This document shows positions 1 through 64,000 of a stretch of DNA of 64,000 bases, in pieces. The notes beneath the pieces were generated by a model that saw only the letters and a list, made by a program, of their open reading frames with translations, was not told the origin of the DNA and searched no databases. The position numbers and the translations under genes were made by a program. Numbering within the stretch: position 1 is the stretch's first letter; every line of letters starts with the position of its first letter. This DNA is from Pavona decussata (Eukaryota), in the NCBI GenBank assembly GCA_977016875.1, contig CDRNST010000180.1, positions 2,108,001-2,172,000 on the forward strand, in the 5' to 3' direction.

Positions 1-2884
1 TGAAAAACAAAAATACAATAGACCACTGTACCTCCCTTAGGGTGGTTTTAGATTTGTCTGATATTTTGTTTTTGGTTTGTTTATCACAGAGTCATTAGCT
101 TTTGAAGCAGGTTTGTCGGGGCACTGATTTCAGTAATTGTCATTACTGAAGAACAATCCACCTTGCAGTTTGGGCAGATGTGTGCTTCCCAAAAAGACTT
201 AATTTCTCAGATCATGATGGACTGATATTTGAGTTAGTTTGTATCCAGTATTGTTCCAAAATGCAGAACAGCACATTTAGAGTAATGGACTGAAAAGTAC
301 AAAAGAAATAAATATCAATCACATAATTTAATTGCAATATTTTGTCCCAGCTTGAGAGAGGAATTTGGCACGTTTTCAATACAGGTATAATACTATATTT
401 TTGATTAAATTTCTGTCGTAATTTAAGGCCTGTTCAATTTACCCATGGCCTCAAAATCGAATTATTCTTCCTCTATGTTCAATAAGTTAATTATCTAACA
501 AAGCATTCGTAAGAGTATTGCGGTGAAACTGACCATTTGTACCAAGGTGGAATATATTTGAAAACAAGCAATTTCAGAATCAGTTACAGTTCGATCGAGA
601 AACGGACAAGAGAACTCGTTTAATCAGGGGTTGACATTTCGCAGGTTGAGTAGGTGTTGTGGAAGAGATACGATTGTGATTTCTCTAACTTTTTACCATG
701 TACATTTTAGAAGGGTGGAATTCAGCCAAAACCTCGGATCACAAATCAAAAAGTCGGATGGCTGCCACACATTGGGCCCCTAATTGCAGAAACAAATTAT
801 TAACTATGACTGTTATGAATTGTCAGCATGAGGCAGAGCGGTTTCATAAGTTTCACGTTCTTACTTTAAAGGTGCTTAGTTGAATAAAACGGAAAATATC
901 ACGAGAAGGGTCTTGTTTGTTTTTAGAAAAGAAAGCAACATCATTCTAGATAATTTAAAATTCGAAGGTTAATTGGCAAGAACGCAAAGTATACTTTCAT
1001 TCCTTCATTATTAATATTTCATTTCATAATTTAAGTTAAAAGGTTTTTCGGATGTTTTTGTTGTTTGTCAGACTTCTGTCTGACATTAATTAGTTCTCTA
1101 CTTGATTTAAAACTTCGTTTTGTTCTTTAATATTTGCTGCTTTTTATTGAGTCATTAACTAAGTAGTTTTTCATGCATAGCCGTAAAATCTACAACTGTA
1201 GCGGACTACATCTGTTTTACACACCTAAATTCCAAACTTTTCTAGTTTCAGTGGCTTCTTTATTCCGAAAAAATAGCGTTAGACAAGTGCCAAATTAAAA
1301 GGAAAAGTTGCTAACATTTACTACATAAATGAAATTATTTTTCAAGAACTAATACAACTGCTCGCACAATAAAATTTCTTCTTTCATCAATCATTAGCAA
1401 CCCCTCAAAATCTCGTTAAAGGGAAATTCATTTAAAATGTCGTAAGAAGGTGGGGCTATAGTGAACGCTTCCGTCAGCTGAAACATCGAGAAGTTTACCT
1501 ACCAGATGGCAATTAAGTTTTACAACTATCTTCCAATTACTGTCAAGTCATTTTTTTGCCAGACGTTTTGGGGCAAACAAAAATTGTCGTTACACAGTGA
1601 TCAATTAAAGTGAAATCATTTCGTTCGAACTGTTGTACACTCCGTAAAGTTTGTTCATACTAACACACCGTAACGCCTTTCTCGTATTCGTCATTGGATG
1701 CAACAAAAAAGCGAAGTGAAACTCAATTTTTCACAAAAGACCGCCACAGCATGACGAAAAATAAACAAAACTTTGTTTCCACTTAATATATTAATGTAAA
1801 AGGTATGGTAAGTCGAACCTCTAATCGAATCAAAGACGAATAATTGTCAGCTTCATAACAAAGAACGCGAACATCTGATGAAGACGTTTTAAATACATAA
1901 CATTCAAGGTTTTGTCGATCAAGGATTCGTTCATCCCAAATACTATTTGTAATATTCGCCCGCTAAACATTGTCAGAAGTGTTGGACTCTCAATTGAACT
2001 GTTTTTCTCTTTGTATGGTTTCCAAAAGCGAGGTGTTTTTCTTTGGCAAAGCCACTTGCTAATGGGCGTTACAGCTAACTTACTGACTTAAAATAACAAC
2101 ACTAGCTATTGTGTTCTTATCTTTGCAGGTGCTTCTCTCTGTTACCGAGTTAAACATAAACGTAAATAAACTCAGCGCGAGTAATTTATCTCTCGCCTTA
2201 TTGTGTTATTGTTCACGTTATGTTTTTTTCAGACCCGGAGGTCATAAATGTATGCCAGTCTTCTTAATCATAATCGTATTAAATACTCAGAAAGAACTTA
2301 GTTTCTACGGCATCAAAGCGATTTTTCTCCAGTGCCCGTTGCACCTGTTTCTATTAGGTTCCATTGCCAGAGAGAAGCGTTTGCTTTAAACGGTTTAGAA
2401 AGGTCTGAAAAGAAAATCTCTGAAACGCCGAAAGATCCAACCCTTAATATTCAGCGCGATTAGTTCCAGTCATACTTGGTTGCCATCGAACTAGAATTGT
2501 TTACGTAGACCATTAATTCAACATCTCTCCACTAAAACGTCTTCTTTAAGCTATCCGCTAATATCGGCGGAGTTTTGAGAAGCATATCACGGCATGACTA
2601 CAAATAAATCATTAACATATTAACATATAACAAATATTGCCAAGATCAAAAAGTATCTGGACGATCAAGCACGATCTGAAAGTGCTGATCAGTCCTTTGT
2701 ATATGCCGTTGTTAAATTGGACAACTACAAAATTTTTCTTCTCTCTATGCCCTCCCCACGTATTTTATTCGTAGACCGGAATCTGTAGGGAACACTTCCA
2801 CTCGTGTTCTCACAAAAATAAGAAGACTTATTCTTATTGTATGACCCTTGCGGTCCCAAGCGCGCTTCATTGGAAAATCCCCGT

Positions 2885-3160
2885 TTGAAGGCCTAAGGTT
2901 GTAGTACGAGTACGAGTTTTTTCCAATCGGAAAAGAGTACGCGTGCGTGAACCAGTGTCATTTTGGCGGGAAAACGAGATAGTCGTAGAATCACGTAGTG
3001 ACGACAACAAGTCCTCAAAATGTAGGTGATTTCGTCATTAAGTTCGTCGCTCACAAAGATTAAAATGAAGTTTCCTGTGATATATCTCTTCTTAGTACTT
3101 CGCTAAAAACTTGAAGTCAATCTAGTATTCGTAGTCGTACTCGTACTAGAATCTAAACAA
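2885..3160. mobile_element. Degenerate MITE-like repeat
   Basis: Imperfect inverted ends (GTAGTACGAGTACGAG ... CGTAGTCGTACTCGTACTAG); non-coding; boundaries approximate. Confidence 0.4.
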
Positions 3161-5589
3161 CTCCAAGAAACGCGATCGGGGCGGGAGAACGCCATATGGC
3201 CCTGCTAGAGATACAGACGGACCCGGGAAATGAGATTTGAAACGATTTCTTGTCACACGAATTGATCTAAATTTTGACTTGAAACTATACATTGACAGCA
3301 AACAACATGAAAAATATAGTTTACTACGTAACCGGTCATAACTTGCAATTATTGGCATAATAATACCTTCAGAATCCACTATAAAGAGTGTTAAATTGGC
3401 CATATGATAAAAAAACGTATTGACTAAGGTCGGGCCGGACCGGAAAATATTCAGTTCAGTCAACAAGTAAGATAACATCCCTTCAGTGTCAGCTACGCTA
3501 CACCTGCTATCTGTTCGTCGCCGTGTTATACTTAAAGTTTCTTTTACTGGTATACAAATATCGTTTAAGGGCAACACAAGGTTCCTATTGAAGGGTAGCT
3601 GAATCAAAGCTAGGTCACTGACCACAGACGAAAAAATGCTGCTTACATTGAGGAGTATCAACTTGCTTTCGACTCGCGTCCGTCGTTACACATTTATAGA
3701 GCTGCAGTTAGTGCTGACGAACTTTATGACATATGAACTCGTAATATTTATGTGCTACTGTTAAAATTTTGTAAAGAGGTTACGCTGTGGGGTCGAACAA
3801 GATTAATGCTGTGACTGTGAAGTTAAAACTAAACTGAACCGAACATCACGACTTGTCAGTGAAAAATCAGCTCCAATTCTATATCATAATTAAATGTAAA
3901 GCTGGAATTTTCAATAAACGCTACTTTAAGGAAAATATTAAGAAAATGTTTTGATTTTCGATGTTTCAATTTCGAGGCTTATCGCCCGCTGTTGCAGGTG
4001 ATAAATCTCTTATCCCGCTTAAGGCCCTTAATTCGTGTATTTTGGTTTATTAAGCTTTGTATTCTGAGTCCTTTATAACGCACCCTACAAAAGCGACAGA
4101 TGAAGTCAATTGTTTATTTAATAAAGCCACAGTGCGGTAATTGTTCATAATTTGCAACTGATAGGAAAGTGTTTACTCGTCGTTTTCAAAACGGTTGTCA
4201 TTAAGTAATAATAATCATCTATTCCACAGCGGAACTATCGCAGGGATTACAATAATAGATACATTAACAACTAAATATCTTCCTCGTTCTCTTTTAATGT
4301 CAACCTGCGGTGCTAAACTATTACTCGATTAAGTTTCAATGATTTGTGTTGTCCGTATGAAGAGCAAATCCCCTTTGCCCGCTGAGTCAATCCATCTCAC
4401 GTGGTCTTCTTTGTTGTCGACTTGTGAACAGTGTTGCGTTGTCTAAAAGAAGTGCGGTTTACAGTTATAACACACAAATTTATTTTAATTTCTTCTTAAT
4501 TGAGACCAAACAAAGAGTAAAGGCTTCTGTTTGTTTCTTTCGCACATGTTTTTTTTCTTTATCTCGAGCGCGCCTGAAGTAATTAACTTACTCATTTTCG
4601 CTGGCTTTTATGAAATCTCTTTGTTTTACCATCTAATGTGTAAAATTCGTTCGCGTTTGCGACGTGAATGAATTACGCGCGTTTTTATGCGATACGGATA
4701 AAAGTAACGGCCCTAGACTAAGAAGTAGAGCAAAAAAGATGAAAGAGGAAAGTTACTGTATTTATCAATTGCAAAAGAAGCCAGTTTCATAAAGAAATTC
4801 TCCAAAAATAGGAAACCGCCACCTTGAGGAACGTTAATTCTTTTTGTTTGTGTTTTTTCACGCGATGTTTCATTTCTTAGGAACAAAAGAACCTTCGTGA
4901 ATAATTTATTTCATGCTTTAGTGCTTAGAAGGTTCTCTCTTTTTCGTCAAAACTTTCATTGTATAAAGTTATATGGTTGGAATTACAAAAATAAAAACAA
5001 CAGTTTCTTCGATTGGCATTATTTTAGGATAATTTGAAATAAAATTCCACATGATCATTTTGAAAAAAAAATACTAATTTTGGAAATTTGAAAAACTTGA
5101 CGCAAAATACGCGAGAGTTTAATTAAGTTTCCCATGTCAAATCTTCCTGATTTTGAACCGTCTGCCAAGAAGTGACTTCTACCTCGTCTCATGTTTGAAC
5201 AATATTCAAGAAATTAAAAGTTCTGTTACAATTAGATATGAATTTAGATATCAGCCTTCACACAGACTCTTCATAAAGTATTTGGTGATGAAAAGTCAGT
5301 AAAAACGTTTTTTTTCTAGAATAAACAACATGAAACGTAAAAAAAAAAAAATTTATTTATTTTCTTTTAGTTTGAATAGTTCGCATTGTACGCTAAACAA
5401 CTCTACGATTTTGCAGAAACAATACACAATGCTATAGGATCGTACAAAAGCTTGAAGATTTGTGCTTCGAAACAGTTGTTCATGAACGAGTTGGGCGCGG
5501 TTTGCCGGTCTATCTCCGGGTGTTAAATATCTCGTGCTCAAATTTGGGTGGCTTTAAAACCCCAAATGGAAAGCCAAACTTTAAGTCAT

Positions 5590-5705
5590 GAGGGTCTGTA
5601 TGTCGATGAAATTCTTTAGTGCGACTCTTCAAATGAGAGCTACTGAACAGTATTTTTCCTGTGGTGCTGTTTATTATGCTCTGCAAGGTGCTTGTAATTT
5701 TTTAG
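5590..5705 (+). repeat. Single degenerate monomer of the ~106-bp satellite
   Basis: TCAAATGAGAGCTACTGAACAGTATTTTTCCTGTGGTGCTGTTTATTATGCT matches the unit of the array at 54036-54468. Confidence 0.6.
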
Positions 5706-6946
5706 TTTACTACCCTAAGCTTACGAAGTTTACTTTTTAACATTCAGTTTCACAAAATGAAATTAACGATTTTCTTACAGTTTTGTTTTGTGATCTTCGC
5801 AGTGCAATGGGTAAGTTATGTAATCAGCCATGTTAGTACAGCTCAAGTCCGCCTACTAAACAGATTTAAGATTGTAAGGTTATGTGATGATTTCTCTAAC
5901 AAGCTTTATATATTTTACGTACTTCAGTTCCAATAAAAATATCAAGTATACATGCCAATCGGTTCTTTAGTTTCGTTCGTTTTTTAAGAGGAACAAATCA
6001 ACGCAATCGTGTATTTAACAAAGTTTGAGTCGGGATGTCGCAAAGTTACATAGGTATCGTCCACAGCTCAAAAGTAGTTTCAACGTCAGTAAACATTTTG
6101 CATGCACCTTATCGGAGAATTGTAAGAGCCATTTTAGGTAAAACAGTGGCTCAGTCTCAGTGCATTCAAGCTTACGCGTGAAAATCATTGTGAATAAAAT
6201 CTGATAAGAATGCGAGTGAGCCGGAATCGCTGGTGGAGCACAGATCGTTAAAATTAGACGAGAGTCACAAACGTATTTAGAAAAAAGGTATCAAATTTAT
6301 TCCTTTCGGTCCAACAGAATTGAGCCAAGTTTATTAACGATAGTATTTCTTGTCTGATCTGAACAAAATACTTTCAGCTCTGAGGTAAATTGGGAGAGCG
6401 CGCAACTTGTGCATAGATGTCGAAAACATTCGAGTGCTTTTGTCGTTGTGATATCAGTAAATCTTTTTCCCTCTGAGTTAAACCTTAGCTCATGATGTTT
6501 GAGTTTACAGACGTTTAGGCGTGTGGTCATTCACATGTAAGCTAATAAGTAGTATTTTAAAGAAGTATACTTTCCTTTTCTGCAGTTTATTATGCTGAAT
6601 ATAGCATTTAAGTCTGTTATCACTAAAATTTCCATGTGACCGTTTAAAAAAAAGCAAGGAAACCTGATGTAGAAAACTGTCTATCTTTTCGTAGTGCTTT
6701 TTTATTGAATCAGATCTTGTTTTACAAACTCGGTTTTCAGTTGATGACTAAAAACATTCAGAAACACACTTGTCTTTTTCCTACCTTATTATTCAGCATT
6801 ATACTTTTAAGTGAAAGGACTATTTGCTTGGTAATTAAACCGGCTCGTGACCGGGAGAGAATCTACAGGAACTCATCACATTTCGAGAAAAATGAAATTG
6901 ATGGATTAAGATGTCTAAGATAGATGCTTCGTTAGTATTGCAGATG

Positions 6947-7650
6947 TTTTTTTTTTTAATCTTTTAATCTTTATTAAAAAATTAGACACAACATACGTGT
7001 GGCTTTACAATCAAAGAAGAACTTACAATCAATGAGGAACCAAGCAAATTACAGATTACAAATTAAGTTAAAAAACATCAAGAAAGAAATCTAAAAAGGC
7101 ATCTATTCACAAAATCCCGTTTAATTAAACAGTTCAGTCTTCACTCTAGGGAGTATGAAGTCATGGCCCCTATCTCTAACAGCCTTATTACGTTTAGGTG
7201 GAAGTAAGTCAAACAATACATGGCCACTGTCACTGGTGATTCTGTTGAACAGATCACGGTCCCTACTCTTTATGAAATCATATGTAACAAAAATCTTATT
7301 TGTTTAGCCAAAACGATAGCCACGCCTAATCCGATCTAAATATTTGCCTTGAAAGGCAGAGCCCCACACTTCTAATCCATATAGAAATAATGACACTATG
7401 AGGGAATCGAAGAGTTTGCTGAGCTGGTCTTTAGTGTATCCGTAACTGACTTGTATACCCTTAGAATATACAGTCGACTAGCAGCTCTAAAAAGGAAGCT
7501 GTCAATATGAAGGTCCCAATTACCAGTATCTTCGTGGAAAGTAATTCCCAAAAGTTTCAGCCTCTCTTTCGGCTCAATCCCAGGCATTGGGGGAGGAGCA
7601 GGCCTAGAAGTTCTGCTATACAGTTAGCATTTCCCACGTCTTTTCCCCGG
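6947..7650 (-). mobile_element. 5'-truncated non-LTR retrotransposon (CR1/L2-like ORF2 3' end), degenerate
   Basis: ORF 7396-7587 (ERLKLLGITF..NWDLHID..RAASRLYILRV) resembles the C-terminal part of a LINE reverse transcriptase. It continues in a shifted frame (SLFLYGLEVWGSA). An AATAAA and an A-rich tail lie at ~6947-6976 on the minus strand. Confidence 0.8.
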
Positions 7651-9914
7651 CTCCACAGGCTGCAGAATCTCCTTTATTCCTTGTAAAAAAGTCATTACGC
7701 AGGCGGCCTAATTTCCAATGAGACACACCCATACGATATAAACTGACTTAAATCCCATTGAAATGGAATATCAATTTTAAACCATCAGTCTATATAATTG
7801 ACCCCACAGTGAATGTTTTTCACTTCAACTTTATTACTTCCTTCACTTTTGACGGGATATAATGCAATTTGTTATGATTAACGAGCAGAAAAAATCAAAC
7901 AGTGATGAGGCGTCTATAGGAAAGCAGAAATTCGCGAATCAACAGACCCCTTTCAACGGTCATTACATAACTTATAAAAGTTGAATGCTTGTTTAGGTCC
8001 TTCTTTTGCTTTAATTACGTTTCACAGCTTTCGGTGATATTTGACGCGTCGATTTTTTTTGTTTTCCACCTAAATTTATCGTTTTTTAGATAATTCTTTT
8101 GTTTCGGCTAAATAGAACAGAACTTGCAGTCAAAACAGATTCTTGAAAAGCCCTTTTCAAGGTTATTCCAAGGTTCAGTACATCAGAAAAACCTGAAGCA
8201 AAAACAACACCCATAACTTTTAATTAGCATCAATCGGCTCAAACGTGAGTTTCAAGAATTTCAAAGTAACCATAACATGTAACAGAGGTAAAATTCTTTA
8301 GTAAAAGTTATAAACATGTTCATTGTCAGCGTTTGTGCGCTGCACCGAGAGAAGGCTCTTGGTCTAAGTTTGTTCTGTAGTCTGTGAATCAGATGGCCCC
8401 AACTTTTAAACTCCTGCCTATGCAATCCTTAAGCTTGACAATTCACGTAATATCTATTCACCCATAATTGCATGAAATGTTTTTCTAGTAGTTCGTCTGT
8501 ATCCATTGATACACTGTAGGGTGATTGATGTGGAAGACAAGTGCCAGATATGGCGCCGACATTGTTGGTCTTGTCTAAGGATAGGCAGGGAACAGCTGCA
8601 AGACCGCCCCGCCCTTCATTGTCATGCGCCGTCTCCAGCAGCAATGTCTTCAACAGAAGTTGTACTTCTTCGTTTATTTTTACCTTTTGAGTAGGCTCGT
8701 TTCGATTTATTACATTTCTTACTTAGCTTGCAAAGATGAAAGATGTTACATCGACGTTTAGGGATGAATAATTAATCTTTCTAAACCTCAGAGCTAAGTA
8801 AGAATACGATCGATTATCTGTTTTAGGGATAAAGACGTTTATACATTAAGAACTACGCTTATATATTTTTTAAGAATTTAAGGTTTTTGTAGCTCAGTTA
8901 AGAAAACAGGTGGGATTAAATTCAGGGTCAACGAATGGCCATTAATTATCAATTGAGTCCCAACTTTATTTCTGTTCAAGAAAGGTCTGTTTTATGATGA
9001 AATAAATTCAGTTTTAAGTTTAATTTATTGTTGTATTTTTTCCCGTTATGAATTTATGAAGTTAATAGTACTTTTAATTAAAAGAAGAACATTTTTAATA
9101 TATATTAGCACCCTTCAGTAAATCACAACACGCTAACCTCAAGACAACCTAAAACGAAAAAATATCTTAAACCAACTTTTTCCGTACCGATGAGAGTGAT
9201 TGAGTGATAAATAATAAATGCAACCGAAAATTTTCCCTTGAGCTTCATATCACCTTCAACGAACTATTTAATGGCCAAGCTTAGGGGAAACGACGAAAGC
9301 GAAACACACTGAACTTATGATTAAATTCTGGGTTACATTTTTCTTAACGAATGCAACATAAGCAAGGAACTGCAATCAAGTCATCTGCCTTCTTATGAAA
9401 ATCTGAGTTAGGAAATTAACTCTCGGCAGGGCTAAATACCTGTGAACACAGTTGCCTCTCATTGCACTTGGCTACTTTCCTGTAGCTTTTAAAAGGGCGA
9501 AATGACTTGGGTGGTTGCAGTTTACTCGGGGGTACAATTCCCCTGACATAAGCTTTCATACGGTCATGTGCGACATGGAGAGTACAGGTTTTGACCCGTT
9601 TTTCTCTGAAATAGAATATGGAATTTTGACATTTTATTTTGAAAAGGCCTTGGGGCCATAAGTTTCAGGAGGTTGATGTGAAATAGGGTAATAAAACATA
9701 TTTTGATCCAAATTTTTCGAGCGGCGAAATCAGCAGTCCTCTTGAATAATTCAACGCCCTTCAAATACACCAAGGCCCAAGTGGAAGGAAAATTGTTATC
9801 GGGATTTTGATGAAAATGGTGCAAAAACACCTTAGCTTAGTTGAAAAACAATTCAAAAACATCGAGAGAAAGAAATCAACTGAATTCTTGAAAGGAACAA
9901 CCCACGATCTGTTC

Positions 9915-9947
9915 AGAAGAAGAAGAAGAAGAAGAAGAAGAAGAAGA
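9915..9947 (+). repeat. (AGA)11 microsatellite
   Basis: Perfect trinucleotide run. Confidence 0.95.
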
Positions 9948-10847
9948 TACTTTTATTTAAATCAGGGTAATTCCCTCAGTAATAAAAACAAAATTACCGT
10001 TATCAACGGAAGCCATAATTAAAGCCAATCTTGGGACGAAAATGAGAGAACTTCAAAAAAAGTTAGCCCAACCTTTCTCAAGTTCCAATCTATTCCGACT
10101 AAGTCCATCTATGGCCAGAGAAAATCAGGACAGTTTTCGAACACCGAAGTGGTAATTTATAGCAAAACTAGACGATTAGGTTTCGGTTCCTGTTGATAAA
10201 AAACGACTATAGGTGTTTGAAATGCGGACACCAAGTCTCCTTGACAGTTCGCCTTTAACTGTCGCATTATTTCAGTTGCGTCATAGTTATACAAGCCGCA
10301 AAGAAACTGGCGAAGTTTTCAGTAAATTAGCCCACAGACAACAGGTGGTACGCTTTATTTTGAGAGGAGAACGGCAAGGTATTCGAACAACGTCCATACA
10401 GATTCGATTGCTATCTTTAATGTCAGACGAGTGTATTCAAAGCTTCTGCGATGTGACTTATCGCATGTGGCTTCACACTTCGTCCTTCACATAATTTTTA
10501 TCACATGGACTTCACACAAGCCTTTAAGCCTGAGCGACTACTATCCCGACTTTCACCTTTCTCCCTCATACTAAAGGGAGTGGTGTTAGTACAGACAGCA
10601 AACGTTTATAAGAAGAATAATTGTGGAACAATTTAATTGTCGTTCAAGGTGACCTGATTCCACGAATGTGGTCTATAAAAGAAAAATAATTTGGTCAATG
10701 AACAGTTCAAATTGTCCTTCCGTCCTACAATTAACTTTTACACCTGTTGCAAAGGTTACAAAAGTCGGACAGGTTCCTCTCTTTAATCGTACAAATTTTG
10801 TCATTCTGAAACAAAAGGTGATGTTATGTTTTTAGCCTGGTGAATAA

Positions 10848-11110
10848 ATGAATTTTTTCAGTCAGTCACCCAGGGAAACTCGGAGAAAGAAAATGCCAGT
10901 TCTCCCAACAGGTGTCGAATCTACGACTTTCCGATTACCAATTCGGATGCTCTACCACTGAGCTACACGAGACTCGTGGGAGCCATTCATAAACTAGTAA
11001 TCGGAAGGTCATAGGCTTCACCAAGAGAAAATGAGGTTCAACTCCTGTTGGGAGAGTTCAGATTTTCTTTTCCCGAGCATGCCTTTGTCACTGACTGAAC
11101 AATTCATCTA
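10848..11110. mobile_element. Palindromic tRNA-derived (SINE-like) element
   Basis: The minus strand reads GTAGCTCAGTGGTAGAGCATCCG...GTCGTAGATTCGACACCTGTTGGGAG, with A- and B-box-like motifs. A partial copy on the plus strand (TAATCGGAAGGTCATAGG...GGTTCAACTCCTGTTGGGAG) creates long inverted arms. Confidence 0.7.
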
Positions 11111-11861
11111 TCATATATTGTCATTTTACTGAAAAAAAGTGTCAAGGGTAGCAAAACTTACAAGCACGTTGAAATTCCCAACGCCACTTTCATACCCTAA
11201 ATGTGTTTGCCTTCACTTTACCCTGTCTGGCTGTTTACAAAACTAGAATGCATGAAGCCGCTTCTCCAAAGTTTCTGGTGAAAGTCACTTATAACCCTAC
11301 CGTTAATATGTACTCATAGTACAAAAGAAGCCAAATTCACAAAGCCCTCGTAACAGTACGATATATCCTAAGTATTGTTTCTAAACAATTGTATATTGCT
11401 ATGCCAACAAAAAGGTTATTATGAACAAACAACACTTAAGGCACATCTTTACTTAGGAGGGGTCCGTGAATCCTGCAGGTTAATTTCCTTGAGACTTTGT
11501 TTAAGTTCACCTAGTATTTCTTGATCTGACGTACAAATTAAAAATTCGATATGTAAACTCATTTTTACGGCTGTACGTATACTATGACAGCATCCAAAGT
11601 TTCTCTTAGAACCATGCTTTTGTTTGAAAATGTTGGTGTTTTAAAAGTACATTGTTTTGTGCTTCTCCAGGAATTTTGGGTGGGGTTGTGCTTCTCAGCT
11701 TCAGGCGTTAACCTTACATCAAACAGGAAAAATATGTGAATTTACGTATTCAATTTATGCCTCATTCTTCAAATTTAAACTCCTTGTTTTCAACCCCAAA
11801 CGGTACCTCACCAAAGAGGTTTAAAATCTATCCTTAATGGCTAATGGCAGACTATGATTAT

Positions 11862-12025
11862 TTGTGTAAGGGGGTTAGTTCGTAATGAAACTGCGGTGCT
11901 GCGTCGGTGTGGAGTAGAAACAAATGTTTGGTTTATCAACAGAGTTGATAACTAAAGGTAAATTGGCCACCTTATAGAGATTCGAGTGCTGACGTTTCGA
12001 GCGTTAGCTCTTCGTCAGAGTGAAT
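11862..12025 (-). mobile_element. Penelope-like element terminal fragment with minimal hammerhead motif
   Basis: Minus strand CTGACGA-AGAGC-TAAC-GCTC-GAAACGTC at 12018-11991 fits the minimal type I hammerhead typical of Penelope-like element ends. Confidence 0.6.
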
Positions 12026-15000
12026 CCGCTATTTGAGCTACGGCTCAAAATATTTGCCTTTTGGCTTATACAAACATTTGTTATTTTGTATTAGTAAATA
12101 CAAGCTGGATGCTAGTGTAAATTATACACATAACAACAAGAGTTGAGATAGTTTAACGTGTTCGTAAAAGCAACAGATCAGTTTTGTTACGCTCGCACAT
12201 GTTGGCAACATGTATTTACCGACCCAACTCGCAAACGTGTCGGTTGCCATGTCAAGGCGCCAAAACAGAATACGCCTTTTGAAGTTATTTTGTCTGACTC
12301 GTTCAAAAGAATGGTCGTATAATGTAAACAATAACGCCAGAGCGGATACGGGCACGCGTTTTTATGTAAACTAAATGTGACTCATGATGTTTGTCAGTGA
12401 AAGCTATATTTTAAACTTAGTTCTCTCCACATATATACTCAAGAACATAACTTAGTTGCCACCCAAAATGCTTGCTATGTACATATCTCGATATCCTACG
12501 TTGCACATCCAAATCTATAATTTGAACTCGGGCAATAGTGTCCTTGACCTTGTGCTAAAACCAGTTATCACGAAGGCTTTCGACGTAAACAGCGCCTTCT
12601 TTTGTTGCTTCCGAATATATAATTTTGGCCTATTCATCTACAAAAGTAGGCGTACTGCTCAAAGAGGTGTTTTATTAATAGCTGAACTATTATGCTGCCC
12701 CCTGGAGAGAGAAGGAAAAGTTTATCAAACTCAAGATTGACAGACCGAGGTTAACAGATAGGAAAACATTTCATTCTTAAAATTGAAATTTTGTAAAGAC
12801 GTTTGGATCATGGAAGTATTTACATGTAACGCATTGTCTAATTAAACGTAGTTTAACGTTTATTCTTTAATTCAATTTTACGTATTTTGATTAAGTAGGT
12901 GATTGATTTAAGAGGCATTTTATCTATCGATCAATAGTTGAATTAAAAGTCGCACCCCGCTGCGTAAGGCTTCACCCAACCACAAACTTCATGCTTAAAT
13001 TTAGTAGTCTGTAAGATTTGTGACTGGTCGGAGAAATACATACTACATAGAAGTGAAATGAAAGGAAATGTTGTTTTATAAAAAAACATCCTTTCTACAG
13101 ATGAAATTGAAACTAGCACTTAAAAATTTAATGGTGCCTGCATTTCGGAAAATCAAACTTCAAAAGAGATTTATGCAAGGGCCCTCGAGTGTTTTGAATA
13201 TCATAGTCATTCCATGTTGATCGATGATGACTCTGATAGTGATTTTTCCCTGGGGCGTGTCATTACACCAGCTTTTCTACAAAACACGTCTCTTTTGTAG
13301 CTTGTTGTTCTGTTAATCAGAACCGGAAATCCATAATTGTAAAGTAAAGAGTAACTGTTTAGAACACAGCATTTGTCTCATGTCCTTCAAGTGACCGTTT
13401 ACACAGTGAAATGACTTACGTGCCGTCGAAAGCGGCTTATTTCTCGGCGTTTAGAGAACAGATGCGACGTTTTGCTTCACTGCGTGCCAAATACACGCAA
13501 AAGAAACCTTGGAGGTTTAAGCCTTCGTTAAGACATTTGTACGCTTCGCATGGCTTTGAATTTTTGCAAGGATTGCCGTAAAATCACTAAAATGTCATGG
13601 GGAGTGCGGTTTATTAAAACATATGTACACGAAAGCAAAGTGTTAAAAATTCTTACGCGAGGTTGTGGTCTCTGTTCAAACGGTTCAAAAAACAATAACA
13701 AAAGAGTAAGACGAAGTAAAACCACAAAACTGCTGTAATTAAAAATCTAGCCACGCAATCGAGGAATTTTTTTCCAGTGTAGGGTGCAGCTGCTTCAAGG
13801 TTATCAACAAAACGCTTAAAATATTTTTTGGAAGATTGCACTATTTCAAAGGAGCTAATCGAAAGAGTCTGACGGAAAGAATTTAGGGTTGCGGTTATCT
13901 ATTGGTCGTCTCTTAAAGGATCAGTGATTTTTAATATTGACTGATGGTATTCCTAAAAGTTGTTTTGACTCCGTTTTAATTTTAGAAGGACTTTGTTCGA
14001 GTAACACTTTTTTGTAAAAGCACTCTAAACGGGCATCACTTAATGTACAATTTCATTTGGGGTGTATTTTCCTTTCCGTTTCACAAAAACCTCACATCCG
14101 TTGATGTCAAGTTTTTTCGTTGCCTTTTAAATGAAATATCAAATTGAACTGCTTAATGAAAAAGTGATGTAATGAATTATTCGGGAGTAAAGTGAACATC
14201 TGGTGGACTTCACAGTTCTGGTCGTTCGTGCGTGATGTAATGGGTAAGGAACAAACTTCACCCGTGCTGAACCTTCAGCCATTTTATATCTTTGATTTAT
14301 GATTTACACACATTCACTTCTGAGGTCAACATCAATTGACGTATATTTACAGCCAAGATATGTTATTATCATTATCATTATTATTTTATTATTGTTATAG
14401 AGATTCTCAGGAGTGTGTATAAAAATATCATACAGAACAAAAAAAATAAACGAAAAAAAAGTTATAATCCTAGTCAAAAACCTCGTGTAATGCGTTTCTA
14501 GCATTTCAGAAGTGTGTGAATAAAATTCCAAAAACCAACCCGTGGCCATTCAAAGGAAAACCGTGGAGTAGAAAGCTGTCGAGTAGTACTTCACGAATAA
14601 TGCTGCTTTTTTTAAAGGAAATCACGATGAATTTACAGCGCTGAACTTGCGTGCACATCAGAAATACTAAGTAGTAAAATTAGATGGTCGCACTCGGCAG
14701 TGCCACGTTTAGGCGGCGAGTGAAAGAACAAGAAAGGATGTAAACAAAAACTCAAGGGCTTCTCAAAGCGCTTTTGTTCTTAGAGACTATATCCATGTTT
14801 CATGCTCTTTCAGGACACCTGCATAGCTGCCAAATCCAAGTACCTCATCGATCTTGGCCAACCGACGCATGGCGACGGGTTACCACGCCATTGTTCTTGC
14901 TACAATGCCAAGCGACAGTGACTAATGACAACCGTGCCTTCGTTTCAAAGACGACTAGCAAAGACAACATGACAGCCTAAATGAAAAGAAATGATGGAAG

Positions 15001-15566
15001 ATCTAATAAAGAAAATTTTAAATTTCACACTGAATGACATTTTTACAACAGAAGCGGACCGAAGTCTCCCATAGCATATCATTTGCTTGAATGATCTTGA
15101 TGCTTGTGTGAGCTCGTGCTTCGGTGACACTTGTATATACTTTGTCCGAGCTGAAGGTAACTCAGCATAAGTCCTCAACAAAAGGTATTAATCTTCTTTA
15201 AACACTTTTACAGCCGCATTTTGCCTTTCAAGCCGTTAATATGCTATTTCCTTTTGGTTGGCCCGATCGTTTTGTTCTTTTGTAAGGTTTTTGTTTCGGG
15301 GTGAGATTTTTATCAGATGGCCACTTCATCGTGAAATGAAATCCAAATTAACCAAAATACAGACGATTTTATCTTCCTAGCGAGCTAGCAAATGGCGTCT
15401 GTTTGTTTTGCAGTAGTTAAACACACTCATTTCTGTCGAAATATTGCATAGTAGATGATATTATAACTTTTCAAAGCGTCACACATTGTTGGGGCACACC
15501 ATGTTCATGTTGAACACACACATGTAGTTCTTGTTAGATTAATCTGAAACTGTTTTACTTTAAGCA

Positions 15567-15991
15567 TTAAAGCGATAAATAGTTAGGAAAGTATTGAGGT
15601 GTAGGACGTTGAACAAAAATGTCCGGGTTTTGTTGGTAAGTTGGGGCGCTGTCACGAACAGAGCGCTGGAAACCTTGATGAAAACTTGGGTTGAAATGAC
15701 CGCCATTGGATTCATTCACTCCTTGCTTGCGACTGGACTCTTTAAGATCTCTCTTCCACTTCATTCGTCGATTTTGAAACCATATTTTTATCTGTGTCTC
15801 TGTAAGATCCAAGTTGGATGCTATTTCAATTCGTCGTGTTCTTGTCAAATATTTGCTAAAGTGAAACTCCTTCTCCAATTCAACTAGTTGTCGCTGCGTA
15901 AATGTGAACCTCTTCTTGTTGTTTGGAATGCTTTCTCGTTTTTTCTCCACGGTTGCGGTCTCCTCTTTTTCTGATCCATGAGATACAGTAA
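15567..15991 (-). CDS. Anthox6: Anterior Hox (PG1-like) Anthox6/HoxA copy 1, exon 2 (homeobox)
   Basis: Homeodomain [60 protein letters not shown]. Acceptor ttttcttcacatcaacAG is phase-compatible with exon 1. Stop TAA at 15569-15567. The joined CDS is 259 aa. Confidence 0.92.
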
Positions 15992-18539
15992 CTGTTGATG
16001 TGAAGAAAACGAAAAAAAGGTTTAACGATAGGAAAACTAGCTCTTTTAAAAGCCTATTCTTTGTTAAACCATATGTTAAGCTTGAAATACAACTCAGGTC
16101 GAGGTCTCGTTCATTTTGAAATCATTGATGCATCAAAGTCACATTTTTACCTACTTCGCAGCTTAAAGCTCGTTCAGCTAGTCAGGAATATCTTTAATCG
16201 AATGGTTTAAGCAGCGATTTTTAGCAGCGATTTTTCTGTGCATGTGGTTTATATTTTGTGTTTTCTTTTAGTTACTGTGCAAGGAAGGACAGGAAAGTAT
16301 GCATGGCCACGCCAGGGGATGATATTTTGCATTCAGTGGAGCCACTATGTTTAAAGATGAATGTAAACTGTTTCGGATGTGGTCGATAAGAGTAAAGATA
16401 ACCTCTTCTCTGATCATTCATATGAAGCGATAAAGATCTCTGAAAAACTAAGCGATTTCTCAACGCCATGTTAAAAGTACTTGAAGAAGAGATTATGGGA
16501 AGTCCAACAGCTCTTTGTCATTTGATGCATGATGTTTAATTTAACAATGATGTGCTACCGAATCCATTCTAGAGCCCGAAAAGTATTCTGCGTATATCTC
16601 TTCGACGGCTCATTCGGTTTATAGTTAGCACTATAGCTGAGTCGCTTTCTGTAGTAAGTTGTCGTACACAACTTTAGATTGAACGCTTCAAAGATGACCT
16701 TGATAGGCATGGCCCCTTTGTTTGCTGTGTTATTCCTGTCTGTGACACGAAATAGAAAGAACGCTTAGAGAGCACTATTTTTGACGATTAAATGTGTTTC
16801 CTTTCTTCCACTTGTCCTCTGTAAATCAGTTCAACTCATACGATTTATTTCTCACACTGTTGCAAATTTTGTTGTCACATCCGTTTGTGAATGTTTACTG
16901 TCATGGTTAGATATGGTTAGAAATTCTGAATACATAAAAGGATTGAATAATCTCGCTGATAGTCCTCTTTCAGTATTTCAGGGATTTGGACAGCTCTTCG
17001 AGTCTATCTGATATTATCAGTACTGGATTTGAAGTTGCATTAATGAAATTTTCCTAACTTAGGCTAAATACTTGTCCGCGTTTATCAAATTGTTTACGAG
17101 CTTGGCAAGGCCGAACTTATTTGTTGGTTTACAGACTATGTACATTGTAAATTTTACAGTTTCTTTAGCAATGTTTTGAACTTTATGGTCAATTTGAACT
17201 ACTTTTGAACTCCTCTATAAAAGAGGTTCGTATTCAATAAAATTCCCTAGTCATTCAAGAAGCGAATTTTCTTTGACAACATTCAGTTTTGAAAGAAATC
17301 TTTTGTACAAGAACAGACCATGATGATCAATGCAAATGTTTCACTCGAAAGCTTTCCTCTTAAATGTTGCCTTAGGACACTTCAACTGAGATAGCAAAAT
17401 TAATAGGATCACCTTGAGCAAGTCGGGTCATTCTCCAAATATTGATGGCCAGTCTGAGTGTTTAATAATTGAATTGCATTGAAATCAATTAAAAAGATTT
17501 TCACAAGTGCCTGAAAAATGTCAGCCGCACAAACGAAAATAAATTACCAATTTACAGGTTTTAATCGAAAAATTCGGTAAAGTAGTTCCTGTTTTTTGGT
17601 AAGTGCATAAATAAACAAGCTTACTAGCAGGTGTGAGGAACAAACTAAAAGAAAAGATTATGAATTTTTTGCTGTGGTTATTTTTGGTGTTGAGTTTGGC
17701 TCACTTGAGCGTTAAGATTATAAGCGATGTTAAGTTGTGATCTTGGCAATCGATTAGCGGTAACCGCAGTTAGAATTTGATTAACTAAATGTACTGTGGA
17801 ATAAAACTCACGGGTTACCTTGATTTATGAATTATATTGTGTCTTAGCTTTCGCCATAAGGCCATAAAATACCCGCACTAACTGACCTTCACCCTAAGGG
17901 AATTCAACTCATCGAATTCACTCTAGCGAGCAATTCTTGTTTTCAAAGACTACCTGAAGGTACTCGATCCCTACATTGAGGCCCCTAATACTAAAAATGC
18001 CACGCTTGTATGAAAATATAACTACACAGTCTCGTTACAACGTGGTTTATTTCAACGCTTTTTACGCAATATTTTCGCGTCTACTTCAATGGAAATACAA
18101 TCAGTTATTGCCGGGCAATAACTGACTTGATGTTCAATAGTCCATGTAGTATTGACGAGAAGCGGTATCCATTTTCACGCTAACTAAAAGAAATGGTTTT
18201 CGATAAACGGGCAGTAGAAAGTGTTACAAGAAATGTCTGAACTCGACACAATAAAGTTTGATCACAGCAATTCACTGCTTTAAATATTTGAAACCATTCG
18301 CTAAAGGGTTTTAACGAAGGCGTGATTACACGCACACTCAGGATAATTCACTGCAAAGCGTTTAACAAACATAGTCGAAAACCGCACGCTCGTAACTAAA
18401 CATACGAACTACTGTATAATAATATAAAAAATGTTATCAGGATTGTAAACTAGATTGATAGCTTGGGTAATAGGATTGTAACTGACATTAGATACAGCTA
18501 TATTCAAGTAATTTCACTTCAAGTAACTTAATTTGTTAC

Positions 18540-18894
18540 CTTTTCTTTTAGTGAACATCCACCGATAGTTTGCGGTCTGCCAGCGTTTTTTTTCCGCATT
18601 CTGAACTCTCACACTTTCATTTGAAGGCGGCTGCGATTGTGAAGAAGAAAACGGAAGAGATGATGGTGAAATCGGGAGCTCTCGGCTTGCCACTGGCATC
18701 GATGAAGCACCTAACGGAGCAGAGAAAGGAAGGAAGCTTTGAGGCGGCGAGTGAATGTTTATGTTCGGGTGCCGAGCGCTGTTTGGAGGATGTCGTAGAG
18801 GCATCGTCCGTCCAAAATCTACGCCATGGTAGTGTGGTGAAATAGCCGCTGTCAAGTGTGGTGCTGGCATCCTATAGCGCCAATCGTCCATCAT
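18540..18894 (-). CDS. Anthox6: Anthox6/HoxA copy 1, exon 1
   Basis: Starts MMDDW; Pro/Ser-rich N-terminus; hexapeptide-like NYRWM just before the phase-1 donor AAAG|GTAACA. Confidence 0.88.
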
Positions 18895-18961
18895 TTTGTT
18901 AGAGTCTAACCGTACCGGCTTCCAACTGCTGTTGCTAACTGACCAAGCGTACGACCGACAA

Positions 18962-19010
18962 TCAGTGAAAACGTACGTCGATGTGGGTGACTTATAAACC
19001 GGGGCGGGTT
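18962..19010 (-). promoter_or_regulatory. Core promoter of Anthox6 copy 1 (GC box + TATA-like + Inr-like)
   Basis: The minus strand reads CCCGCCCC-GG-TTTATAAG, with TTTCACT about 20-25 nt downstream, ~100 bp above the ATG. The GC box and TATA-like motif are conserved in all three copies. Confidence 0.55.
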
Positions 19011-20635
19011 CTACGTGCTGTGGTCAATTTATCGATTAATAGGATCAACGCACAAGTTATTTTACCAAAGCATGGTGCGCTCCGATGGAAGAGCTAAGAT
19101 CAGTATTTCGCTCCGCTTGGCAAAGACCAGAGGAAAATCTCCTAGGGTTTCAATTAGAGACCTCGCTTTCTCCTTTTCTCGGAAGTCTCTGAGCGAATCT
19201 GCAAGAGTCGCGCTGGGGGCCTTCAAAGATACAATGCGACGCACGCTTCAAAAATAATTAAAATTAAATCGTATTAACTTAATCAGCGAATGCTGAACAA
19301 TAGCTCGGAGTCAATCGTGTCTTTTTTTTCCAGATGGAAGGACAAAACGTTCCCACATATTTTAATATTAGCCTCCGGCAAATGGAATCTATTATTGAGA
19401 CCTTATGCCTCACTTTAGCAAAGTCATCTTATGTGGCCAGAAGCTTTGTATTTTTGATCGAAAAATAATTATAACAACAATTGAAGTTTCGACTTTTGTA
19501 ACCATCATTTTGTGTTGTCTTCTGACCCATACAAGAAGTAATGATTATTATTCCGTTATCTAAACTGCGAGTGAAGACGGAAGACCGCCTAGGAATAACG
19601 AGCCATTTTGCCAACTGTACCTTTGTGAGAAAAGGAGAAAACAAAGTCGCATATCACTTGTTTGGTATAAGGATACAGCGGGAATTCTTTTATAGTCAAC
19701 AGTCACCAGTTCAAAATATTGCGAAAATTTATAAATCTCTTTAATTAACATTATTTTTCACTTCAAAATAAATAACGTTCACCTTCGTGGCTCGAACTTT
19801 CGGTGAAATACCACTTAAAGTTTAATATATTCCGGAACTTTTAAGTTTTTTTTTTTTTCAAATCCGGCGTTTTTGTGATCTGTAGTTTTCAACTGCGTTA
19901 CGTGGCGATCGCGAAGGGTCTTCACGTTTCATCTAGCTTTCTGGTACAAGTTGTGTACAAACTGACTTACTCAAGCAGAAAGTTTGGTTTCAGTCGCGTC
20001 ATTTTGTGGCTGTTTAATGTGCAGATTACACGGGCTCCGTTGGATGGCGAAACTTCAGCGAAGCATAGACAAAAAAATTGAATAGATTTCACATTTTAAT
20101 AGGATGTTTCGTGCTGAGAGGTACAATAAGGCTCTTGCCGCATTGAGGCCACACAAACCTTAAAAGTTTTAATCGCGGTCTCAGTGAATGGCTTGCTACT
20201 ACTTGTATGAGCATGAACTGGTTTATATTGATTTCGCAAATACACCGTTGTGATTCCGTATAAATTGTTCAACGTGACTACATGTGTCCATATAGGATCT
20301 AAAAATAGAGATCACGAGCTGCCGTTTTAAGGCGTGTGTGGGCTGGACGTTTTGGCATCTAAAAAATCATCTGGGAGACACCAAAAGAATCACCTCAAAA
20401 TTGCTTGACATGGAATAAATTGCTTAGTTCTCGAAATATTTTATATTCTTTTTGTTTCTATTCATGATAGGTAATGCGTGTACCACGCTGTTACGTTTTT
20501 ATAAAGCGACCTCAGCAGTAAAGCATGATCGGGTAAATGACAAGAGAACTTTGAGGTTGTCATTGCAACGAGTTATTTTTACAGTAAAACATGTTTTCAA
20601 AATGAAAACTGTTGTCGTTTTTCTTAAAATTTTAC

Positions 20636-21004
20636 AGGGAGCTTTAGCAACGACGACGGTGATGGCAACGATAACGTCAAAAAAGCAATAGGCTTATAAC
20701 CAAAACCACAACTCTGCACGTGCATTACACTTTTTGGTACATTTCTTTACCGTCACCGCACGACTAGGATCTGAAATTTCCTGATGGGATGTTTTATGGA
20801 GGATGAAAACACACGAAGACTAATCTATTTTCTTTCTCTTGCTTAACTTGGGTGTGGTCTCCAGGAATTCAACTCCTGGAAATTTCACCTACATTTGACA
20901 TTTAAAGTGAGTTGGAATAATCGCGACGACGTTTGAAAAAACGCGAATTCGTTGTAATAAATAAATTTTTGCTTTTTTCGCCGTCGTCGTTGGTAAAGCT
21001 CCCT
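20636..21004. mobile_element. MITE
   Basis: TIRs AGGGAGCTTTAGCAACGACGACGG / CCGTCGTCGTTGGTAAAGCTCCCT (one mismatch in 24); not present in the paralogous region of copy 2. Confidence 0.8.
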
Positions 21005-22852
21005 TAGAACTCTGGTGCTAGGGCTTTTGCTATATGAAGAAATAATTCATAACAAGAATTCTTCATTGGAATACTTGGAAGATTTGAACATAATATGAAG
21101 GGTCTCCACCCATTTGTATTCCTCCAAGCTAACTTCTAGAATGCAATTTCGGTGCATAGGTCGAATTTTACCGCAAAATTAGTTTTTGTGTGGTTCAGTC
21201 TCCATTGTTTTTTCTCATGGGGTGGTATTGAAGTTTATGTTCGAAGACAGGTGTAAAATTTCTTAAACGAAGTAAACTTGGTATTTTAAAATTGAATGCT
21301 TCAATTTCAGATTTAATTTATATTAAGTTTCTTGTAAATGTTAATATAAACTCGGTTTACTTTTAAGTTTAGGTAATATCATTCAAAATTAACTCAGTTA
21401 CTCGAGAAAGATAAATCAATTTAAATAAAAACCTAACGGTGTAATTTATTCGTTGCACACTGAAGCGAATACCACTCAATATATATCTTTCCCATTCCCA
21501 AAATGCCATCAACCTCAAGTATAAGTAAATTTTAGGAACAGCGAGGAACAGTTAACTGAAAGCTTCTAGATCCATAGAAAGGCATCGAAAGTACATTACT
21601 AACGATAAAACTTAAAAGCGCGCTTTTCTCTGTGCCTTTCATAAAATAGTAATCGTTTCTCTCTTATAGAGCAATCGTAAATTATGTAATAGCATTTCAA
21701 GTGTTGAGTCTGGATGAAGTCCCAAAGTGTGACCATTTAGCCGTTCTGGGTGTTGAAAAAACCGCCTTTTCGCAATAGCAAGGGTAAAGAACTGCATGCT
21801 GCTGTGGTTATACAGAGGCGGTTTCCATAGTTCAAAGTCAAAAATGTCGTACTATGCATTAAACAATGCTACAGTGATTGTAGCCTTTCAAGGGATTCCA
21901 GAATTGAAAATGTCCCGCTGAGTCTAACTAAGGGGTCTAAAATAATCGATTTTTAAAACTCAAGAAATCTTTAAATTGAAGATGGTGTTGTGAATTGTAC
22001 TTTATACCAGTCTATCGCTGTTAAGAGATTTCACCGACAAGTCTGGCTTATTGCAAATTCCAGATATTTTATTTCATGCTAGCATACTTTCTCTCGAGGC
22101 AGGCTTTTGTTTCATATCTTATGAGGAAACAAAAGCTATTGAAAACTTGAACAGTTTGGTAGAAAGTTTCCACAAGGACTCCGCCGAGGCGAGATTAATC
22201 ATGTGCGTTCAGAGTTGAACATAAAGTCATCTCAGATTGATTACTTATAATTGCCTATTCCCTTTGCCACACATCTAAACTACAATAGTTGTTATGTTTC
22301 TCCTCGCATGTTGTATAAAAAACCTGTCCGGTACAGGAAAGCGGCCCCCGGCTGTTTCAGTCTTACAGCATTCGCGGTTTCTCAGCCCCTTGTACTTAAG
22401 AAATCGACGACTTCAAGAGAATAGCATTCTTAGTGTTATTTTGGGATAACGCCGAGGCAATACTTAAGGAACACATTATCTTCCTCATTCACTTAACTCC
22501 ACCACTCAGTCCCTTGGTCATTCACTCTACAACTTTTTCCTCCCTCTAAGGTGAAGCATGTAGGTTTTCTTGTCTGTAAGTGCATATAAGAATTAGTCTA
22601 CTAATATTATTCTCATACTGCAAGCAAGGTAACTTGTACACATGTCTAAAAAGCATAAACTGTCACAAGAATCGTAATTCCTCGAAATGCATTTCAGTCA
22701 AAAGTATATGGGGGCATTTGCTGTTTTTTGAACGCAATGTATGTCAAGTTACACTCAGCTTTAAACATGATTTCGCTCTCTTTGAAACAATTCCACACCA
22801 CGCATGCTCAGCATATTGTTATGTGACGTAGCTTCGACATCAGAACCGAACA

Positions 22853-22996
22853 ATCACATTACACAGCTCCGCGGTATGGCTGGTCAGTACAGGAGTCTGA
22901 GCCGGGTTATGCCATACTGATGAGGCTTAACAAGTCCGAAATAGCTGCGCATGGTTGTCACTACCCGGGTGATATGACTGTGCGCCATAGTGTGAC
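22853..22996 (+). mobile_element. Retrozyme/Penelope-like repeat with degenerate type I hammerhead ribozyme
   Basis: CCATA-CTGATGA-GGCTTAACAAGTCC-GAAA-TAGCTG-CG-CATGG at 22912-22954. Remnants of the same element lie at ~34996-35025, 36070-36146 and 43388-43464. Confidence 0.65.
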
Positions 22997-25900
22997 CAAT
23001 ACGTTTCAAATCATTTATTTTAAAGGACCCTAGAACGAGGTTGTGAACGATGCAACTCCGCACGTAAATCAATATGATTGAAATTCAAGATTGGTTTGCT
23101 CCTAAATGAAAAGAAAATTAGAATTTCGTTGGCAAAATCGAACTTGGATCTCCCGGAGCTAGGTGATACTCCTCGTAAGTTTTGGTAGAGATGTACCACC
23201 CGGTTCTCCAAACCTGAGAGAACTCATTCTCAGAAGAAAATTTGTTTATGGGAACTTAGTATCGATTTTATAGAGTCACGCTTTGCTTTTTTTTTTTTTT
23301 TTTCTTGTGTCTCTTCTACGAAAATCTCTTGAATTTCACATTTTCAGGGCGTGAAAGTTTGTTGTGGATGAGGTTGCATGTACATGGGCGAATGACTCGT
23401 TACTCATGTACTCATCAAAGAAGAGAAATTTTGTTTATAGGAACTTTGTAGCGAAATTCTAGAGTCACACTTTGCTCTTTATTTGTTTATTTTTACGTCC
23501 ATTCTACGAAAATCTTTGATGTTTTCAGAGCTGGCCTCTACTAACCCATATCCATTTTTAGCATGTCAAATGAATCTTTTTGGTTGTTCTTAGTTGTAAA
23601 AAGCAAACCAGTTGTTATCTTTGAAATTGTAATCAAGTCGGTTTACTGTAGACATGCTTCCCCCCCCCCCCCCCCCCCAGTTTTTGTGTAAAATTCTTTG
23701 TAATACACCGCTGTTTTGAGCGAAATCAATGCGTATAACATGAACATTTCGCCGATTCACTTTTTGGGAGTGGAACGAATATCTGGCAAATGACCTGCGG
23801 CAATTCTCAAGCGTAGAAAACTTAAAAGCAAACGCCCTGTAAAACTTTTGCAAAGACCTATGACGAAATAACCCGTTTACTGTAAAGTGCATGCAAACTC
23901 AGAACTGGACAAAATTCCCAGATTTCTATCAAGATATTCAGTAACACGGACATGAGGTACTAGAGAACTGCTGCTCAATAGCGTTCACCTGAATCGGCAC
24001 TAAGTATTTCGTTTACATTTCGTTTATTTCATGACAAATCATTTCAATTCAGCCCGGGATTTTTTTAAAGTTGAGTAGAAGTAACGGAAATCGAGAGAGG
24101 CCTAATATGAAACTTTCATGTGCGCTTAGGGTACCTTTTTATTCCGGGCTAAAACTTTCAGTTGACCTGCACTTCTCAAAAGCTCTATTTTCACTGGACC
24201 CTTATAACCTGCAGCTGCATTGTTTTTTAGGGTTGGGAGCATTGTTCTCTTGTTCGTTCTTTTGTCCTCTCGACCAACCATGTAAGACGTTACAAACGAT
24301 GCAGGTCGCCCCAAAACGTTCTCCATGCTATGGTAAACTCATTTCAAAACAGATTATTCACCGGACTGAGACTTCAGTTCACCGAAACTAGGACCAGCTA
24401 ACATTACAGTCGGCTATGACTGAAATCCTGTTTGTAATCGACAACTTAGAAATGAATTCATTGGATGACAGATGATTTGCGTGCTGAATGAAAGCGTCTA
24501 AGAACAGAATACCAGAATCTACATTGTCTGATGCGAAGCCGAGCGGCTATCTTTGAGAACTGAAGCATGTTGGAAACAACCTTTTGTCTGTTCAGTGCAA
24601 ACAAAACAACGAAAACTTGCGAAACATGTTGAGGTATTGAAAGCTTATACATGCACGTAAAGCAAAATTTTCCTTGTCAACGTGTATCTCTATAACTGAA
24701 GAGAGGTTGGTGGAAAAATTGTAAGGAAACAGAAAAGAAAAAGAGAATAAATACCATTTGAAATAAAAGCAAAATTCGGTGTCGTTTTCAATAGACCACG
24801 ACTGAAAAAAGCCCCCATTGTGAGCTACCGGAAATTCGTTGTTACGCACTATTACACTTGTTTTTGACAAACATGATATGGTTATTAGACCTTGGGCAAT
24901 AAGACAATTTGAAATTAAATATGTTATTTTTATTTCCGCCTGCTGATATTATTGACTTTATGAAGTGACGTTGAATTAGTGGACTTGACGTAGCCAGTGA
25001 CGTAACATAAACTGAAAGCTGTTGGACAGTACCCTGGCTATTGAATGGCATAATTGTCATCGAGCTAGCGCACGTTAGTTTTGCAATGCTTCTCGACATT
25101 ATGATACTCGATAAACAGCTAACAAAAGAAATGTGATGATAGGAAATTGTTATTAGTTCCAATGACGCTCACTAAACTTTGCCAAAGTATCAAAGCCTGG
25201 CAGAAATGTGGAAGATAACTAGACAACTCGTGTTGCTTTCAATCACTGCAAGGTGACAGTTCTTACCGGGTTTACAGACTTCAGGAACGAGCAACTGTTT
25301 TCAAGTCGACAATTAATCATGGAACGAAGTTAGAAGTGTGTACATCTTTATGAAAGCTTGTTTTGGACCAGTGTGCTTGGAATGATTTTACCATGCATCC
25401 AATGTATTGAAGCACACCTCAATGGTCTACACAGCCTCATGGTTAATCCTCTAGTCGCAACTAACTTCAAGGGAACTCTCCTTCTTGCGGTAAGAAACAC
25501 AGCCTTTGGCAGCATAAAGCTAAGGGAAAGATATGATTAGATGATTATATTACTACGATCTGACTTGGACATGAAGATTGCGGAGCCATTCCACCGATTT
25601 CATCCGTCCCTAAACAGTATATTGTTTCAAGGTTCAAGTACAATATGGCCACCGAAAGTTAAACACACTTTGATTATACTATGACAGGTAAAACACCGAC
25701 TATCGAAGGAAGTATAAAGTCCACAAGCAACAACGAGGAATGAACTAATCACGACATATTATTGATTATAGCCGTCCTGCGTCCAGTCTAAACACATGGC
25801 GTGTCAAACATCGCTTCTTCTGATCAAGTAGAAATTTTCTTTGAAAGTTCAGGAAATGTGACATTTCTAGTTAGAAAGGGGTAGAATTGAATACAGAATG

Positions 25901-26691
25901 TTCACCGATATACTCTGGATCCAAATTACCATATTGTTTTCGCGGACGTACTGCAGTTTTGTCAAAAACACTCTGTGACGAGAAATCGAGCGTGTCGTAA
26001 ACAAGTTGTTCCAAACAAGAATGAAGTAGGATTTGTTGTAGAATTTTAGCAGCCGTTCCTTGCAATCCTTTTATACGTTAAACTTTTGGTTTAATCTATT
26101 TCTAAGTGAAATTGTTTTCAGGGTAACAAATCGTTCTATGTTATGGCTAACCCCGCCCGACAGTCACCCATGCTCGAGAGAACCGGAAATGCCACGCTAT
26201 GCGCTATTGTCTTCAGCAGAACTTGTTTTTGAGAAACACGTTTTCGAAGAGCATTTTTGTGTAGCTCTTTTATATCGCCAGAAGCACCTGACACTGATCA
26301 AACACAATGTACAATGTAATACGAAAAACTTTATTTGCTCGTTTAGAACAGTATCGTGGCTGTACCGAAGTTCCTATGCACTGATTCCATAATTCGTTGC
26401 TCGTCGTACTGTTCGATTTCAAAACGACAATCGTAGGCACAAGCTGTATAGATTTATAGTCACAAAGAACGTTCAGAAATATCTGAAATCTTGGCAATCT
26501 AGACCGTTTATGGGGTCAGTAATTGAAACATCCTGGGGTTTTCCTCGGAAATCTACAAATTTGGAAAATGATTGGTGGCTGAGACTTGTGTACATGTGGC
26601 TCAGTGTACCCATAACTACTCCAAATGCCGGCTAAAGATCTAGTGACAGCCTCTCGGTTTGTTAATCTCCTGTTAAGTGGAATGTTGAAAA

Positions 26692-26903
26692 GCTCATTTT
26701 AGACTGTGTTCTTAGAGACCTGACCTTCGGGAAGAGGTGCTGGAGTTTGCTTGGTCTTGTTTACTGCTTTTCATTTGAAAATGACTAGTTAGCATAAGAA
26801 CAACCTATTTTTGTATATGAAAAGTCTTGAGGTTCAAAGTTAACTCCAGCCTCGCCTCTAACCAAAGGCTAGGTCACTAAGCACACAACTGTAAAATGGG
26901 TAA
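26692..26903. mobile_element. MITE (palindromic)
   Basis: Imperfect long TIRs CATTTTAGACTGTGTTCTTAGAGACCTGACCTT / AAGGCTAGGTCACTAAGCACACAACTGTAAAATG. Confidence 0.65.
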
Positions 26904-28396
26904 TTTTTTTTAACTTCAACATCCCAGCTCAACGCTGCTAACTTTTTATTAGCCTCCGTTGATTGAATTGTTCGTACTTTTTATCTTATAGTCGTCAAGG
27001 CAACCATGATATTTTGTGAGCACTTGGCGCAACGTCAGCACATTCCCGTTGTTATTTTCGTAAAGTTTTCGTGTGGTTTCACAGATGCGCTACGGATCTT
27101 CTTTATCCCAAGTGAGATTATCCATGTCACATTGGGTTCTATTAGTTTGGTATAAATTGTATTTTAGTTATGTAACACGTTTTAAAACATGATCCGTTTT
27201 CGTTGCAGAATCTGACCATCAACCAACAATTGTTTAAGAGAAAACAATATTGTCTGCAGATGTGAAGGTTTAATGCTCAAATATTTTAATGCAAAATTAA
27301 GAAATAAAATATTGTACTGTAAAATCGCGTTTCTGTTGTCTAACGTAGATCCTCGAATAAGCTCCTCCCTAAGATACCTGCCTTCTCTTGAATGATCGTC
27401 CCTCCCCTTCTTATCTTTTTGAGGGAAGAGGGGCTACTACTGCCGCACCAAAGGTTGAGTATTCTCAGTTTTCACTCACGTGACTTCCACCTTGCCAGTC
27501 GTTGTTGTTCGCCATCTCTATGTCCCCTGCAATTTTGCATAATTCCATGAATTACTAAAAAAGGCATAAAGACAAGTGTAAAGGGGGTGGTTCTTTACAT
27601 TGTTTAAGATTGTGGAGGCATGTCCAATTTTCGTCTCCATCCATTATAAAAAGATTACTTTAAAACGTCAAGATAAACTACTTTGGAGTTTTGATCAAAT
27701 ACTGTTATGTTACTACACTGACATCGCGTGATCTAATTTTATGCACACTTTTGTTTACTGAAGGTGAAATTCAGCCAAGACAGTATTGTACTCTGGGAGA
27801 AAATAAAGCCTAAAACTCTAGCTAGCAGGGAAACTACTAATGATTAAATATCAACCTTGTTACTTTGGTATGTGGGTCAATTTTTTTTTCTCTGTTTTGA
27901 CTGTCAATCTTACAGTCGATGATGGCGTCGGACACAAACGTCACTGTGACGGAGAGTTAGTCGGGTGGAAACCCAAAACAATTGAAAACAGACACTGTAC
28001 AACCACGAAATGTTGCAGTGGCACGGATATGTAATTCTTATTTTAACCGACAAGACATAACATTTTTGTTCGAAGTGTCTTTTAGAAACGTAGTGTCCAT
28101 AGACGTTGCTGATAACATTTTGTAAGTGTGTCAAACTATTTAAAGAGGATTTTTAATATTCATGAATGCAATTTTACCATTTTTCGTTATATTTTTATCT
28201 CTTTGTTAAATATCTTTTATTTGATGAGAAAAATATGACAGACAATAAAACAAAGATTGCTCCATTGTGGTTTTTCGATAAATTTTTAATGAGAAATATT
28301 AGTCGACATTAATTCAACTTCAGAGAGCATAAACATAGTTTGGTGACAATCTCAACCTCAAATCAATTCAGTTTGCAATAAGTCTCATTAAAACGA

Positions 28397-28456
28397 TCCC
28401 ATTTTGTCTAGCTGTTAAGATTCCTGGTTTTCACCTAGGTGGCCAAAGGTTCGCCT
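28397..28456 (+). pseudogene. Truncated tRNA-Glu(TTC) pseudogene
   Basis: TCCCATTTTGTCTAGCTGTTAAGATTCCTGGTTTTCACCTAGGTGGCC matches the 5' two-thirds of metazoan tRNA-Glu(TTC); the 3' acceptor strand is missing. Confidence 0.75.
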
Positions 28457-29215
28457 GGCTCAAATCCAAGTACATGATGGACCTTGGCCAAGTGACGCAC
28501 GGCGAGGGGCTGCCACGCCATTGTCGTTGTGCTATAATGCCAAGAGACACGGTGACTATTGACAACCATGCCTTCGTTTCAAAGACGACTAGGAAAACAG
28601 CCAGATTGACTAGACAGAGACAACATGACAGCCTAAATGAAAAGAAATGATGACGGTCCAATAAAAACTTTCATTTTGTATTAACTGACATTTTCATAAC
28701 TGAAATGACTGAAGTCTCCCGGTGCATATCATTTGCTTGAATGATCTTGATGCTTGTGTGGGTTTGTGCTCCAATGCGATCTATATATACTTTGACTGAA
28801 CCGAAGGTAACTCAATATAAGTCCACAACAAAAGGTATTTATCTTCTTTAAACACTTTTACAGCCACACTTTGCCTTTGAAGCCGTTAATATGCTATTTC
28901 CTCTTGCTTGGCCCGATCGTTTTGTTCTTTTGTACAGTTGTTATTTGAGTGAGATTTTATCAGATGGCCACCTCAACTTGAAATGAAATCCAATTTACCA
29001 ATATACAAACGCTTTTATTTTGCTAGCGTTGTGAGCTAGAAAATATCGTCTCCTTGTTTTGCAATAGTTAAATACACTCATTTCAGTCGTTATATGATAT
29101 AGTAGAAGATATTATAACTTTTCAAAATGTTACACATTCTTGATACACCATGTTCATGTTGACTATAAACATTTAGTTCTTGTTAGATTAATCTGAAACT
29201 GTTTTACTTTAAGCA

Positions 29216-29631
29216 TTAAAGCGATAAATAGTTAGGAAAGTATTGAGGTGTAGGACGTTGAACAAAAATGTCTGGGTTTTGTTGATAAGCTGGGACGCTG
29301 TCAAGAATAGGGCGCTGGAAACCTTGATGAAAACTTGGGTTGAAATGACCGCCATTGGGTTCGTTCACTCCTCGCTTGCGAACGGACTCTTTCAGTTCTC
29401 TCTTCCACTTCATTCGTCGATTTTGAAACCATATTTTTATCTGTGTCTCTGTTAGAGCCAAGTTTGATGCTATTTCAATTCGTCGTGTTCTTGTCAAATA
29501 TTTGCTAAAATGAAACTCCTTCTCCAATTCAACTAGTTGTCGCTGCGTAAATGTGAACCTCTTCTTGTTGTTTGGAATGTTTTCTGGTTTTTTCGCCGCG
29601 GTTGTTTCCTCTTTTTCTGACCCAGTAGACA
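29216..29631 (-). CDS. Anthox6: Anthox6/HoxA copy 2, exon 2 (homeobox)
   Basis: Intact homeodomain (D39A and D59E relative to copy 1). The tandem acceptor CAGCAG gives an exon start at 29634 or 29631, both in frame. The joined CDS is 249-250 aa. Confidence 0.92.
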
Positions 29632-32132
29632 CTGCTGACGTGAAGATAATGAAAAAAGGTTAAACGATAAAACTAGCTCTCTTAACAAGCTATGCTTTAT
29701 TTAAACCATGTTTTAAGGTTAATACGATTTGATCGAGATGGCGTCCATTTTGAAATCATTGATGCATCAAACTAAACCACATAGTTAACTAATATTCGTG
29801 AAACGTTCAATCTTAATCTACTCCACCTAAAGCTCGTTCGGCTAATCACGAATACCCTTTATAGCGAATGGTGTACGCAAGGACTTTTCTGTGTTTTATT
29901 TTTCGTCTTTTCTTTTAGCTATTGTGCAAGGAAGGACAAGAAAGCATGGCCACGCCAGGGGATGATATTTTGCATCCAGTGGAGCCGCAATGTTTAAAGA
30001 TGAATGTAAACTGTTTCGGATGTGGTCGATAAGAGTAAAGATAACCTCTTCTCTGATCATTCATCAGAAGCGATAAAGATCTTTGAAAACTAAGCGATTT
30101 CTCAAAGCCATGTTAGGAGTACTTGAAGAAGAGAATATGGGACTTCCAACCGAGCTCCTTCAATTCTTATTTGATGCCACGTTTTTAAATTTAACAATGA
30201 TGGGCTACCGAATCCATTCGGGAGTCGGAAAAGTATTCTGTATATATCTCTATAATTTTTCATTTGGTTTCAGTATAGTTAGAATTATAGCTGAGTGGCT
30301 TTCTGTCGCTAGTTGTGGTAAACAACTGTACGTAGATTGAACGCTTCGAAGATTACCTTGATAGGTATGGCCTCTTTGCTTTGTTGCGTTATTCCTGTCT
30401 GTAACACAAAGAACGCTTAGAGAGCTCTACTTTTGGTGATTGAAACTTTTTTCCACTTTGTCCTTTAAAATCAGATCAGCTGATATCGAATTTATTTCTC
30501 ACACTGTTGCAAATTTTGTTGTTACATCCCTTTATGAATATTTACTCTCGCGGTTAGAGCGGATTAGCTTAAATTCTGAGTACATAAAAAAAACTTGAAT
30601 AGTCTCGTCGATCGTGTTCTATCAGTATTTCAGGACATATTTACAAAGACAGTTTTCGATTCTATCCTATTAAACTGGGTTTGAAGTTGCATTTATGAAA
30701 AACGTGACATTTAACGTACGTTAAATGGTTGCCAGCGTTTATGACTTTTGCTGCGAGCTTGACAAGGCCAAACTCATTTGTTGCTTTACAGGCTATGTAC
30801 GCTGAGAATTTTACAGGGTTATTTCAATGTTTTGAGACTTTACAAATCAATTAGAACTTTCTGAACTTCACTGGAAAAATGTATAGCATTCAGTAAAAAT
30901 TCTCTAGTCAACATCGTTCAGGTTTTGAAAGAGATCTATGTAAAAGAACAGATCATAAATGCGAATTATTGATAGCGAATGAAGACGAAGTTAAATCGAA
31001 ATTTTCTCTCTCGAATAACGCCATAGGACGTTCAAACCGAGATCGCAAAATTAATAGCGTTGTCACCTTGAGCAAACCAGGCTAATTTCAAGAGTTTAAT
31101 AAGTACATTGCATTGAAATCAATTAAAATGATTTTCAAGTGTCAGAAAAGTGTCAGCCGCACAAACGAAAATAAATTACCAATTTACAGGTTTTAATCGA
31201 AAAATTCGGTAAAGTAGTTCCTGTTTTTTGGTAAGTGTATAAATAAACAAGCTGCCAGCAGGTGTGAGGTACAAACTAAAGAGAAGATGATGAATTTTTT
31301 GCAGCGGTTATCTTTGCTGTTGAGTTTGGCTCACTTGAGCGATAAGATTATAAGTGATGTTAACTTGTGATCTTGACAATCGATTAGCGGTAACCGCATT
31401 AGAATCTGATTAACTAAATGTACTGCGGAATAAAGCTCACAGCTTATTTTGATTTATGGATTTAGCTTTCGAAATAAGACCATAAAATACCGCAATTACT
31501 GACCTTTACTCTAAGAGAATTCAACTCATTCTAGCGAGCAATTCTTGTTTTCCCTACAATGGAACTAAAAATGCCACGCTCATTTGAAAATATAACTATC
31601 TAGTCTTCTTTACTGCAAGGTGGTTTACTTCAACGCTTTTAAACTCATCGTTTTTTATGTCCGTTTCAATAGAAATACAACAGTTATTGTCGTGAAATAA
31701 CTAAATTGATGCTCAATAGTCCATGCAGTGTTGAGTCGGTATCCATTTTCAAGCTAACGAAAAGAAATGGTTTCCAGTAAACGAGCAGGTGAAACTGTAA
31801 TGAAAAATGTGCGAACTTGAAAACATAAAGATTTATCGCAGTCTTGTGCCGCTCCCGGAGAACTTGCTATCGTTGTTTGAAACTGTTCGGTAATGGTTCA
31901 ACAAAGATATCCGAAAGATTTTATCCTGCTGTCGCAAGTAACGAAGCGTTTAACGTCTACAGATACAGGAAAAAACGCACACTCGAACTAAACATACAAA
32001 CTATTGTGTAATAATACAAAAAAATGTTTTCAGGATTGTAAACTAGATTGATAGCTTGGGTAACAGGATTGTAACTGACATAAGATACAGCTATATTCAA
32101 GTAATTTCACTTCAAGTAACCTAATTTGCTAC

Positions 32133-32466
32133 CTTTTCTCTTAGTAAACATCCACCGATAGTTTGCGGTCTGCCAGGGTTTTTTCTCCGCATTCTGAACT
32201 CTCACACTTTCATTTGAACGGGGCTGCGATTGTGAAGAAGAAAACGGAGGAGATGATGGTGAAATCGGGAGCTCTCGGCTTGCCAGTGGCATCGATGAAG
32301 CACCTAACGGAGCAGAGAAAGGAAGAAAGCTTTGACGCGGCGAGGAGAGGTTGATGTTCGGATGTCGTAGAGGCATCGTCCGTCCAAAATCTAGGCCATG
32401 GCAGTGTGGTGGAACAGCTGCTGTCAAGTGTGGAGCTGGCATCCGATAGCACCAATCGTCCATCAT
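32133..32466 (-). CDS. Anthox6: Anthox6/HoxA copy 2, exon 1
   Basis: MMDDW start, NYRWM hexapeptide-like motif, phase-1 donor AAAG|GTAGCA; in-frame 21-nt deletion relative to the other copies. Confidence 0.88.
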
Positions 32467-32534
32467 TTTGTTAGAGTCTCGCCTTACCGGCGTCCAACTG
32501 CTGTCGCTAACTGATCAAGCGCAAGACTTACGAA

Positions 32535-32583
32535 CAGTGGAAACGAGCGGCGATGAGGGTGACTTATAAACCCGGGGCGGGTT
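32535..32583 (-). promoter_or_regulatory. Core promoter of Anthox6 copy 2
   Basis: CCCGCCCC-GGG-TTTATAAG on the minus strand, same position as in copy 1. Confidence 0.5.
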
Positions 32584-35336
32584 CTGTGGCTGGTAGTCAA
32601 TGTATCGATGAATAGGAGCGACTCGAATCAACGTACAAGTTATGTTATTACACGAAAGCACGGTGCACTCCCATGGAAGAGCGTAGATGAGGTAGATCAG
32701 TATTCCGCTGCGTTTGGCGAAGAGCGGACGAAAATCTCCTGGGGTTTCAATTAGAGACGTCGTTTTCTACTTGTCTAGGAAGTGTCTGAGTGAATCTGTG
32801 AGAGTCACGCTGGGGTTTCCAAAGGTACAATGCGACACACGCTCCAATCAAAAATAATTAAAATTAAATCGTATTAAGTTAATCGGCGAACGCTGAACAA
32901 TAGCTCGGACTCAATCGTGTCTTTTTCTTTCAGATGGAAGGACAAAACGGCCCACATATTTGTAAAACTTGCCTCGGGCAAATGGAATCCATTATTGCGA
33001 CCTCATGCCTTATTTCAAGACAATCATCATTTGTCTTATTCTGTGGCGAGGAGCTGTGTTTCTGTTTGAAGAATAACTATAACAACAATTCAAGTTTCGA
33101 CTTTTGTAACCATAATTCTGTGTTGTCTTCTGACCCATGCAGGAAGTAATGATTATCTTTCCGTTATCTAAACTGCGAGTGAAGACGGAAGACCGCCTAG
33201 GAACAACGAGCCATTTTTCCAAAAAAAGGAGAAAACAAAGTCGGATATCACTTGTTTGGTATAAGGATACAGCGGGAATTCTTTTATAATCATCAGTCAT
33301 CAGTTCAAAATATTGCAAAAATTTATAAATCTCCGTAATTCACATTGTATTTCACTTCAAAATAAAGAACGTTCACCTTCGTGGTTCGAACTTTCGGTGA
33401 TATACCACTACTGAAGCTAAATATATTCCGGAAGGTTTTTTTTTTTCCAAATCCGGCGTTTTTATCATCCGTAGTTTGTCATCTGTCTTAAGTCGCGATG
33501 GCAAAGGTTCTTGACATTCCATCTAGCTTTCTGGTACAAATTGTGTACAAACTGACTTACTCAAGCAGAAAGTGCGGTTTTAATCGCATTGTGAGCGTCA
33601 TTTTTGCGGCTGTTTAATTTGTGCAGATTACACGGTCTCCGTCAGATGGCGAAACTTCAGTGAACCATAAATAAAACATTTCAATAGATTTCACATTTTA
33701 ATAAGAAGTTGTTTCGTGCTGAGAGGTACAATAAGGCCCCTCTTCGTATTGACGGCATACAAGCCTTAAAAGTTTCAATCACGTTCTCAACAAAATGGCT
33801 TGCCGCTATAATCCGCCAATGCTTTTGTACCTGGTTTATTTTGATAACGCAAATACACCGTTGTGATTCCGTATAAAGTGTTCTAAAAATAGAGATCACG
33901 AGCTGCCGTTTGTAGGCGTGTGTGGGCTGGACGTTTTGGCATCTAAAAAATCATCTGGAAGACACCAAAAGAATCACCTCAAAATCGCTAGATATGGTGT
34001 AGAATTGTTCAATTCCCAAAATTCTCTAGTGTTTTTATTCGTTCTATTAAATAGCTTAATATTAAGATTTCCCTGTTCATATAAATTGACGTAAGCAAGT
34101 AGTATGAATCAAGTGAAAACGAAGGTTAAAAATATATGCCTGAGCAACAAAACAAGAAAAAATTGTTGATTGAGCTTGTCGCTGCATCGAGCTGGTTTTA
34201 CCGCGAAACAATATTAAACTCTTGTACCACCACTTTTGTTGTTTGAAGAAATAGATTATAATAAGAACTAGGCCTTCGAATTCACATTATTAGTCAATGT
34301 TTCAACCTTCGTTCCCTTGGAATAGAACTAAGTCAAGATTCGAACACAAAAAACGTCTTCATCCATTCCGGGCGTATACCTACAAGCCAATTTCTAAAAT
34401 TTTTACAATTTAGGAGCACAGGTCAAACTTTACCACAAAAAAGGTTATTGTGTGCCTCAGTCGCCATTGTTTTTTCTCATAAGGTGCTATTGTAGTTATG
34501 TTTGAAGACAGGTGTAAACTTTCTTTACTACAGCACATTTGGTTACTTCAATTTTTATTTCATTTATTATAAGTTTCTTGTTGATGTTAACACAAACTTG
34601 GGTTCAGTCTCTTTCAGGTAATATCCTTCAAAATTGACTTCCTCGAGAAAGAAGAATTAATTTAAATGAAAAAAAACCTAAGGGTGTAATTTATCCTTTC
34701 GACTGAGGCGACTACTACTCAATATATGCCTTTCCGATCGTTTGATAAATTTTATCACAAATTGCTATAAAACTCAAGTGTTGGTAAATTTTGGAAACTA
34801 CCGGCGAGGAACAGTTAAGAGAAAGCTTCTACGGTCCACTGAAACGAATCAAAAGTACATTATTTTAACTAATGTAAATTGCACCCACTACACCTTCACA
34901 CAATTTCTTCGTTCTTAAGTAAAATCTACAGCACGCATGCTCAGCAAAGTGTAACGTCACAAAACCTCAACACTGGAACCCAGTTCACTCGAACAGTCAC
35001 ATTACACAGCTCTGCGGAATGGCCACGGCGAAGAGATATAATTAAATTGAACTCCGTCATATAATAATTTCATTGGCTTTTCTTCGATCAACTCTATCCG
35101 ACTCGTTTGAAGGCAGCTTTGGGTTGTGTGTTCCCTGAGTTCGTATAACCGCTATAAACTGAAGGCTGATTAATTTTGTATTAATTATACAAAACAGGTT
35201 AAACTTCCCAATACGCTCCACTTTTTTTCTCTCTTTATGTACAAGATGTATTTAGGAAACCTCAGGAAATGTGAACAAACGATGAAAATTAATTGAAAAG
35301 AAGTTGCAAAATAGTGTCCAAAAGTCCAATATTAAA

Positions 35337-35513
35337 AATAGGCAATTTCCGAGTTGTTGTGAACCTCATTATAAAAGCGAGGCTAAGTGTAAAGCTTTTC
35401 ATATGAAAATTAGTTTTGTTTGCACGAGTTTGCAGACTAATTTTCATAATAACAACTTTGCACTTAGTCTCGCTTTCATAGTGAGGCCTAAAACAACTCG
35501 AAAATGGCCTATT
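35337..35513. mobile_element. Palindromic MITE
   Basis: AATAGGCAATTTCCGAGTTGTT ... AACAACTCGAAAATGGCCTATT with inverted symmetry along nearly the whole length. Confidence 0.75.
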
Positions 35514-35708
35514 CTACAATGAGCCACGCCATTCCATGCCGATTATTACTTGGGATTATTTCGGGGTCAGCGTGAAAAAAACAATCAAACAAAAAAGAGA
35601 CTATTTCGGTGTCGGTTCATTTCAGGGTCAATCTGGGGACCATTTCGCGCTTGGGGATCATTTCAGGGGCCGTAAAACCCTAACAAGTCCGGGACAGCTG
35701 CCCACCAG

Positions 35709-35947
35709 GCCCCAGTTGTTCAAAGGCCAGATAACTTTATCCTGTGGATAAGTCACTATCCGACTTTTTGAATCTGTGCAAAGATTTCAATATTTCCTCT
35801 TGTACAAGCTTTTATGCACACTCTAACCACATTTAAGTTTGGGAGTGTACGAAAACCTTGGACAACGTTTAACGTGAAGTATATTTTAGACCCTGAACAG
35901 TGCCTTATCCAGCGGATAAAGTTATCCGGCCTTTGAACAACTGGGGC
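35709..35947. mobile_element. MITE with 3-bp CAG target duplication (PIF/Harbinger-like)
   Basis: TIRs GCCCCAGTTGTTCAAAGGCCAGATAACTTTATCC / GGATAAAGTTATCCGGCCTTTGAACAACTGGGGC, flanked by CAG on both sides. Confidence 0.85.
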
Positions 35948-35957
35948 CAGGCCACCA

Positions 35958-36070
35958 AAATCTCGTTCCCAGAGGCTGCGTTCCTTTTGGTCATCACCAA
36001 GGAAGCAAGACATCCGAGCCTGCACATGGCCGTTGGCCTAAAACGCTTGAGGGCCCTGGGGACGAGATTG
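35958..36070. mobile_element. Short MITE
   Basis: TIRs AATCTCGTTCCCAGAG / CCCTGGGGACGAGATT; only the right end survives in copy 3 (~43372-43388). Confidence 0.65.
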
Positions 36071-36312
36071 TGGCTCCTACTGCCCAGTGATATGGCTGTG
36101 CGCATGCGTAAGGGACCGTCCATTACGCAGAGCTGTATAGTGTGACAAATGCATTTCAAATAGTGTATTTAAAGAACCCTAGAATGAGAGTGTGAACGAT
36201 CCACCTCGAGTCGATACGTAAATCATTCAGATTGTAGTTGGTTTGCTCCCTTGGCAAAATCCGCGTTTGGATGGACTAAAAGATGGCGACCTACCAGAGG
36301 ATACTCCGCGTA

Positions 36313-36570
36313 TTGATATTTTCAAACGGAAACTTAAGACTCTCCTTTTTAAGAGAGCATATCTCGAGTAGTTTTTTAGAATAACGTTTATACGATTTTT
36401 AATTTTAACAGAATTAGTTAGCATAATATTTATGATCTAATTTTTTTATGTATGATAGTTTACTTTTTAATACTACATATATTGTCTAATTGATACTATT
36501 TGTAAAGCGCATTTCAAAACTTTAGTTGAATTTGCGCTATAGAAATTATTACTATTATTATTATTATTAT
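36313..36570 (+). mobile_element. 3' end of an L2/CR1-like LINE with (TTA)n tail
   Basis: Encodes IDIFKRKLKTLLFKRAYLE*, followed by a 3' UTR and (TTA)n. The empty site is visible in copy 3 (~43950) and copy 1 (~23175). Possible GTA target duplication. Confidence 0.8.
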
Positions 36571-38268
36571 GTAAGTTTTGGTAGGGGTGTGTGCCATCCG
36601 ATTCTCCAAACTCTGAGCCTATTTTAGAACAAAACATGTCATTTTTCCACGCTCGTCTCAGATCTGGGCCAGGTTGCAAAAACCATTTTAAGATGAGTGG
36701 GAGTTGTCTGCAGTCGTTCCTTGTCTTCCAAGGGATGTTCCCGCGTTCTTTTTGTGTTCTCTATCCTCAGTAAATCAGGTTTAGCCCATTGATCCAATAT
36801 AGCGCCCGGCAAAATCCTCCCGAACAAAGAAAGCAGAACCGGGCTAGCTGGTTTCTAAAACTCATGTTCATTTTTTATCACGTCCAATAAATCTTTTGTT
36901 TTGTCTTTTTCGTCATTTTCTCCCTTTTTCGTTTGAAGATAAAAAAAGACAAATATGTGTATGGGCTCTACAAAAATTTTATTAAGGTCCTAAACAAAAT
37001 AGCCCGTTCGATTGTCATGTACATGTAAGCACGGAACTGGACAAAATTCCCAGATTTCGTATTGAATTTCCTTTTAGCCCGAGCGAAAACTTTCTGCAGA
37101 TGTGAGGGTTTAATGCTCAAATATTTTAATGCAAAATTAAAGAATAAAATGTTGTACTGTAAAATCGTAACGTGTTTCTGTTGTCTAACATAAATCCTCG
37201 AACAAGCTCCTTCCTAAGATACATGCCCCTCTTGAGTGATCGTCCCCTCCCCTTCTTATCTTTTTGAGGGAAGAGGGGTTACTACTGTGACACCAAAGGT
37301 TGAGTATGAGTATTCTCGGTTTTCACTCACGTGACTTCCACATTGACAATCGTTGTTGTCCGCCATCTCTACGTTTCCTGCAATTTTGCACAATTGCATA
37401 AATTAAAAAAAAGCATAAAGTCAAGTGTAAAGGGGGTGGTTCTTTGCATTGTTTGAGATTGTGGAGGCATGTCCAATCTTCCTCTCCTACTATCATAAAC
37501 AGATTACTTTCAAACGCCAAGATAAACTACTTTAGAGTTTTTATCAAATACTGTTATGTTACTACACACTGACATTGCCTGATCTAATTCCTGCACATTT
37601 TTGTTTACTGAAGATGGAATTCAGTCAAGACAGTTTTGTACTCTGGGAGAAAATAAAGCTTGATACTCTAGCTAGCAGGGAATTGAAACTACTTATGAGT
37701 AAATAGCATCCTTGTTACTTTGGTATGTGGGTCAAGTTGTTTCTTTCTCTGTTTTCGTGATGACGGTCAATCTTACAGTCGATGATCGCGTCGGACAAAG
37801 ACATCACTGTGACGGGGAGTTGTTCGGGTGGAAACCAAAACAATTGAAAACAGACACTGTACAACCACCTTTATGTTGCAGTGGCACGGATTTTTAATTC
37901 TTATTTTAACCGACAAGACACAACATTTTTGTTCGAAGTGTCTTTTGGAAATGTAGTGTCCATAGACGTTGCTGATAACATTTTGTAAGTATGTCAAACT
38001 ACTTAAAGAGGATTTTTAATATTCATGAATGCAATTTTACCATTTTTCGTTATATTTTTATCTCTTTGTTTATTAAATATCTTTTATTTGGTGAGAAAAA
38101 TATGACAGACAATAAAACAAAGATTGCTCCATTGTGGTTTTTCGATAAATTTTTAATGAGAAATATAAGTCGATATTAATTCAACTTGGATGAGTATCAA
38201 CATTGTTTGGTGACAATCTCTGCTTAACCTCAAATCAATTCAGTTTGCAATAATTCTCATTAAAACGA

Positions 38269-38328
38269 TCCCATGTTGTACAGCAGTTGAGATTCCTGGT
38301 TTTCACCTAGGTGGCCAAAGGTTCGCCT
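38269..38328 (+). pseudogene. Truncated tRNA-Glu(TTC) pseudogene (duplicate of 28397)
   Basis: TCCCATGTTGTACAGCAGTTGAGATTCCTGGTTTTCACCTAGGTGGCC. Confidence 0.7.
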
Positions 38329-39089
38329 GGCTCAAATCCAAGTACATGATGGACCTTGGCCAAGTGACGCATGGCGAGGGGCTGCCACGCCATTGTCGTT
38401 GTGCTATGAATGCCAAGCGACACGGTGACTAGTGACAACTGTGCCTTCGTTTCAAAGAGGACTGGGAAAACAGTCAGATTGACTAGACAGAGACAACATG
38501 ACAGCCTAAATGAAAAGAAATGATGACGACCTAATAAAAACTTTCATTTTGCATTAACTGACATTTTCATAACTGAAATGACTAAAGTCTCCCGGTGCAT
38601 ATCATTTGCTTGAATGATCTTGATGCTTGTGTGCGTTCGTGCTTCAATGCGATCAATGTATACTTTGAACCGAAGGTAACTCAATATAAGCCCACAAAAA
38701 AAGGTATTTATCTTCTTTAAACACTTTTACAGCCACACTTTGCCTTTGAAGCCGTTAATATGCTATTTCCTCTTGCTTGGCCCGATCGTTTTGTTCTTTT
38801 GTACAGTTGTTTTTTGGGTGAGATTTTTATCAGATGGCCACATCAACTTGAAATGAAATCCAATTAACCAATATACAGACGTTTTTATCTTGCTAGCATT
38901 GTGAGCTAGAAAATTGCGTCTCCTTCAGTTTAGCATTAGTAACTAACACACTCATTTCAGTCGTAATATGATATAGTAGAAGATATTATAACTTTTCAAA
39001 ATGTTACACATTCTTGATACACCATGTTCATGTTGACTATACACATGTAGTTCTTGTTACATTGATCTGAAACTGTTTCACTTTAAGCA

Positions 39090-39505
39090 TTAAAGCGATA
39101 AATAGTTAGGAAAGTATTGAGGTGTAGGACGTTGAACAAAAATGTCTAGGTTTTGTTGATAAGTTGGGGCGCTGTGAAGAATAGGGCGGTGGAAACCTTG
39201 ATGAAAACTTGGGTTAAAATGACCGCCATTGGATTCGTTCAGTCCTTGCTTGCGATTGGACTCTTTGAGATCTCTCTTCCACTTCATCCGTCGATTTTGA
39301 AACCATATCTTAATCTGTGTTTCTGTAAGATCCAAGTTTGATGCTATTTCAATTCGTCGTGTTTTTGTCAAATATTTGCTAAAATGAAACTCCTTCTCCA
39401 ATTCAACTAGTTGTCGCTGGGTAAATGTGAACCTCTTCTTGTTGTTTAGAATGTTTTCTGGTTTTTTCGCCGCGGTTGTTTCCTCTTTTTCTGATCCAGT
39501 AGACA
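39090..39505 (-). CDS. Anthox6: Anthox6/HoxA copy 3, exon 2 (homeobox)
   Basis: Intact homeodomain with R28K. CAGCAG acceptor (exon start 39508 or 39505). The joined CDS is 256-257 aa. Confidence 0.92.
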
Positions 39506-42042
39506 CTGCTGACGTGAAGATAATGAAAAACGGTTAAAAGACAAAACTAGCTCTTTTGAAAAGCTATGCATTATTTAAACCATATTTTAAGGTTAATACG
39601 ATTTGATCGAGATGGCGTCCATTTTGAAATCATTGATGCATCAAACTAAACCACATAGTTAACTAATATTTGTGAAACGTTCAATTATAATTTACTTCAC
39701 CTAAAGCTCGTTCGGCTAATCACGAATACCCTTTATATCGAATGGTGTAAGCAACGATTTTAATGTGTTTTATTTTTCGTCTTTTCTTTTAACTACTGTG
39801 CAAGGAAAGACAAGAAATTATAGCCACGCCAGGGGATGATATTTTGCATTCAGTAAGCCGCAATGTTTAAAGATGAATGTAAACTGTTTCGGATGTGGTC
39901 GATAAGAGTAAAGATAACCTCTTCTCTGACCATTCATCACAAGCGATAAAGATCTTTGAAAACTAAGCGATTTCTCAAAGCCATGTTGAATGTACTTGAA
40001 GAAGAGAATATGGGAAGTCCAACCGAGCTCTTTCTTATTTGATGCCACGTTTAATTTAACAATGATGGGCTACCGAATCCATTCTGGAGTCGGAAAAGTA
40101 TTCTGTATATATCTCTACAATTTTTCATTTGATCTTAGTATTGGAATTATAGTTGAGTCGCTTTCTGTAGCTAGTTGTGGTCAACAACTGTGCGTAGATT
40201 GAACGCTTCGAAGATTACCTTGGCTTCTTTGTTTTTCTGTGTTATTCCTGTCTGTGACACAAAGAACGCTTAGGGAGCTCTACTTTTGATGATTGAAACT
40301 TTTTTCCACTTTGTCCTTTTAAAATCAGATCAACTCATACCGAATTTATTTACACTGTTGCAAATTTTTTTGTTACATCCCTCTATGAATATTTACTCTC
40401 GTGGTTAGAGCGGATTAGCTTAAATTCTGAGTAGTAAAAGAACTTGTATAGTCTCGTCGATCGTGTTCTATCAGCATTTCAAGATTTTAGAAAGACAGTT
40501 TTCGATTCTATCATATTAAACTGGGTTTGAAGTTGCATTCATGAAAAACTTTTTTGTCCTAACGTACGTTAAATACTTGCCAGCGTTTATCACTTTTGCT
40601 CCCGGAGCAAAGCTCGGGCCGAGCTTGACAAGGCCGAACTCATTTGTTGCTTTATAACTTAGGTACGTTGTAAATTTTAAGACTTTATAATCAATTAGAA
40701 CCTTCTGAACTTCCCTGGAAAATAGTATAGCATTCAGTAAAATTCCCTAGTCATTCAAGAAGCAAATTTTCTTTCATCATCGTTCAGGTTTTGAAAGAGA
40801 TCTGTGTAAAAGAACAGACCACCAATGCGAATTGTTGATGGCAAATAAAGACGAAGTTAAATCGAAATTTACTCTCTTGAATAACGCCATAGCGTCCGGG
40901 ACGTTCAAACCGAGATCGCAAAATTAACAGCGTCGTCACCTTGAGCAAACCAGGCTAATTTCACGAGTTTAATGAGTACATTGCATTGAAATCAATGAAA
41001 ATGATTTTCACAAGTGTCAGAAAAATGTCAGCCGCACAAACGAAAATAAATTACCAATTTACAGATTTTAATCGAAAAATTCGGTAAAGTAGTTCCTGTT
41101 CTTCGGCAAGTGAATATTTAAATAAACAAGCTTACTAGCAGAGGTGATGAACAAACTAAAGAGAAGATGATGAATTTTTTTGCGGCGGTTATCTTTGGTG
41201 TTGAGTTTGGCTCACTTGAGCGATAAGATTATAAGTGATGTTAACTTGTGATCTTGACAATCGATTAGCGGTAACCACATTAGAATCTGATTAACAAAAG
41301 GTACTGTGGAATAAAGCTCACAGTTTATTTTGATTTATGGATTTAGCTTTCGAAATAAGATCATAAAATACCGCACTTACTGACCTTCACGCTAAGAGAA
41401 TTCAATTCATTCTAGCGAGCAACTCTTGTTTTCCCACAACGCCGGGAAACTAAAAATGCCACGCTTATTTGAAAATATAACTATCTAGTTTTCTTTAATA
41501 GAAGGTGGTTTACTTCAACGCTTTTTAACTCATCGTGTTCATGTCCGTTTCAATAGAAATACAACAGTTATTGCCGGGAAATAACTGACTTGATGCTCAA
41601 TAGTCCATGCAGTGTTGAGGCGGTATCCATTTTCAAGCTGACTAAAAGAAATGGTTAGTCTCTAGTAAACGAGCAGGTGAAACTGTTAAAAATGTCCGAA
41701 CTTGAAAACATAAAGATTTATCGCAGTCTTTTGCCGCTTCCGAAGAACTGGCTATCGTTGTTTGAAACTATTCGTTTGTTTTAAAATATTCGGTAATGGT
41801 TCAACAAAGATATCCTAAAGATTTTATCCTGCTGTCGCAAGTAACGAAGCGTTTAACGTCTAAGAACTACAGGAAAAATCGCACACTCGAACTAATAAAA
41901 AAACATAGAAACTATTCTGTAATAATATAAAAAATGTTATCAGGATTGTAAACTAGATTGATAGCTTGGGTAATAGGATTGTACCTGACATTAGATATAG
42001 TTATATTCAAGTAATTTCAGTTCAGTCAACCGACTTTAATAC

Positions 42043-42397
42043 CTTTTCTTTTAGTGAACATCCACCGATAGTTTGCGGTCTGCCAGCGTTTTTTCTCCGC
42101 ATTCTGAGCTCTCACACTTTCATTTGAACGGGGCTGCGATTGTGAAGAAGAAAACGGAGGAGATGATGGTGAAATTGGGAGCTCTCGGCTTGCCACTGGT
42201 ATCGGTGAAGCACCTAACGGAGCAGAGAAAGGAAGAAAGCTTTGACGCGGCGAGGAGAGATTCATGTTCGGATGTCGAGCGCTGTTTGGAGGATGTCGTA
42301 GAGGCATCGTCCGTCCAAAATCTAGGCCATGGTAGTGTGGTGGAACGGCTGCTGTCAGGTGTGGACTTGGCATCCTATAGCACCAATCGTCCATCAT
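42043..42397 (-). CDS. Anthox6: Anthox6/HoxA copy 3, exon 1
   Basis: MMDDW ATG at 42397, NYRWM motif, phase-1 donor AAAG|GTATTA. Confidence 0.88.
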
Positions 42398-42465
42398 TTT
42401 GTTAGAGTCTAACCGTACTGGCTTCCAACTGCTGTTGCTAACTGACCAAGCGCAAAACTGACGAA

Positions 42466-42514
42466 CAGTGGAAACGAACGGCGATGAGGGTGACCTATAA
42501 ACCCGGGGCGGGTT
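42466..42514 (-). promoter_or_regulatory. Core promoter of Anthox6 copy 3
   Basis: CCCGCCCC-GGG-TTTATAGG on the minus strand, homologous to copies 1 and 2. Confidence 0.5.
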
Positions 42515-43465
42515 CTGTGGCTGGTAGTCAATGTATCGATGAATAGGAGCGACTCGAATCAACGTAGACGTTATGTTATTGTACGAAAGCACGGTGCACT
42601 CTGATGGTAAAGCGAAGATCAGTATTCCTTTGCGCTTGGCGAAGAGAGGAAGAAAATCTCCTAGGGTTTCAATTAGAGACGTCGTTTTCTATTTGTCGAG
42701 GAAGTGTCTGAGTGAATCTGTGAGGGTCACGCTGGGGTTTCCAAAGATACAATGCGACACACGCTCCAATCAAAAATAATTAAAATTAAATCGTATTAAC
42801 TCAACCAGCGAACACTGAACAATAGCTCGGACTCAATCGTGTCTCTTTTCCTCCAGATGGAAGGACAAAACGTTCCCACATATTTTTAATACTTGCCTCG
42901 GGCAAATGGAATCCATTATTGAGACCTCATGTCTTATTTCAAGAGAGTCATCATTTGTCTTCTGTGGCGAAGAGCTGTGTTTCTGTTCGAAGAATAACTA
43001 TAACAACAATTCAAGTTTCGACTTTTGTAACCTTAATTCTGTGTTGTCTTGTGACCCGTACAAGTAGTGATGAGTATCTTTTCGTTATCTAAGCTGCGAG
43101 TGAAGACAGAAGACCGCCTAGAAACAACGAGCCATTTTTTCCAAGAAAAGGAGAAAACAATGTCGGATATCACTTGTTTGGTATAAGGCTACAGCGGGAA
43201 TTCTTTTATAATCATCAGCCACCAGTTCAATATAAACAAACAAACAAACAAAAAAGAGACTATTTCGGTGTCGGTTCATTTCAGGGTCAATTTGGGGACC
43301 ATATCGCGGCTGGGGATCATTTCGGGGGCCGTACTAACCTTACAAGTCTGTTGGGCTAAAACGTGCGCGGGCCCTGGGGACGAGATTGTGGCTGCCACTG
43401 CCTGGTGATATGGCTGTGCGCATGCGTAAGTGACTGTTGATAACGCGGAGCCGTATAGTGTGACC

Positions 43466-43760
43466 AATTAACAAATCGACGGCAGTTTTCTATGGTCTAT
43501 ACTCTTATAGGCGAGTGGTTTCACTGCCAAGTTTTGGACATTTTATGGCGTCATTTTATGGTCTATAAGAGTATAGACCATAGAAAACTGCCGTCGATTT
43601 GTTTTTTACAATAACATGAAAAAAAATACGAGCGGAATTGGCTATTTTTTCGTTGAGAAAGCGCACGCGTTACATCTGACGTCAATTTCTTTGTCTGTAC
43701 TCTTATAGACAATAGCTACAAGCCAATCAGCGCGCGGGAATTTGGACAGTTATTGTAAAA
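43466..43760. mobile_element. Non-autonomous double-inverted-repeat element specific to copy 3
   Basis: A 40-bp perfect inverted repeat (ACAAATCGACGGCAGTTTTCTATGGTCTATACTCTTATAG) is followed by a second pair, TTTTACAATAAC / GTTATTGTAAAA. The empty site is at ~36146 in copy 2. Confidence 0.8.
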
Positions 43761-44378
43761 TGCATCTTAAATAGTTTATTTAAAGAACCCTAGAATGAGA
43801 GTGTGAACGATCCACCTCGATACGTAAATCATTCAGATTGTATTAAATCCAAGATTGGTTTGCTCCTAAATGAAAAGAAAATTATAATTTCCTTGGCAAA
43901 ATCCGCGCTTGGATGGACTAAAAGATGGCGACCTATCAGAGGATACTCCGCGTACGTTTTGGTAGGGGTGTGTGCCATCCGATTCTCCAAACTCTGAGCC
44001 TATTTTAGAACAAAACTTGTCATTTTTCCACGCTCGTTTCAGATCTGGGCCAGGTTGCACAAAGCATTTTAAGATGAGTGGGAGTTGTCTGCAGTCGTTC
44101 CTTGTCTTACAAAGGATGTTCCCGTGTTCTTTTTGTGTTCTCTATCGTCAGTAAATCAGGTTTTGCCCATTGATCCAATATAGCGTCCGGCAAAATCCCC
44201 CCGAGCACAGAGAGCAGTTGCAGAAACTCCCACTTATCTAAAGATGATTTATACAACTCGGCCTAGCTAGTATCTAAGATTCATGTTCATTTTTTATCAC
44301 GTCCAGTAAATCTTTTGTTTTGTCTCTTTCGTCGCTTTCTCCCTTTTTCGTTTGAAGATAAAGAAGACAAATATGTGT

Positions 44379-44500
44379 TATATACCATAATTAATAATTA
44401 TTCTAGGTGTATACAGGGCCCCTCAGGATAACAGCCCCGTAGCTGATTGGGCCACCCTGTCTAAATAAATTTCACTTACTTACTTACTTACTTACTTACT
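44379..44500 (+). mobile_element. Short 3' end of a non-LTR retroelement with (CTTA)n tail
   Basis: Insertion absent from copy 2 (~36960); AATAAA followed by a (CTTA)n tail. Confidence 0.6.
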
Positions 44501-45087
44501 ATAGGCTCCTTGATGAAATAGCTCGTTTGATTGACATGTACATGTAAGCACGGAACTGGACAAAATTCCCTTTTAGCCCGAGCGAAAACTTTCTGCACGT
44601 CATTGCAAACTACTATTTAAAATAGTTTATTCGCGAGTGGAGACGGATATGTTGAGATTTCAGTCCCTGAAACCGGCTAAAAATTACAGTTGGCCCGACA
44701 ATTCAGCACCTTGGCTGAAATCCTGTATGTAATCGCCCCCTTAGAAATGGATTGGATGACACATGATTTGCCTCCTCAGTGAAAGCGTCTAAGAATTGAA
44801 ATATTAGAATCGAAACGGTTGTCACTGAGAACTAAACCATGATGGAGAAACCCGCTGTCTGTTCAGTGGAAACAAAACACCGAAAACGTTCGAAATATAT
44901 CCACTTACTGGACTCTTATACAAGCGTTTAAAGCCAAAAATTAAAAAATTAAGGCGTTAAAATTGAAGAGAAGTTGGTGAAAAAACGGTAAGGAAAAGAA
45001 AAAAGATGATTGAAGTGAACAAATAAGGTTTGAAATAAATGCAAAAATCAGTGTTTTTCTCCTCACTGCGACCACGCTTTGAAAAAG

Positions 45088-45204
45088 AGCCTGCGCAATG
45101 GGAGGGGCCCGTCGCGCGTCATTCGCGCTCCACGTTCGCCTGAAAAACGCCCCCCCCCCCCCCCCCAAAAAAAAAAAAAAAAAAAAAACCTGTTCTGCAG
45201 GCTA
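45088..45204. mobile_element. Short MITE-like element with C/A homopolymer runs
   Basis: Ends AGCCTGC ... GCAGGCT; GC-rich interior. Confidence 0.5.
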
Positions 45205-45890
45205 AAATTTCGCTTGCCATCTTTCAAGTATTTTCAATCTTCCAGGATTGACAGCGTTGGGCAATCTCCTTTGCGGATATTCTCTCCATTTCTTCTTGAG
45301 TAATGCCGTGAGTCTTCCCTGGATTGTAGTTCCAGTTTTTGTTGGTACCTTTCATGGATTGAAGATAACTGGCCTTCGATCTCTTCTTATTGGCCTCTGG
45401 CAATAAAACATTCCTCAAGGCTTTCTGCAGTTCTATCTTTTTGTCAGAAAGATGTTTAACGTTCTCTGTGATCTTTAGGTGGACAATGTCCTTGGCAGTT
45501 AGTTTAGCATTTCTACGTTCCTCGATCACACATTTCACTCTGTTTATTGAAGCATTCCAACTCTGAGCTTTATACCCACATCAGGTTAAGTTAAACAATG
45601 CTGATAACTTGAGGGCTATGTATTGACTTGGGCTTACAAAATTATGATTGGCTCACTGAGAAGCCACTAAGAGTGACTTAAAATTATAATAATTGCACCG
45701 ATAATTGCATTTCATTTCCAAATTGAAATTAATTTAAAAGTGTAAAGCACAAACGAACGTTCTAACTGCCACTATTACTATTTTGTTATTATTACTACCA
45801 TCACTATATTATTAAGTTATAATTACATATTAACAACAATATGGATTACAGGATTACATTTATCGTGTACTTGGTACACCACACCTGACA

Positions 45891-46010
45891 CGGGGGAGTC
45901 TAAAACGCAGGTCACAGTTCACAGGTACAGGTCACAGGTAGCAGGTTAGGGTTGTACCTGTAACGTGTTACCTGTTACCTGTACCTGTGACCTGATGGTT
46001 AGACCCGCCG
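45891..46010. mobile_element. MITE with 9-bp target duplication (Mutator-like)
   Basis: Imperfect TIRs with ACAGGT subrepeats; flanked by CACCTGACA / TACCTGACA. Confidence 0.75.
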
Positions 46011-47143
46011 TACCTGACATCATGCGAGGCAATAGTCCACTTACCACTTATCCAGTCCATTCTGAATCAAACGTACCCAAAAGGTCTTGGACAAATTCCA
46101 AGAAAAGTACACTCTCTTCATTAAACTGCATCACCTCTGTAATTTTCTACAGTAGAAATAAAGAAATTAATAAGAGATCAAAACCTAAAAAGAGGTTAAA
46201 ATCTCTATTGGTTACATTCACCAGTCCAGATTCAGGGTGAAACAGATCCTCTCCAAACGTTAACTGTGACTTTTGATGTTGTAATGTGACGTATTCCCGG
46301 CCACGTGTTTACACCAAGTCAGCATAAATGTCAAATGCCAAGTCTAATGGCAGATATCCTTTCCATCGTCCGGTTGCAGTATATTGTAAGGCTGTCTAAA
46401 ACTGCCACAAGACCCTTCAATAAAATATTACTATTACCGGAAAGTTTTGCTCTGTTCTGACTGTTGACGACTGCAAAGACTTGTACAAAACCTCCCTCTG
46501 CTTTGCTCTCTCAATAAAACCGATATCTAAGACAACTGGAGAGAGACCATGCGATAAACCAGCAATAACATCAAATTCTTTTTCTTTCCCATCACGAGCC
46601 GACTCCGCCATTTTGCTTTTCACCGCAGGCTAGGTCCGCAGGCTACCCATGCATCATCCAGTCTCCTCTCTTCTAATACGAACGCCTGCAACATTTTTTG
46701 CTGTGAGCCATTGCAGTTTTGGCACGTTAATCAGGCGATCTTCGATCGTTTGCCTTTAGAAAATGGAAATTGATAATCATGGCCATAAAAGAAAGCAATA
46801 TCTGGTAAAAGACTGTTACTGTGAAGAGTATGAGATGCCAGGCAAACCTGTGGGCAGCTATATAAACTGTTTACTGAGCTCTGGATGTCCACCCGCCAAA
46901 CAGAAACGCGCAGAAACGAGATGACAGTGGTTCTTCCACAACGCCAGTTTCACCAGTCCACGATAAATTCATTGGAGATCAACGCTTGCTAACCTCTTAA
47001 ACCGCTGAGCCTCAGTAAAAGTGGAAAGACAAGAAGTATGGATATGTGCCAGATGAGAAAGATGTCTGTTTGGGAGCGAGCTGTTGCCAAGATTTTTTGA
47101 CAGCCACTAAGAAGGGTAAGTGAAAAACCAACTTTAATGAAAT

Positions 47144-47237
47144 TATTGTAGAGAGGGATCCCTCTCTACAATATCCAGATCGATACTATCAATTTGTGGA
47201 ACTCCGGAGTTCCACAAATTGATAGTATCAATCTGGA
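47144..47237. repeat. Two abutting spacer-less palindromes (30 bp perfect; 64 bp with one mismatch)
   Basis: TATTGTAGAGAGGGA|TCCCTCTCTACAATA, immediately followed by TCCAGATCGATACTATCAATTTGTGGAACTCC|GGAGTTCCACAAATTGATAGTATCAATCTGGA. Confidence 0.95.
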
Positions 47238-48167
47238 CACCCTAGCTTTTTTTACCTCATTAACTGACAAAGCTTGCATGAGAGACCTGCTCAGCTGCGA
47301 TTGTTTTGTTGGAGAAGCTGCAGAGTCGGTTCAGGAATTCTTAGGATGAACAGAAATACAGAAAGCCCTACTAAAAATACGAGTCATTGTTGACTCTTTC
47401 ATGTTACTCTCATAACCATTTTTAAAATTACATTGCTAACTGCATCCAGGCAGTACCTGGAATGGAATTGGCTAATTCTCAACACAACTGTACACTGCAG
47501 GTGCCAGTGAACAACATTTAAAAAATTTTAAGGTCTCAACAACAAAAACAACAAAAATTTATATGTACCAGTTTGTGTATCTCCTGTTAGATAGGATGTC
47601 CAATGCCTGAAACTGAAGGTCATGCGAGGTGGGTGCAGCTTTGGTCGCTTGCCTTGACCTGATTGATTAAATATCAATTAATAATAATTAATATTATTGA
47701 TAATTTTTAAAATGGTCTTCTGTTGACTTTGAAAATGTTATTAACAACAATCATAAAACTTTCTTTGTAGACTTCTTCATCAATAATAAATGTCATTAGT
47801 CTTCATCAAATGAATTTTTTTTTTTTTTAATTTATCTTATGGTCTTCAAGACGACCACAAGATTCTGTGAAGATTTACTGCCACATTGGCATATTCCTGT
47901 GGTTCTTTCCATGAGCATGAATACAATTTTTACTTTTTTTAGTCATATTTAATTAGTTATATACTTTTAATTTTATGAGAAAAATATGGTAAACAGTTTA
48001 CATAAATTGTTTAATAGGTTTGCAATAAATTTTGATATTAATGAGTTACTAGTGGCTATTTAAAAATCAATTTGAGTGATTATTAACATCGTTTGGTGAC
48101 TTCTCTGTCCTAACTCAAATCATTTCAGTTTGTAGTAATTCTCATTCAGAAGAGCACTCCTATTAGT

Positions 48168-48239
48168 ATATATATAGTACAGCGATTAGGATTCCTGGTT
48201 TTCACCCAGGTGGCCCGGGCTTGACTCCCAGTATGGGAA
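48168..48239 (+). pseudogene. tRNA-Glu(TTC) pseudogene, near full length
   Basis: AGCGATTAGGATTCCTGGTTTTCACCCAGGTGGCCCGGGCTTGACTCCCAGTATGGGAA. The anticodon arm is intact, but the T-loop (TTCGA>CTTGA) and the 5' acceptor strand are damaged. Confidence 0.8.
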
Positions 48240-48574
48240 ATAAACTAAATTTCTTTTTCACCCTACAGTTTGGCTTCATTTTTAGTGAAACCAAGCATGC
48301 AAACAAACAAGCAAACAAACTAAAACAATTCAGTTTGTAACAGTAGTTGACCTGCACCTTCAAAAGCTCTATTTTCATTGGACCTGCAGCTGAATTGCTT
48401 TTTAGGGTTGGGAGCATTGTTCTGTTGTTTGTTCTTTTGTCCTATTGACCAACCGTGTGAGACATTGGAAACAGTGAAGGTTGCCCCTGTAACAATGCTA
48501 TGGCTTCTAGTCAGTTCACCATGGTTACCAGGGTAGTAGGCGTTGTAGTAATAATAATAATAACAATAATAATT

Positions 48575-49595
48575 TGCTTGTTTTAGTATTTAAAAATCCA
48601 GTGAAACACGAGTTGAAAACCAGATGTGTTTTCAACAATTTTGAAACATGTGGAAAATATTTCTAAATTTGCAGTTTCATTAACCAACACAACAACAACG
48701 TTAATAAAATAGCTTTTACTATTAACGATTCTTGCAGACAATAAATTCCAGAAATAACAAAACAATATCTATCCAAACTACTATTTCAATCGATATCTTA
48801 AACAATTAACTAGAAAGAAAAACTGTACCTTGTGTCTGTTGATTCCAAAGGATTCAATTCTTGGTCGCCGAGGTCCTTTTCACTCAGGTAACGACGTAAG
48901 GCGCACACAATCTGATAGAGCGTCTTTGGAGGATATCTCTCCCGGCTTGGGCGGCCTTGTCACTTCTTGAACAAATTTTGTCATCCAGTAGTTTAGGCTT
49001 AAAGCATCCATCTCAACTAAAGGCACATCCAAGGTCAGGACTTTGTGAAGATCGTAATCATTGCCGGAACAAGCCACCTGGTTCCAATGTTGGCACTTTT
49101 CACGTCCGCACTCCTTGCCATTCCAAAACAATGGAAGGAGTCCATTTGTTTTTGTAGAGGGTCGATTTTGGTACGACCCTTTCTATACAAAGCTTTTCTT
49201 CTTGGTTTGTCTTTGCTGGTCTGAATCTATTACTCATGACGAAGGAGAGTACTAAGCAAAGTGAGCGCTTCAATCAAATGACCACGAAGCGGGAGTTATC
49301 AATAATGAATACACTCGGTTGCGAAAACCTGACAAGTGGGTGTCAGAAGCCGTGACAAAGCCAACAATTGGATAATCTAGCAAGTAGGTGACATAATGGA
49401 ATTCCAATACAACAAATATAGCAACAAAGAACTCTCTGAATGGGCACCGCTGATTACACAGAAAATTTTATAATTGTATTCGCTAGAGAAGTACTCGAGA
49501 AAAAAACACTCGAAAACAGATAAAAGCACTCGGCCGTTCGTTTTCTCGTGTTTGGAAAGCCAATGAAACGCGCCCTCGTTTTCAAATAGTACTCG
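48575..49595 (-). mobile_element. Degenerate Crypton-like (ZMYM/DUF3504-type tyrosine recombinase) element
   Basis: Frameshifted minus-strand peptides at ~49205-48830 (VPKSTLYKNKW..VLEW, EMDALSLNYWMTKFVQEV, ERYPPKTLYQIVCALRRYL) resemble the N-terminal region of Crypton/ZMYM-type proteins. The element ends are approximate. Confidence 0.7.
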
Positions 49596-51384
49596 GCTAA
49601 TATTTGCAATAAAACAATTAATTAATTAATTAATTCTGACATTAAAACGTGACCTACATTTTTCAGATAGAAGCTAATTTTTGTCGTGCAACATAGTTTT
49701 GCTTTCATTTTTTGTGACACAATCAGACGGGGAACCGGTCACAATTTGACTCGTCGAAGTATCTCAATGATTCGGTTTAGTGCTCCGTCTGAGCTCTCTC
49801 TCTGACAAGCACCTGGTTAGACTGTTTTTGTAAATTAACTCTGTAGATATTTAACCGGCTGCTTTTCCCTATGCCATCAGCTTATTCCCAGTAACTGAAA
49901 TTAATACTAAAGTTATAAGTGGTTTACGGTAAAATATTCCACGGGTGGCTTGATTTTATTGTATTTGTTGTGGTTCAATTTTTTTATTTCCTTCGTCTTA
50001 TTTTGTAACAGCATTATCTTAGTAATACACACGAAATTCACCTTTAGAATTATCTTATTTGTTTTTCATCTTTGTACGTCGAAAACACTTTTGGCAACAC
50101 TTTTCAATCTTATCTTGAATTCTTGAATTATTGTATTTTCTTCTTTATTTTCCGTGGATATCGGTGTTTCATTGCCTCAGGTATACATGTTAGTAAAATG
50201 TTTTAACTCTCTAGCTCATACGGCAATAGTTCACATTCAAACTGATATTGAAAACATCACGATGCAATTGTTTTCAACAAAACCTTTGGGGACGCCTCTC
50301 CTCTAAAACTCGACAGAGCTCCGCATCACCGCGGACGCAATAGTTGTTTCATACTCTAATTAGCATCTTTTAATAGCGCAAAGCGAATTGTTGGGAAAAA
50401 TTATTGAATTTTTTTTGGTCTCTACTTCTCTTCCTCAAGGATAAATTTGTGGTTTGCTTCTAATCCTTGTAAGCGGATAGAGATAAACGAGGAATAGAGA
50501 AATTTCAGAAACCAGTTATTAATTTATCATGTTGTTGGCATTACTGTTCTCTTTTATTGAGCCTATGTAAACAGGGAAATTTATAGTTTTTTTTGTTATA
50601 GACAAGTTATTGAATTTTTTTTCTGTAAAATTAAACAAAGATTATTTGGTTAGTTATTACTCGCATTTCTTGCAATTATAGTCATCCGGGCGCCTGGATT
50701 AAAAAACAAATTATTTCAGAGTTTTATTCGAAAGAAAGTACAGCTTTGATACGATTTTTAGCCTTTCTGATTCAAAAAGAATTAGTGAGCCACCGAAGGA
50801 GTCTACTTGAAGAAATGCGTAGGAATATTTTCTAGAGCAGAATTTGAAACACAACATTTTATTCCTGCATTCAGTTTTACCCGTGCAAAAACTAATAACT
50901 CAGCCTATTCGGCACCTAACTCGCCCGGATATTGAAGCCGGACTTTATTGCCATTTTAAAGACGTGTTAATGACAACATCTACCCGGTAATGGGCCATCG
51001 CAAAGGCGTTCTTTTTTGTAGTTAATGACTTGCAGTCATTGATAAGAGATCATTACCTCTACAAACCATAACTGCGCATGCGTAATACCTCCGAAAATGA
51101 AAAGATCACATTTGGTCGAGGGTGATTTAGAGTAAATTACAGAGATTTATTTAGTCTAATTATTTTTAAGCTACCGCGCTTCGAGGATAATATTCGCAGG
51201 AGGGAAAACAATAGGGCCGAGCTCCAAGCAGGTGAATTAATGAAAGAATCAGTGAAATCCTTTGTGAGTTGTCTTAGAAGTTTCTTGCTAAACGCAGTGA
51301 CGATAATGTGCTTGCTAAAAGAAAACACCTAGCTTTTGTTTGTAGATGTAACCTGTTTTCTTGCCAATTTTTTAAGTGATGTGA

Positions 51385-51633
51385 TATACGAAGTGAGTAA
51401 CGTTTATGCCAAACGGCAAAGGGCAGAAATGTCCACGTGACCATGTTTATCCTATATTTGCCTCTCGATGTTTTCATTTTCTCAGTAAAATTGAGCAGTT
51501 TTGGGTTAGCATCAAAGGTCAGAATTATTTCCCACTATACTATTCCCTTCTGTGTATTTATATTTTCAAGAAAACAAAAACGCGAATCTCATGTTTGTAG
51601 TTTGCCGTAAACGCGATTCTAAATCTCTTTATT
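51385..51633. mobile_element. Degenerate MITE
   Basis: Inverted ends CGTTTATGCCAAAC / GTTTGCCGTAAACG. Confidence 0.5.
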
Positions 51634-53438
51634 AATTGCTTTTCTGAAACCTTAACGGAAAAGCGATTTGGAATTCAATTTGAACTAAGTGAAATCAAAA
51701 CTGCGTGATTTGTTATGAAAACCTATAAATTGTACATGCGCCCCGTCTAAAAATTAAAGTAAATCAAGGCGTAACGCTAAAGTTTTTTTCCTTCATTTTT
51801 CATAATAGTTCCGGACATTTTCGCACCTATAAGGGGTCTTATAACAACCTTTATTACATTTTAATTCTAGATCTGTCTTGGATTATTGCAATGAATCTCA
51901 TATGTCTTAATTAGTCGATGTCAGGAGCTTCAATTTTGCTCTTTACAAACTTTGAGTGTTGTGAAATCAATAGAATGCTATAAATTTCTGTGGCTATATT
52001 ATTATTGTCTGATTCGCTTGAGACAATCCGCTCCAAAGAACGGCGATGAACGGTGCAGTAAGGATAAAACTCTCGGACTCGTCGGCATTTCCTATTTTTT
52101 CTGAGATCTTTCCAGCTGCCATATGAGTGTGAGCGAGTGGGCATGCGCACAATCTTTTTCAAGACCAGTTATGAAAAATAATTTTTAGACAAATTGAGTC
52201 ACATTTGTCAGCAAAAATAGCTCGTTAAACTCGGCTTTACTGAGAGAACTTTTCGCTGGCTCGCCCTTCGTTCCACTCATCACTTGACTGTTTCTTTAAT
52301 TAAAGTAGTTATTAAAAAAAGATCGGATAGAATTCACCGTGGACGCACACACCTTAACTCCAATAACCCCAACACCTTTCCCTTTCGTCATTTTCCTTCC
52401 CAACTTCCTGACCGCGTATGTGCAGTTTAAAAATGTCAAATGGGCATTAGCGGCATCACCCAACGTTTCGAGCGGTCGAACAAAACACGCCATCTTTAAT
52501 AATCACAAGGAATTAAATCAGTCCACAAGACCCTTGTGTCGTCTCAGCCCGCGCCATTTTGTCAATTGTTATTCCTGTGGGTTTGCGGATTTTCTTTACC
52601 TTCTGTCATTTTTCGAAGGACTGAAGCAATCAACTTTGTGTATTATTTGTTATGTTTTGTTTAACATGTTTTATTAGGCACACGCCTTATGGAAGAGCAC
52701 GAATGGGCCTCGGAGTCCCATGCGAGGGGCCCTCCCAATGGACTCTCCATACCCATTGTATCAATAGCCAGACCATAAACACCGGGACTACATACTCTCC
52801 TCAGTTTCTGTAACCTCTAATCTTGGAGTCTAGGTCACACTGGCTCAAAAATCTAGAAGCAGAAACTAACTAAAGGCCTCTCAGCTGGTAACTGGATTGT
52901 GTCTGGTGGGCTCCTTGGAATGTTACCAATTAACAGCTAATCCGACAAATTCTTAAAAGATACCGGGGCAATTTCAAATGGCATGCGCCATTTGGCAATA
53001 CTGGGATATATTGAAGATGCGTTCTGTTTGCCACTGACTGGTCAAACCGGATTAACCCTTAAAAAGGAGGGGATTATTAAATAGGGGGATTACAAGATGG
53101 GGATTGGGAGGAGGGTATATTTTAAATTATGACTTTTGATCAAAAAGCTTTTCCATATCCCACCACACAGCCAACTGAAACATAGGATTAATTTTAACCT
53201 AAGTACAATCATACTTCTTCACTCTGAAGACCAAGTTTTCCTATAAAGAAACTAACTGATGTTTTGACCATTGGCACGCCTAAGTTTTGAAATTCTTTTG
53301 TGTGTGTTCGAACATGGAAAGGTTAGGGAAGGGGGCTTATTAAAAATCTGATCTCCAAACGGTCGGAGAAATGGGGTGGGGACTTTATAGACTTACTTAT
53401 GTTACTGATATATGCCGGACCTAAGGATATGTCAGTTA

Positions 53439-53510
53439 TTCTCTCCCTCTCTGTCTGTCTGTCCGGTTGTCTGTCTCTCTCTCACTCTCTCTCCCTCTCT
53501 GTCTGTCCGG

Positions 53511-53550
<40 letters not shown>

Positions 53551-53575
53551 GGCTGTCTCTGTCTCTATCTCTCCC
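53439..53575 (+). repeat. (CTGT)n/(CT)n compound microsatellite
   Basis: Simple repeat seen directly. Confidence 0.9.
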
Positions 53576-54035
53576 TTTTTCAAGCAAAAAATGACTTCTT
53601 TTGGTTAGATGAACAAAGGAAACAGTGACACGCAGTCAGACTCGCAAGTTTTTGTCGAAATGGGGTCAGAGATTTAATATTACCCGTGGATCACATATTC
53701 GTGTATTAAATTTCCTAGGGGAGTACTCCTTCCTGGGATCCCAGGGAGAATTTAATAGTCCATCTGAGTAAAGACGCAGTTATACACAATAGAAAAAACA
53801 TTCATTTAATAGTTATAATCTGGTTGGTTTTTTTATGCTATATTCATTTGTTTATACATAGTTCAGTCTCTGATGTAGGAAACTATAATATTATGTTCTT
53901 AACTTTGGTTATTTTTACCTCTTGCCGTTTTTGTTTTTGTATAATAAGCCAGCACTTAACGCTTTCAGCTCCAGAATAGAATCTAGACTCATTTGATGTT
54001 CATCTTACTTTCAAGCCTGTACATGTGGATCAAAT

Positions 54036-54468
54036 GCTGTTTATTATGTTGTGTGAGGTGGTTCTAACTTTTGAGTTTGTGGGTGAAATCCTAAAGTGTC
54101 ACCATTCAAATGAAAGCTACTGAGCAGTACTTTCCTGTGGTGCTGTTTATTATGCTGTATAAGGTGGTTCTAACTTTTGAGTCTTTGGATGAAATCCTCG
54201 TAAAGTGACCATTCAAATGAAAGCTACTGAGCAGTACTTTCCTCTGGTTCTGTTTATCAGACTCCACAAGGTGATTGTAACTTTTGAGTTTGTGGATGAA
54301 ATCCTAAAGTGTGACTATTCGAATGAAAGCTACTGAGCAGTACTTTCCTGTAGTGCTGTTTAATTTGCTGTACAAGGTGGTTCTAACATTTGAGTTTGTG
54401 GATAAAATCCTAAAGATCAGTAGCTTGTATTCAAATGAAAGTTACTGATAAGTACTTTAATGTGGTGC
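54036..54468 (+). repeat. Tandem satellite, ~4 copies of a 106-107 bp unit
   Basis: Units start at 54036, 54142, 54249 and 54355 (GCTGTTTATTATG...GTGGTTCTAACTTTTGAG...CATTCAAATGAAAGCTACTGAGCAGTACTTTCCTGTGGT). Confidence 0.92.
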
Positions 54469-55048
54469 CGCTTGTGTTTTCTTAATTTGTTTCTGACAAA
54501 AACAAATTTGGGAACTGTTGGTATCGAAAGGATACATACCTAAACCTTATTTACAATTAGTGGTAAAATTGACCACGATAAAGGCGTAAATCAGCTTGAT
54601 ATAGTTGACCTGACAACCACAAGTTTTATCTGCGTTCAGGAGAACTAGCAAAAGTTTTTCCACGTTTTACTTTTGATTTGATGACCTATGTCATGATGGC
54701 GCTGGCATAGCTTAGTGCTGTAGCTGTGCGTGAATGCGAAAATGTATCCCTTTTCTATGGAGAAATTAGCTGTTGATTTCTTTCGGGGCTTTATATTTGT
54801 GGTCGAAGAGATGAGTTTAATCTTATGTTTACTCAATCGTTAAATAATACACTGGGTGTTTTTGGACTGAGTACTGAGTGTATCTATTTTACTAACGTGA
54901 GCCGTTAATTTACAAAAACACGTCGCTGCAAATTAGGTTTTGCAAACTGCGTCACAATAAGAGAATCACCTTGTTCACTAGAAATACTTTGTACAAGTGC
55001 GCTCCGCGCCATGCGCCAGGGGTTTAGCAAGTTTTTTTTGGGTTCAGT

Positions 55049-55545
55049 CTATTCGCCAATTTTCCAAACGTGTGAACAGTTTCCCTGTGTGCTCGGTGGC
55101 CTGTAGGATGACGTCGCACTGGTACCAGACGGAGGTACGGAGAATGGATGGTAATGTGGATCACAGTGTAAAAAGTGTACTCCGTGCGGCCACAGAGACC
55201 CGTTAACGGACGAATATGGCGACCAGGGAACATAATGAAGACCATTATACAGATGGCCCGAGCTGAGATGTCCGTCAGAGCCGGGAAAGTGCCTAGTGGG
55301 GCAAAATGCTTGAACAGGCTTTAGCCCCAGGGCCATACGACGCCGTTTGGCTTTCATCCGCCTGTTTTGGAACCATATTTTGATTGTTGTCTCAGACAGG
55401 TTGAGTGTTGATGCTAATTCACTTCTGCGTGTACGAGAAACGTAGTTTTCTCTGAGGAATTCCTTCTCCAGCCTGCTCAATTGCTCGCGGGTAAAGGCTG
55501 TCCTGTAGCGTCGTGTTCTGGTCGAGTCATCATTACGCTGAACAA
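55049..55545 (-). CDS. Evx: Even-skipped homeobox protein, homeobox exon
   Basis: Homeodomain [60 protein letters not shown] is diagnostic of Evx. Acceptor ttttccttcttaaAG, phase 1. Confidence 0.93.
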
Positions 55546-57747
55546 CTTTAAGAAGGAAAAATGAAAGAATATCATAACCGTTGTCTTTAAAAAATGTACG
55601 CGAAGAATCGAAAGGATCAAGAACCGTGTGTATGAAGCCTGCGCACAGGACATAGGAGACCTCTGGTCCTAGGCTTGTTTTTTTAATGTAGAGATTTATT
55701 TGCAGAAAAGCTAAGATTTTACTGTTAAGGTAGACTAGGGTCAATTTAATGATACTTTCACACTTGTAGTTTGCAAGCTGGGCTGTTAGTTTGACATGAA
55801 TCTCAATGAAACGTTTAAAAGTCATCGTTAAAGACTTCTAATAATGTTTATTGAATAAATTTTCTGTTTGAGTGTGTAATACCAAGGGCCCAGATTGCTG
55901 ATTACAAGTGTAAATGCTTTATCAAATTAGCTCAGTCCTGTATCCATTTTGTCTCACACACGGTCATCAACTAAACGCATTTTCACTTACTACATTTCCG
56001 AGCTGGATATTTAACACTTCCTCTTTATTTTTATGATTATTACAGCGGTTACCAATAACTTGCGACCTACCGCCTTCAAAACAGTCCGACTCAGTTGCGT
56101 TTTGGTGGACGTCAATCAAAGAAGAGCCGTTGAAATTATTTTGAATGCTGACAAGATTTCAAGGCAACGTAGCCAGGAAGTTGAGAATTTAGCGTTGCTA
56201 AAAGAAGGTAAGACTTTATTTAAATTAATTTTTTAAATTAAGATTTCAAATTTCACTGGTTGTGATAATTTGCTAACTTGTATGCATAGCTGATTTTCCA
56301 AATTATCAAGGGCGGGGATTTACAATTTTTATTTCAAAAATTCGGTTTTCTCAGCTTCGTCCCCAGTCGTCCCTGGCGCGCGGTCAAATGTGCCATAGAC
56401 AAGCTCGGTCAGCGTTGAGGCCTGGAAACGAGGTTGCGGTATTCCCTGAACGACGCCTTTTCTTTTAGTTAAACTTCCTTGGAAATCAAATTTGATAAAT
56501 TTTACCATCTGTCAGTATATAAAACTGTCAATTTCTTGGTTCTGTTGCCTTGAAATCTTGTCAGAATTCAAAATAATTTCAACCGCTTTTCTTTGATTTG
56601 CACCATCAAAAAGGAAACTTTATCCGACTCTTTTTGAAGGCGCGTTAGGTCGCGTGTTATTGGTAACTGCTGTAAAGACACTGAAAATGCGATCGTGTTT
56701 TACAAATCTAATTAAAAGAGCTTGAATTGAGCTGAAAAAAAAAAAAACCTCGAAATTGTCATATCAACAGGCAAGCCTAAGCCACTGTACACAATTAAGA
56801 GTGTTTGGATCACACCGTGTAAGAACAAATCTAGAAACCTGGAAAGCCTGGAAAATTTGATCGACAGCCAAAGGATCAGAGATCGCACCGTATAATTCTT
56901 AATTATGGTTTTATACCTAATTAAACCAACGCATCCTCGTGATAAAGCGATTTTACAATTTTCCTAATGAAATAAAGTACTTCCATGCATAATTATGATC
57001 AACCTGAAAATGTTTTGCACCTACAGGAAACTTGAATGAATTGTTGTGAATAAGTGTCAGCTTTCCATTTGGTCTTTTAACGTTTTTGTAATATTAGCAT
57101 TGTGAGAGATCTATTGACTCGATTTCAAGCCGTCTAAAGTATCGTGTTCATTCTCAGTTACCTTATCGTTTTAAACATACAAAATGCTTAGCTGAGTGTT
57201 CCGAAAATTGGTTTTTGTTGACCTAGAATATCGTCTTATTATCAGGTCTATGAAGTAAGATGGGATTTACTTCGCATGGAATAAGTACAGCGGAAAGAAT
57301 GGAAAGGTAGATTTCCATAAACTGGTGCCTTAAATAAAAAATGGTTAAAAAAAAAGCTTACAATTGGTGAAAGCGGCTTGATAACTCTCATTTGACAGCT
57401 TATCAAAATTTACTCTAAAGACTCGAACAAACGTTAGAACCACGTTTAGAATCTTGAAAATAAATCAGTTAAACATACATGATTTAAATAAACGGCTTGG
57501 GCTGATTGAGATAGTCGACTAAGAAAAGTACTTCTTCCTAATGCTTCGTCAGTATTTTTCATTTGGTCACGAGCTATAGGATACGATTTTACCCACATCG
57601 TTACCACCAAAAAGTATTGCTCAATAGGTTAATTACATTTAAATTAAAATTGTACCACTGTAGGATTATCCACAGCAACAATTAGGACTTACGTTGTAAC
57701 TTATAATAAACAGCACCACAGGAACGCTGCTATTCAATAGCTTTCAT

Positions 57748-58135
57748 TTAAAGGGACACTATCACGGAGATTTTGCTGTATTTTGGTCAAACCTGCTCAA
57801 ACTGATTTGACAACGAACCTCTTCTCTAACATGAAATTGCTCTTAGAAAACTGGGGGGAAAATATTAAGCAATTTCTCGGTAAGAAGACCAAACTGTGGT
57901 CTGGTTTTTAGTGAAAAATATACAGGAGGAGCTTGAAGAAATTGACCAGATATTTTCAATTGCAATCCATGTTCATCCTAGCCATCCGCACCCAAAGATG
58001 TTGAGTACTAGTTTATTGTTCACTAGTAGGGTTGTTGTTAACAAAATGGAACCATTATTTTAACTTTTCAATTGATAAAAATGTATATTTTTCTATTCAA
58101 AGGCGTACCAAAAATGGGTGACACTGCCCTTTTAA
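57748..58135. mobile_element. MITE with TTAA ends (Kolobok/piggyBac-like) nested in a reversed satellite monomer, in the Evx intron
   Basis: TTAAAGGGACACTATCAC ... GTGACACTGCCCTTTTAA; interrupts a reversed satellite monomer (57690-57750, resuming at ~58136). Confidence 0.6.
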
Positions 58136-58923
58136 ATGCTCACTGATCATGTTTTTGCCGGTTTCCTCCAAAGAGCCATAAGTGCAAATCACTCTGGGCA
58201 CAGCAAAGGAGCGAAGAGTTCATTCAAATTCTCCCAGTACACTATTGAATATAGATTTTAACTGGAGCATTTCGACCACAACTTGTATCAGATTGAGGAC
58301 CATATTAAGCGATTCAGGCAATGGCCCTATATAGGAAGGGACTAAGGTTTAGTTTCATCGTTAAGGTCAGCAATTGTTCTTGTATGTTCTGTGTGGTTTT
58401 GGCGATATCTGTTTTTATTTTTTACATTGTCTCACTGACAAACAAGAATCACGATTCGATGCGTACACTTCCTCTACTCTTCTGTAAATATTCTTTTTAT
58501 AGAATTTACACCGACAACTTGCGCAAAAATGGCAGGAAGAGAAATTTAATGAGTTCCCGTGCAAGTTGCCATTAGAGCCGCATCTTCCTTCAGCTCTAGT
58601 TGTGAATATTTGTTTGGGAAGCCGACTATACTTTATTTCTTGTTAGCGTATTGCAGCTAGTTGCGCAAGCAAACCACAAAATTGTTAATTATTAACCAAA
58701 ACAAAATTACAAGAATTGTAATTCAAGAAATACAAATTATATTACGTTTAAAAAATACAGGTTTACAATAGAAATTATTTTACGTTTAAAAACAGCAAGT
58801 TTTGGAACAAATGACAATCGAAAGGGAATAGCTCTTGAACAATAGGGCTATCACTAGAAATTTCAGTAGGGAGGTTAAAAAAGTTTCCAACAGAACAATA
58901 TATAAAACAGTAATCAGTTTTAC

Positions 58924-59212
58924 CTGGGTGATGATCCGTACTGCGTGGTGAAATAGCGAAGGTTCTTGCGCTTGAGAGAGGCGATTGGGAAGTCTGGGAA
59001 AAGGCGCTAGTGTGGCCGGCTGAAACACCATCAAGCGTCAAGGGCCTTGGTAACGTGATTGAACTGGTAAAGCTTGGGGAAGTTCTTGTCTTCTCAGGTC
59101 CTAAAGAACCTCTTGGCAGCGATATACAGCCGTGCCCATCTGCTCGTGATTCAAAGCTTTCCTTGGAAATAAGTGACTCTACGGAGAACGTTGAAGTCTT
59201 CGCTGCCTGCAT
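58924..59212 (-). CDS. Evx: Evx exon 1
   Basis: ATG at 59212 (MQAAKTSTFSVESLISKE...), Ser/Thr/Pro-rich. The phase-1 donor CCAG|GTAAAA joins exon 2 in frame to give 261 aa. A small middle exon cannot be excluded. Confidence 0.8.
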
Positions 59213-59269
59213 GATGATGTGGCGTCCCTGCCTTTGTGATCTAAATGCGTGCAAATGAAAGTGCGGAGC

Positions 59270-59370
59270 TGTCTTTAAGACTTGCCCACTTGTAGTCACG
59301 TGAATTCCCCCCTTAAATTGTATTAATGGAGATTATCAATGACCGGATTAAAATAATTAATTGGCCGAGA
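59270..59370 (-). promoter_or_regulatory. Evx proximal promoter region
   Basis: An E-box CACGTG (59297-59302) and a dense cluster of TAAT/ATTA cores lie 60-160 bp above the ATG. Confidence 0.4.
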
Positions 59371-62300
59371 GAACGACCCCTGTGGGAGGAAATGATCCTT
59401 TCCTAATATTAAATTTCTACGCCTTCTCTTTCTGCAAGCTATCCTGGAGGACTTTAGGGGTAAACAAAGCCATAATGTCGTTTATTTGCCAATCTCTAAT
59501 ACGCGCCGAGCGTAAAGTGCTCGGAAGTAATTTTACAAACATTTTTTTCTTCGGTGAAAAATTAGCATGTTAATGAGCCACTGAAACGCAAGGATCTTTG
59601 TTAAACCACTTTAACTGTTCCGACTGTTGACGAGTTGTTCATGAAAATGAGTTCAATTTTTCACAGCCTTGTCTGGGCAAATTATTTCGCGCCTTACGTG
59701 TAAACTATTAATTATGCTCATTTTCTATTTTGTGAAAGTGAGCAGTAAATAGAGTTTTCCTTTCATGAGTAAAATGAACACACAACACATAAGATGATCA
59801 TCACAATGTTCCAATTAATTTTCTTGCCCGCGTATACCACCACGTTACTTTAGATTAACTAAATTCGTTTTGGCCTCAATTTTTCAGGGAGTATTTTTCC
59901 TGATGATTGAGTTCTTCTTGAAAAACAAAACTGTGTTAACATATCGTTTTTCTTACACAAAACGGCGTGATTTTATTGCATTATAACTGCGTTGTGCTTT
60001 TCGTTGACCGCAAGAGTTTAATAACATAACGCATGAAGTGCCTAGAAATGATTTTTTTGTTAGTTAGAAATAGTCTTCCTTTCCCTCCGTGTGTTTTTTA
60101 ACCCTTTTCCTATACAGTCACAAAAATAAATTCTTCCCTATTCAATTTTCACACTTCTTCAGATTTCGTCTGTTTACAGAAAGATACCAACTATAGATCT
60201 GTGATTGCTCATACACTTAAAACATGCTTTTTAAAAAAAAAAAAAAAGTACTACTTGGTCGTCAGTTCTTTTTAGCACACACTTACCAGCCTTGATGTAC
60301 GTTTTTCTTGCACGTTACGTTGAAACACGCGATTTCGTGTCGTTTAACACCTGTACTCAAGGGAGTGATGGTCCAAGTAAATACTCGCTTTATTATAAAT
60401 CCTCCATGCAAACAATACACAGTATTTAAGTCTACTCAATCGTTTAAACTGTCGCTCCTCGGCAATTTTCTTCTCCAAATTGCATATTAATAAGCTTATT
60501 AAACGATTCGTGTAGTCTTACCAGATAGCGCATTCTAATACATTGATTACTTAGCGTGTTCATAATACACAAATTCACTTTTTCCATCAAAATAACGTAT
60601 TTGTGTATTAAAATTTTTTTTAGCGTTTCATAAATTAAAAGTACATTTTATACAAAAAAAATGCTGTTTCACCTGTTCAGTTTTAGAAGGTTTAGTTTAA
60701 ATAATTGGTCCTTCTAGAATGTCAAATCAGAAGACACTACCTTGAGGCCTTCATCAATGGTTGCGACATCCGGAATGATGGACAGCCAACCATCTTTAAC
60801 AAAACTTTTGACAACAGGAAAGCCGTAATTAACAATCTATTTTATAGAACCTGCAGTTTTATGCTGTCGTTATTTTCTTTTTGCTGAATAAAGAGTTTAA
60901 CCTTATTATTATAATTATAAACTGAACAAAAATGCGATCATTTTTGTGTGTAAATAAACCTGCGTGTGTTTAGAAATAGTGAAAGACTGCACTTTTTTGC
61001 GGAATACGCTTTGTATGAGTGGCGTGCCGATTCTTTTAGTAAGTTACGGCCTTGAATAGCAAGCAGACGTATGTAAAAATATACATTTAAAATAATTTGA
61101 AGCGAGATTTAGTTCACAACATTAGTATGGAGAGTTGGTCGTTATATAAGAAAGTCTTGATCAAATACTTTGCAAATAAAATATTACCGCTTAATATTCT
61201 TAATATCATGCACACCAATAAGCTCAAAGAATTGACCCGATTGAGTCCTCACCCAGGGTACTTTCCACGTATTTCAGTAAAAAAAAAACCGTTAAACAAT
61301 TACTTTCACATTGGGAATCTCATTACATTTTAATCCAAAATACCTAGAAAGTTATAAAAATCATCTGCTCAATAACCAGGCAATTTTTTCGCACTGTGAG
61401 TTTAATCCAAAGCGTCTCGTCCAAAAGACCCATTATGCTGTAGTTATGCTTTGGCATCGCTGGATGTCGGTGGTTTAACAACTTGGCGATAAATGTGTTA
61501 AATAAATCTCTTTACTCCTCTAACTCTCGCCTACAGTTTCATTCAAACTGGAGCTTTGTCATAAAAGTTAAATATGTAAAGATTATTTTCGTTCTCAATC
61601 GGAATCTTGCCCCCACCCCCGAAAACGACGAAGGCTTTGAAATTATCAGTTTATAAATATCGACAATTTTTCTTGCGCTGGGAGCCTTAGTTCGGCATCT
61701 CACAGAGTTGCAGACAGAGCGGAAACTAGACGAGAATCTCATGAAATTTCGAACAATGCTTCCCACAGAAAATTTCGCTGTGGTTTTCTTCCCTGGGAAA
61801 TACAACATCTGGAGACGACAAAGCTGGAGAAAAGGGGTGTGGACTATAATGTCATAAAAGGGACCGTCAACATCGCTATTTGGTAAAACTACCAAATTCA
61901 GGTGCCCGCTATGTTCAACAGCGAAAATAACGGATAAAATCACTCAATACGAACTTGTAAAGAAGATAGACAGTCGAGGTTAATAACATTACAACGTAAA
62001 CAAAAATATAATTTGAATGTATACTTTTCATCCCCGTGGTTTTAACACTGCAGCCCCACTGGAGGTGCAAAATTGAGTATCTTTTAATTTAAATTTGGAC
62101 TTTTGGAAGGTATATTTAATTTAATCAGCGAGGTTAAACAGGCAGCCGAATAAAAAGAATGATAACATGGAGCGGTTGGGGCTACTTATAACACAATGCT
62201 AAACAATACGAAAACTCAAACTGATGTTTTGTTTGAAAACCGAGTAAGTCACGCTTGACTTCAAAGGAGAAATTACTACAGGTTTTTAATAACTGACATT

Positions 62301-64000
62301 TTACATTTTATCTGATGAAAACCGAGCCTATTCATGGCTAAATGCATTCATATGAATTCGTTTTGTTTGTTCAGCCTACAACAAGCACGACTATATCTGT
62401 CTTAATTGAATTACCACGGCCTTACAAATAAAGACAACTACTTTTACAGTGGATCAATTATACTCTACTGGAGCACGAAATAGCCAGGGTTTGGAGCATG
62501 TTGGTTCTTGTTTCCTTAAAAATGAAGCTTTATTATTAAAACTCTCTCAAGTAACTCGAATTATAGCCTGTAGTGACTTTTAAATCTGTAATTTCGGTTC
62601 GAACCAATTCAAGCTATACCGGTGTTGGGCGGTTCAGCTTTCCATGTCTTTCGAATTGAAATGAGCACATAAAAGGTCAGTTTTAGATGCTATCTGTCCA
62701 ATGATTTAAGTAAAACAGAATAAAGCTTTAAAGCGACCGTTTTCACATTGAAAAGGCGGCAAAGAATCGTCGATATGAAAACTTAAACAAACAGAAGGAG
62801 ACATTTTTGTTATGTGCACCTTCATTGAGTAAACAAGTTTCCATTGAGCAGTGTTTTGTAAATTTGTGGTCTTGTCACCCCGTGGGTCCGCATTCTAATT
62901 ATTTTTACAAGATTCAAACTTTTAAAGTTTATCGCAGCTTATTTAATTCAACGTAAGGCCGATAATCTTTTCCTGGTGTTTAATTTTGGAAGTGCACTAC
63001 AACCAAAATGACTAAGTCCTGCGTTTGTTGTGAGCAGAATAAAAAGTAAATGGTTGCGAACATTGTTCGCTTAGGCTTCTAAAGTAAATTTAAGTACAAA
63101 TCTCGTGCGTGGATCTAATTAATTCATTGCAAAAGTTAAACAATTTTGTTTTCTGTATATTTTGACTTTTATCACTGTGAGAACTGGATTTGCATGTCGG
63201 TCTCATGGAGTCAGGTTTCGCCTTTTTGTGTTCGTATCTTCAATTTTTTCCTTGCTCTCCGACACATAACAACTGTTTCTTTATAAACTATTCCCCCGCT
63301 CCGTATCTAAAAGAATTATCTTCTCTTATATTGTCAAAATTCAAAAGCGTGGAAAAATTATTTTCCGCTGTGAGACATAACCGACTTATAAAGAAACTGA
63401 GTCTATAAGATGCTATACGTACTCAAAGGAAGACATATTTTCTTGTCAAAACATGTATAGTGAACACAGAATACCGCGCGTAACCTTTCTTCCCTTATAA
63501 TTGACGCAAATAAATTTTAAAGGACCGAGAGTTTAAAGGAATTGAGACTTATCTACCTTTATATTTTAACCAAAACTGTCGCTGAGACTTCCAAATGTTA
63601 CCATTAAGAAAATAATGAAAGGCGGCAAGCTACAGTCCACGGCGAAGGACTCATGCTCAGCTTAAATGGCAACCGGTAACACGGAGCCTTGATTTGTACA
63701 TACTACCGCATTCATCTTTGCCTAAAACTGAATTGATTTTACGCTAAGACGAACCACTGACCTGTTAGAAAAGTATTTTAACTTTTCCAAGCGAGAGATC
63801 GACTGTTCACCGATCTCTCTATAGCTAGTGATTTAACTTTTAGAATATCACAAATTAAGCAACGGTACGTTTGAAACAAGGACAAGTTTACGTTTGGTAT
63901 TAAAACAAAACGACACACAAAAAGGAAGAAAAAGTACGTCCACTTTGTCACGTAGAAAGTGTACTTCGTAAATACTATCGTGCCGTATTTTAACAAGAAG

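Follow-up and report, generated by a model that had tools for sequence, protein, structure and literature searches.

The window analysed here, a stretch of 64,000 nucleotides of Pavona decussata contig CDRNST010000180.1, carries on its minus strand three homeobox genes of two exons each (c1, c2 and c3), encoding 259, 249 and 256 aa, respectively. They were searched exon by exon, and the protein lengths are those of the summed exons. Exon 1 of c1 (18894-18540) starts with MMDDWRYR and carries YRWM (18567-18556) followed by FTKRK at its end, while the complete homeodomain (15923-15744) is encoded by exon 2 (15991-15567), which also contains the stop codon. For c2, exon 1 was found at 32466-32133, with an in-frame deletion of 21 nt relative to c1 and c3 by which 7 aa are lost, and exon 2 at 29631-29216, with the homeodomain at 29572-29393. 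The corresponding positions for c3 were 42397-42043 (exon 1), 39505-39090 (exon 2) and 39446-39267 (homeodomain). The introns of c1, c2 and c3 (2548, 2501 and 2537 nt, respectively) are all of the GT-AG type, with donor G/GTA and acceptor CAG/, and lie in phase 1, the split codon being Val in each case.

In all three genes, exon 1 ends in ANYRWMFTKRK, which includes a Trp-containing YRWM hexapeptide of the Pbx-interaction type that is also kept in the Anthox6 orthologues of coral, anemone and octocoral. A profile search detected a complete Pfam Homeodomain (PF00046) in each exon 2, with E-values from 4e-22 to 1e-21. The homeodomains are of the Antp class, 60 aa long and unsplit, and the 10-residue helix 3 sequence is present. 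Exactly three matches per exon were found in the 602-Mb genome, all inside the window, and no further copy. Moreover, full-length spliced orthologues of 255-264 aa sharing the N-terminus and the exon join with c1-c3 were found in Acropora, Montipora, Porites, Pocillopora and Oculina, and in one transcript-sized Logan contig.

Duplication units and the B/C junction

Each gene lies within a repeated unit on the minus strand. Unit A (14831-20462) is the oldest copy and has retained the ancestral flank on its downstream side. It comprises the c1 gene with its 3′ flank (about 0.74 kb) and 5′ flank (about 1.6 kb), and is 79-80% identical to the other two units. Unit B (27253-37097), with c2, is 9.8 kb long today and holds an extra insert (~33312-36147) relative to unit C (37093-44597; 7.5 kb), which includes c3 and keeps the ancestral upstream flank toward Evx. 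In the self-comparison, 14831-20462 of A matched 28461-34048 of B at 79.5%, and 27253-33312 of B matched 37093-43234 of C at 89.4%. The first-pass annotation had described conserved promoters next to diverged introns; a modest contrast of this kind was found for A against B/C, where identity amounted to 86-87% in the 5′ flank (few gaps) and to 81-82% in the intron (more than 300 gapped columns), but B and C were ~92% identical in 5′ flank and intron alike.

Units B and C meet head to tail at 37093-37097, in a clean join with a 5-bp microhomology (CTGCA) found in the sequence that ends at 44597 as well as in the one that starts at 27253, and both parental flanks were identified. A junction had been placed at 37093 before, and it is crossed unbroken by contig L001, which comes from another individual or a close taxon, is 98.3-98.7% identical to the window and reaches from c3 over the junction to exon 1 of c2. 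Long-repeat-mediated recombination was ruled out for B/C, as the join shares only 5 bp. The older A/BC junction was sought as well and was not located. Furthermore, a second assembly of the same individual, produced by another assembler and probably from the same reads, was 99.98% identical over 5567-39632.

That haplotypes or mis-joined contigs had been placed in tandem during assembly has a minimal probability: the reads of the second assembly, which are probably the same, would leave room for it, but copy divergence (10.6% for B/C, ~20% for A) is far over the allelic level, the B/C join is a clean one with microhomology, c3, junction and c2 lie on one contig in another individual or taxon (~98.5% identity), a more distant species carries the A and BC pair in unchanged order, and zero extra haplotig copies were found elsewhere in the genome. 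Divergence, junction and other assemblies thus rule out the haplotype artefact, and the three tandem copies proposed earlier, which differ by 10-20% at the DNA level and were reproduced by the second assembler and in the other individual, are real.

Gene class and position in the Hox cluster

In the homeodomain tree, c1-c3 grouped with coral orthologues named 'ceh-13-like', XP_001634252 (the best match in Nematostella), Actinia, the octocoral Dendronephthya and Podocoryna Cnox1-Pc (support 89/89), and the Hox genes that P. decussata has besides c1-c3 fell outside this Anthox6/Cnox1 clade. Cnox1-Pc belongs to a clade sister to Anthox6 (PMC9825252). The Anthox6 clade, the bilaterian Hox1 clade and the remaining Hox genes formed a polytomy, and support for a sister relationship of Anthox6 and Hox1 was low in PMC9825252 as well. 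The label 'PG1-like', attached to these genes in the first pass, therefore goes beyond what the homeodomain can resolve.

The homeodomain exon of Evx was found on the minus strand at 55049-55825; it contains the homeodomain (55540-55343) and extends as far as the stop codon. Another conserved exon region of this gene is located at ~58900-59660. The three genes, which the first annotation had placed next to Evx, are located downstream of it and share its strand. Along the contig, the order was three Anthox6 copies, Evx, an Anthox7/8-like gene, an Anthox1a-like gene and an Anthox6a-like gene, the last on the opposite strand, which agrees with the anthozoan clusters described in PMC1779807, PMC4083563, PMC10588955 and bioRxiv 10.1101/2024.09.29.615694. 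Moreover, the array lies directly beside Evx in the same orientation, and its genes have two exons and an unsplit homeodomain, as is standard for Anthox6 (PMC1779807, PMC10588955). At the locus of the best match in Nematostella, Evx was absent within 10 kb, and the RhoBTB-like gene downstream of that match was absent from the window.

It is very improbable that the genes belong to another Hox class, such as Anthox6a/HoxB or Anthox7/8. Cnidarian Hox classes are weakly resolved by the homeodomain alone, and the direct comparison included no sequence labelled 'Anthox6', which would speak for another class; against this, the Anthox7/8-like, Anthox1a-like and Anthox6a-like genes are separate on the same contig and fall outside the clade of c1-c3, this clade contains Cnox1-Pc, from the group sister to Anthox6 (PMC9825252), and two exons on the same strand directly beside Evx are the Anthox6 signature (PMC1779807, PMC10588955). 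The assignment of c1-c3 to the Anthox6/HoxA type, which the initial annotation had made, is thus supported by homeodomains within the Anthox6/Cnox1 clade together with a position beside Evx in the canonical anthozoan order. As XP_001634252 bears no 'Anthox6' label in the databases consulted, the name rests on clade composition, synteny and the literature.

Two successive duplications and comparison with other clusters

The order of events was read from a 4.9-kb DNA tree that included a related species (S2) and contig L001, and whose topology was ((A, S2_A), (S2_BC, (B, (C, L001_C)))), with all branches starred. The related species has two copies, namely A and one of the B/C type. In the exon-2 tree, the five copies of P. 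decussata and the related species formed one clade (99/97), to which none of the other sampled corals belonged. A single copy with both flanks collinear was present in two Acropora assemblies and in another coral, with Evx or Evx-side markers upstream and the counterpart of the window's 14.7-4.3 kb region downstream. Copy number rises from one to two to three in progressively closer species. The 'tandem triplication' announced for this locus holds as regards the three tandem copies, but a single event was ruled out by the 4.9-kb tree, which shows two successive duplications. Likewise, the expansion was rightly called lineage-specific in view of the 99/97 clade and of the single copy in Acropora and another coral, except that the earlier of its two duplications is found in at least one other species as well.

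The window very probably contains the Evx-proximal end of the Hox cluster of this scleractinian, where Anthox6 was tripled by two successive local segmental duplications (probability about 0.85). A single ancestral Anthox6 (HoxA) gene would thereby have given rise to three head-to-tail paralogues. In a first step, about 10 kb (the gene with its 3′ and 5′ flanks) would have been copied, yielding A (c1) and the ancestor of B and C; this step would be older than the split from the related species, which still has exactly A and the B/C type. In a second step, shortly after that split, ~7.5-10 kb around the B/C gene would have been duplicated into c2 and c3, the 5-bp microhomology pointing to a replication-slippage or end-joining type of event rather than long-repeat recombination. 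A proximal 5′ flank of ~0.8 kb, which can be aligned to Acropora as well, would have been carried along with each copy.

The closest known case is that of Montipora capitata, where two Anthox6 paralogues (McAnthox6.1 and McAnthox6.2) lie beside McEvx and are both expressed at settlement, as described in a 2024 preprint (bioRxiv 10.1101/2024.09.29.615694). Both species have tandem Anthox6 genes in the same orientation next to Evx within a compact scleractinian Hox cluster, with two copies in M. capitata and three in P. decussata; expression is known for the former, whereas history, junction and selection have been worked out from sequence for the latter. The two expansions are most likely independent, given that the clade of c1-c3 excludes Montipora and Acropora and that Acropora is single-copy. 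In Nematostella vectensis, Anthox6 is also beside Evx in the same orientation, with two exons and an uninterrupted homeodomain, but it is single and Anthox7/8 is the expanded gene (the 7/8a/8b tandem set; PMC1779807). The coral copies are ~46% identical to the Nematostella protein over the full length.

For Acropora digitifera, the cluster order given by DuBuc et al. 2012, as summarised in PMC4083563, is Anthox6, Eve, Anthox7/8 and Anthox1a, and gene order and linkage are shared with the window. At the Acropora loci compared here, Evx lies ~8 kb upstream of one Anthox6 and the downstream flank is collinear to the window, so that the interval from Evx to this flank is larger in P. decussata by two extra units. 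Anthozoan Hox clusters are known to grow by tandem duplication (PMC1779807), and local tandem duplication is common in coral genomes, such genes being often missed in short-read assemblies (PMC10236652). It less usually affects a developmental patterning gene within the Hox cluster. Novelty is limited, since a duplication of Anthox6 beside Evx had already been reported with the two copies of M. capitata (bioRxiv 10.1101/2024.09.29.615694). The picture of Hox evolution is unchanged for the same reason, and the array, though real, adds only modestly to a kind of Hox-gene expansion known in another coral.

Divergence and probable retention of the copies

All three copies had been described as intact, and this description stood: frames were open and splice sites intact in 3/3, with dN/dS < 1. 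The values were 0.33-0.39 between paralogues, from which it follows that selection has acted, and ~0.2 between orthologues, so that constraint on the paralogues has been relaxed. The homeodomains presented at most one internal replacement per copy: Arg28 to Lys in c3 and Asp39 to Ala in c2, the latter also found in the B/C-type copy of the related species. In exon 1 of c2, codon 32178-32176 (CCC) places Pro for Arg in the AEKKRWQT motif adjoining the hexapeptide, where Arg is invariant in all other sequences, from octocorals to corals. This change may be a private allele, as it was absent from the c2 of the other individual.

The read data came from four runs, all made up of short Logan contigs in which no joints were present. 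In one RNA library, c2 exon 2 was the only part covered (95-98% identity), by contigs that may stem from a paralogue or from a related coral, and one presumed RNA run covers the 3′ flank of c2 (28270-29209).

At least one copy, most likely c2, might be a young pseudogene or silent duplicate whose frame is open merely through youth, and the cluster would then not be growing functionally. The R-to-P change and the 21-nt deletion of c2, the higher dN/dS of the paralogues, the lack of a copy-specific transcript among the Logan contigs and the case of Montipora, in which two of three Anthox6a paralogues were undetectable at every stage (bioRxiv 10.1101/2024.09.29.615694), give this possibility appreciable weight. 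It is nevertheless considered unlikely, as zero stops, frameshifts or splice-site losses have accumulated despite a neutral divergence of ~8% (B/C) and ~18% (A vs. B/C), nonsynonymous changes are clearly under-represented (between c2 and c3, 23 vs. 16 synonymous changes on 579 vs. 165 sites), the homeodomains are almost unchanged, the R-to-P change is missing in the other individual, and both Anthox6 paralogues of Montipora are expressed. Judging by their sequences, c1-c3 appear to have been retained as working genes, and c2 is the copy most likely to be decaying. They would encode working Hox transcription factors, binding DNA with a Pbx partner, and the likeliest fate of the copies is a division or shift of the ancestral expression among them.

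Anthox6 marks the pharyngeal endoderm in Nematostella. A wider reading, put forward tentatively, is that tandem duplication has affected Anthox6 repeatedly in stony corals (independently in Montipora and in the lineage of the window), with the three copies kept by selection and occasional gene conversion and with an oral/pharyngeal and settlement role divided or extended among them. Tandem duplication is regarded as the process by which Hox clusters were built, but most of the clusters that can be observed are old and static. If the wider reading is true, a cnidarian Hox cluster is still gaining working genes by the process through which the cluster is proposed to have arisen. The array itself offers a dated, stepwise example within a cnidarian cluster, the younger join being preserved to the base, and its three copies provide a natural experiment on what a Hox gene and the regulatory DNA proximal to it undergo soon after they are duplicated. 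For annotators, it is a warning that the number of Hox genes in corals may be underestimated when it is counted from short-read assemblies or from single models.

Finally, the sliding-window comparison of the copies revealed no large-scale gene conversion. On a smaller scale, c3 presents c1-type states at 39233-39331 (minus strand), inside the homeobox exon, and a B-type background everywhere else, which is suggestive of a short conversion tract of ~100 bp from c1 to c3.

Gene models and class of the three copies

A six-frame scan of the window detected four homeoboxes, all on the minus strand, corresponding to three near-identical Hox-type homeodomains (~15.8, 29.4 and 39.3 kb) and an Evx-type homeodomain (~55.4 kb). 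Listed ORFs and tblastn searches with complete coral orthologues placed two coding exons in each Hox gene, and exact models were obtained by reading the exon boundaries, with protein lengths taken as summed exon lengths. On the minus strand, the first copy (c1) presented exon 1 at 18894-18540 and exon 2 at 15991-15567 (259 aa, intron of 2548 nt), the second (c2) at 32466-32133 and 29631-29216 (249 aa, 2501 nt), and the third (c3) at 42397-42043 and 39505-39090 (256 aa, 2537 nt). All introns showed a G/GTA donor and a CAG/ acceptor (slash, exon boundary) in phase 1, splitting a Val codon. A Pfam Homeodomain was found in exon 2 of every copy (E ~1e-22), while the C-terminal end of exon 1 was AEKKRWQTANYRWMFTKRK, which contains the hexapeptide-type motif YRWM. 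The first-pass annotation, which had proposed three intact same-strand, two-exon genes of 259, ~249 and ~256 aa with matching splice phases and a YRWM hexapeptide-like motif, was confirmed in all these points, as frames were open and splice sites kept in the three copies, and no stops, frameshifts or lost splice sites were found in c1, c2 or c3. Querying by single exons returned exactly three matches per exon genome-wide (602 Mb, 1180 contigs), every one inside the window. Three stored exon 1 products of the same contig (P0001, P0003 and P0004) read the TGA following the donor as Trp and extend into the intron; these are therefore artefactual extensions whose C-termini are not real.

Queries with exon 1 and full-length orthologues retrieved proteins of 255-264 aa from several Acropora species, Montipora foliosa, Porites lobata, Pocillopora verrucosa and Oculina patagonica, most of them named 'homeobox protein ceh-13(-like)' by NCBI and sharing with the window copies the N-terminus MxDxWRYRMP and the exon join. 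One orthologue (P0008) derived from transcript-sized Logan contigs, so a related coral splices the gene as the model has it. The best match in Nematostella was XP_001634252/EDO42189 (46% identity across 98% of the length), and in medusozoans Podocoryna Cnox1-Pc. In the homeodomain tree, the window copies fell in one clade (89/89) with their coral orthologues, the proteins of Nematostella and Actinia, an octocoral sequence and Cnox1-Pc. Further Hox-type genes from this genome lay outside it, and this clade, bilaterian Hox1 and the remaining Hox genes formed a polytomy. A clade of Anthox6 and medusozoan Cnox1, including Cnox1-Pc, has been described (PMC9825252). The proposed Anthox6/HoxA class was thus upheld by phylogeny; as no database entry literally named Anthox6 was found, the name rests on clade composition and synteny.

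Duplication join and history of the array

The copies were 10-20% apart in DNA, far above allelic difference. By self-BLAST, unit A (14831-20462, containing c1) was 79.5% identical to unit B (28461-34048, c2) and 78.9% to unit C (c3), while B (27253-33312) and C (37093-43234) were 89.4% identical. An 852-kb contig from another assembler (ENA, ERZ25073805) showed 99.98% identity across 5567-39632 with equal spacing, although it probably comes from the same reads and is thus independent in method only. Moreover, contig L001 (ERZ25073751), from another individual or close taxon, was 98.3-98.7% identical and unbroken from c3 over the unit boundary to c2 exon 1. The B/C boundary has the classic form of a duplication join. 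A copy of the sequence that runs up to 44597, upstream of c3, passes directly into a copy of the sequence that begins at 27253, downstream of c2, and the two parental flanks have only CTGCA (37093-37097) in common. Upstream of c3, window 43348-48573 was rearranged relative to L001 1-5230, at 80-94% identity versus 98.5% through c3/c2; structural variation is present between the array and Evx.

In a related species (S2, ERZ26692669, ~90-92% identical), two copies were found, one orthologous to A and one of B/C type, whose downstream flank followed B and upstream flank followed C, uninterrupted through the join position. The 4.9-kb DNA tree was ((A, S2_A), (S2_BC, (B, (C, L001_C)))), with branches starred throughout and path lengths of 0.17-0.19 from A to B/C, 0.077 from B to C and 0.06-0.08 from the window species to S2. 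In the exon-2 protein tree, the five copies of both species formed one clade (99/97), excluding Acropora, Montipora, Porites, three further complex corals and robust corals. Two Acropora assemblies presented Evx, 8 kb, a single Anthox6 and, downstream of it, sequence collinear with window 15.4-4.4 kb, and another coral (ERZ25071802) had a single copy between an Evx-side marker and this same downstream sequence. The ancestral state is thus one copy; the first duplication is common to the window species and S2 at the least, and the second came soon after these two separated. The claimed triplication thus stands as to the three copies and the lineage-specific clade, but it arose in two successive steps, the older shared with S2. 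In addition, c3 39331-39233 carried a run of c1-type states, including Asp39, Asp59 and a Ser acquired by c1 after the species split, which suggests, on thin evidence, a short gene-conversion tract.

Two local duplications, microhomology-type or unequal, gave three intact Anthox6-type genes, each keeping its proximal 5' flank. Tandemly duplicated genes abound in coral genomes (PMC10236652), and for Montipora capitata a compact Hox cluster common to scleractinians and two Anthox6 paralogues beside Evx have been reported (bioRxiv 10.1101/2024.09.29.615694), compared with three in the window. The origin of the present array is apparently independent; what is new relative to that report is the third copy, this apparently separate origin, the dating of the two-step history and the survival of the join.

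Constraint and expression

Nei-Gojobori dN/dS was 0.36 (c1-c2), 0.33 (c1-c3) and 0.39 (c2-c3), and 0.21-0.33 between window copies and S2 orthologues. In particular, c2-c3 differed by 23 nonsynonymous changes in 579 sites and 16 synonymous in 165, well under the neutral ratio. Within homeodomain positions 3-58, a single residue differed per changed copy, Asp39 to Ala in c2 (also in the S2 B/C-type copy) and Arg28 to Lys in c3. Furthermore, c2 exon 1 lacked 7 aa, and its codon 32176-32178 (CCC) placed Pro at the Arg of AEKKRWQT, just before the hexapeptide, which was invariant in all other sequences examined (c1, c3, the other individual's c2 and orthologues to octocorals); this Pro could reflect either a sequencing error or a damaging allele private to this individual. 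By family, each copy would encode a homeodomain transcription factor with a Pbx-contact motif; the likeliest outcome would be ancestral expression partitioned or shifted among the three, with c2 a candidate for loss.

Between A and B/C, identity was 92-94% in exons, 86-87% in the 5' flank (824 nt), 85% in the 3' flank and 81-82% in introns, with >300 gapped columns. The description of conserved promoters and diverged introns was correct, but the contrast is only modest. In each of the three copies the 0.8-kb 5' flank aligned to Acropora while the introns did not, which argues for constraint on the flank. Intronic blocks at 16313-16487, 29956-30129 and 39830-40002 (93-94% between old paralogues, equal to exons), and others at 17685-17784 and paralogous places with exon-level conservation, are candidate regulatory elements and had no Rfam matches; the 3' part of the c1 intron (16461-15991) was also alignable to another coral genus.

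Read data consisted of short Logan contigs without joints. In a coral metatranscriptome, contigs covered c2 exon 2 and the initial bases of its 3' UTR (95-98% identity) and left the intron bare, and in a presumed RNA run coverage was deeper over the c2 3' flank (28270-29209) than over the intron; both signals may be due to cross-mapping of paralogues or of related corals. In Nematostella, a ring of endoderm in the pharynx is marked by anthox6 from the planula onward (PMC1779807), and both Montipora paralogues are switched on at settlement (bioRxiv 10.1101/2024.09.29.615694).

Cluster order and neighbouring repeats

Along the contig, the three Anthox6 copies (2.124-2.150 Mb) were followed by Evx (2.163 Mb), an Anthox7/8-like gene (2.202 Mb) and an Anthox1a-like gene (2.222 Mb), all on the minus strand, and an Anthox6a-like gene on the plus strand (2.242 Mb), the neighbour classes being based on diagnostic residues and the homeodomain tree. 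The array therefore lies beside Evx, as first annotated and as in anthozoan clusters, in agreement with the orders anthox6-Evx-anthox8/7 of Nematostella (PMC1779807) and Anthox6-Eve-Anthox7/8-Anthox1a of Acropora (PMC4083563), and fitting the ancestral Anthox6-Evx-Anthox7/8 adjacency (PMC10588955). However, Rough-like and Mnx/HlxB9-like homeoboxes (~2.513 and ~2.522 Mb) lay opposite the array, beyond the other Hox genes, whereas in Nematostella they are on the Anthox6 side (PMC1779807), implying a rearrangement.

An Rfam tRNA match at 10900-10972 (minus strand, 40.6 bits; no ARAGORN call) may represent either a repeat derived from a tRNA or a tRNA gene that has degenerated. Position 26701-26900 was a very high-copy repeat, with summed contig depth of 500-23,000 in all four runs and many loose ends on both sides. 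A dispersed repeat of ~300 bp (68-69% identity) occurred at 28161-28444 and 38024-38316, downstream of c2 and c3, and at 47916-48215, and was absent from the duplication join. Finally, a 106-bp tandem repeat (3.6 copies, 84% matches) was found between Evx and the array at 54035-54415; it matched positions 679-2110 of another coral's contig (L019) in both orientations (75-80%), upstream of its single Anthox6, which indicates an element conserved across genera at that position.

Follow-up and report, generated by a model that had tools for sequence, protein, structure and literature searches.

The 64,000-nt stretch of DNA analysed here (hereafter the window) carries three direct units of one Hox-bearing segment, delineated by self-BLAST as unit A from 14831, unit B at 27253-37092 and unit C at 37093-44597, with one minus-strand homeobox in each. 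Unit B (9,840 bp, plus strand) comprises Hox gene B with its 3' flank and 4.6 kb of DNA upstream of it, together with later insertions at 35708-35947 and 36310-36570, and unit C (7,505 bp, plus strand) has the content of B without a counterpart of B 33312-35575. Gene A belongs to an older repeat unit (14831-28460, plus strand), the tail of which is the A-B spacer containing the left edge of unit B. Gene B consists of exon 1 at 32133-32466 (minus strand, from the ATG to the donor, with a 21-bp in-frame deletion relative to A and C) and exon 2 at 29216-29634 (minus strand, from the acceptor ...cgtcag/CA through the homeodomain to the stop). The likewise two-exon Hox gene C has exon 1 at 42043-42397 and the homeodomain-encoding exon 2 at 39090-39508, both on the minus strand, and gene A has exon 1 at 18540-18894 and exon 2 at about 15567-15991. 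The neighbour of copy C is an Evx homeobox (55340-55516, minus strand). Exon 1 starts with the conserved ATGATGGAC and ends at an AAAAG/GTA donor; the DNA upstream of it is UTR, because indels there are non-triplet. The acceptor of exon 2 lies just before ...VSTGSEKEE, as placed by annotated coral proteins. Exons were searched and analysed separately and the counts for dN/dS summed per exon, which gave pairwise values of 0.2-0.4 among the copies; judged from sequence, all copies appear to have stayed under purifying selection.

The homeodomains of A, B and C are of the Antp class (Pfam PF00046, E = 1e-21 to 5e-22), and in a structure search Antp, HoxB1 and Scr were tied as the best solved relatives, a result that does not discriminate the paralogy group. 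Upstream of the homeodomain, a tryptophan hexapeptide, YRWM, is conserved in exon 1 of A, B and C, in that of gene X of a related coral (see below) and in annotated coral proteins. Among the homeodomain signatures, YLTRTRR and TETQIK resemble those of PG1. The closest named relatives are the 'ceh-13-like' proteins of the stony corals Montipora, Oculina, Porites and Pocillopora, and the organism is therefore a scleractinian coral; 'ceh-13-like' (labial-type) is the NCBI label of the Montipora and Pocillopora orthologues. Along the contig the order is Anthox6a-like(+), Anthox1a-like, Anthox7/8-like, Evx, C, B and A, with the Anthox6a-like gene on the opposite strand and the triplet placed beyond Evx from Anthox7/8 in shared orientation. 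The order in the Nematostella cluster is anthox7-8a-8b-Evx-anthox6 (PMC1779807), and the Hox inventory of Montipora comprises three 6a genes, 1a, 8, two 6 genes and Evx (bioRxiv 10.1101/2024.09.29.615694). On cluster order and homeodomain signatures, the triplet is probably of the Anthox6/HoxA type, anterior class. An earlier reading of the DNA made from the letters only (the sequence-only reading) had spoken of a Hox paralogue, and that description fits all three copies, with their intact ORFs, GT/AG splice sites and low dN/dS, the Anthox6/HoxA type being assigned by cluster order.

The joint of the younger tandem duplication lies at 37093-37098, where unit B ends and unit C starts with one and the same TCTGCA; the sequence at 37081-37108 is GAGCGAAAACTT-TCTGCA-GATGTGAGGG. 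Its left parental edge (27253-27258) is the TCTGCA that opens unit B, with unrelated spacer DNA before it, and its right parental edge (44592-44597) is the TCTGCA that closes unit C, followed by the unrelated flank CGTCATTGC. In comparisons anchored on the hexamer, the bases left of the joint were identical to those left of the right-edge copy (20/20), and those right of the joint agreed with the bases right of the left-edge copy at 19/20 and 39/40 positions, the sole mismatch being A/G; cross comparisons stayed at the random level (4/10 and 9/20; 2/10 and 4/20). The matches to 44581-44597 on one side and from 27253 onward on the other, as given in the sequence-only reading, hold, with the single difference that this reading had itself marked. 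Its contention that the parental sites have only TCTGCA in common also withstood alignment: a Smith-Waterman comparison over 1.5 kb on either side of the edges found no homology beyond the hexamer (score 17 against 16.9 +- 2.6 for shuffles), so that the homology extending well beyond TCTGCA, which that reading had named as grounds for rejecting it, is absent. A simulation with 400,000 random breakpoint pairs in the window gave a probability of 0.0022 for microhomology of 6 bp or longer. The joint has no filler bases, and the position of the breakpoint is resolved down to the 6-bp ambiguity. A scan for inverted and direct repeats revealed no hairpin of note at either edge, only short AT-rich repeats, and no N stretches were met in the examined sequence.

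In self-BLAST, akin to the self dot-plot that the earlier reading had proposed as a check, the joint forms the boundary of the collinear B/C match: a 6.2-kb alignment of 27253-33312 with 37093-43234 (89.8% with gaps) starts at the joint, and the unit tails are collinear as well (B 35575-37092 with C 43234-44597). Units B and C differ by about 7% substitutions and, beyond these, by many indels, a 2.26-kb deletion and two copy-specific insertions. The 2.26-kb block was lost by C, because B 33312-35575 is partly conserved in A. Copy A is about 84-85% identical to B and C in matches that start at 14831, 28461 and 38333, and this boundary of the older duplication is borne out by BLAST. No tRNA was found in the window or at 27900-28700 with ARAGORN and Rfam. 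In the A-B spacer, about 1.1 kb (27058-28160) including the left edge has no counterpart at 47908-47916 in the tail of the second older unit; this stretch is single-copy in the genome, and either it was inserted after the older duplication or the other copy lost it.

Related corals, from ENA samples ERZ25073751/ERZ25073805, ERZ26692669, ERZ25071802 and ERZ25067868, provided a copy-number series for the locus. The relative sp1, represented by ENA assembly contig L001 (98.3-98.7% identical to the window in the B/C body), has an un-joined, intact right-edge site in addition to the joint. In sp2 (sample ERZ26692669, about 7% diverged from the window in substitutions), a 297-kb contig shows, in order, the right flank (45004-44598), the unit end, B-type upstream DNA including the 33.3-35.7 kb block, gene X, the left side, the spacer and A. 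Gene content is thus A plus X as a single B/C-type gene; the joint is absent on this contig, and a 20-kb contig of sp2 shows the identical arrangement. The right-edge site of sp2, GAGCGAAAACTT-TCTGCA-CGTCATTGC, is the intact, un-joined parental state. In sp3 and sp4 (about 70% identical to the window), a single gene is located between the downstream flank of A and Evx-proximal intergenic DNA, with no other homeobox in the 19 kb upstream of it. With one gene in sp3 and sp4, two in sp2 and three here, the locus went from one to two to three copies. The sequence-only reading had called this duplication the younger one and had suggested a search for sister species lacking the junction; sp2 is such a species, and A is more distant from B and C than these are from one another. 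Since the event is old and has become fixed, two-copy haplotypes within the species, another item on that list, are unlikely.

Several smaller differences were recorded across the same comparisons. Exon 1 of gene C (42043-42397 against L001 5993-6550) differs from its sp1 counterpart by nine nonsynonymous and three synonymous changes (dN/dS about 0.9), and in sp1 it has an additional 12-bp in-frame deletion; for exon 2 of C, the window and sp1 encode the same protein. In its N-terminal arm, C appears to be relaxed or to evolve fast. Upstream of C, window 43348-48700 and L001 1-5230 are 84-97% identical, below the level of the B/C body, and the 3' flank of B (25690-30290) is also lower in comparison with sp1 (94.8%); deep haplotypes or locally high turnover may account for the lower identity of these flanks. 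The tail of C in the window lacks, at 44568-44571, a 19-20-bp segment (CAGATTTCGT.TTGAATTT) that the joint copy has kept, as have the sp1 and sp2 right edges, and this gap is a small deletion private to the window's genome. A motif of about 107 bp is tandemly repeated between C and Evx (54035-54468) and occurs also at about 5600-5700, and related copies are found near the single Hox gene of sp3 and sp4.

The possibility that a false haplotig duplication or mis-join created the B-C boundary carries next to no probability, has nothing positive in its favour and is effectively refuted. Units B and C are separated by the substitutions, indels, 2.26-kb deletion and copy-specific insertions described above, and the joint recurs in independent material. 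Contig L001 carries it at about 11475, together with the right edge, and the flanks of both are identical to those of the window over 25 nt; contig L009, derived from a second ENA sample, covers both B and C in full with the joint at 11319, but is not independent of L001, because the two are 100% identical where they overlap. Logan contigs were compared with window 36571-39600, the bridging evidence here consisting of assembled contigs. Record 10 of X12, a run labelled as another organism, bridges the joint (36920-37171, 8 differences), and record 18 of the coral metagenome X5 (36889-37126, 5 differences) is a borderline bridge with 28 unique bases right of the hexamer; in X7 the right-edge flank appears as a loose end behind 37098, and among the matches listed no bridging contig came from X1 or X7. 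The joint is real and not an artefact, because of the roughly 7% divergence between B and C and its presence in an independent assembly and in contigs. The sequence-only reading had come to the same conclusion from the joint itself; the conclusion stands, but the divergence and the independent assemblies and contigs are stronger arguments than the joint. Non-allelic homologous recombination (NAHR) or transposon-mediated unequal crossing-over, acting through the older A/B repeat or through dispersed elements and leaving TCTGCA as a chance remnant, would have had an older tandem repeat already present at the locus and a SINE-like element 520 bp from the joint to work with, but it is very unlikely. 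The edges have no homology beyond 6 bp. Apart from its paralogues, the DNA to the left and right of the joint occurs only once in the 602-Mb genome, and the left-edge DNA is likewise not dispersed; no transposon lies at the joint or at its edges. In coordinates of the older repeat, the right edge falls at about 23.95 kb and the left edge at 27.25 kb; this offset of about 3.3 kb puts the breakpoints out of register and argues against homologous recombination as the route, since in-register NAHR would recreate the older junction and not a new one. The SINE-like repeat (36310-36570, about 260 bp, of which other contigs hold at least 37 copies at 85-93%) is the only dispersed repeat nearby and is later than the duplication: it is present in B and in sp1 and absent from C and sp2, and hence its insertion into B falls between the duplication and the split from sp1. 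At 35708-35947 lies a 240-bp element with terminal inverted repeats of 50 nt; found in the window's genome only and absent at the site in sp1 and sp2, it looks like a recent MITE-like insertion.

Two further alternatives concern the history of the event. In the first, which leaves the joint as it is, the duplication might predate the split from sp2, which would then have lost a copy by B/C recombination, its two-copy state being a reversion. The near-star distances (B-X 6.9%, C-X 7.3%, B-C 7.4%), by which X is almost equidistant from B and C, would fit such a course, as would the residues NLA, KRE and NEP that B and X share in exon 2 and that are missing in C. A three-taxon analysis with A as outgroup and sp1 left out was itself close to a star, with 23 shared-derived sites for BC, 18 for CX and 12 for BX, and 189, 214 and 185 unique substitutions for B, C and X, respectively. 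With B and C of sp1 added, however, the maximum likelihood tree was ((B,C),X) with support of 99/99, and the AU test rejected X+B (p = 0.014) and X+C (p = 0.004); moreover, X shows no B-like/C-like mosaic along its length, and the reversion demands one extra event. The exon-2 pattern can be explained by conversion instead: A and C have NLD/KRD/NES, B and X have NLA/KRE/NEP, and A of sp2, with NLD/KRD/NEP, keeps NEP, while exon-2 dS between A and B (0.13) is below that between A orthologues (0.19). Gene conversion of exon 2 among paralogues, from A to C in the window's lineage, is likely on these patterns; trees may be biased by conversion, but the structure of the sp2 locus points the same way as the tree. 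A duplication before the sp2 split is accordingly improbable, and the preferred order, split first and duplication after it, gives an internal branch of 0.008 and branches of 0.035-0.04 from the duplication node to the tips, the shortness of the former meaning that the duplication closely followed the split from sp2. The second alternative starts from the left edge of sp1, where 23 bp including TCTGCA are missing between TG/TG (L009 about 1560). Were this the ancestral state, the joint would have begun with about 17 bp of filler and the edge in the window would have gained the 23 bp by conversion. That sp1 lacks exactly the 23 bp containing the hexamer, and that no outgroup retains the spot, speaks for this course; it is nevertheless exceedingly unlikely, as conversion needs two-sided homology and nothing on the left is related; one unit position distinguishes the 23 bp from their copy at the joint, a difference that old divergence would produce; the TG/TG flanks are typical of small deletions; and two extra events are required.

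The left edge is also altered in sp2, where about 205 bp are missing (27080-27284; L003 about 9600-9760) and an insertion at about 27325 carries an 84-bp copy of window 26682-26766 (the mafft gap being 64 bp). The DNA at 27253-27284 existed at the time of the duplication, because unit C has its counterpart, and the deletions in sp1 and sp2 would most simply be secondary. Because the left-edge site is deleted in both relatives, the full three-site picture is visible in the window's assembly alone. A stretch of about 200 bp thereby hosts the duplication breakpoint, independent deletions in sp1 and sp2 and the nearby insertion in sp2, whereas the window and sp1 differ by only three indels of 10 bp or longer over 11.5 kb. 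The chance that both deletions cover the left-edge site is about 0.3% by a rough joint estimate made post hoc. The scarcity of indels elsewhere and the two independent deletions on the breakpoint suggest, again post hoc, an indel-prone spot; that the spot (about 27.08-27.29 kb) is a recurrent fragile site in the coral Hox-Evx cluster is a tentative and rather unlikely proposition.

Taken as a whole, the locus displays two direct adjacent copies of one segment, a short motif (in the range of 2-20 bp) at both parental edges and once at the joint, parental edges without extended homology or a repeat element, and an un-duplicated state in the single unit of sp2, the right edge of which is intact and the left edge obscured by the 205-bp deletion. 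The microhomology-mediated tandem duplication proposed in the sequence-only reading is the best reading of edges that share only TCTGCA, have single-copy flanks and lie 3.3 kb out of register. Very probably, a single head-to-tail, microhomology-joined duplication of an Anthox6/HoxA-type Hox segment took place in the ancestor of this coral, and the three-site signature is, as far as DNA sequence can tell, that of a microhomology-primed, non-homologous event. Soon after sp2 had split off, a segment of about 9.5-9.8 kb, containing a complete two-exon Hox gene with about 4.6 kb of DNA upstream of it and about 2 kb of 3' flank, would have been duplicated once, turning the pair A+X into A+B+C. The end of the segment (...AAAACTT-TCTGCA) would have been joined to its own start (TCTGCA-GATGTGA...) through the 6-bp microhomology, leaving one hexamer at the joint and no filler. 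The geometry of the three sites, the absent homology, the single-copy flanks, the recurrence of the joint in independent data and the joint-less relative are observed; the enzymology of the event is inferred. One candidate route is a replication template switch (FoSTeS/MMBIR, restart-bypass type), in which a nascent 3' end finishing in TCTGCA at the right edge would anneal to the complementary hexamer about 9.8 kb behind the fork and re-copy the segment; the other candidate is microhomology-mediated end joining of sister chromatids broken at two different sites. Afterwards B would have gained the SINE-like insert and the 21-bp in-frame deletion, and C would have lost 2.26 kb of proximal upstream DNA. 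As a result of this arrangement, only 4.6 kb of native DNA remains upstream of B before the 3' flank of C begins, and C retains the original distal upstream context towards Evx.

Microhomology-mediated tandem duplications, by FoSTeS/MMBIR or by alternative end joining with polymerase theta, are known from copy-number variants in humans, flies and cancers. The coral duplication resembles them in its direct head-to-tail orientation, its unit of about 10 kb, its 6-bp microhomology and the absence of other homology and of a transposon. In contrast to those variants, it took place in a cnidarian and is old (about 7% divergence) and fixed; its signature can still be read, and a sister lineage keeps the arrangement from before the duplication. 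Lineage-specific Hox duplicates have been described in Nematostella (anthox7/8a/8b; PMC1779807) and in Montipora capitata, which has three Anthox6a and two Anthox6 paralogues (bioRxiv 10.1101/2024.09.29.615694). These share with the present locus the tandem arrangement of anterior-class Hox paralogues in a compact Hox-Evx cluster, the orientation of the neighbours and the two exons; here, however, three Anthox6-type copies arose in two nested steps, both of which can be placed on the species series, and the joint of the second step is resolved to the base, whereas breakpoints are not described in either of those reports (PMC1779807; bioRxiv 10.1101/2024.09.29.615694). Montipora shows expression of its Anthox6 paralogues at settlement. 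The copying of a whole gene with its flanks to an adjacent position, with both copies kept under purifying selection, is in line with the model that derives Hox clusters from tandem duplication (Ryan et al. 2007, PMC1779807), but the coral case is recent and small in scale and says nothing direct about ancient ProtoHox events. In the literature searched, no published report of the triplication or of any coral Hox duplication joint was found. The mechanism as such is ordinary and its class well known, and lineage-specific Hox duplications in anthozoans are already known.

Tandem duplication is the presumed way in which Hox clusters grew. To our knowledge, the joints of Hox duplications are almost never visible, being ancient. 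At this coral locus one can recover not only the joint and its two parental edges but also the arrangement before the duplication, kept in a sister lineage, and an outgroup with a single copy, so that it is known exactly what the copied block contained; with the upstream content of B and C known, regulatory divergence of young coral Hox paralogues becomes directly testable. The importance of the finding would rise if the copies proved to be differently expressed or if the left edge were a recurrent fragile site. In the latter case, the locus would represent a natural hotspot for replication-fork failure and would offer, in closely related corals, a 1-2-3 copy series of one Hox gene for testing regulatory sub- or neo-functionalisation following a birth that is dated and base-resolved.
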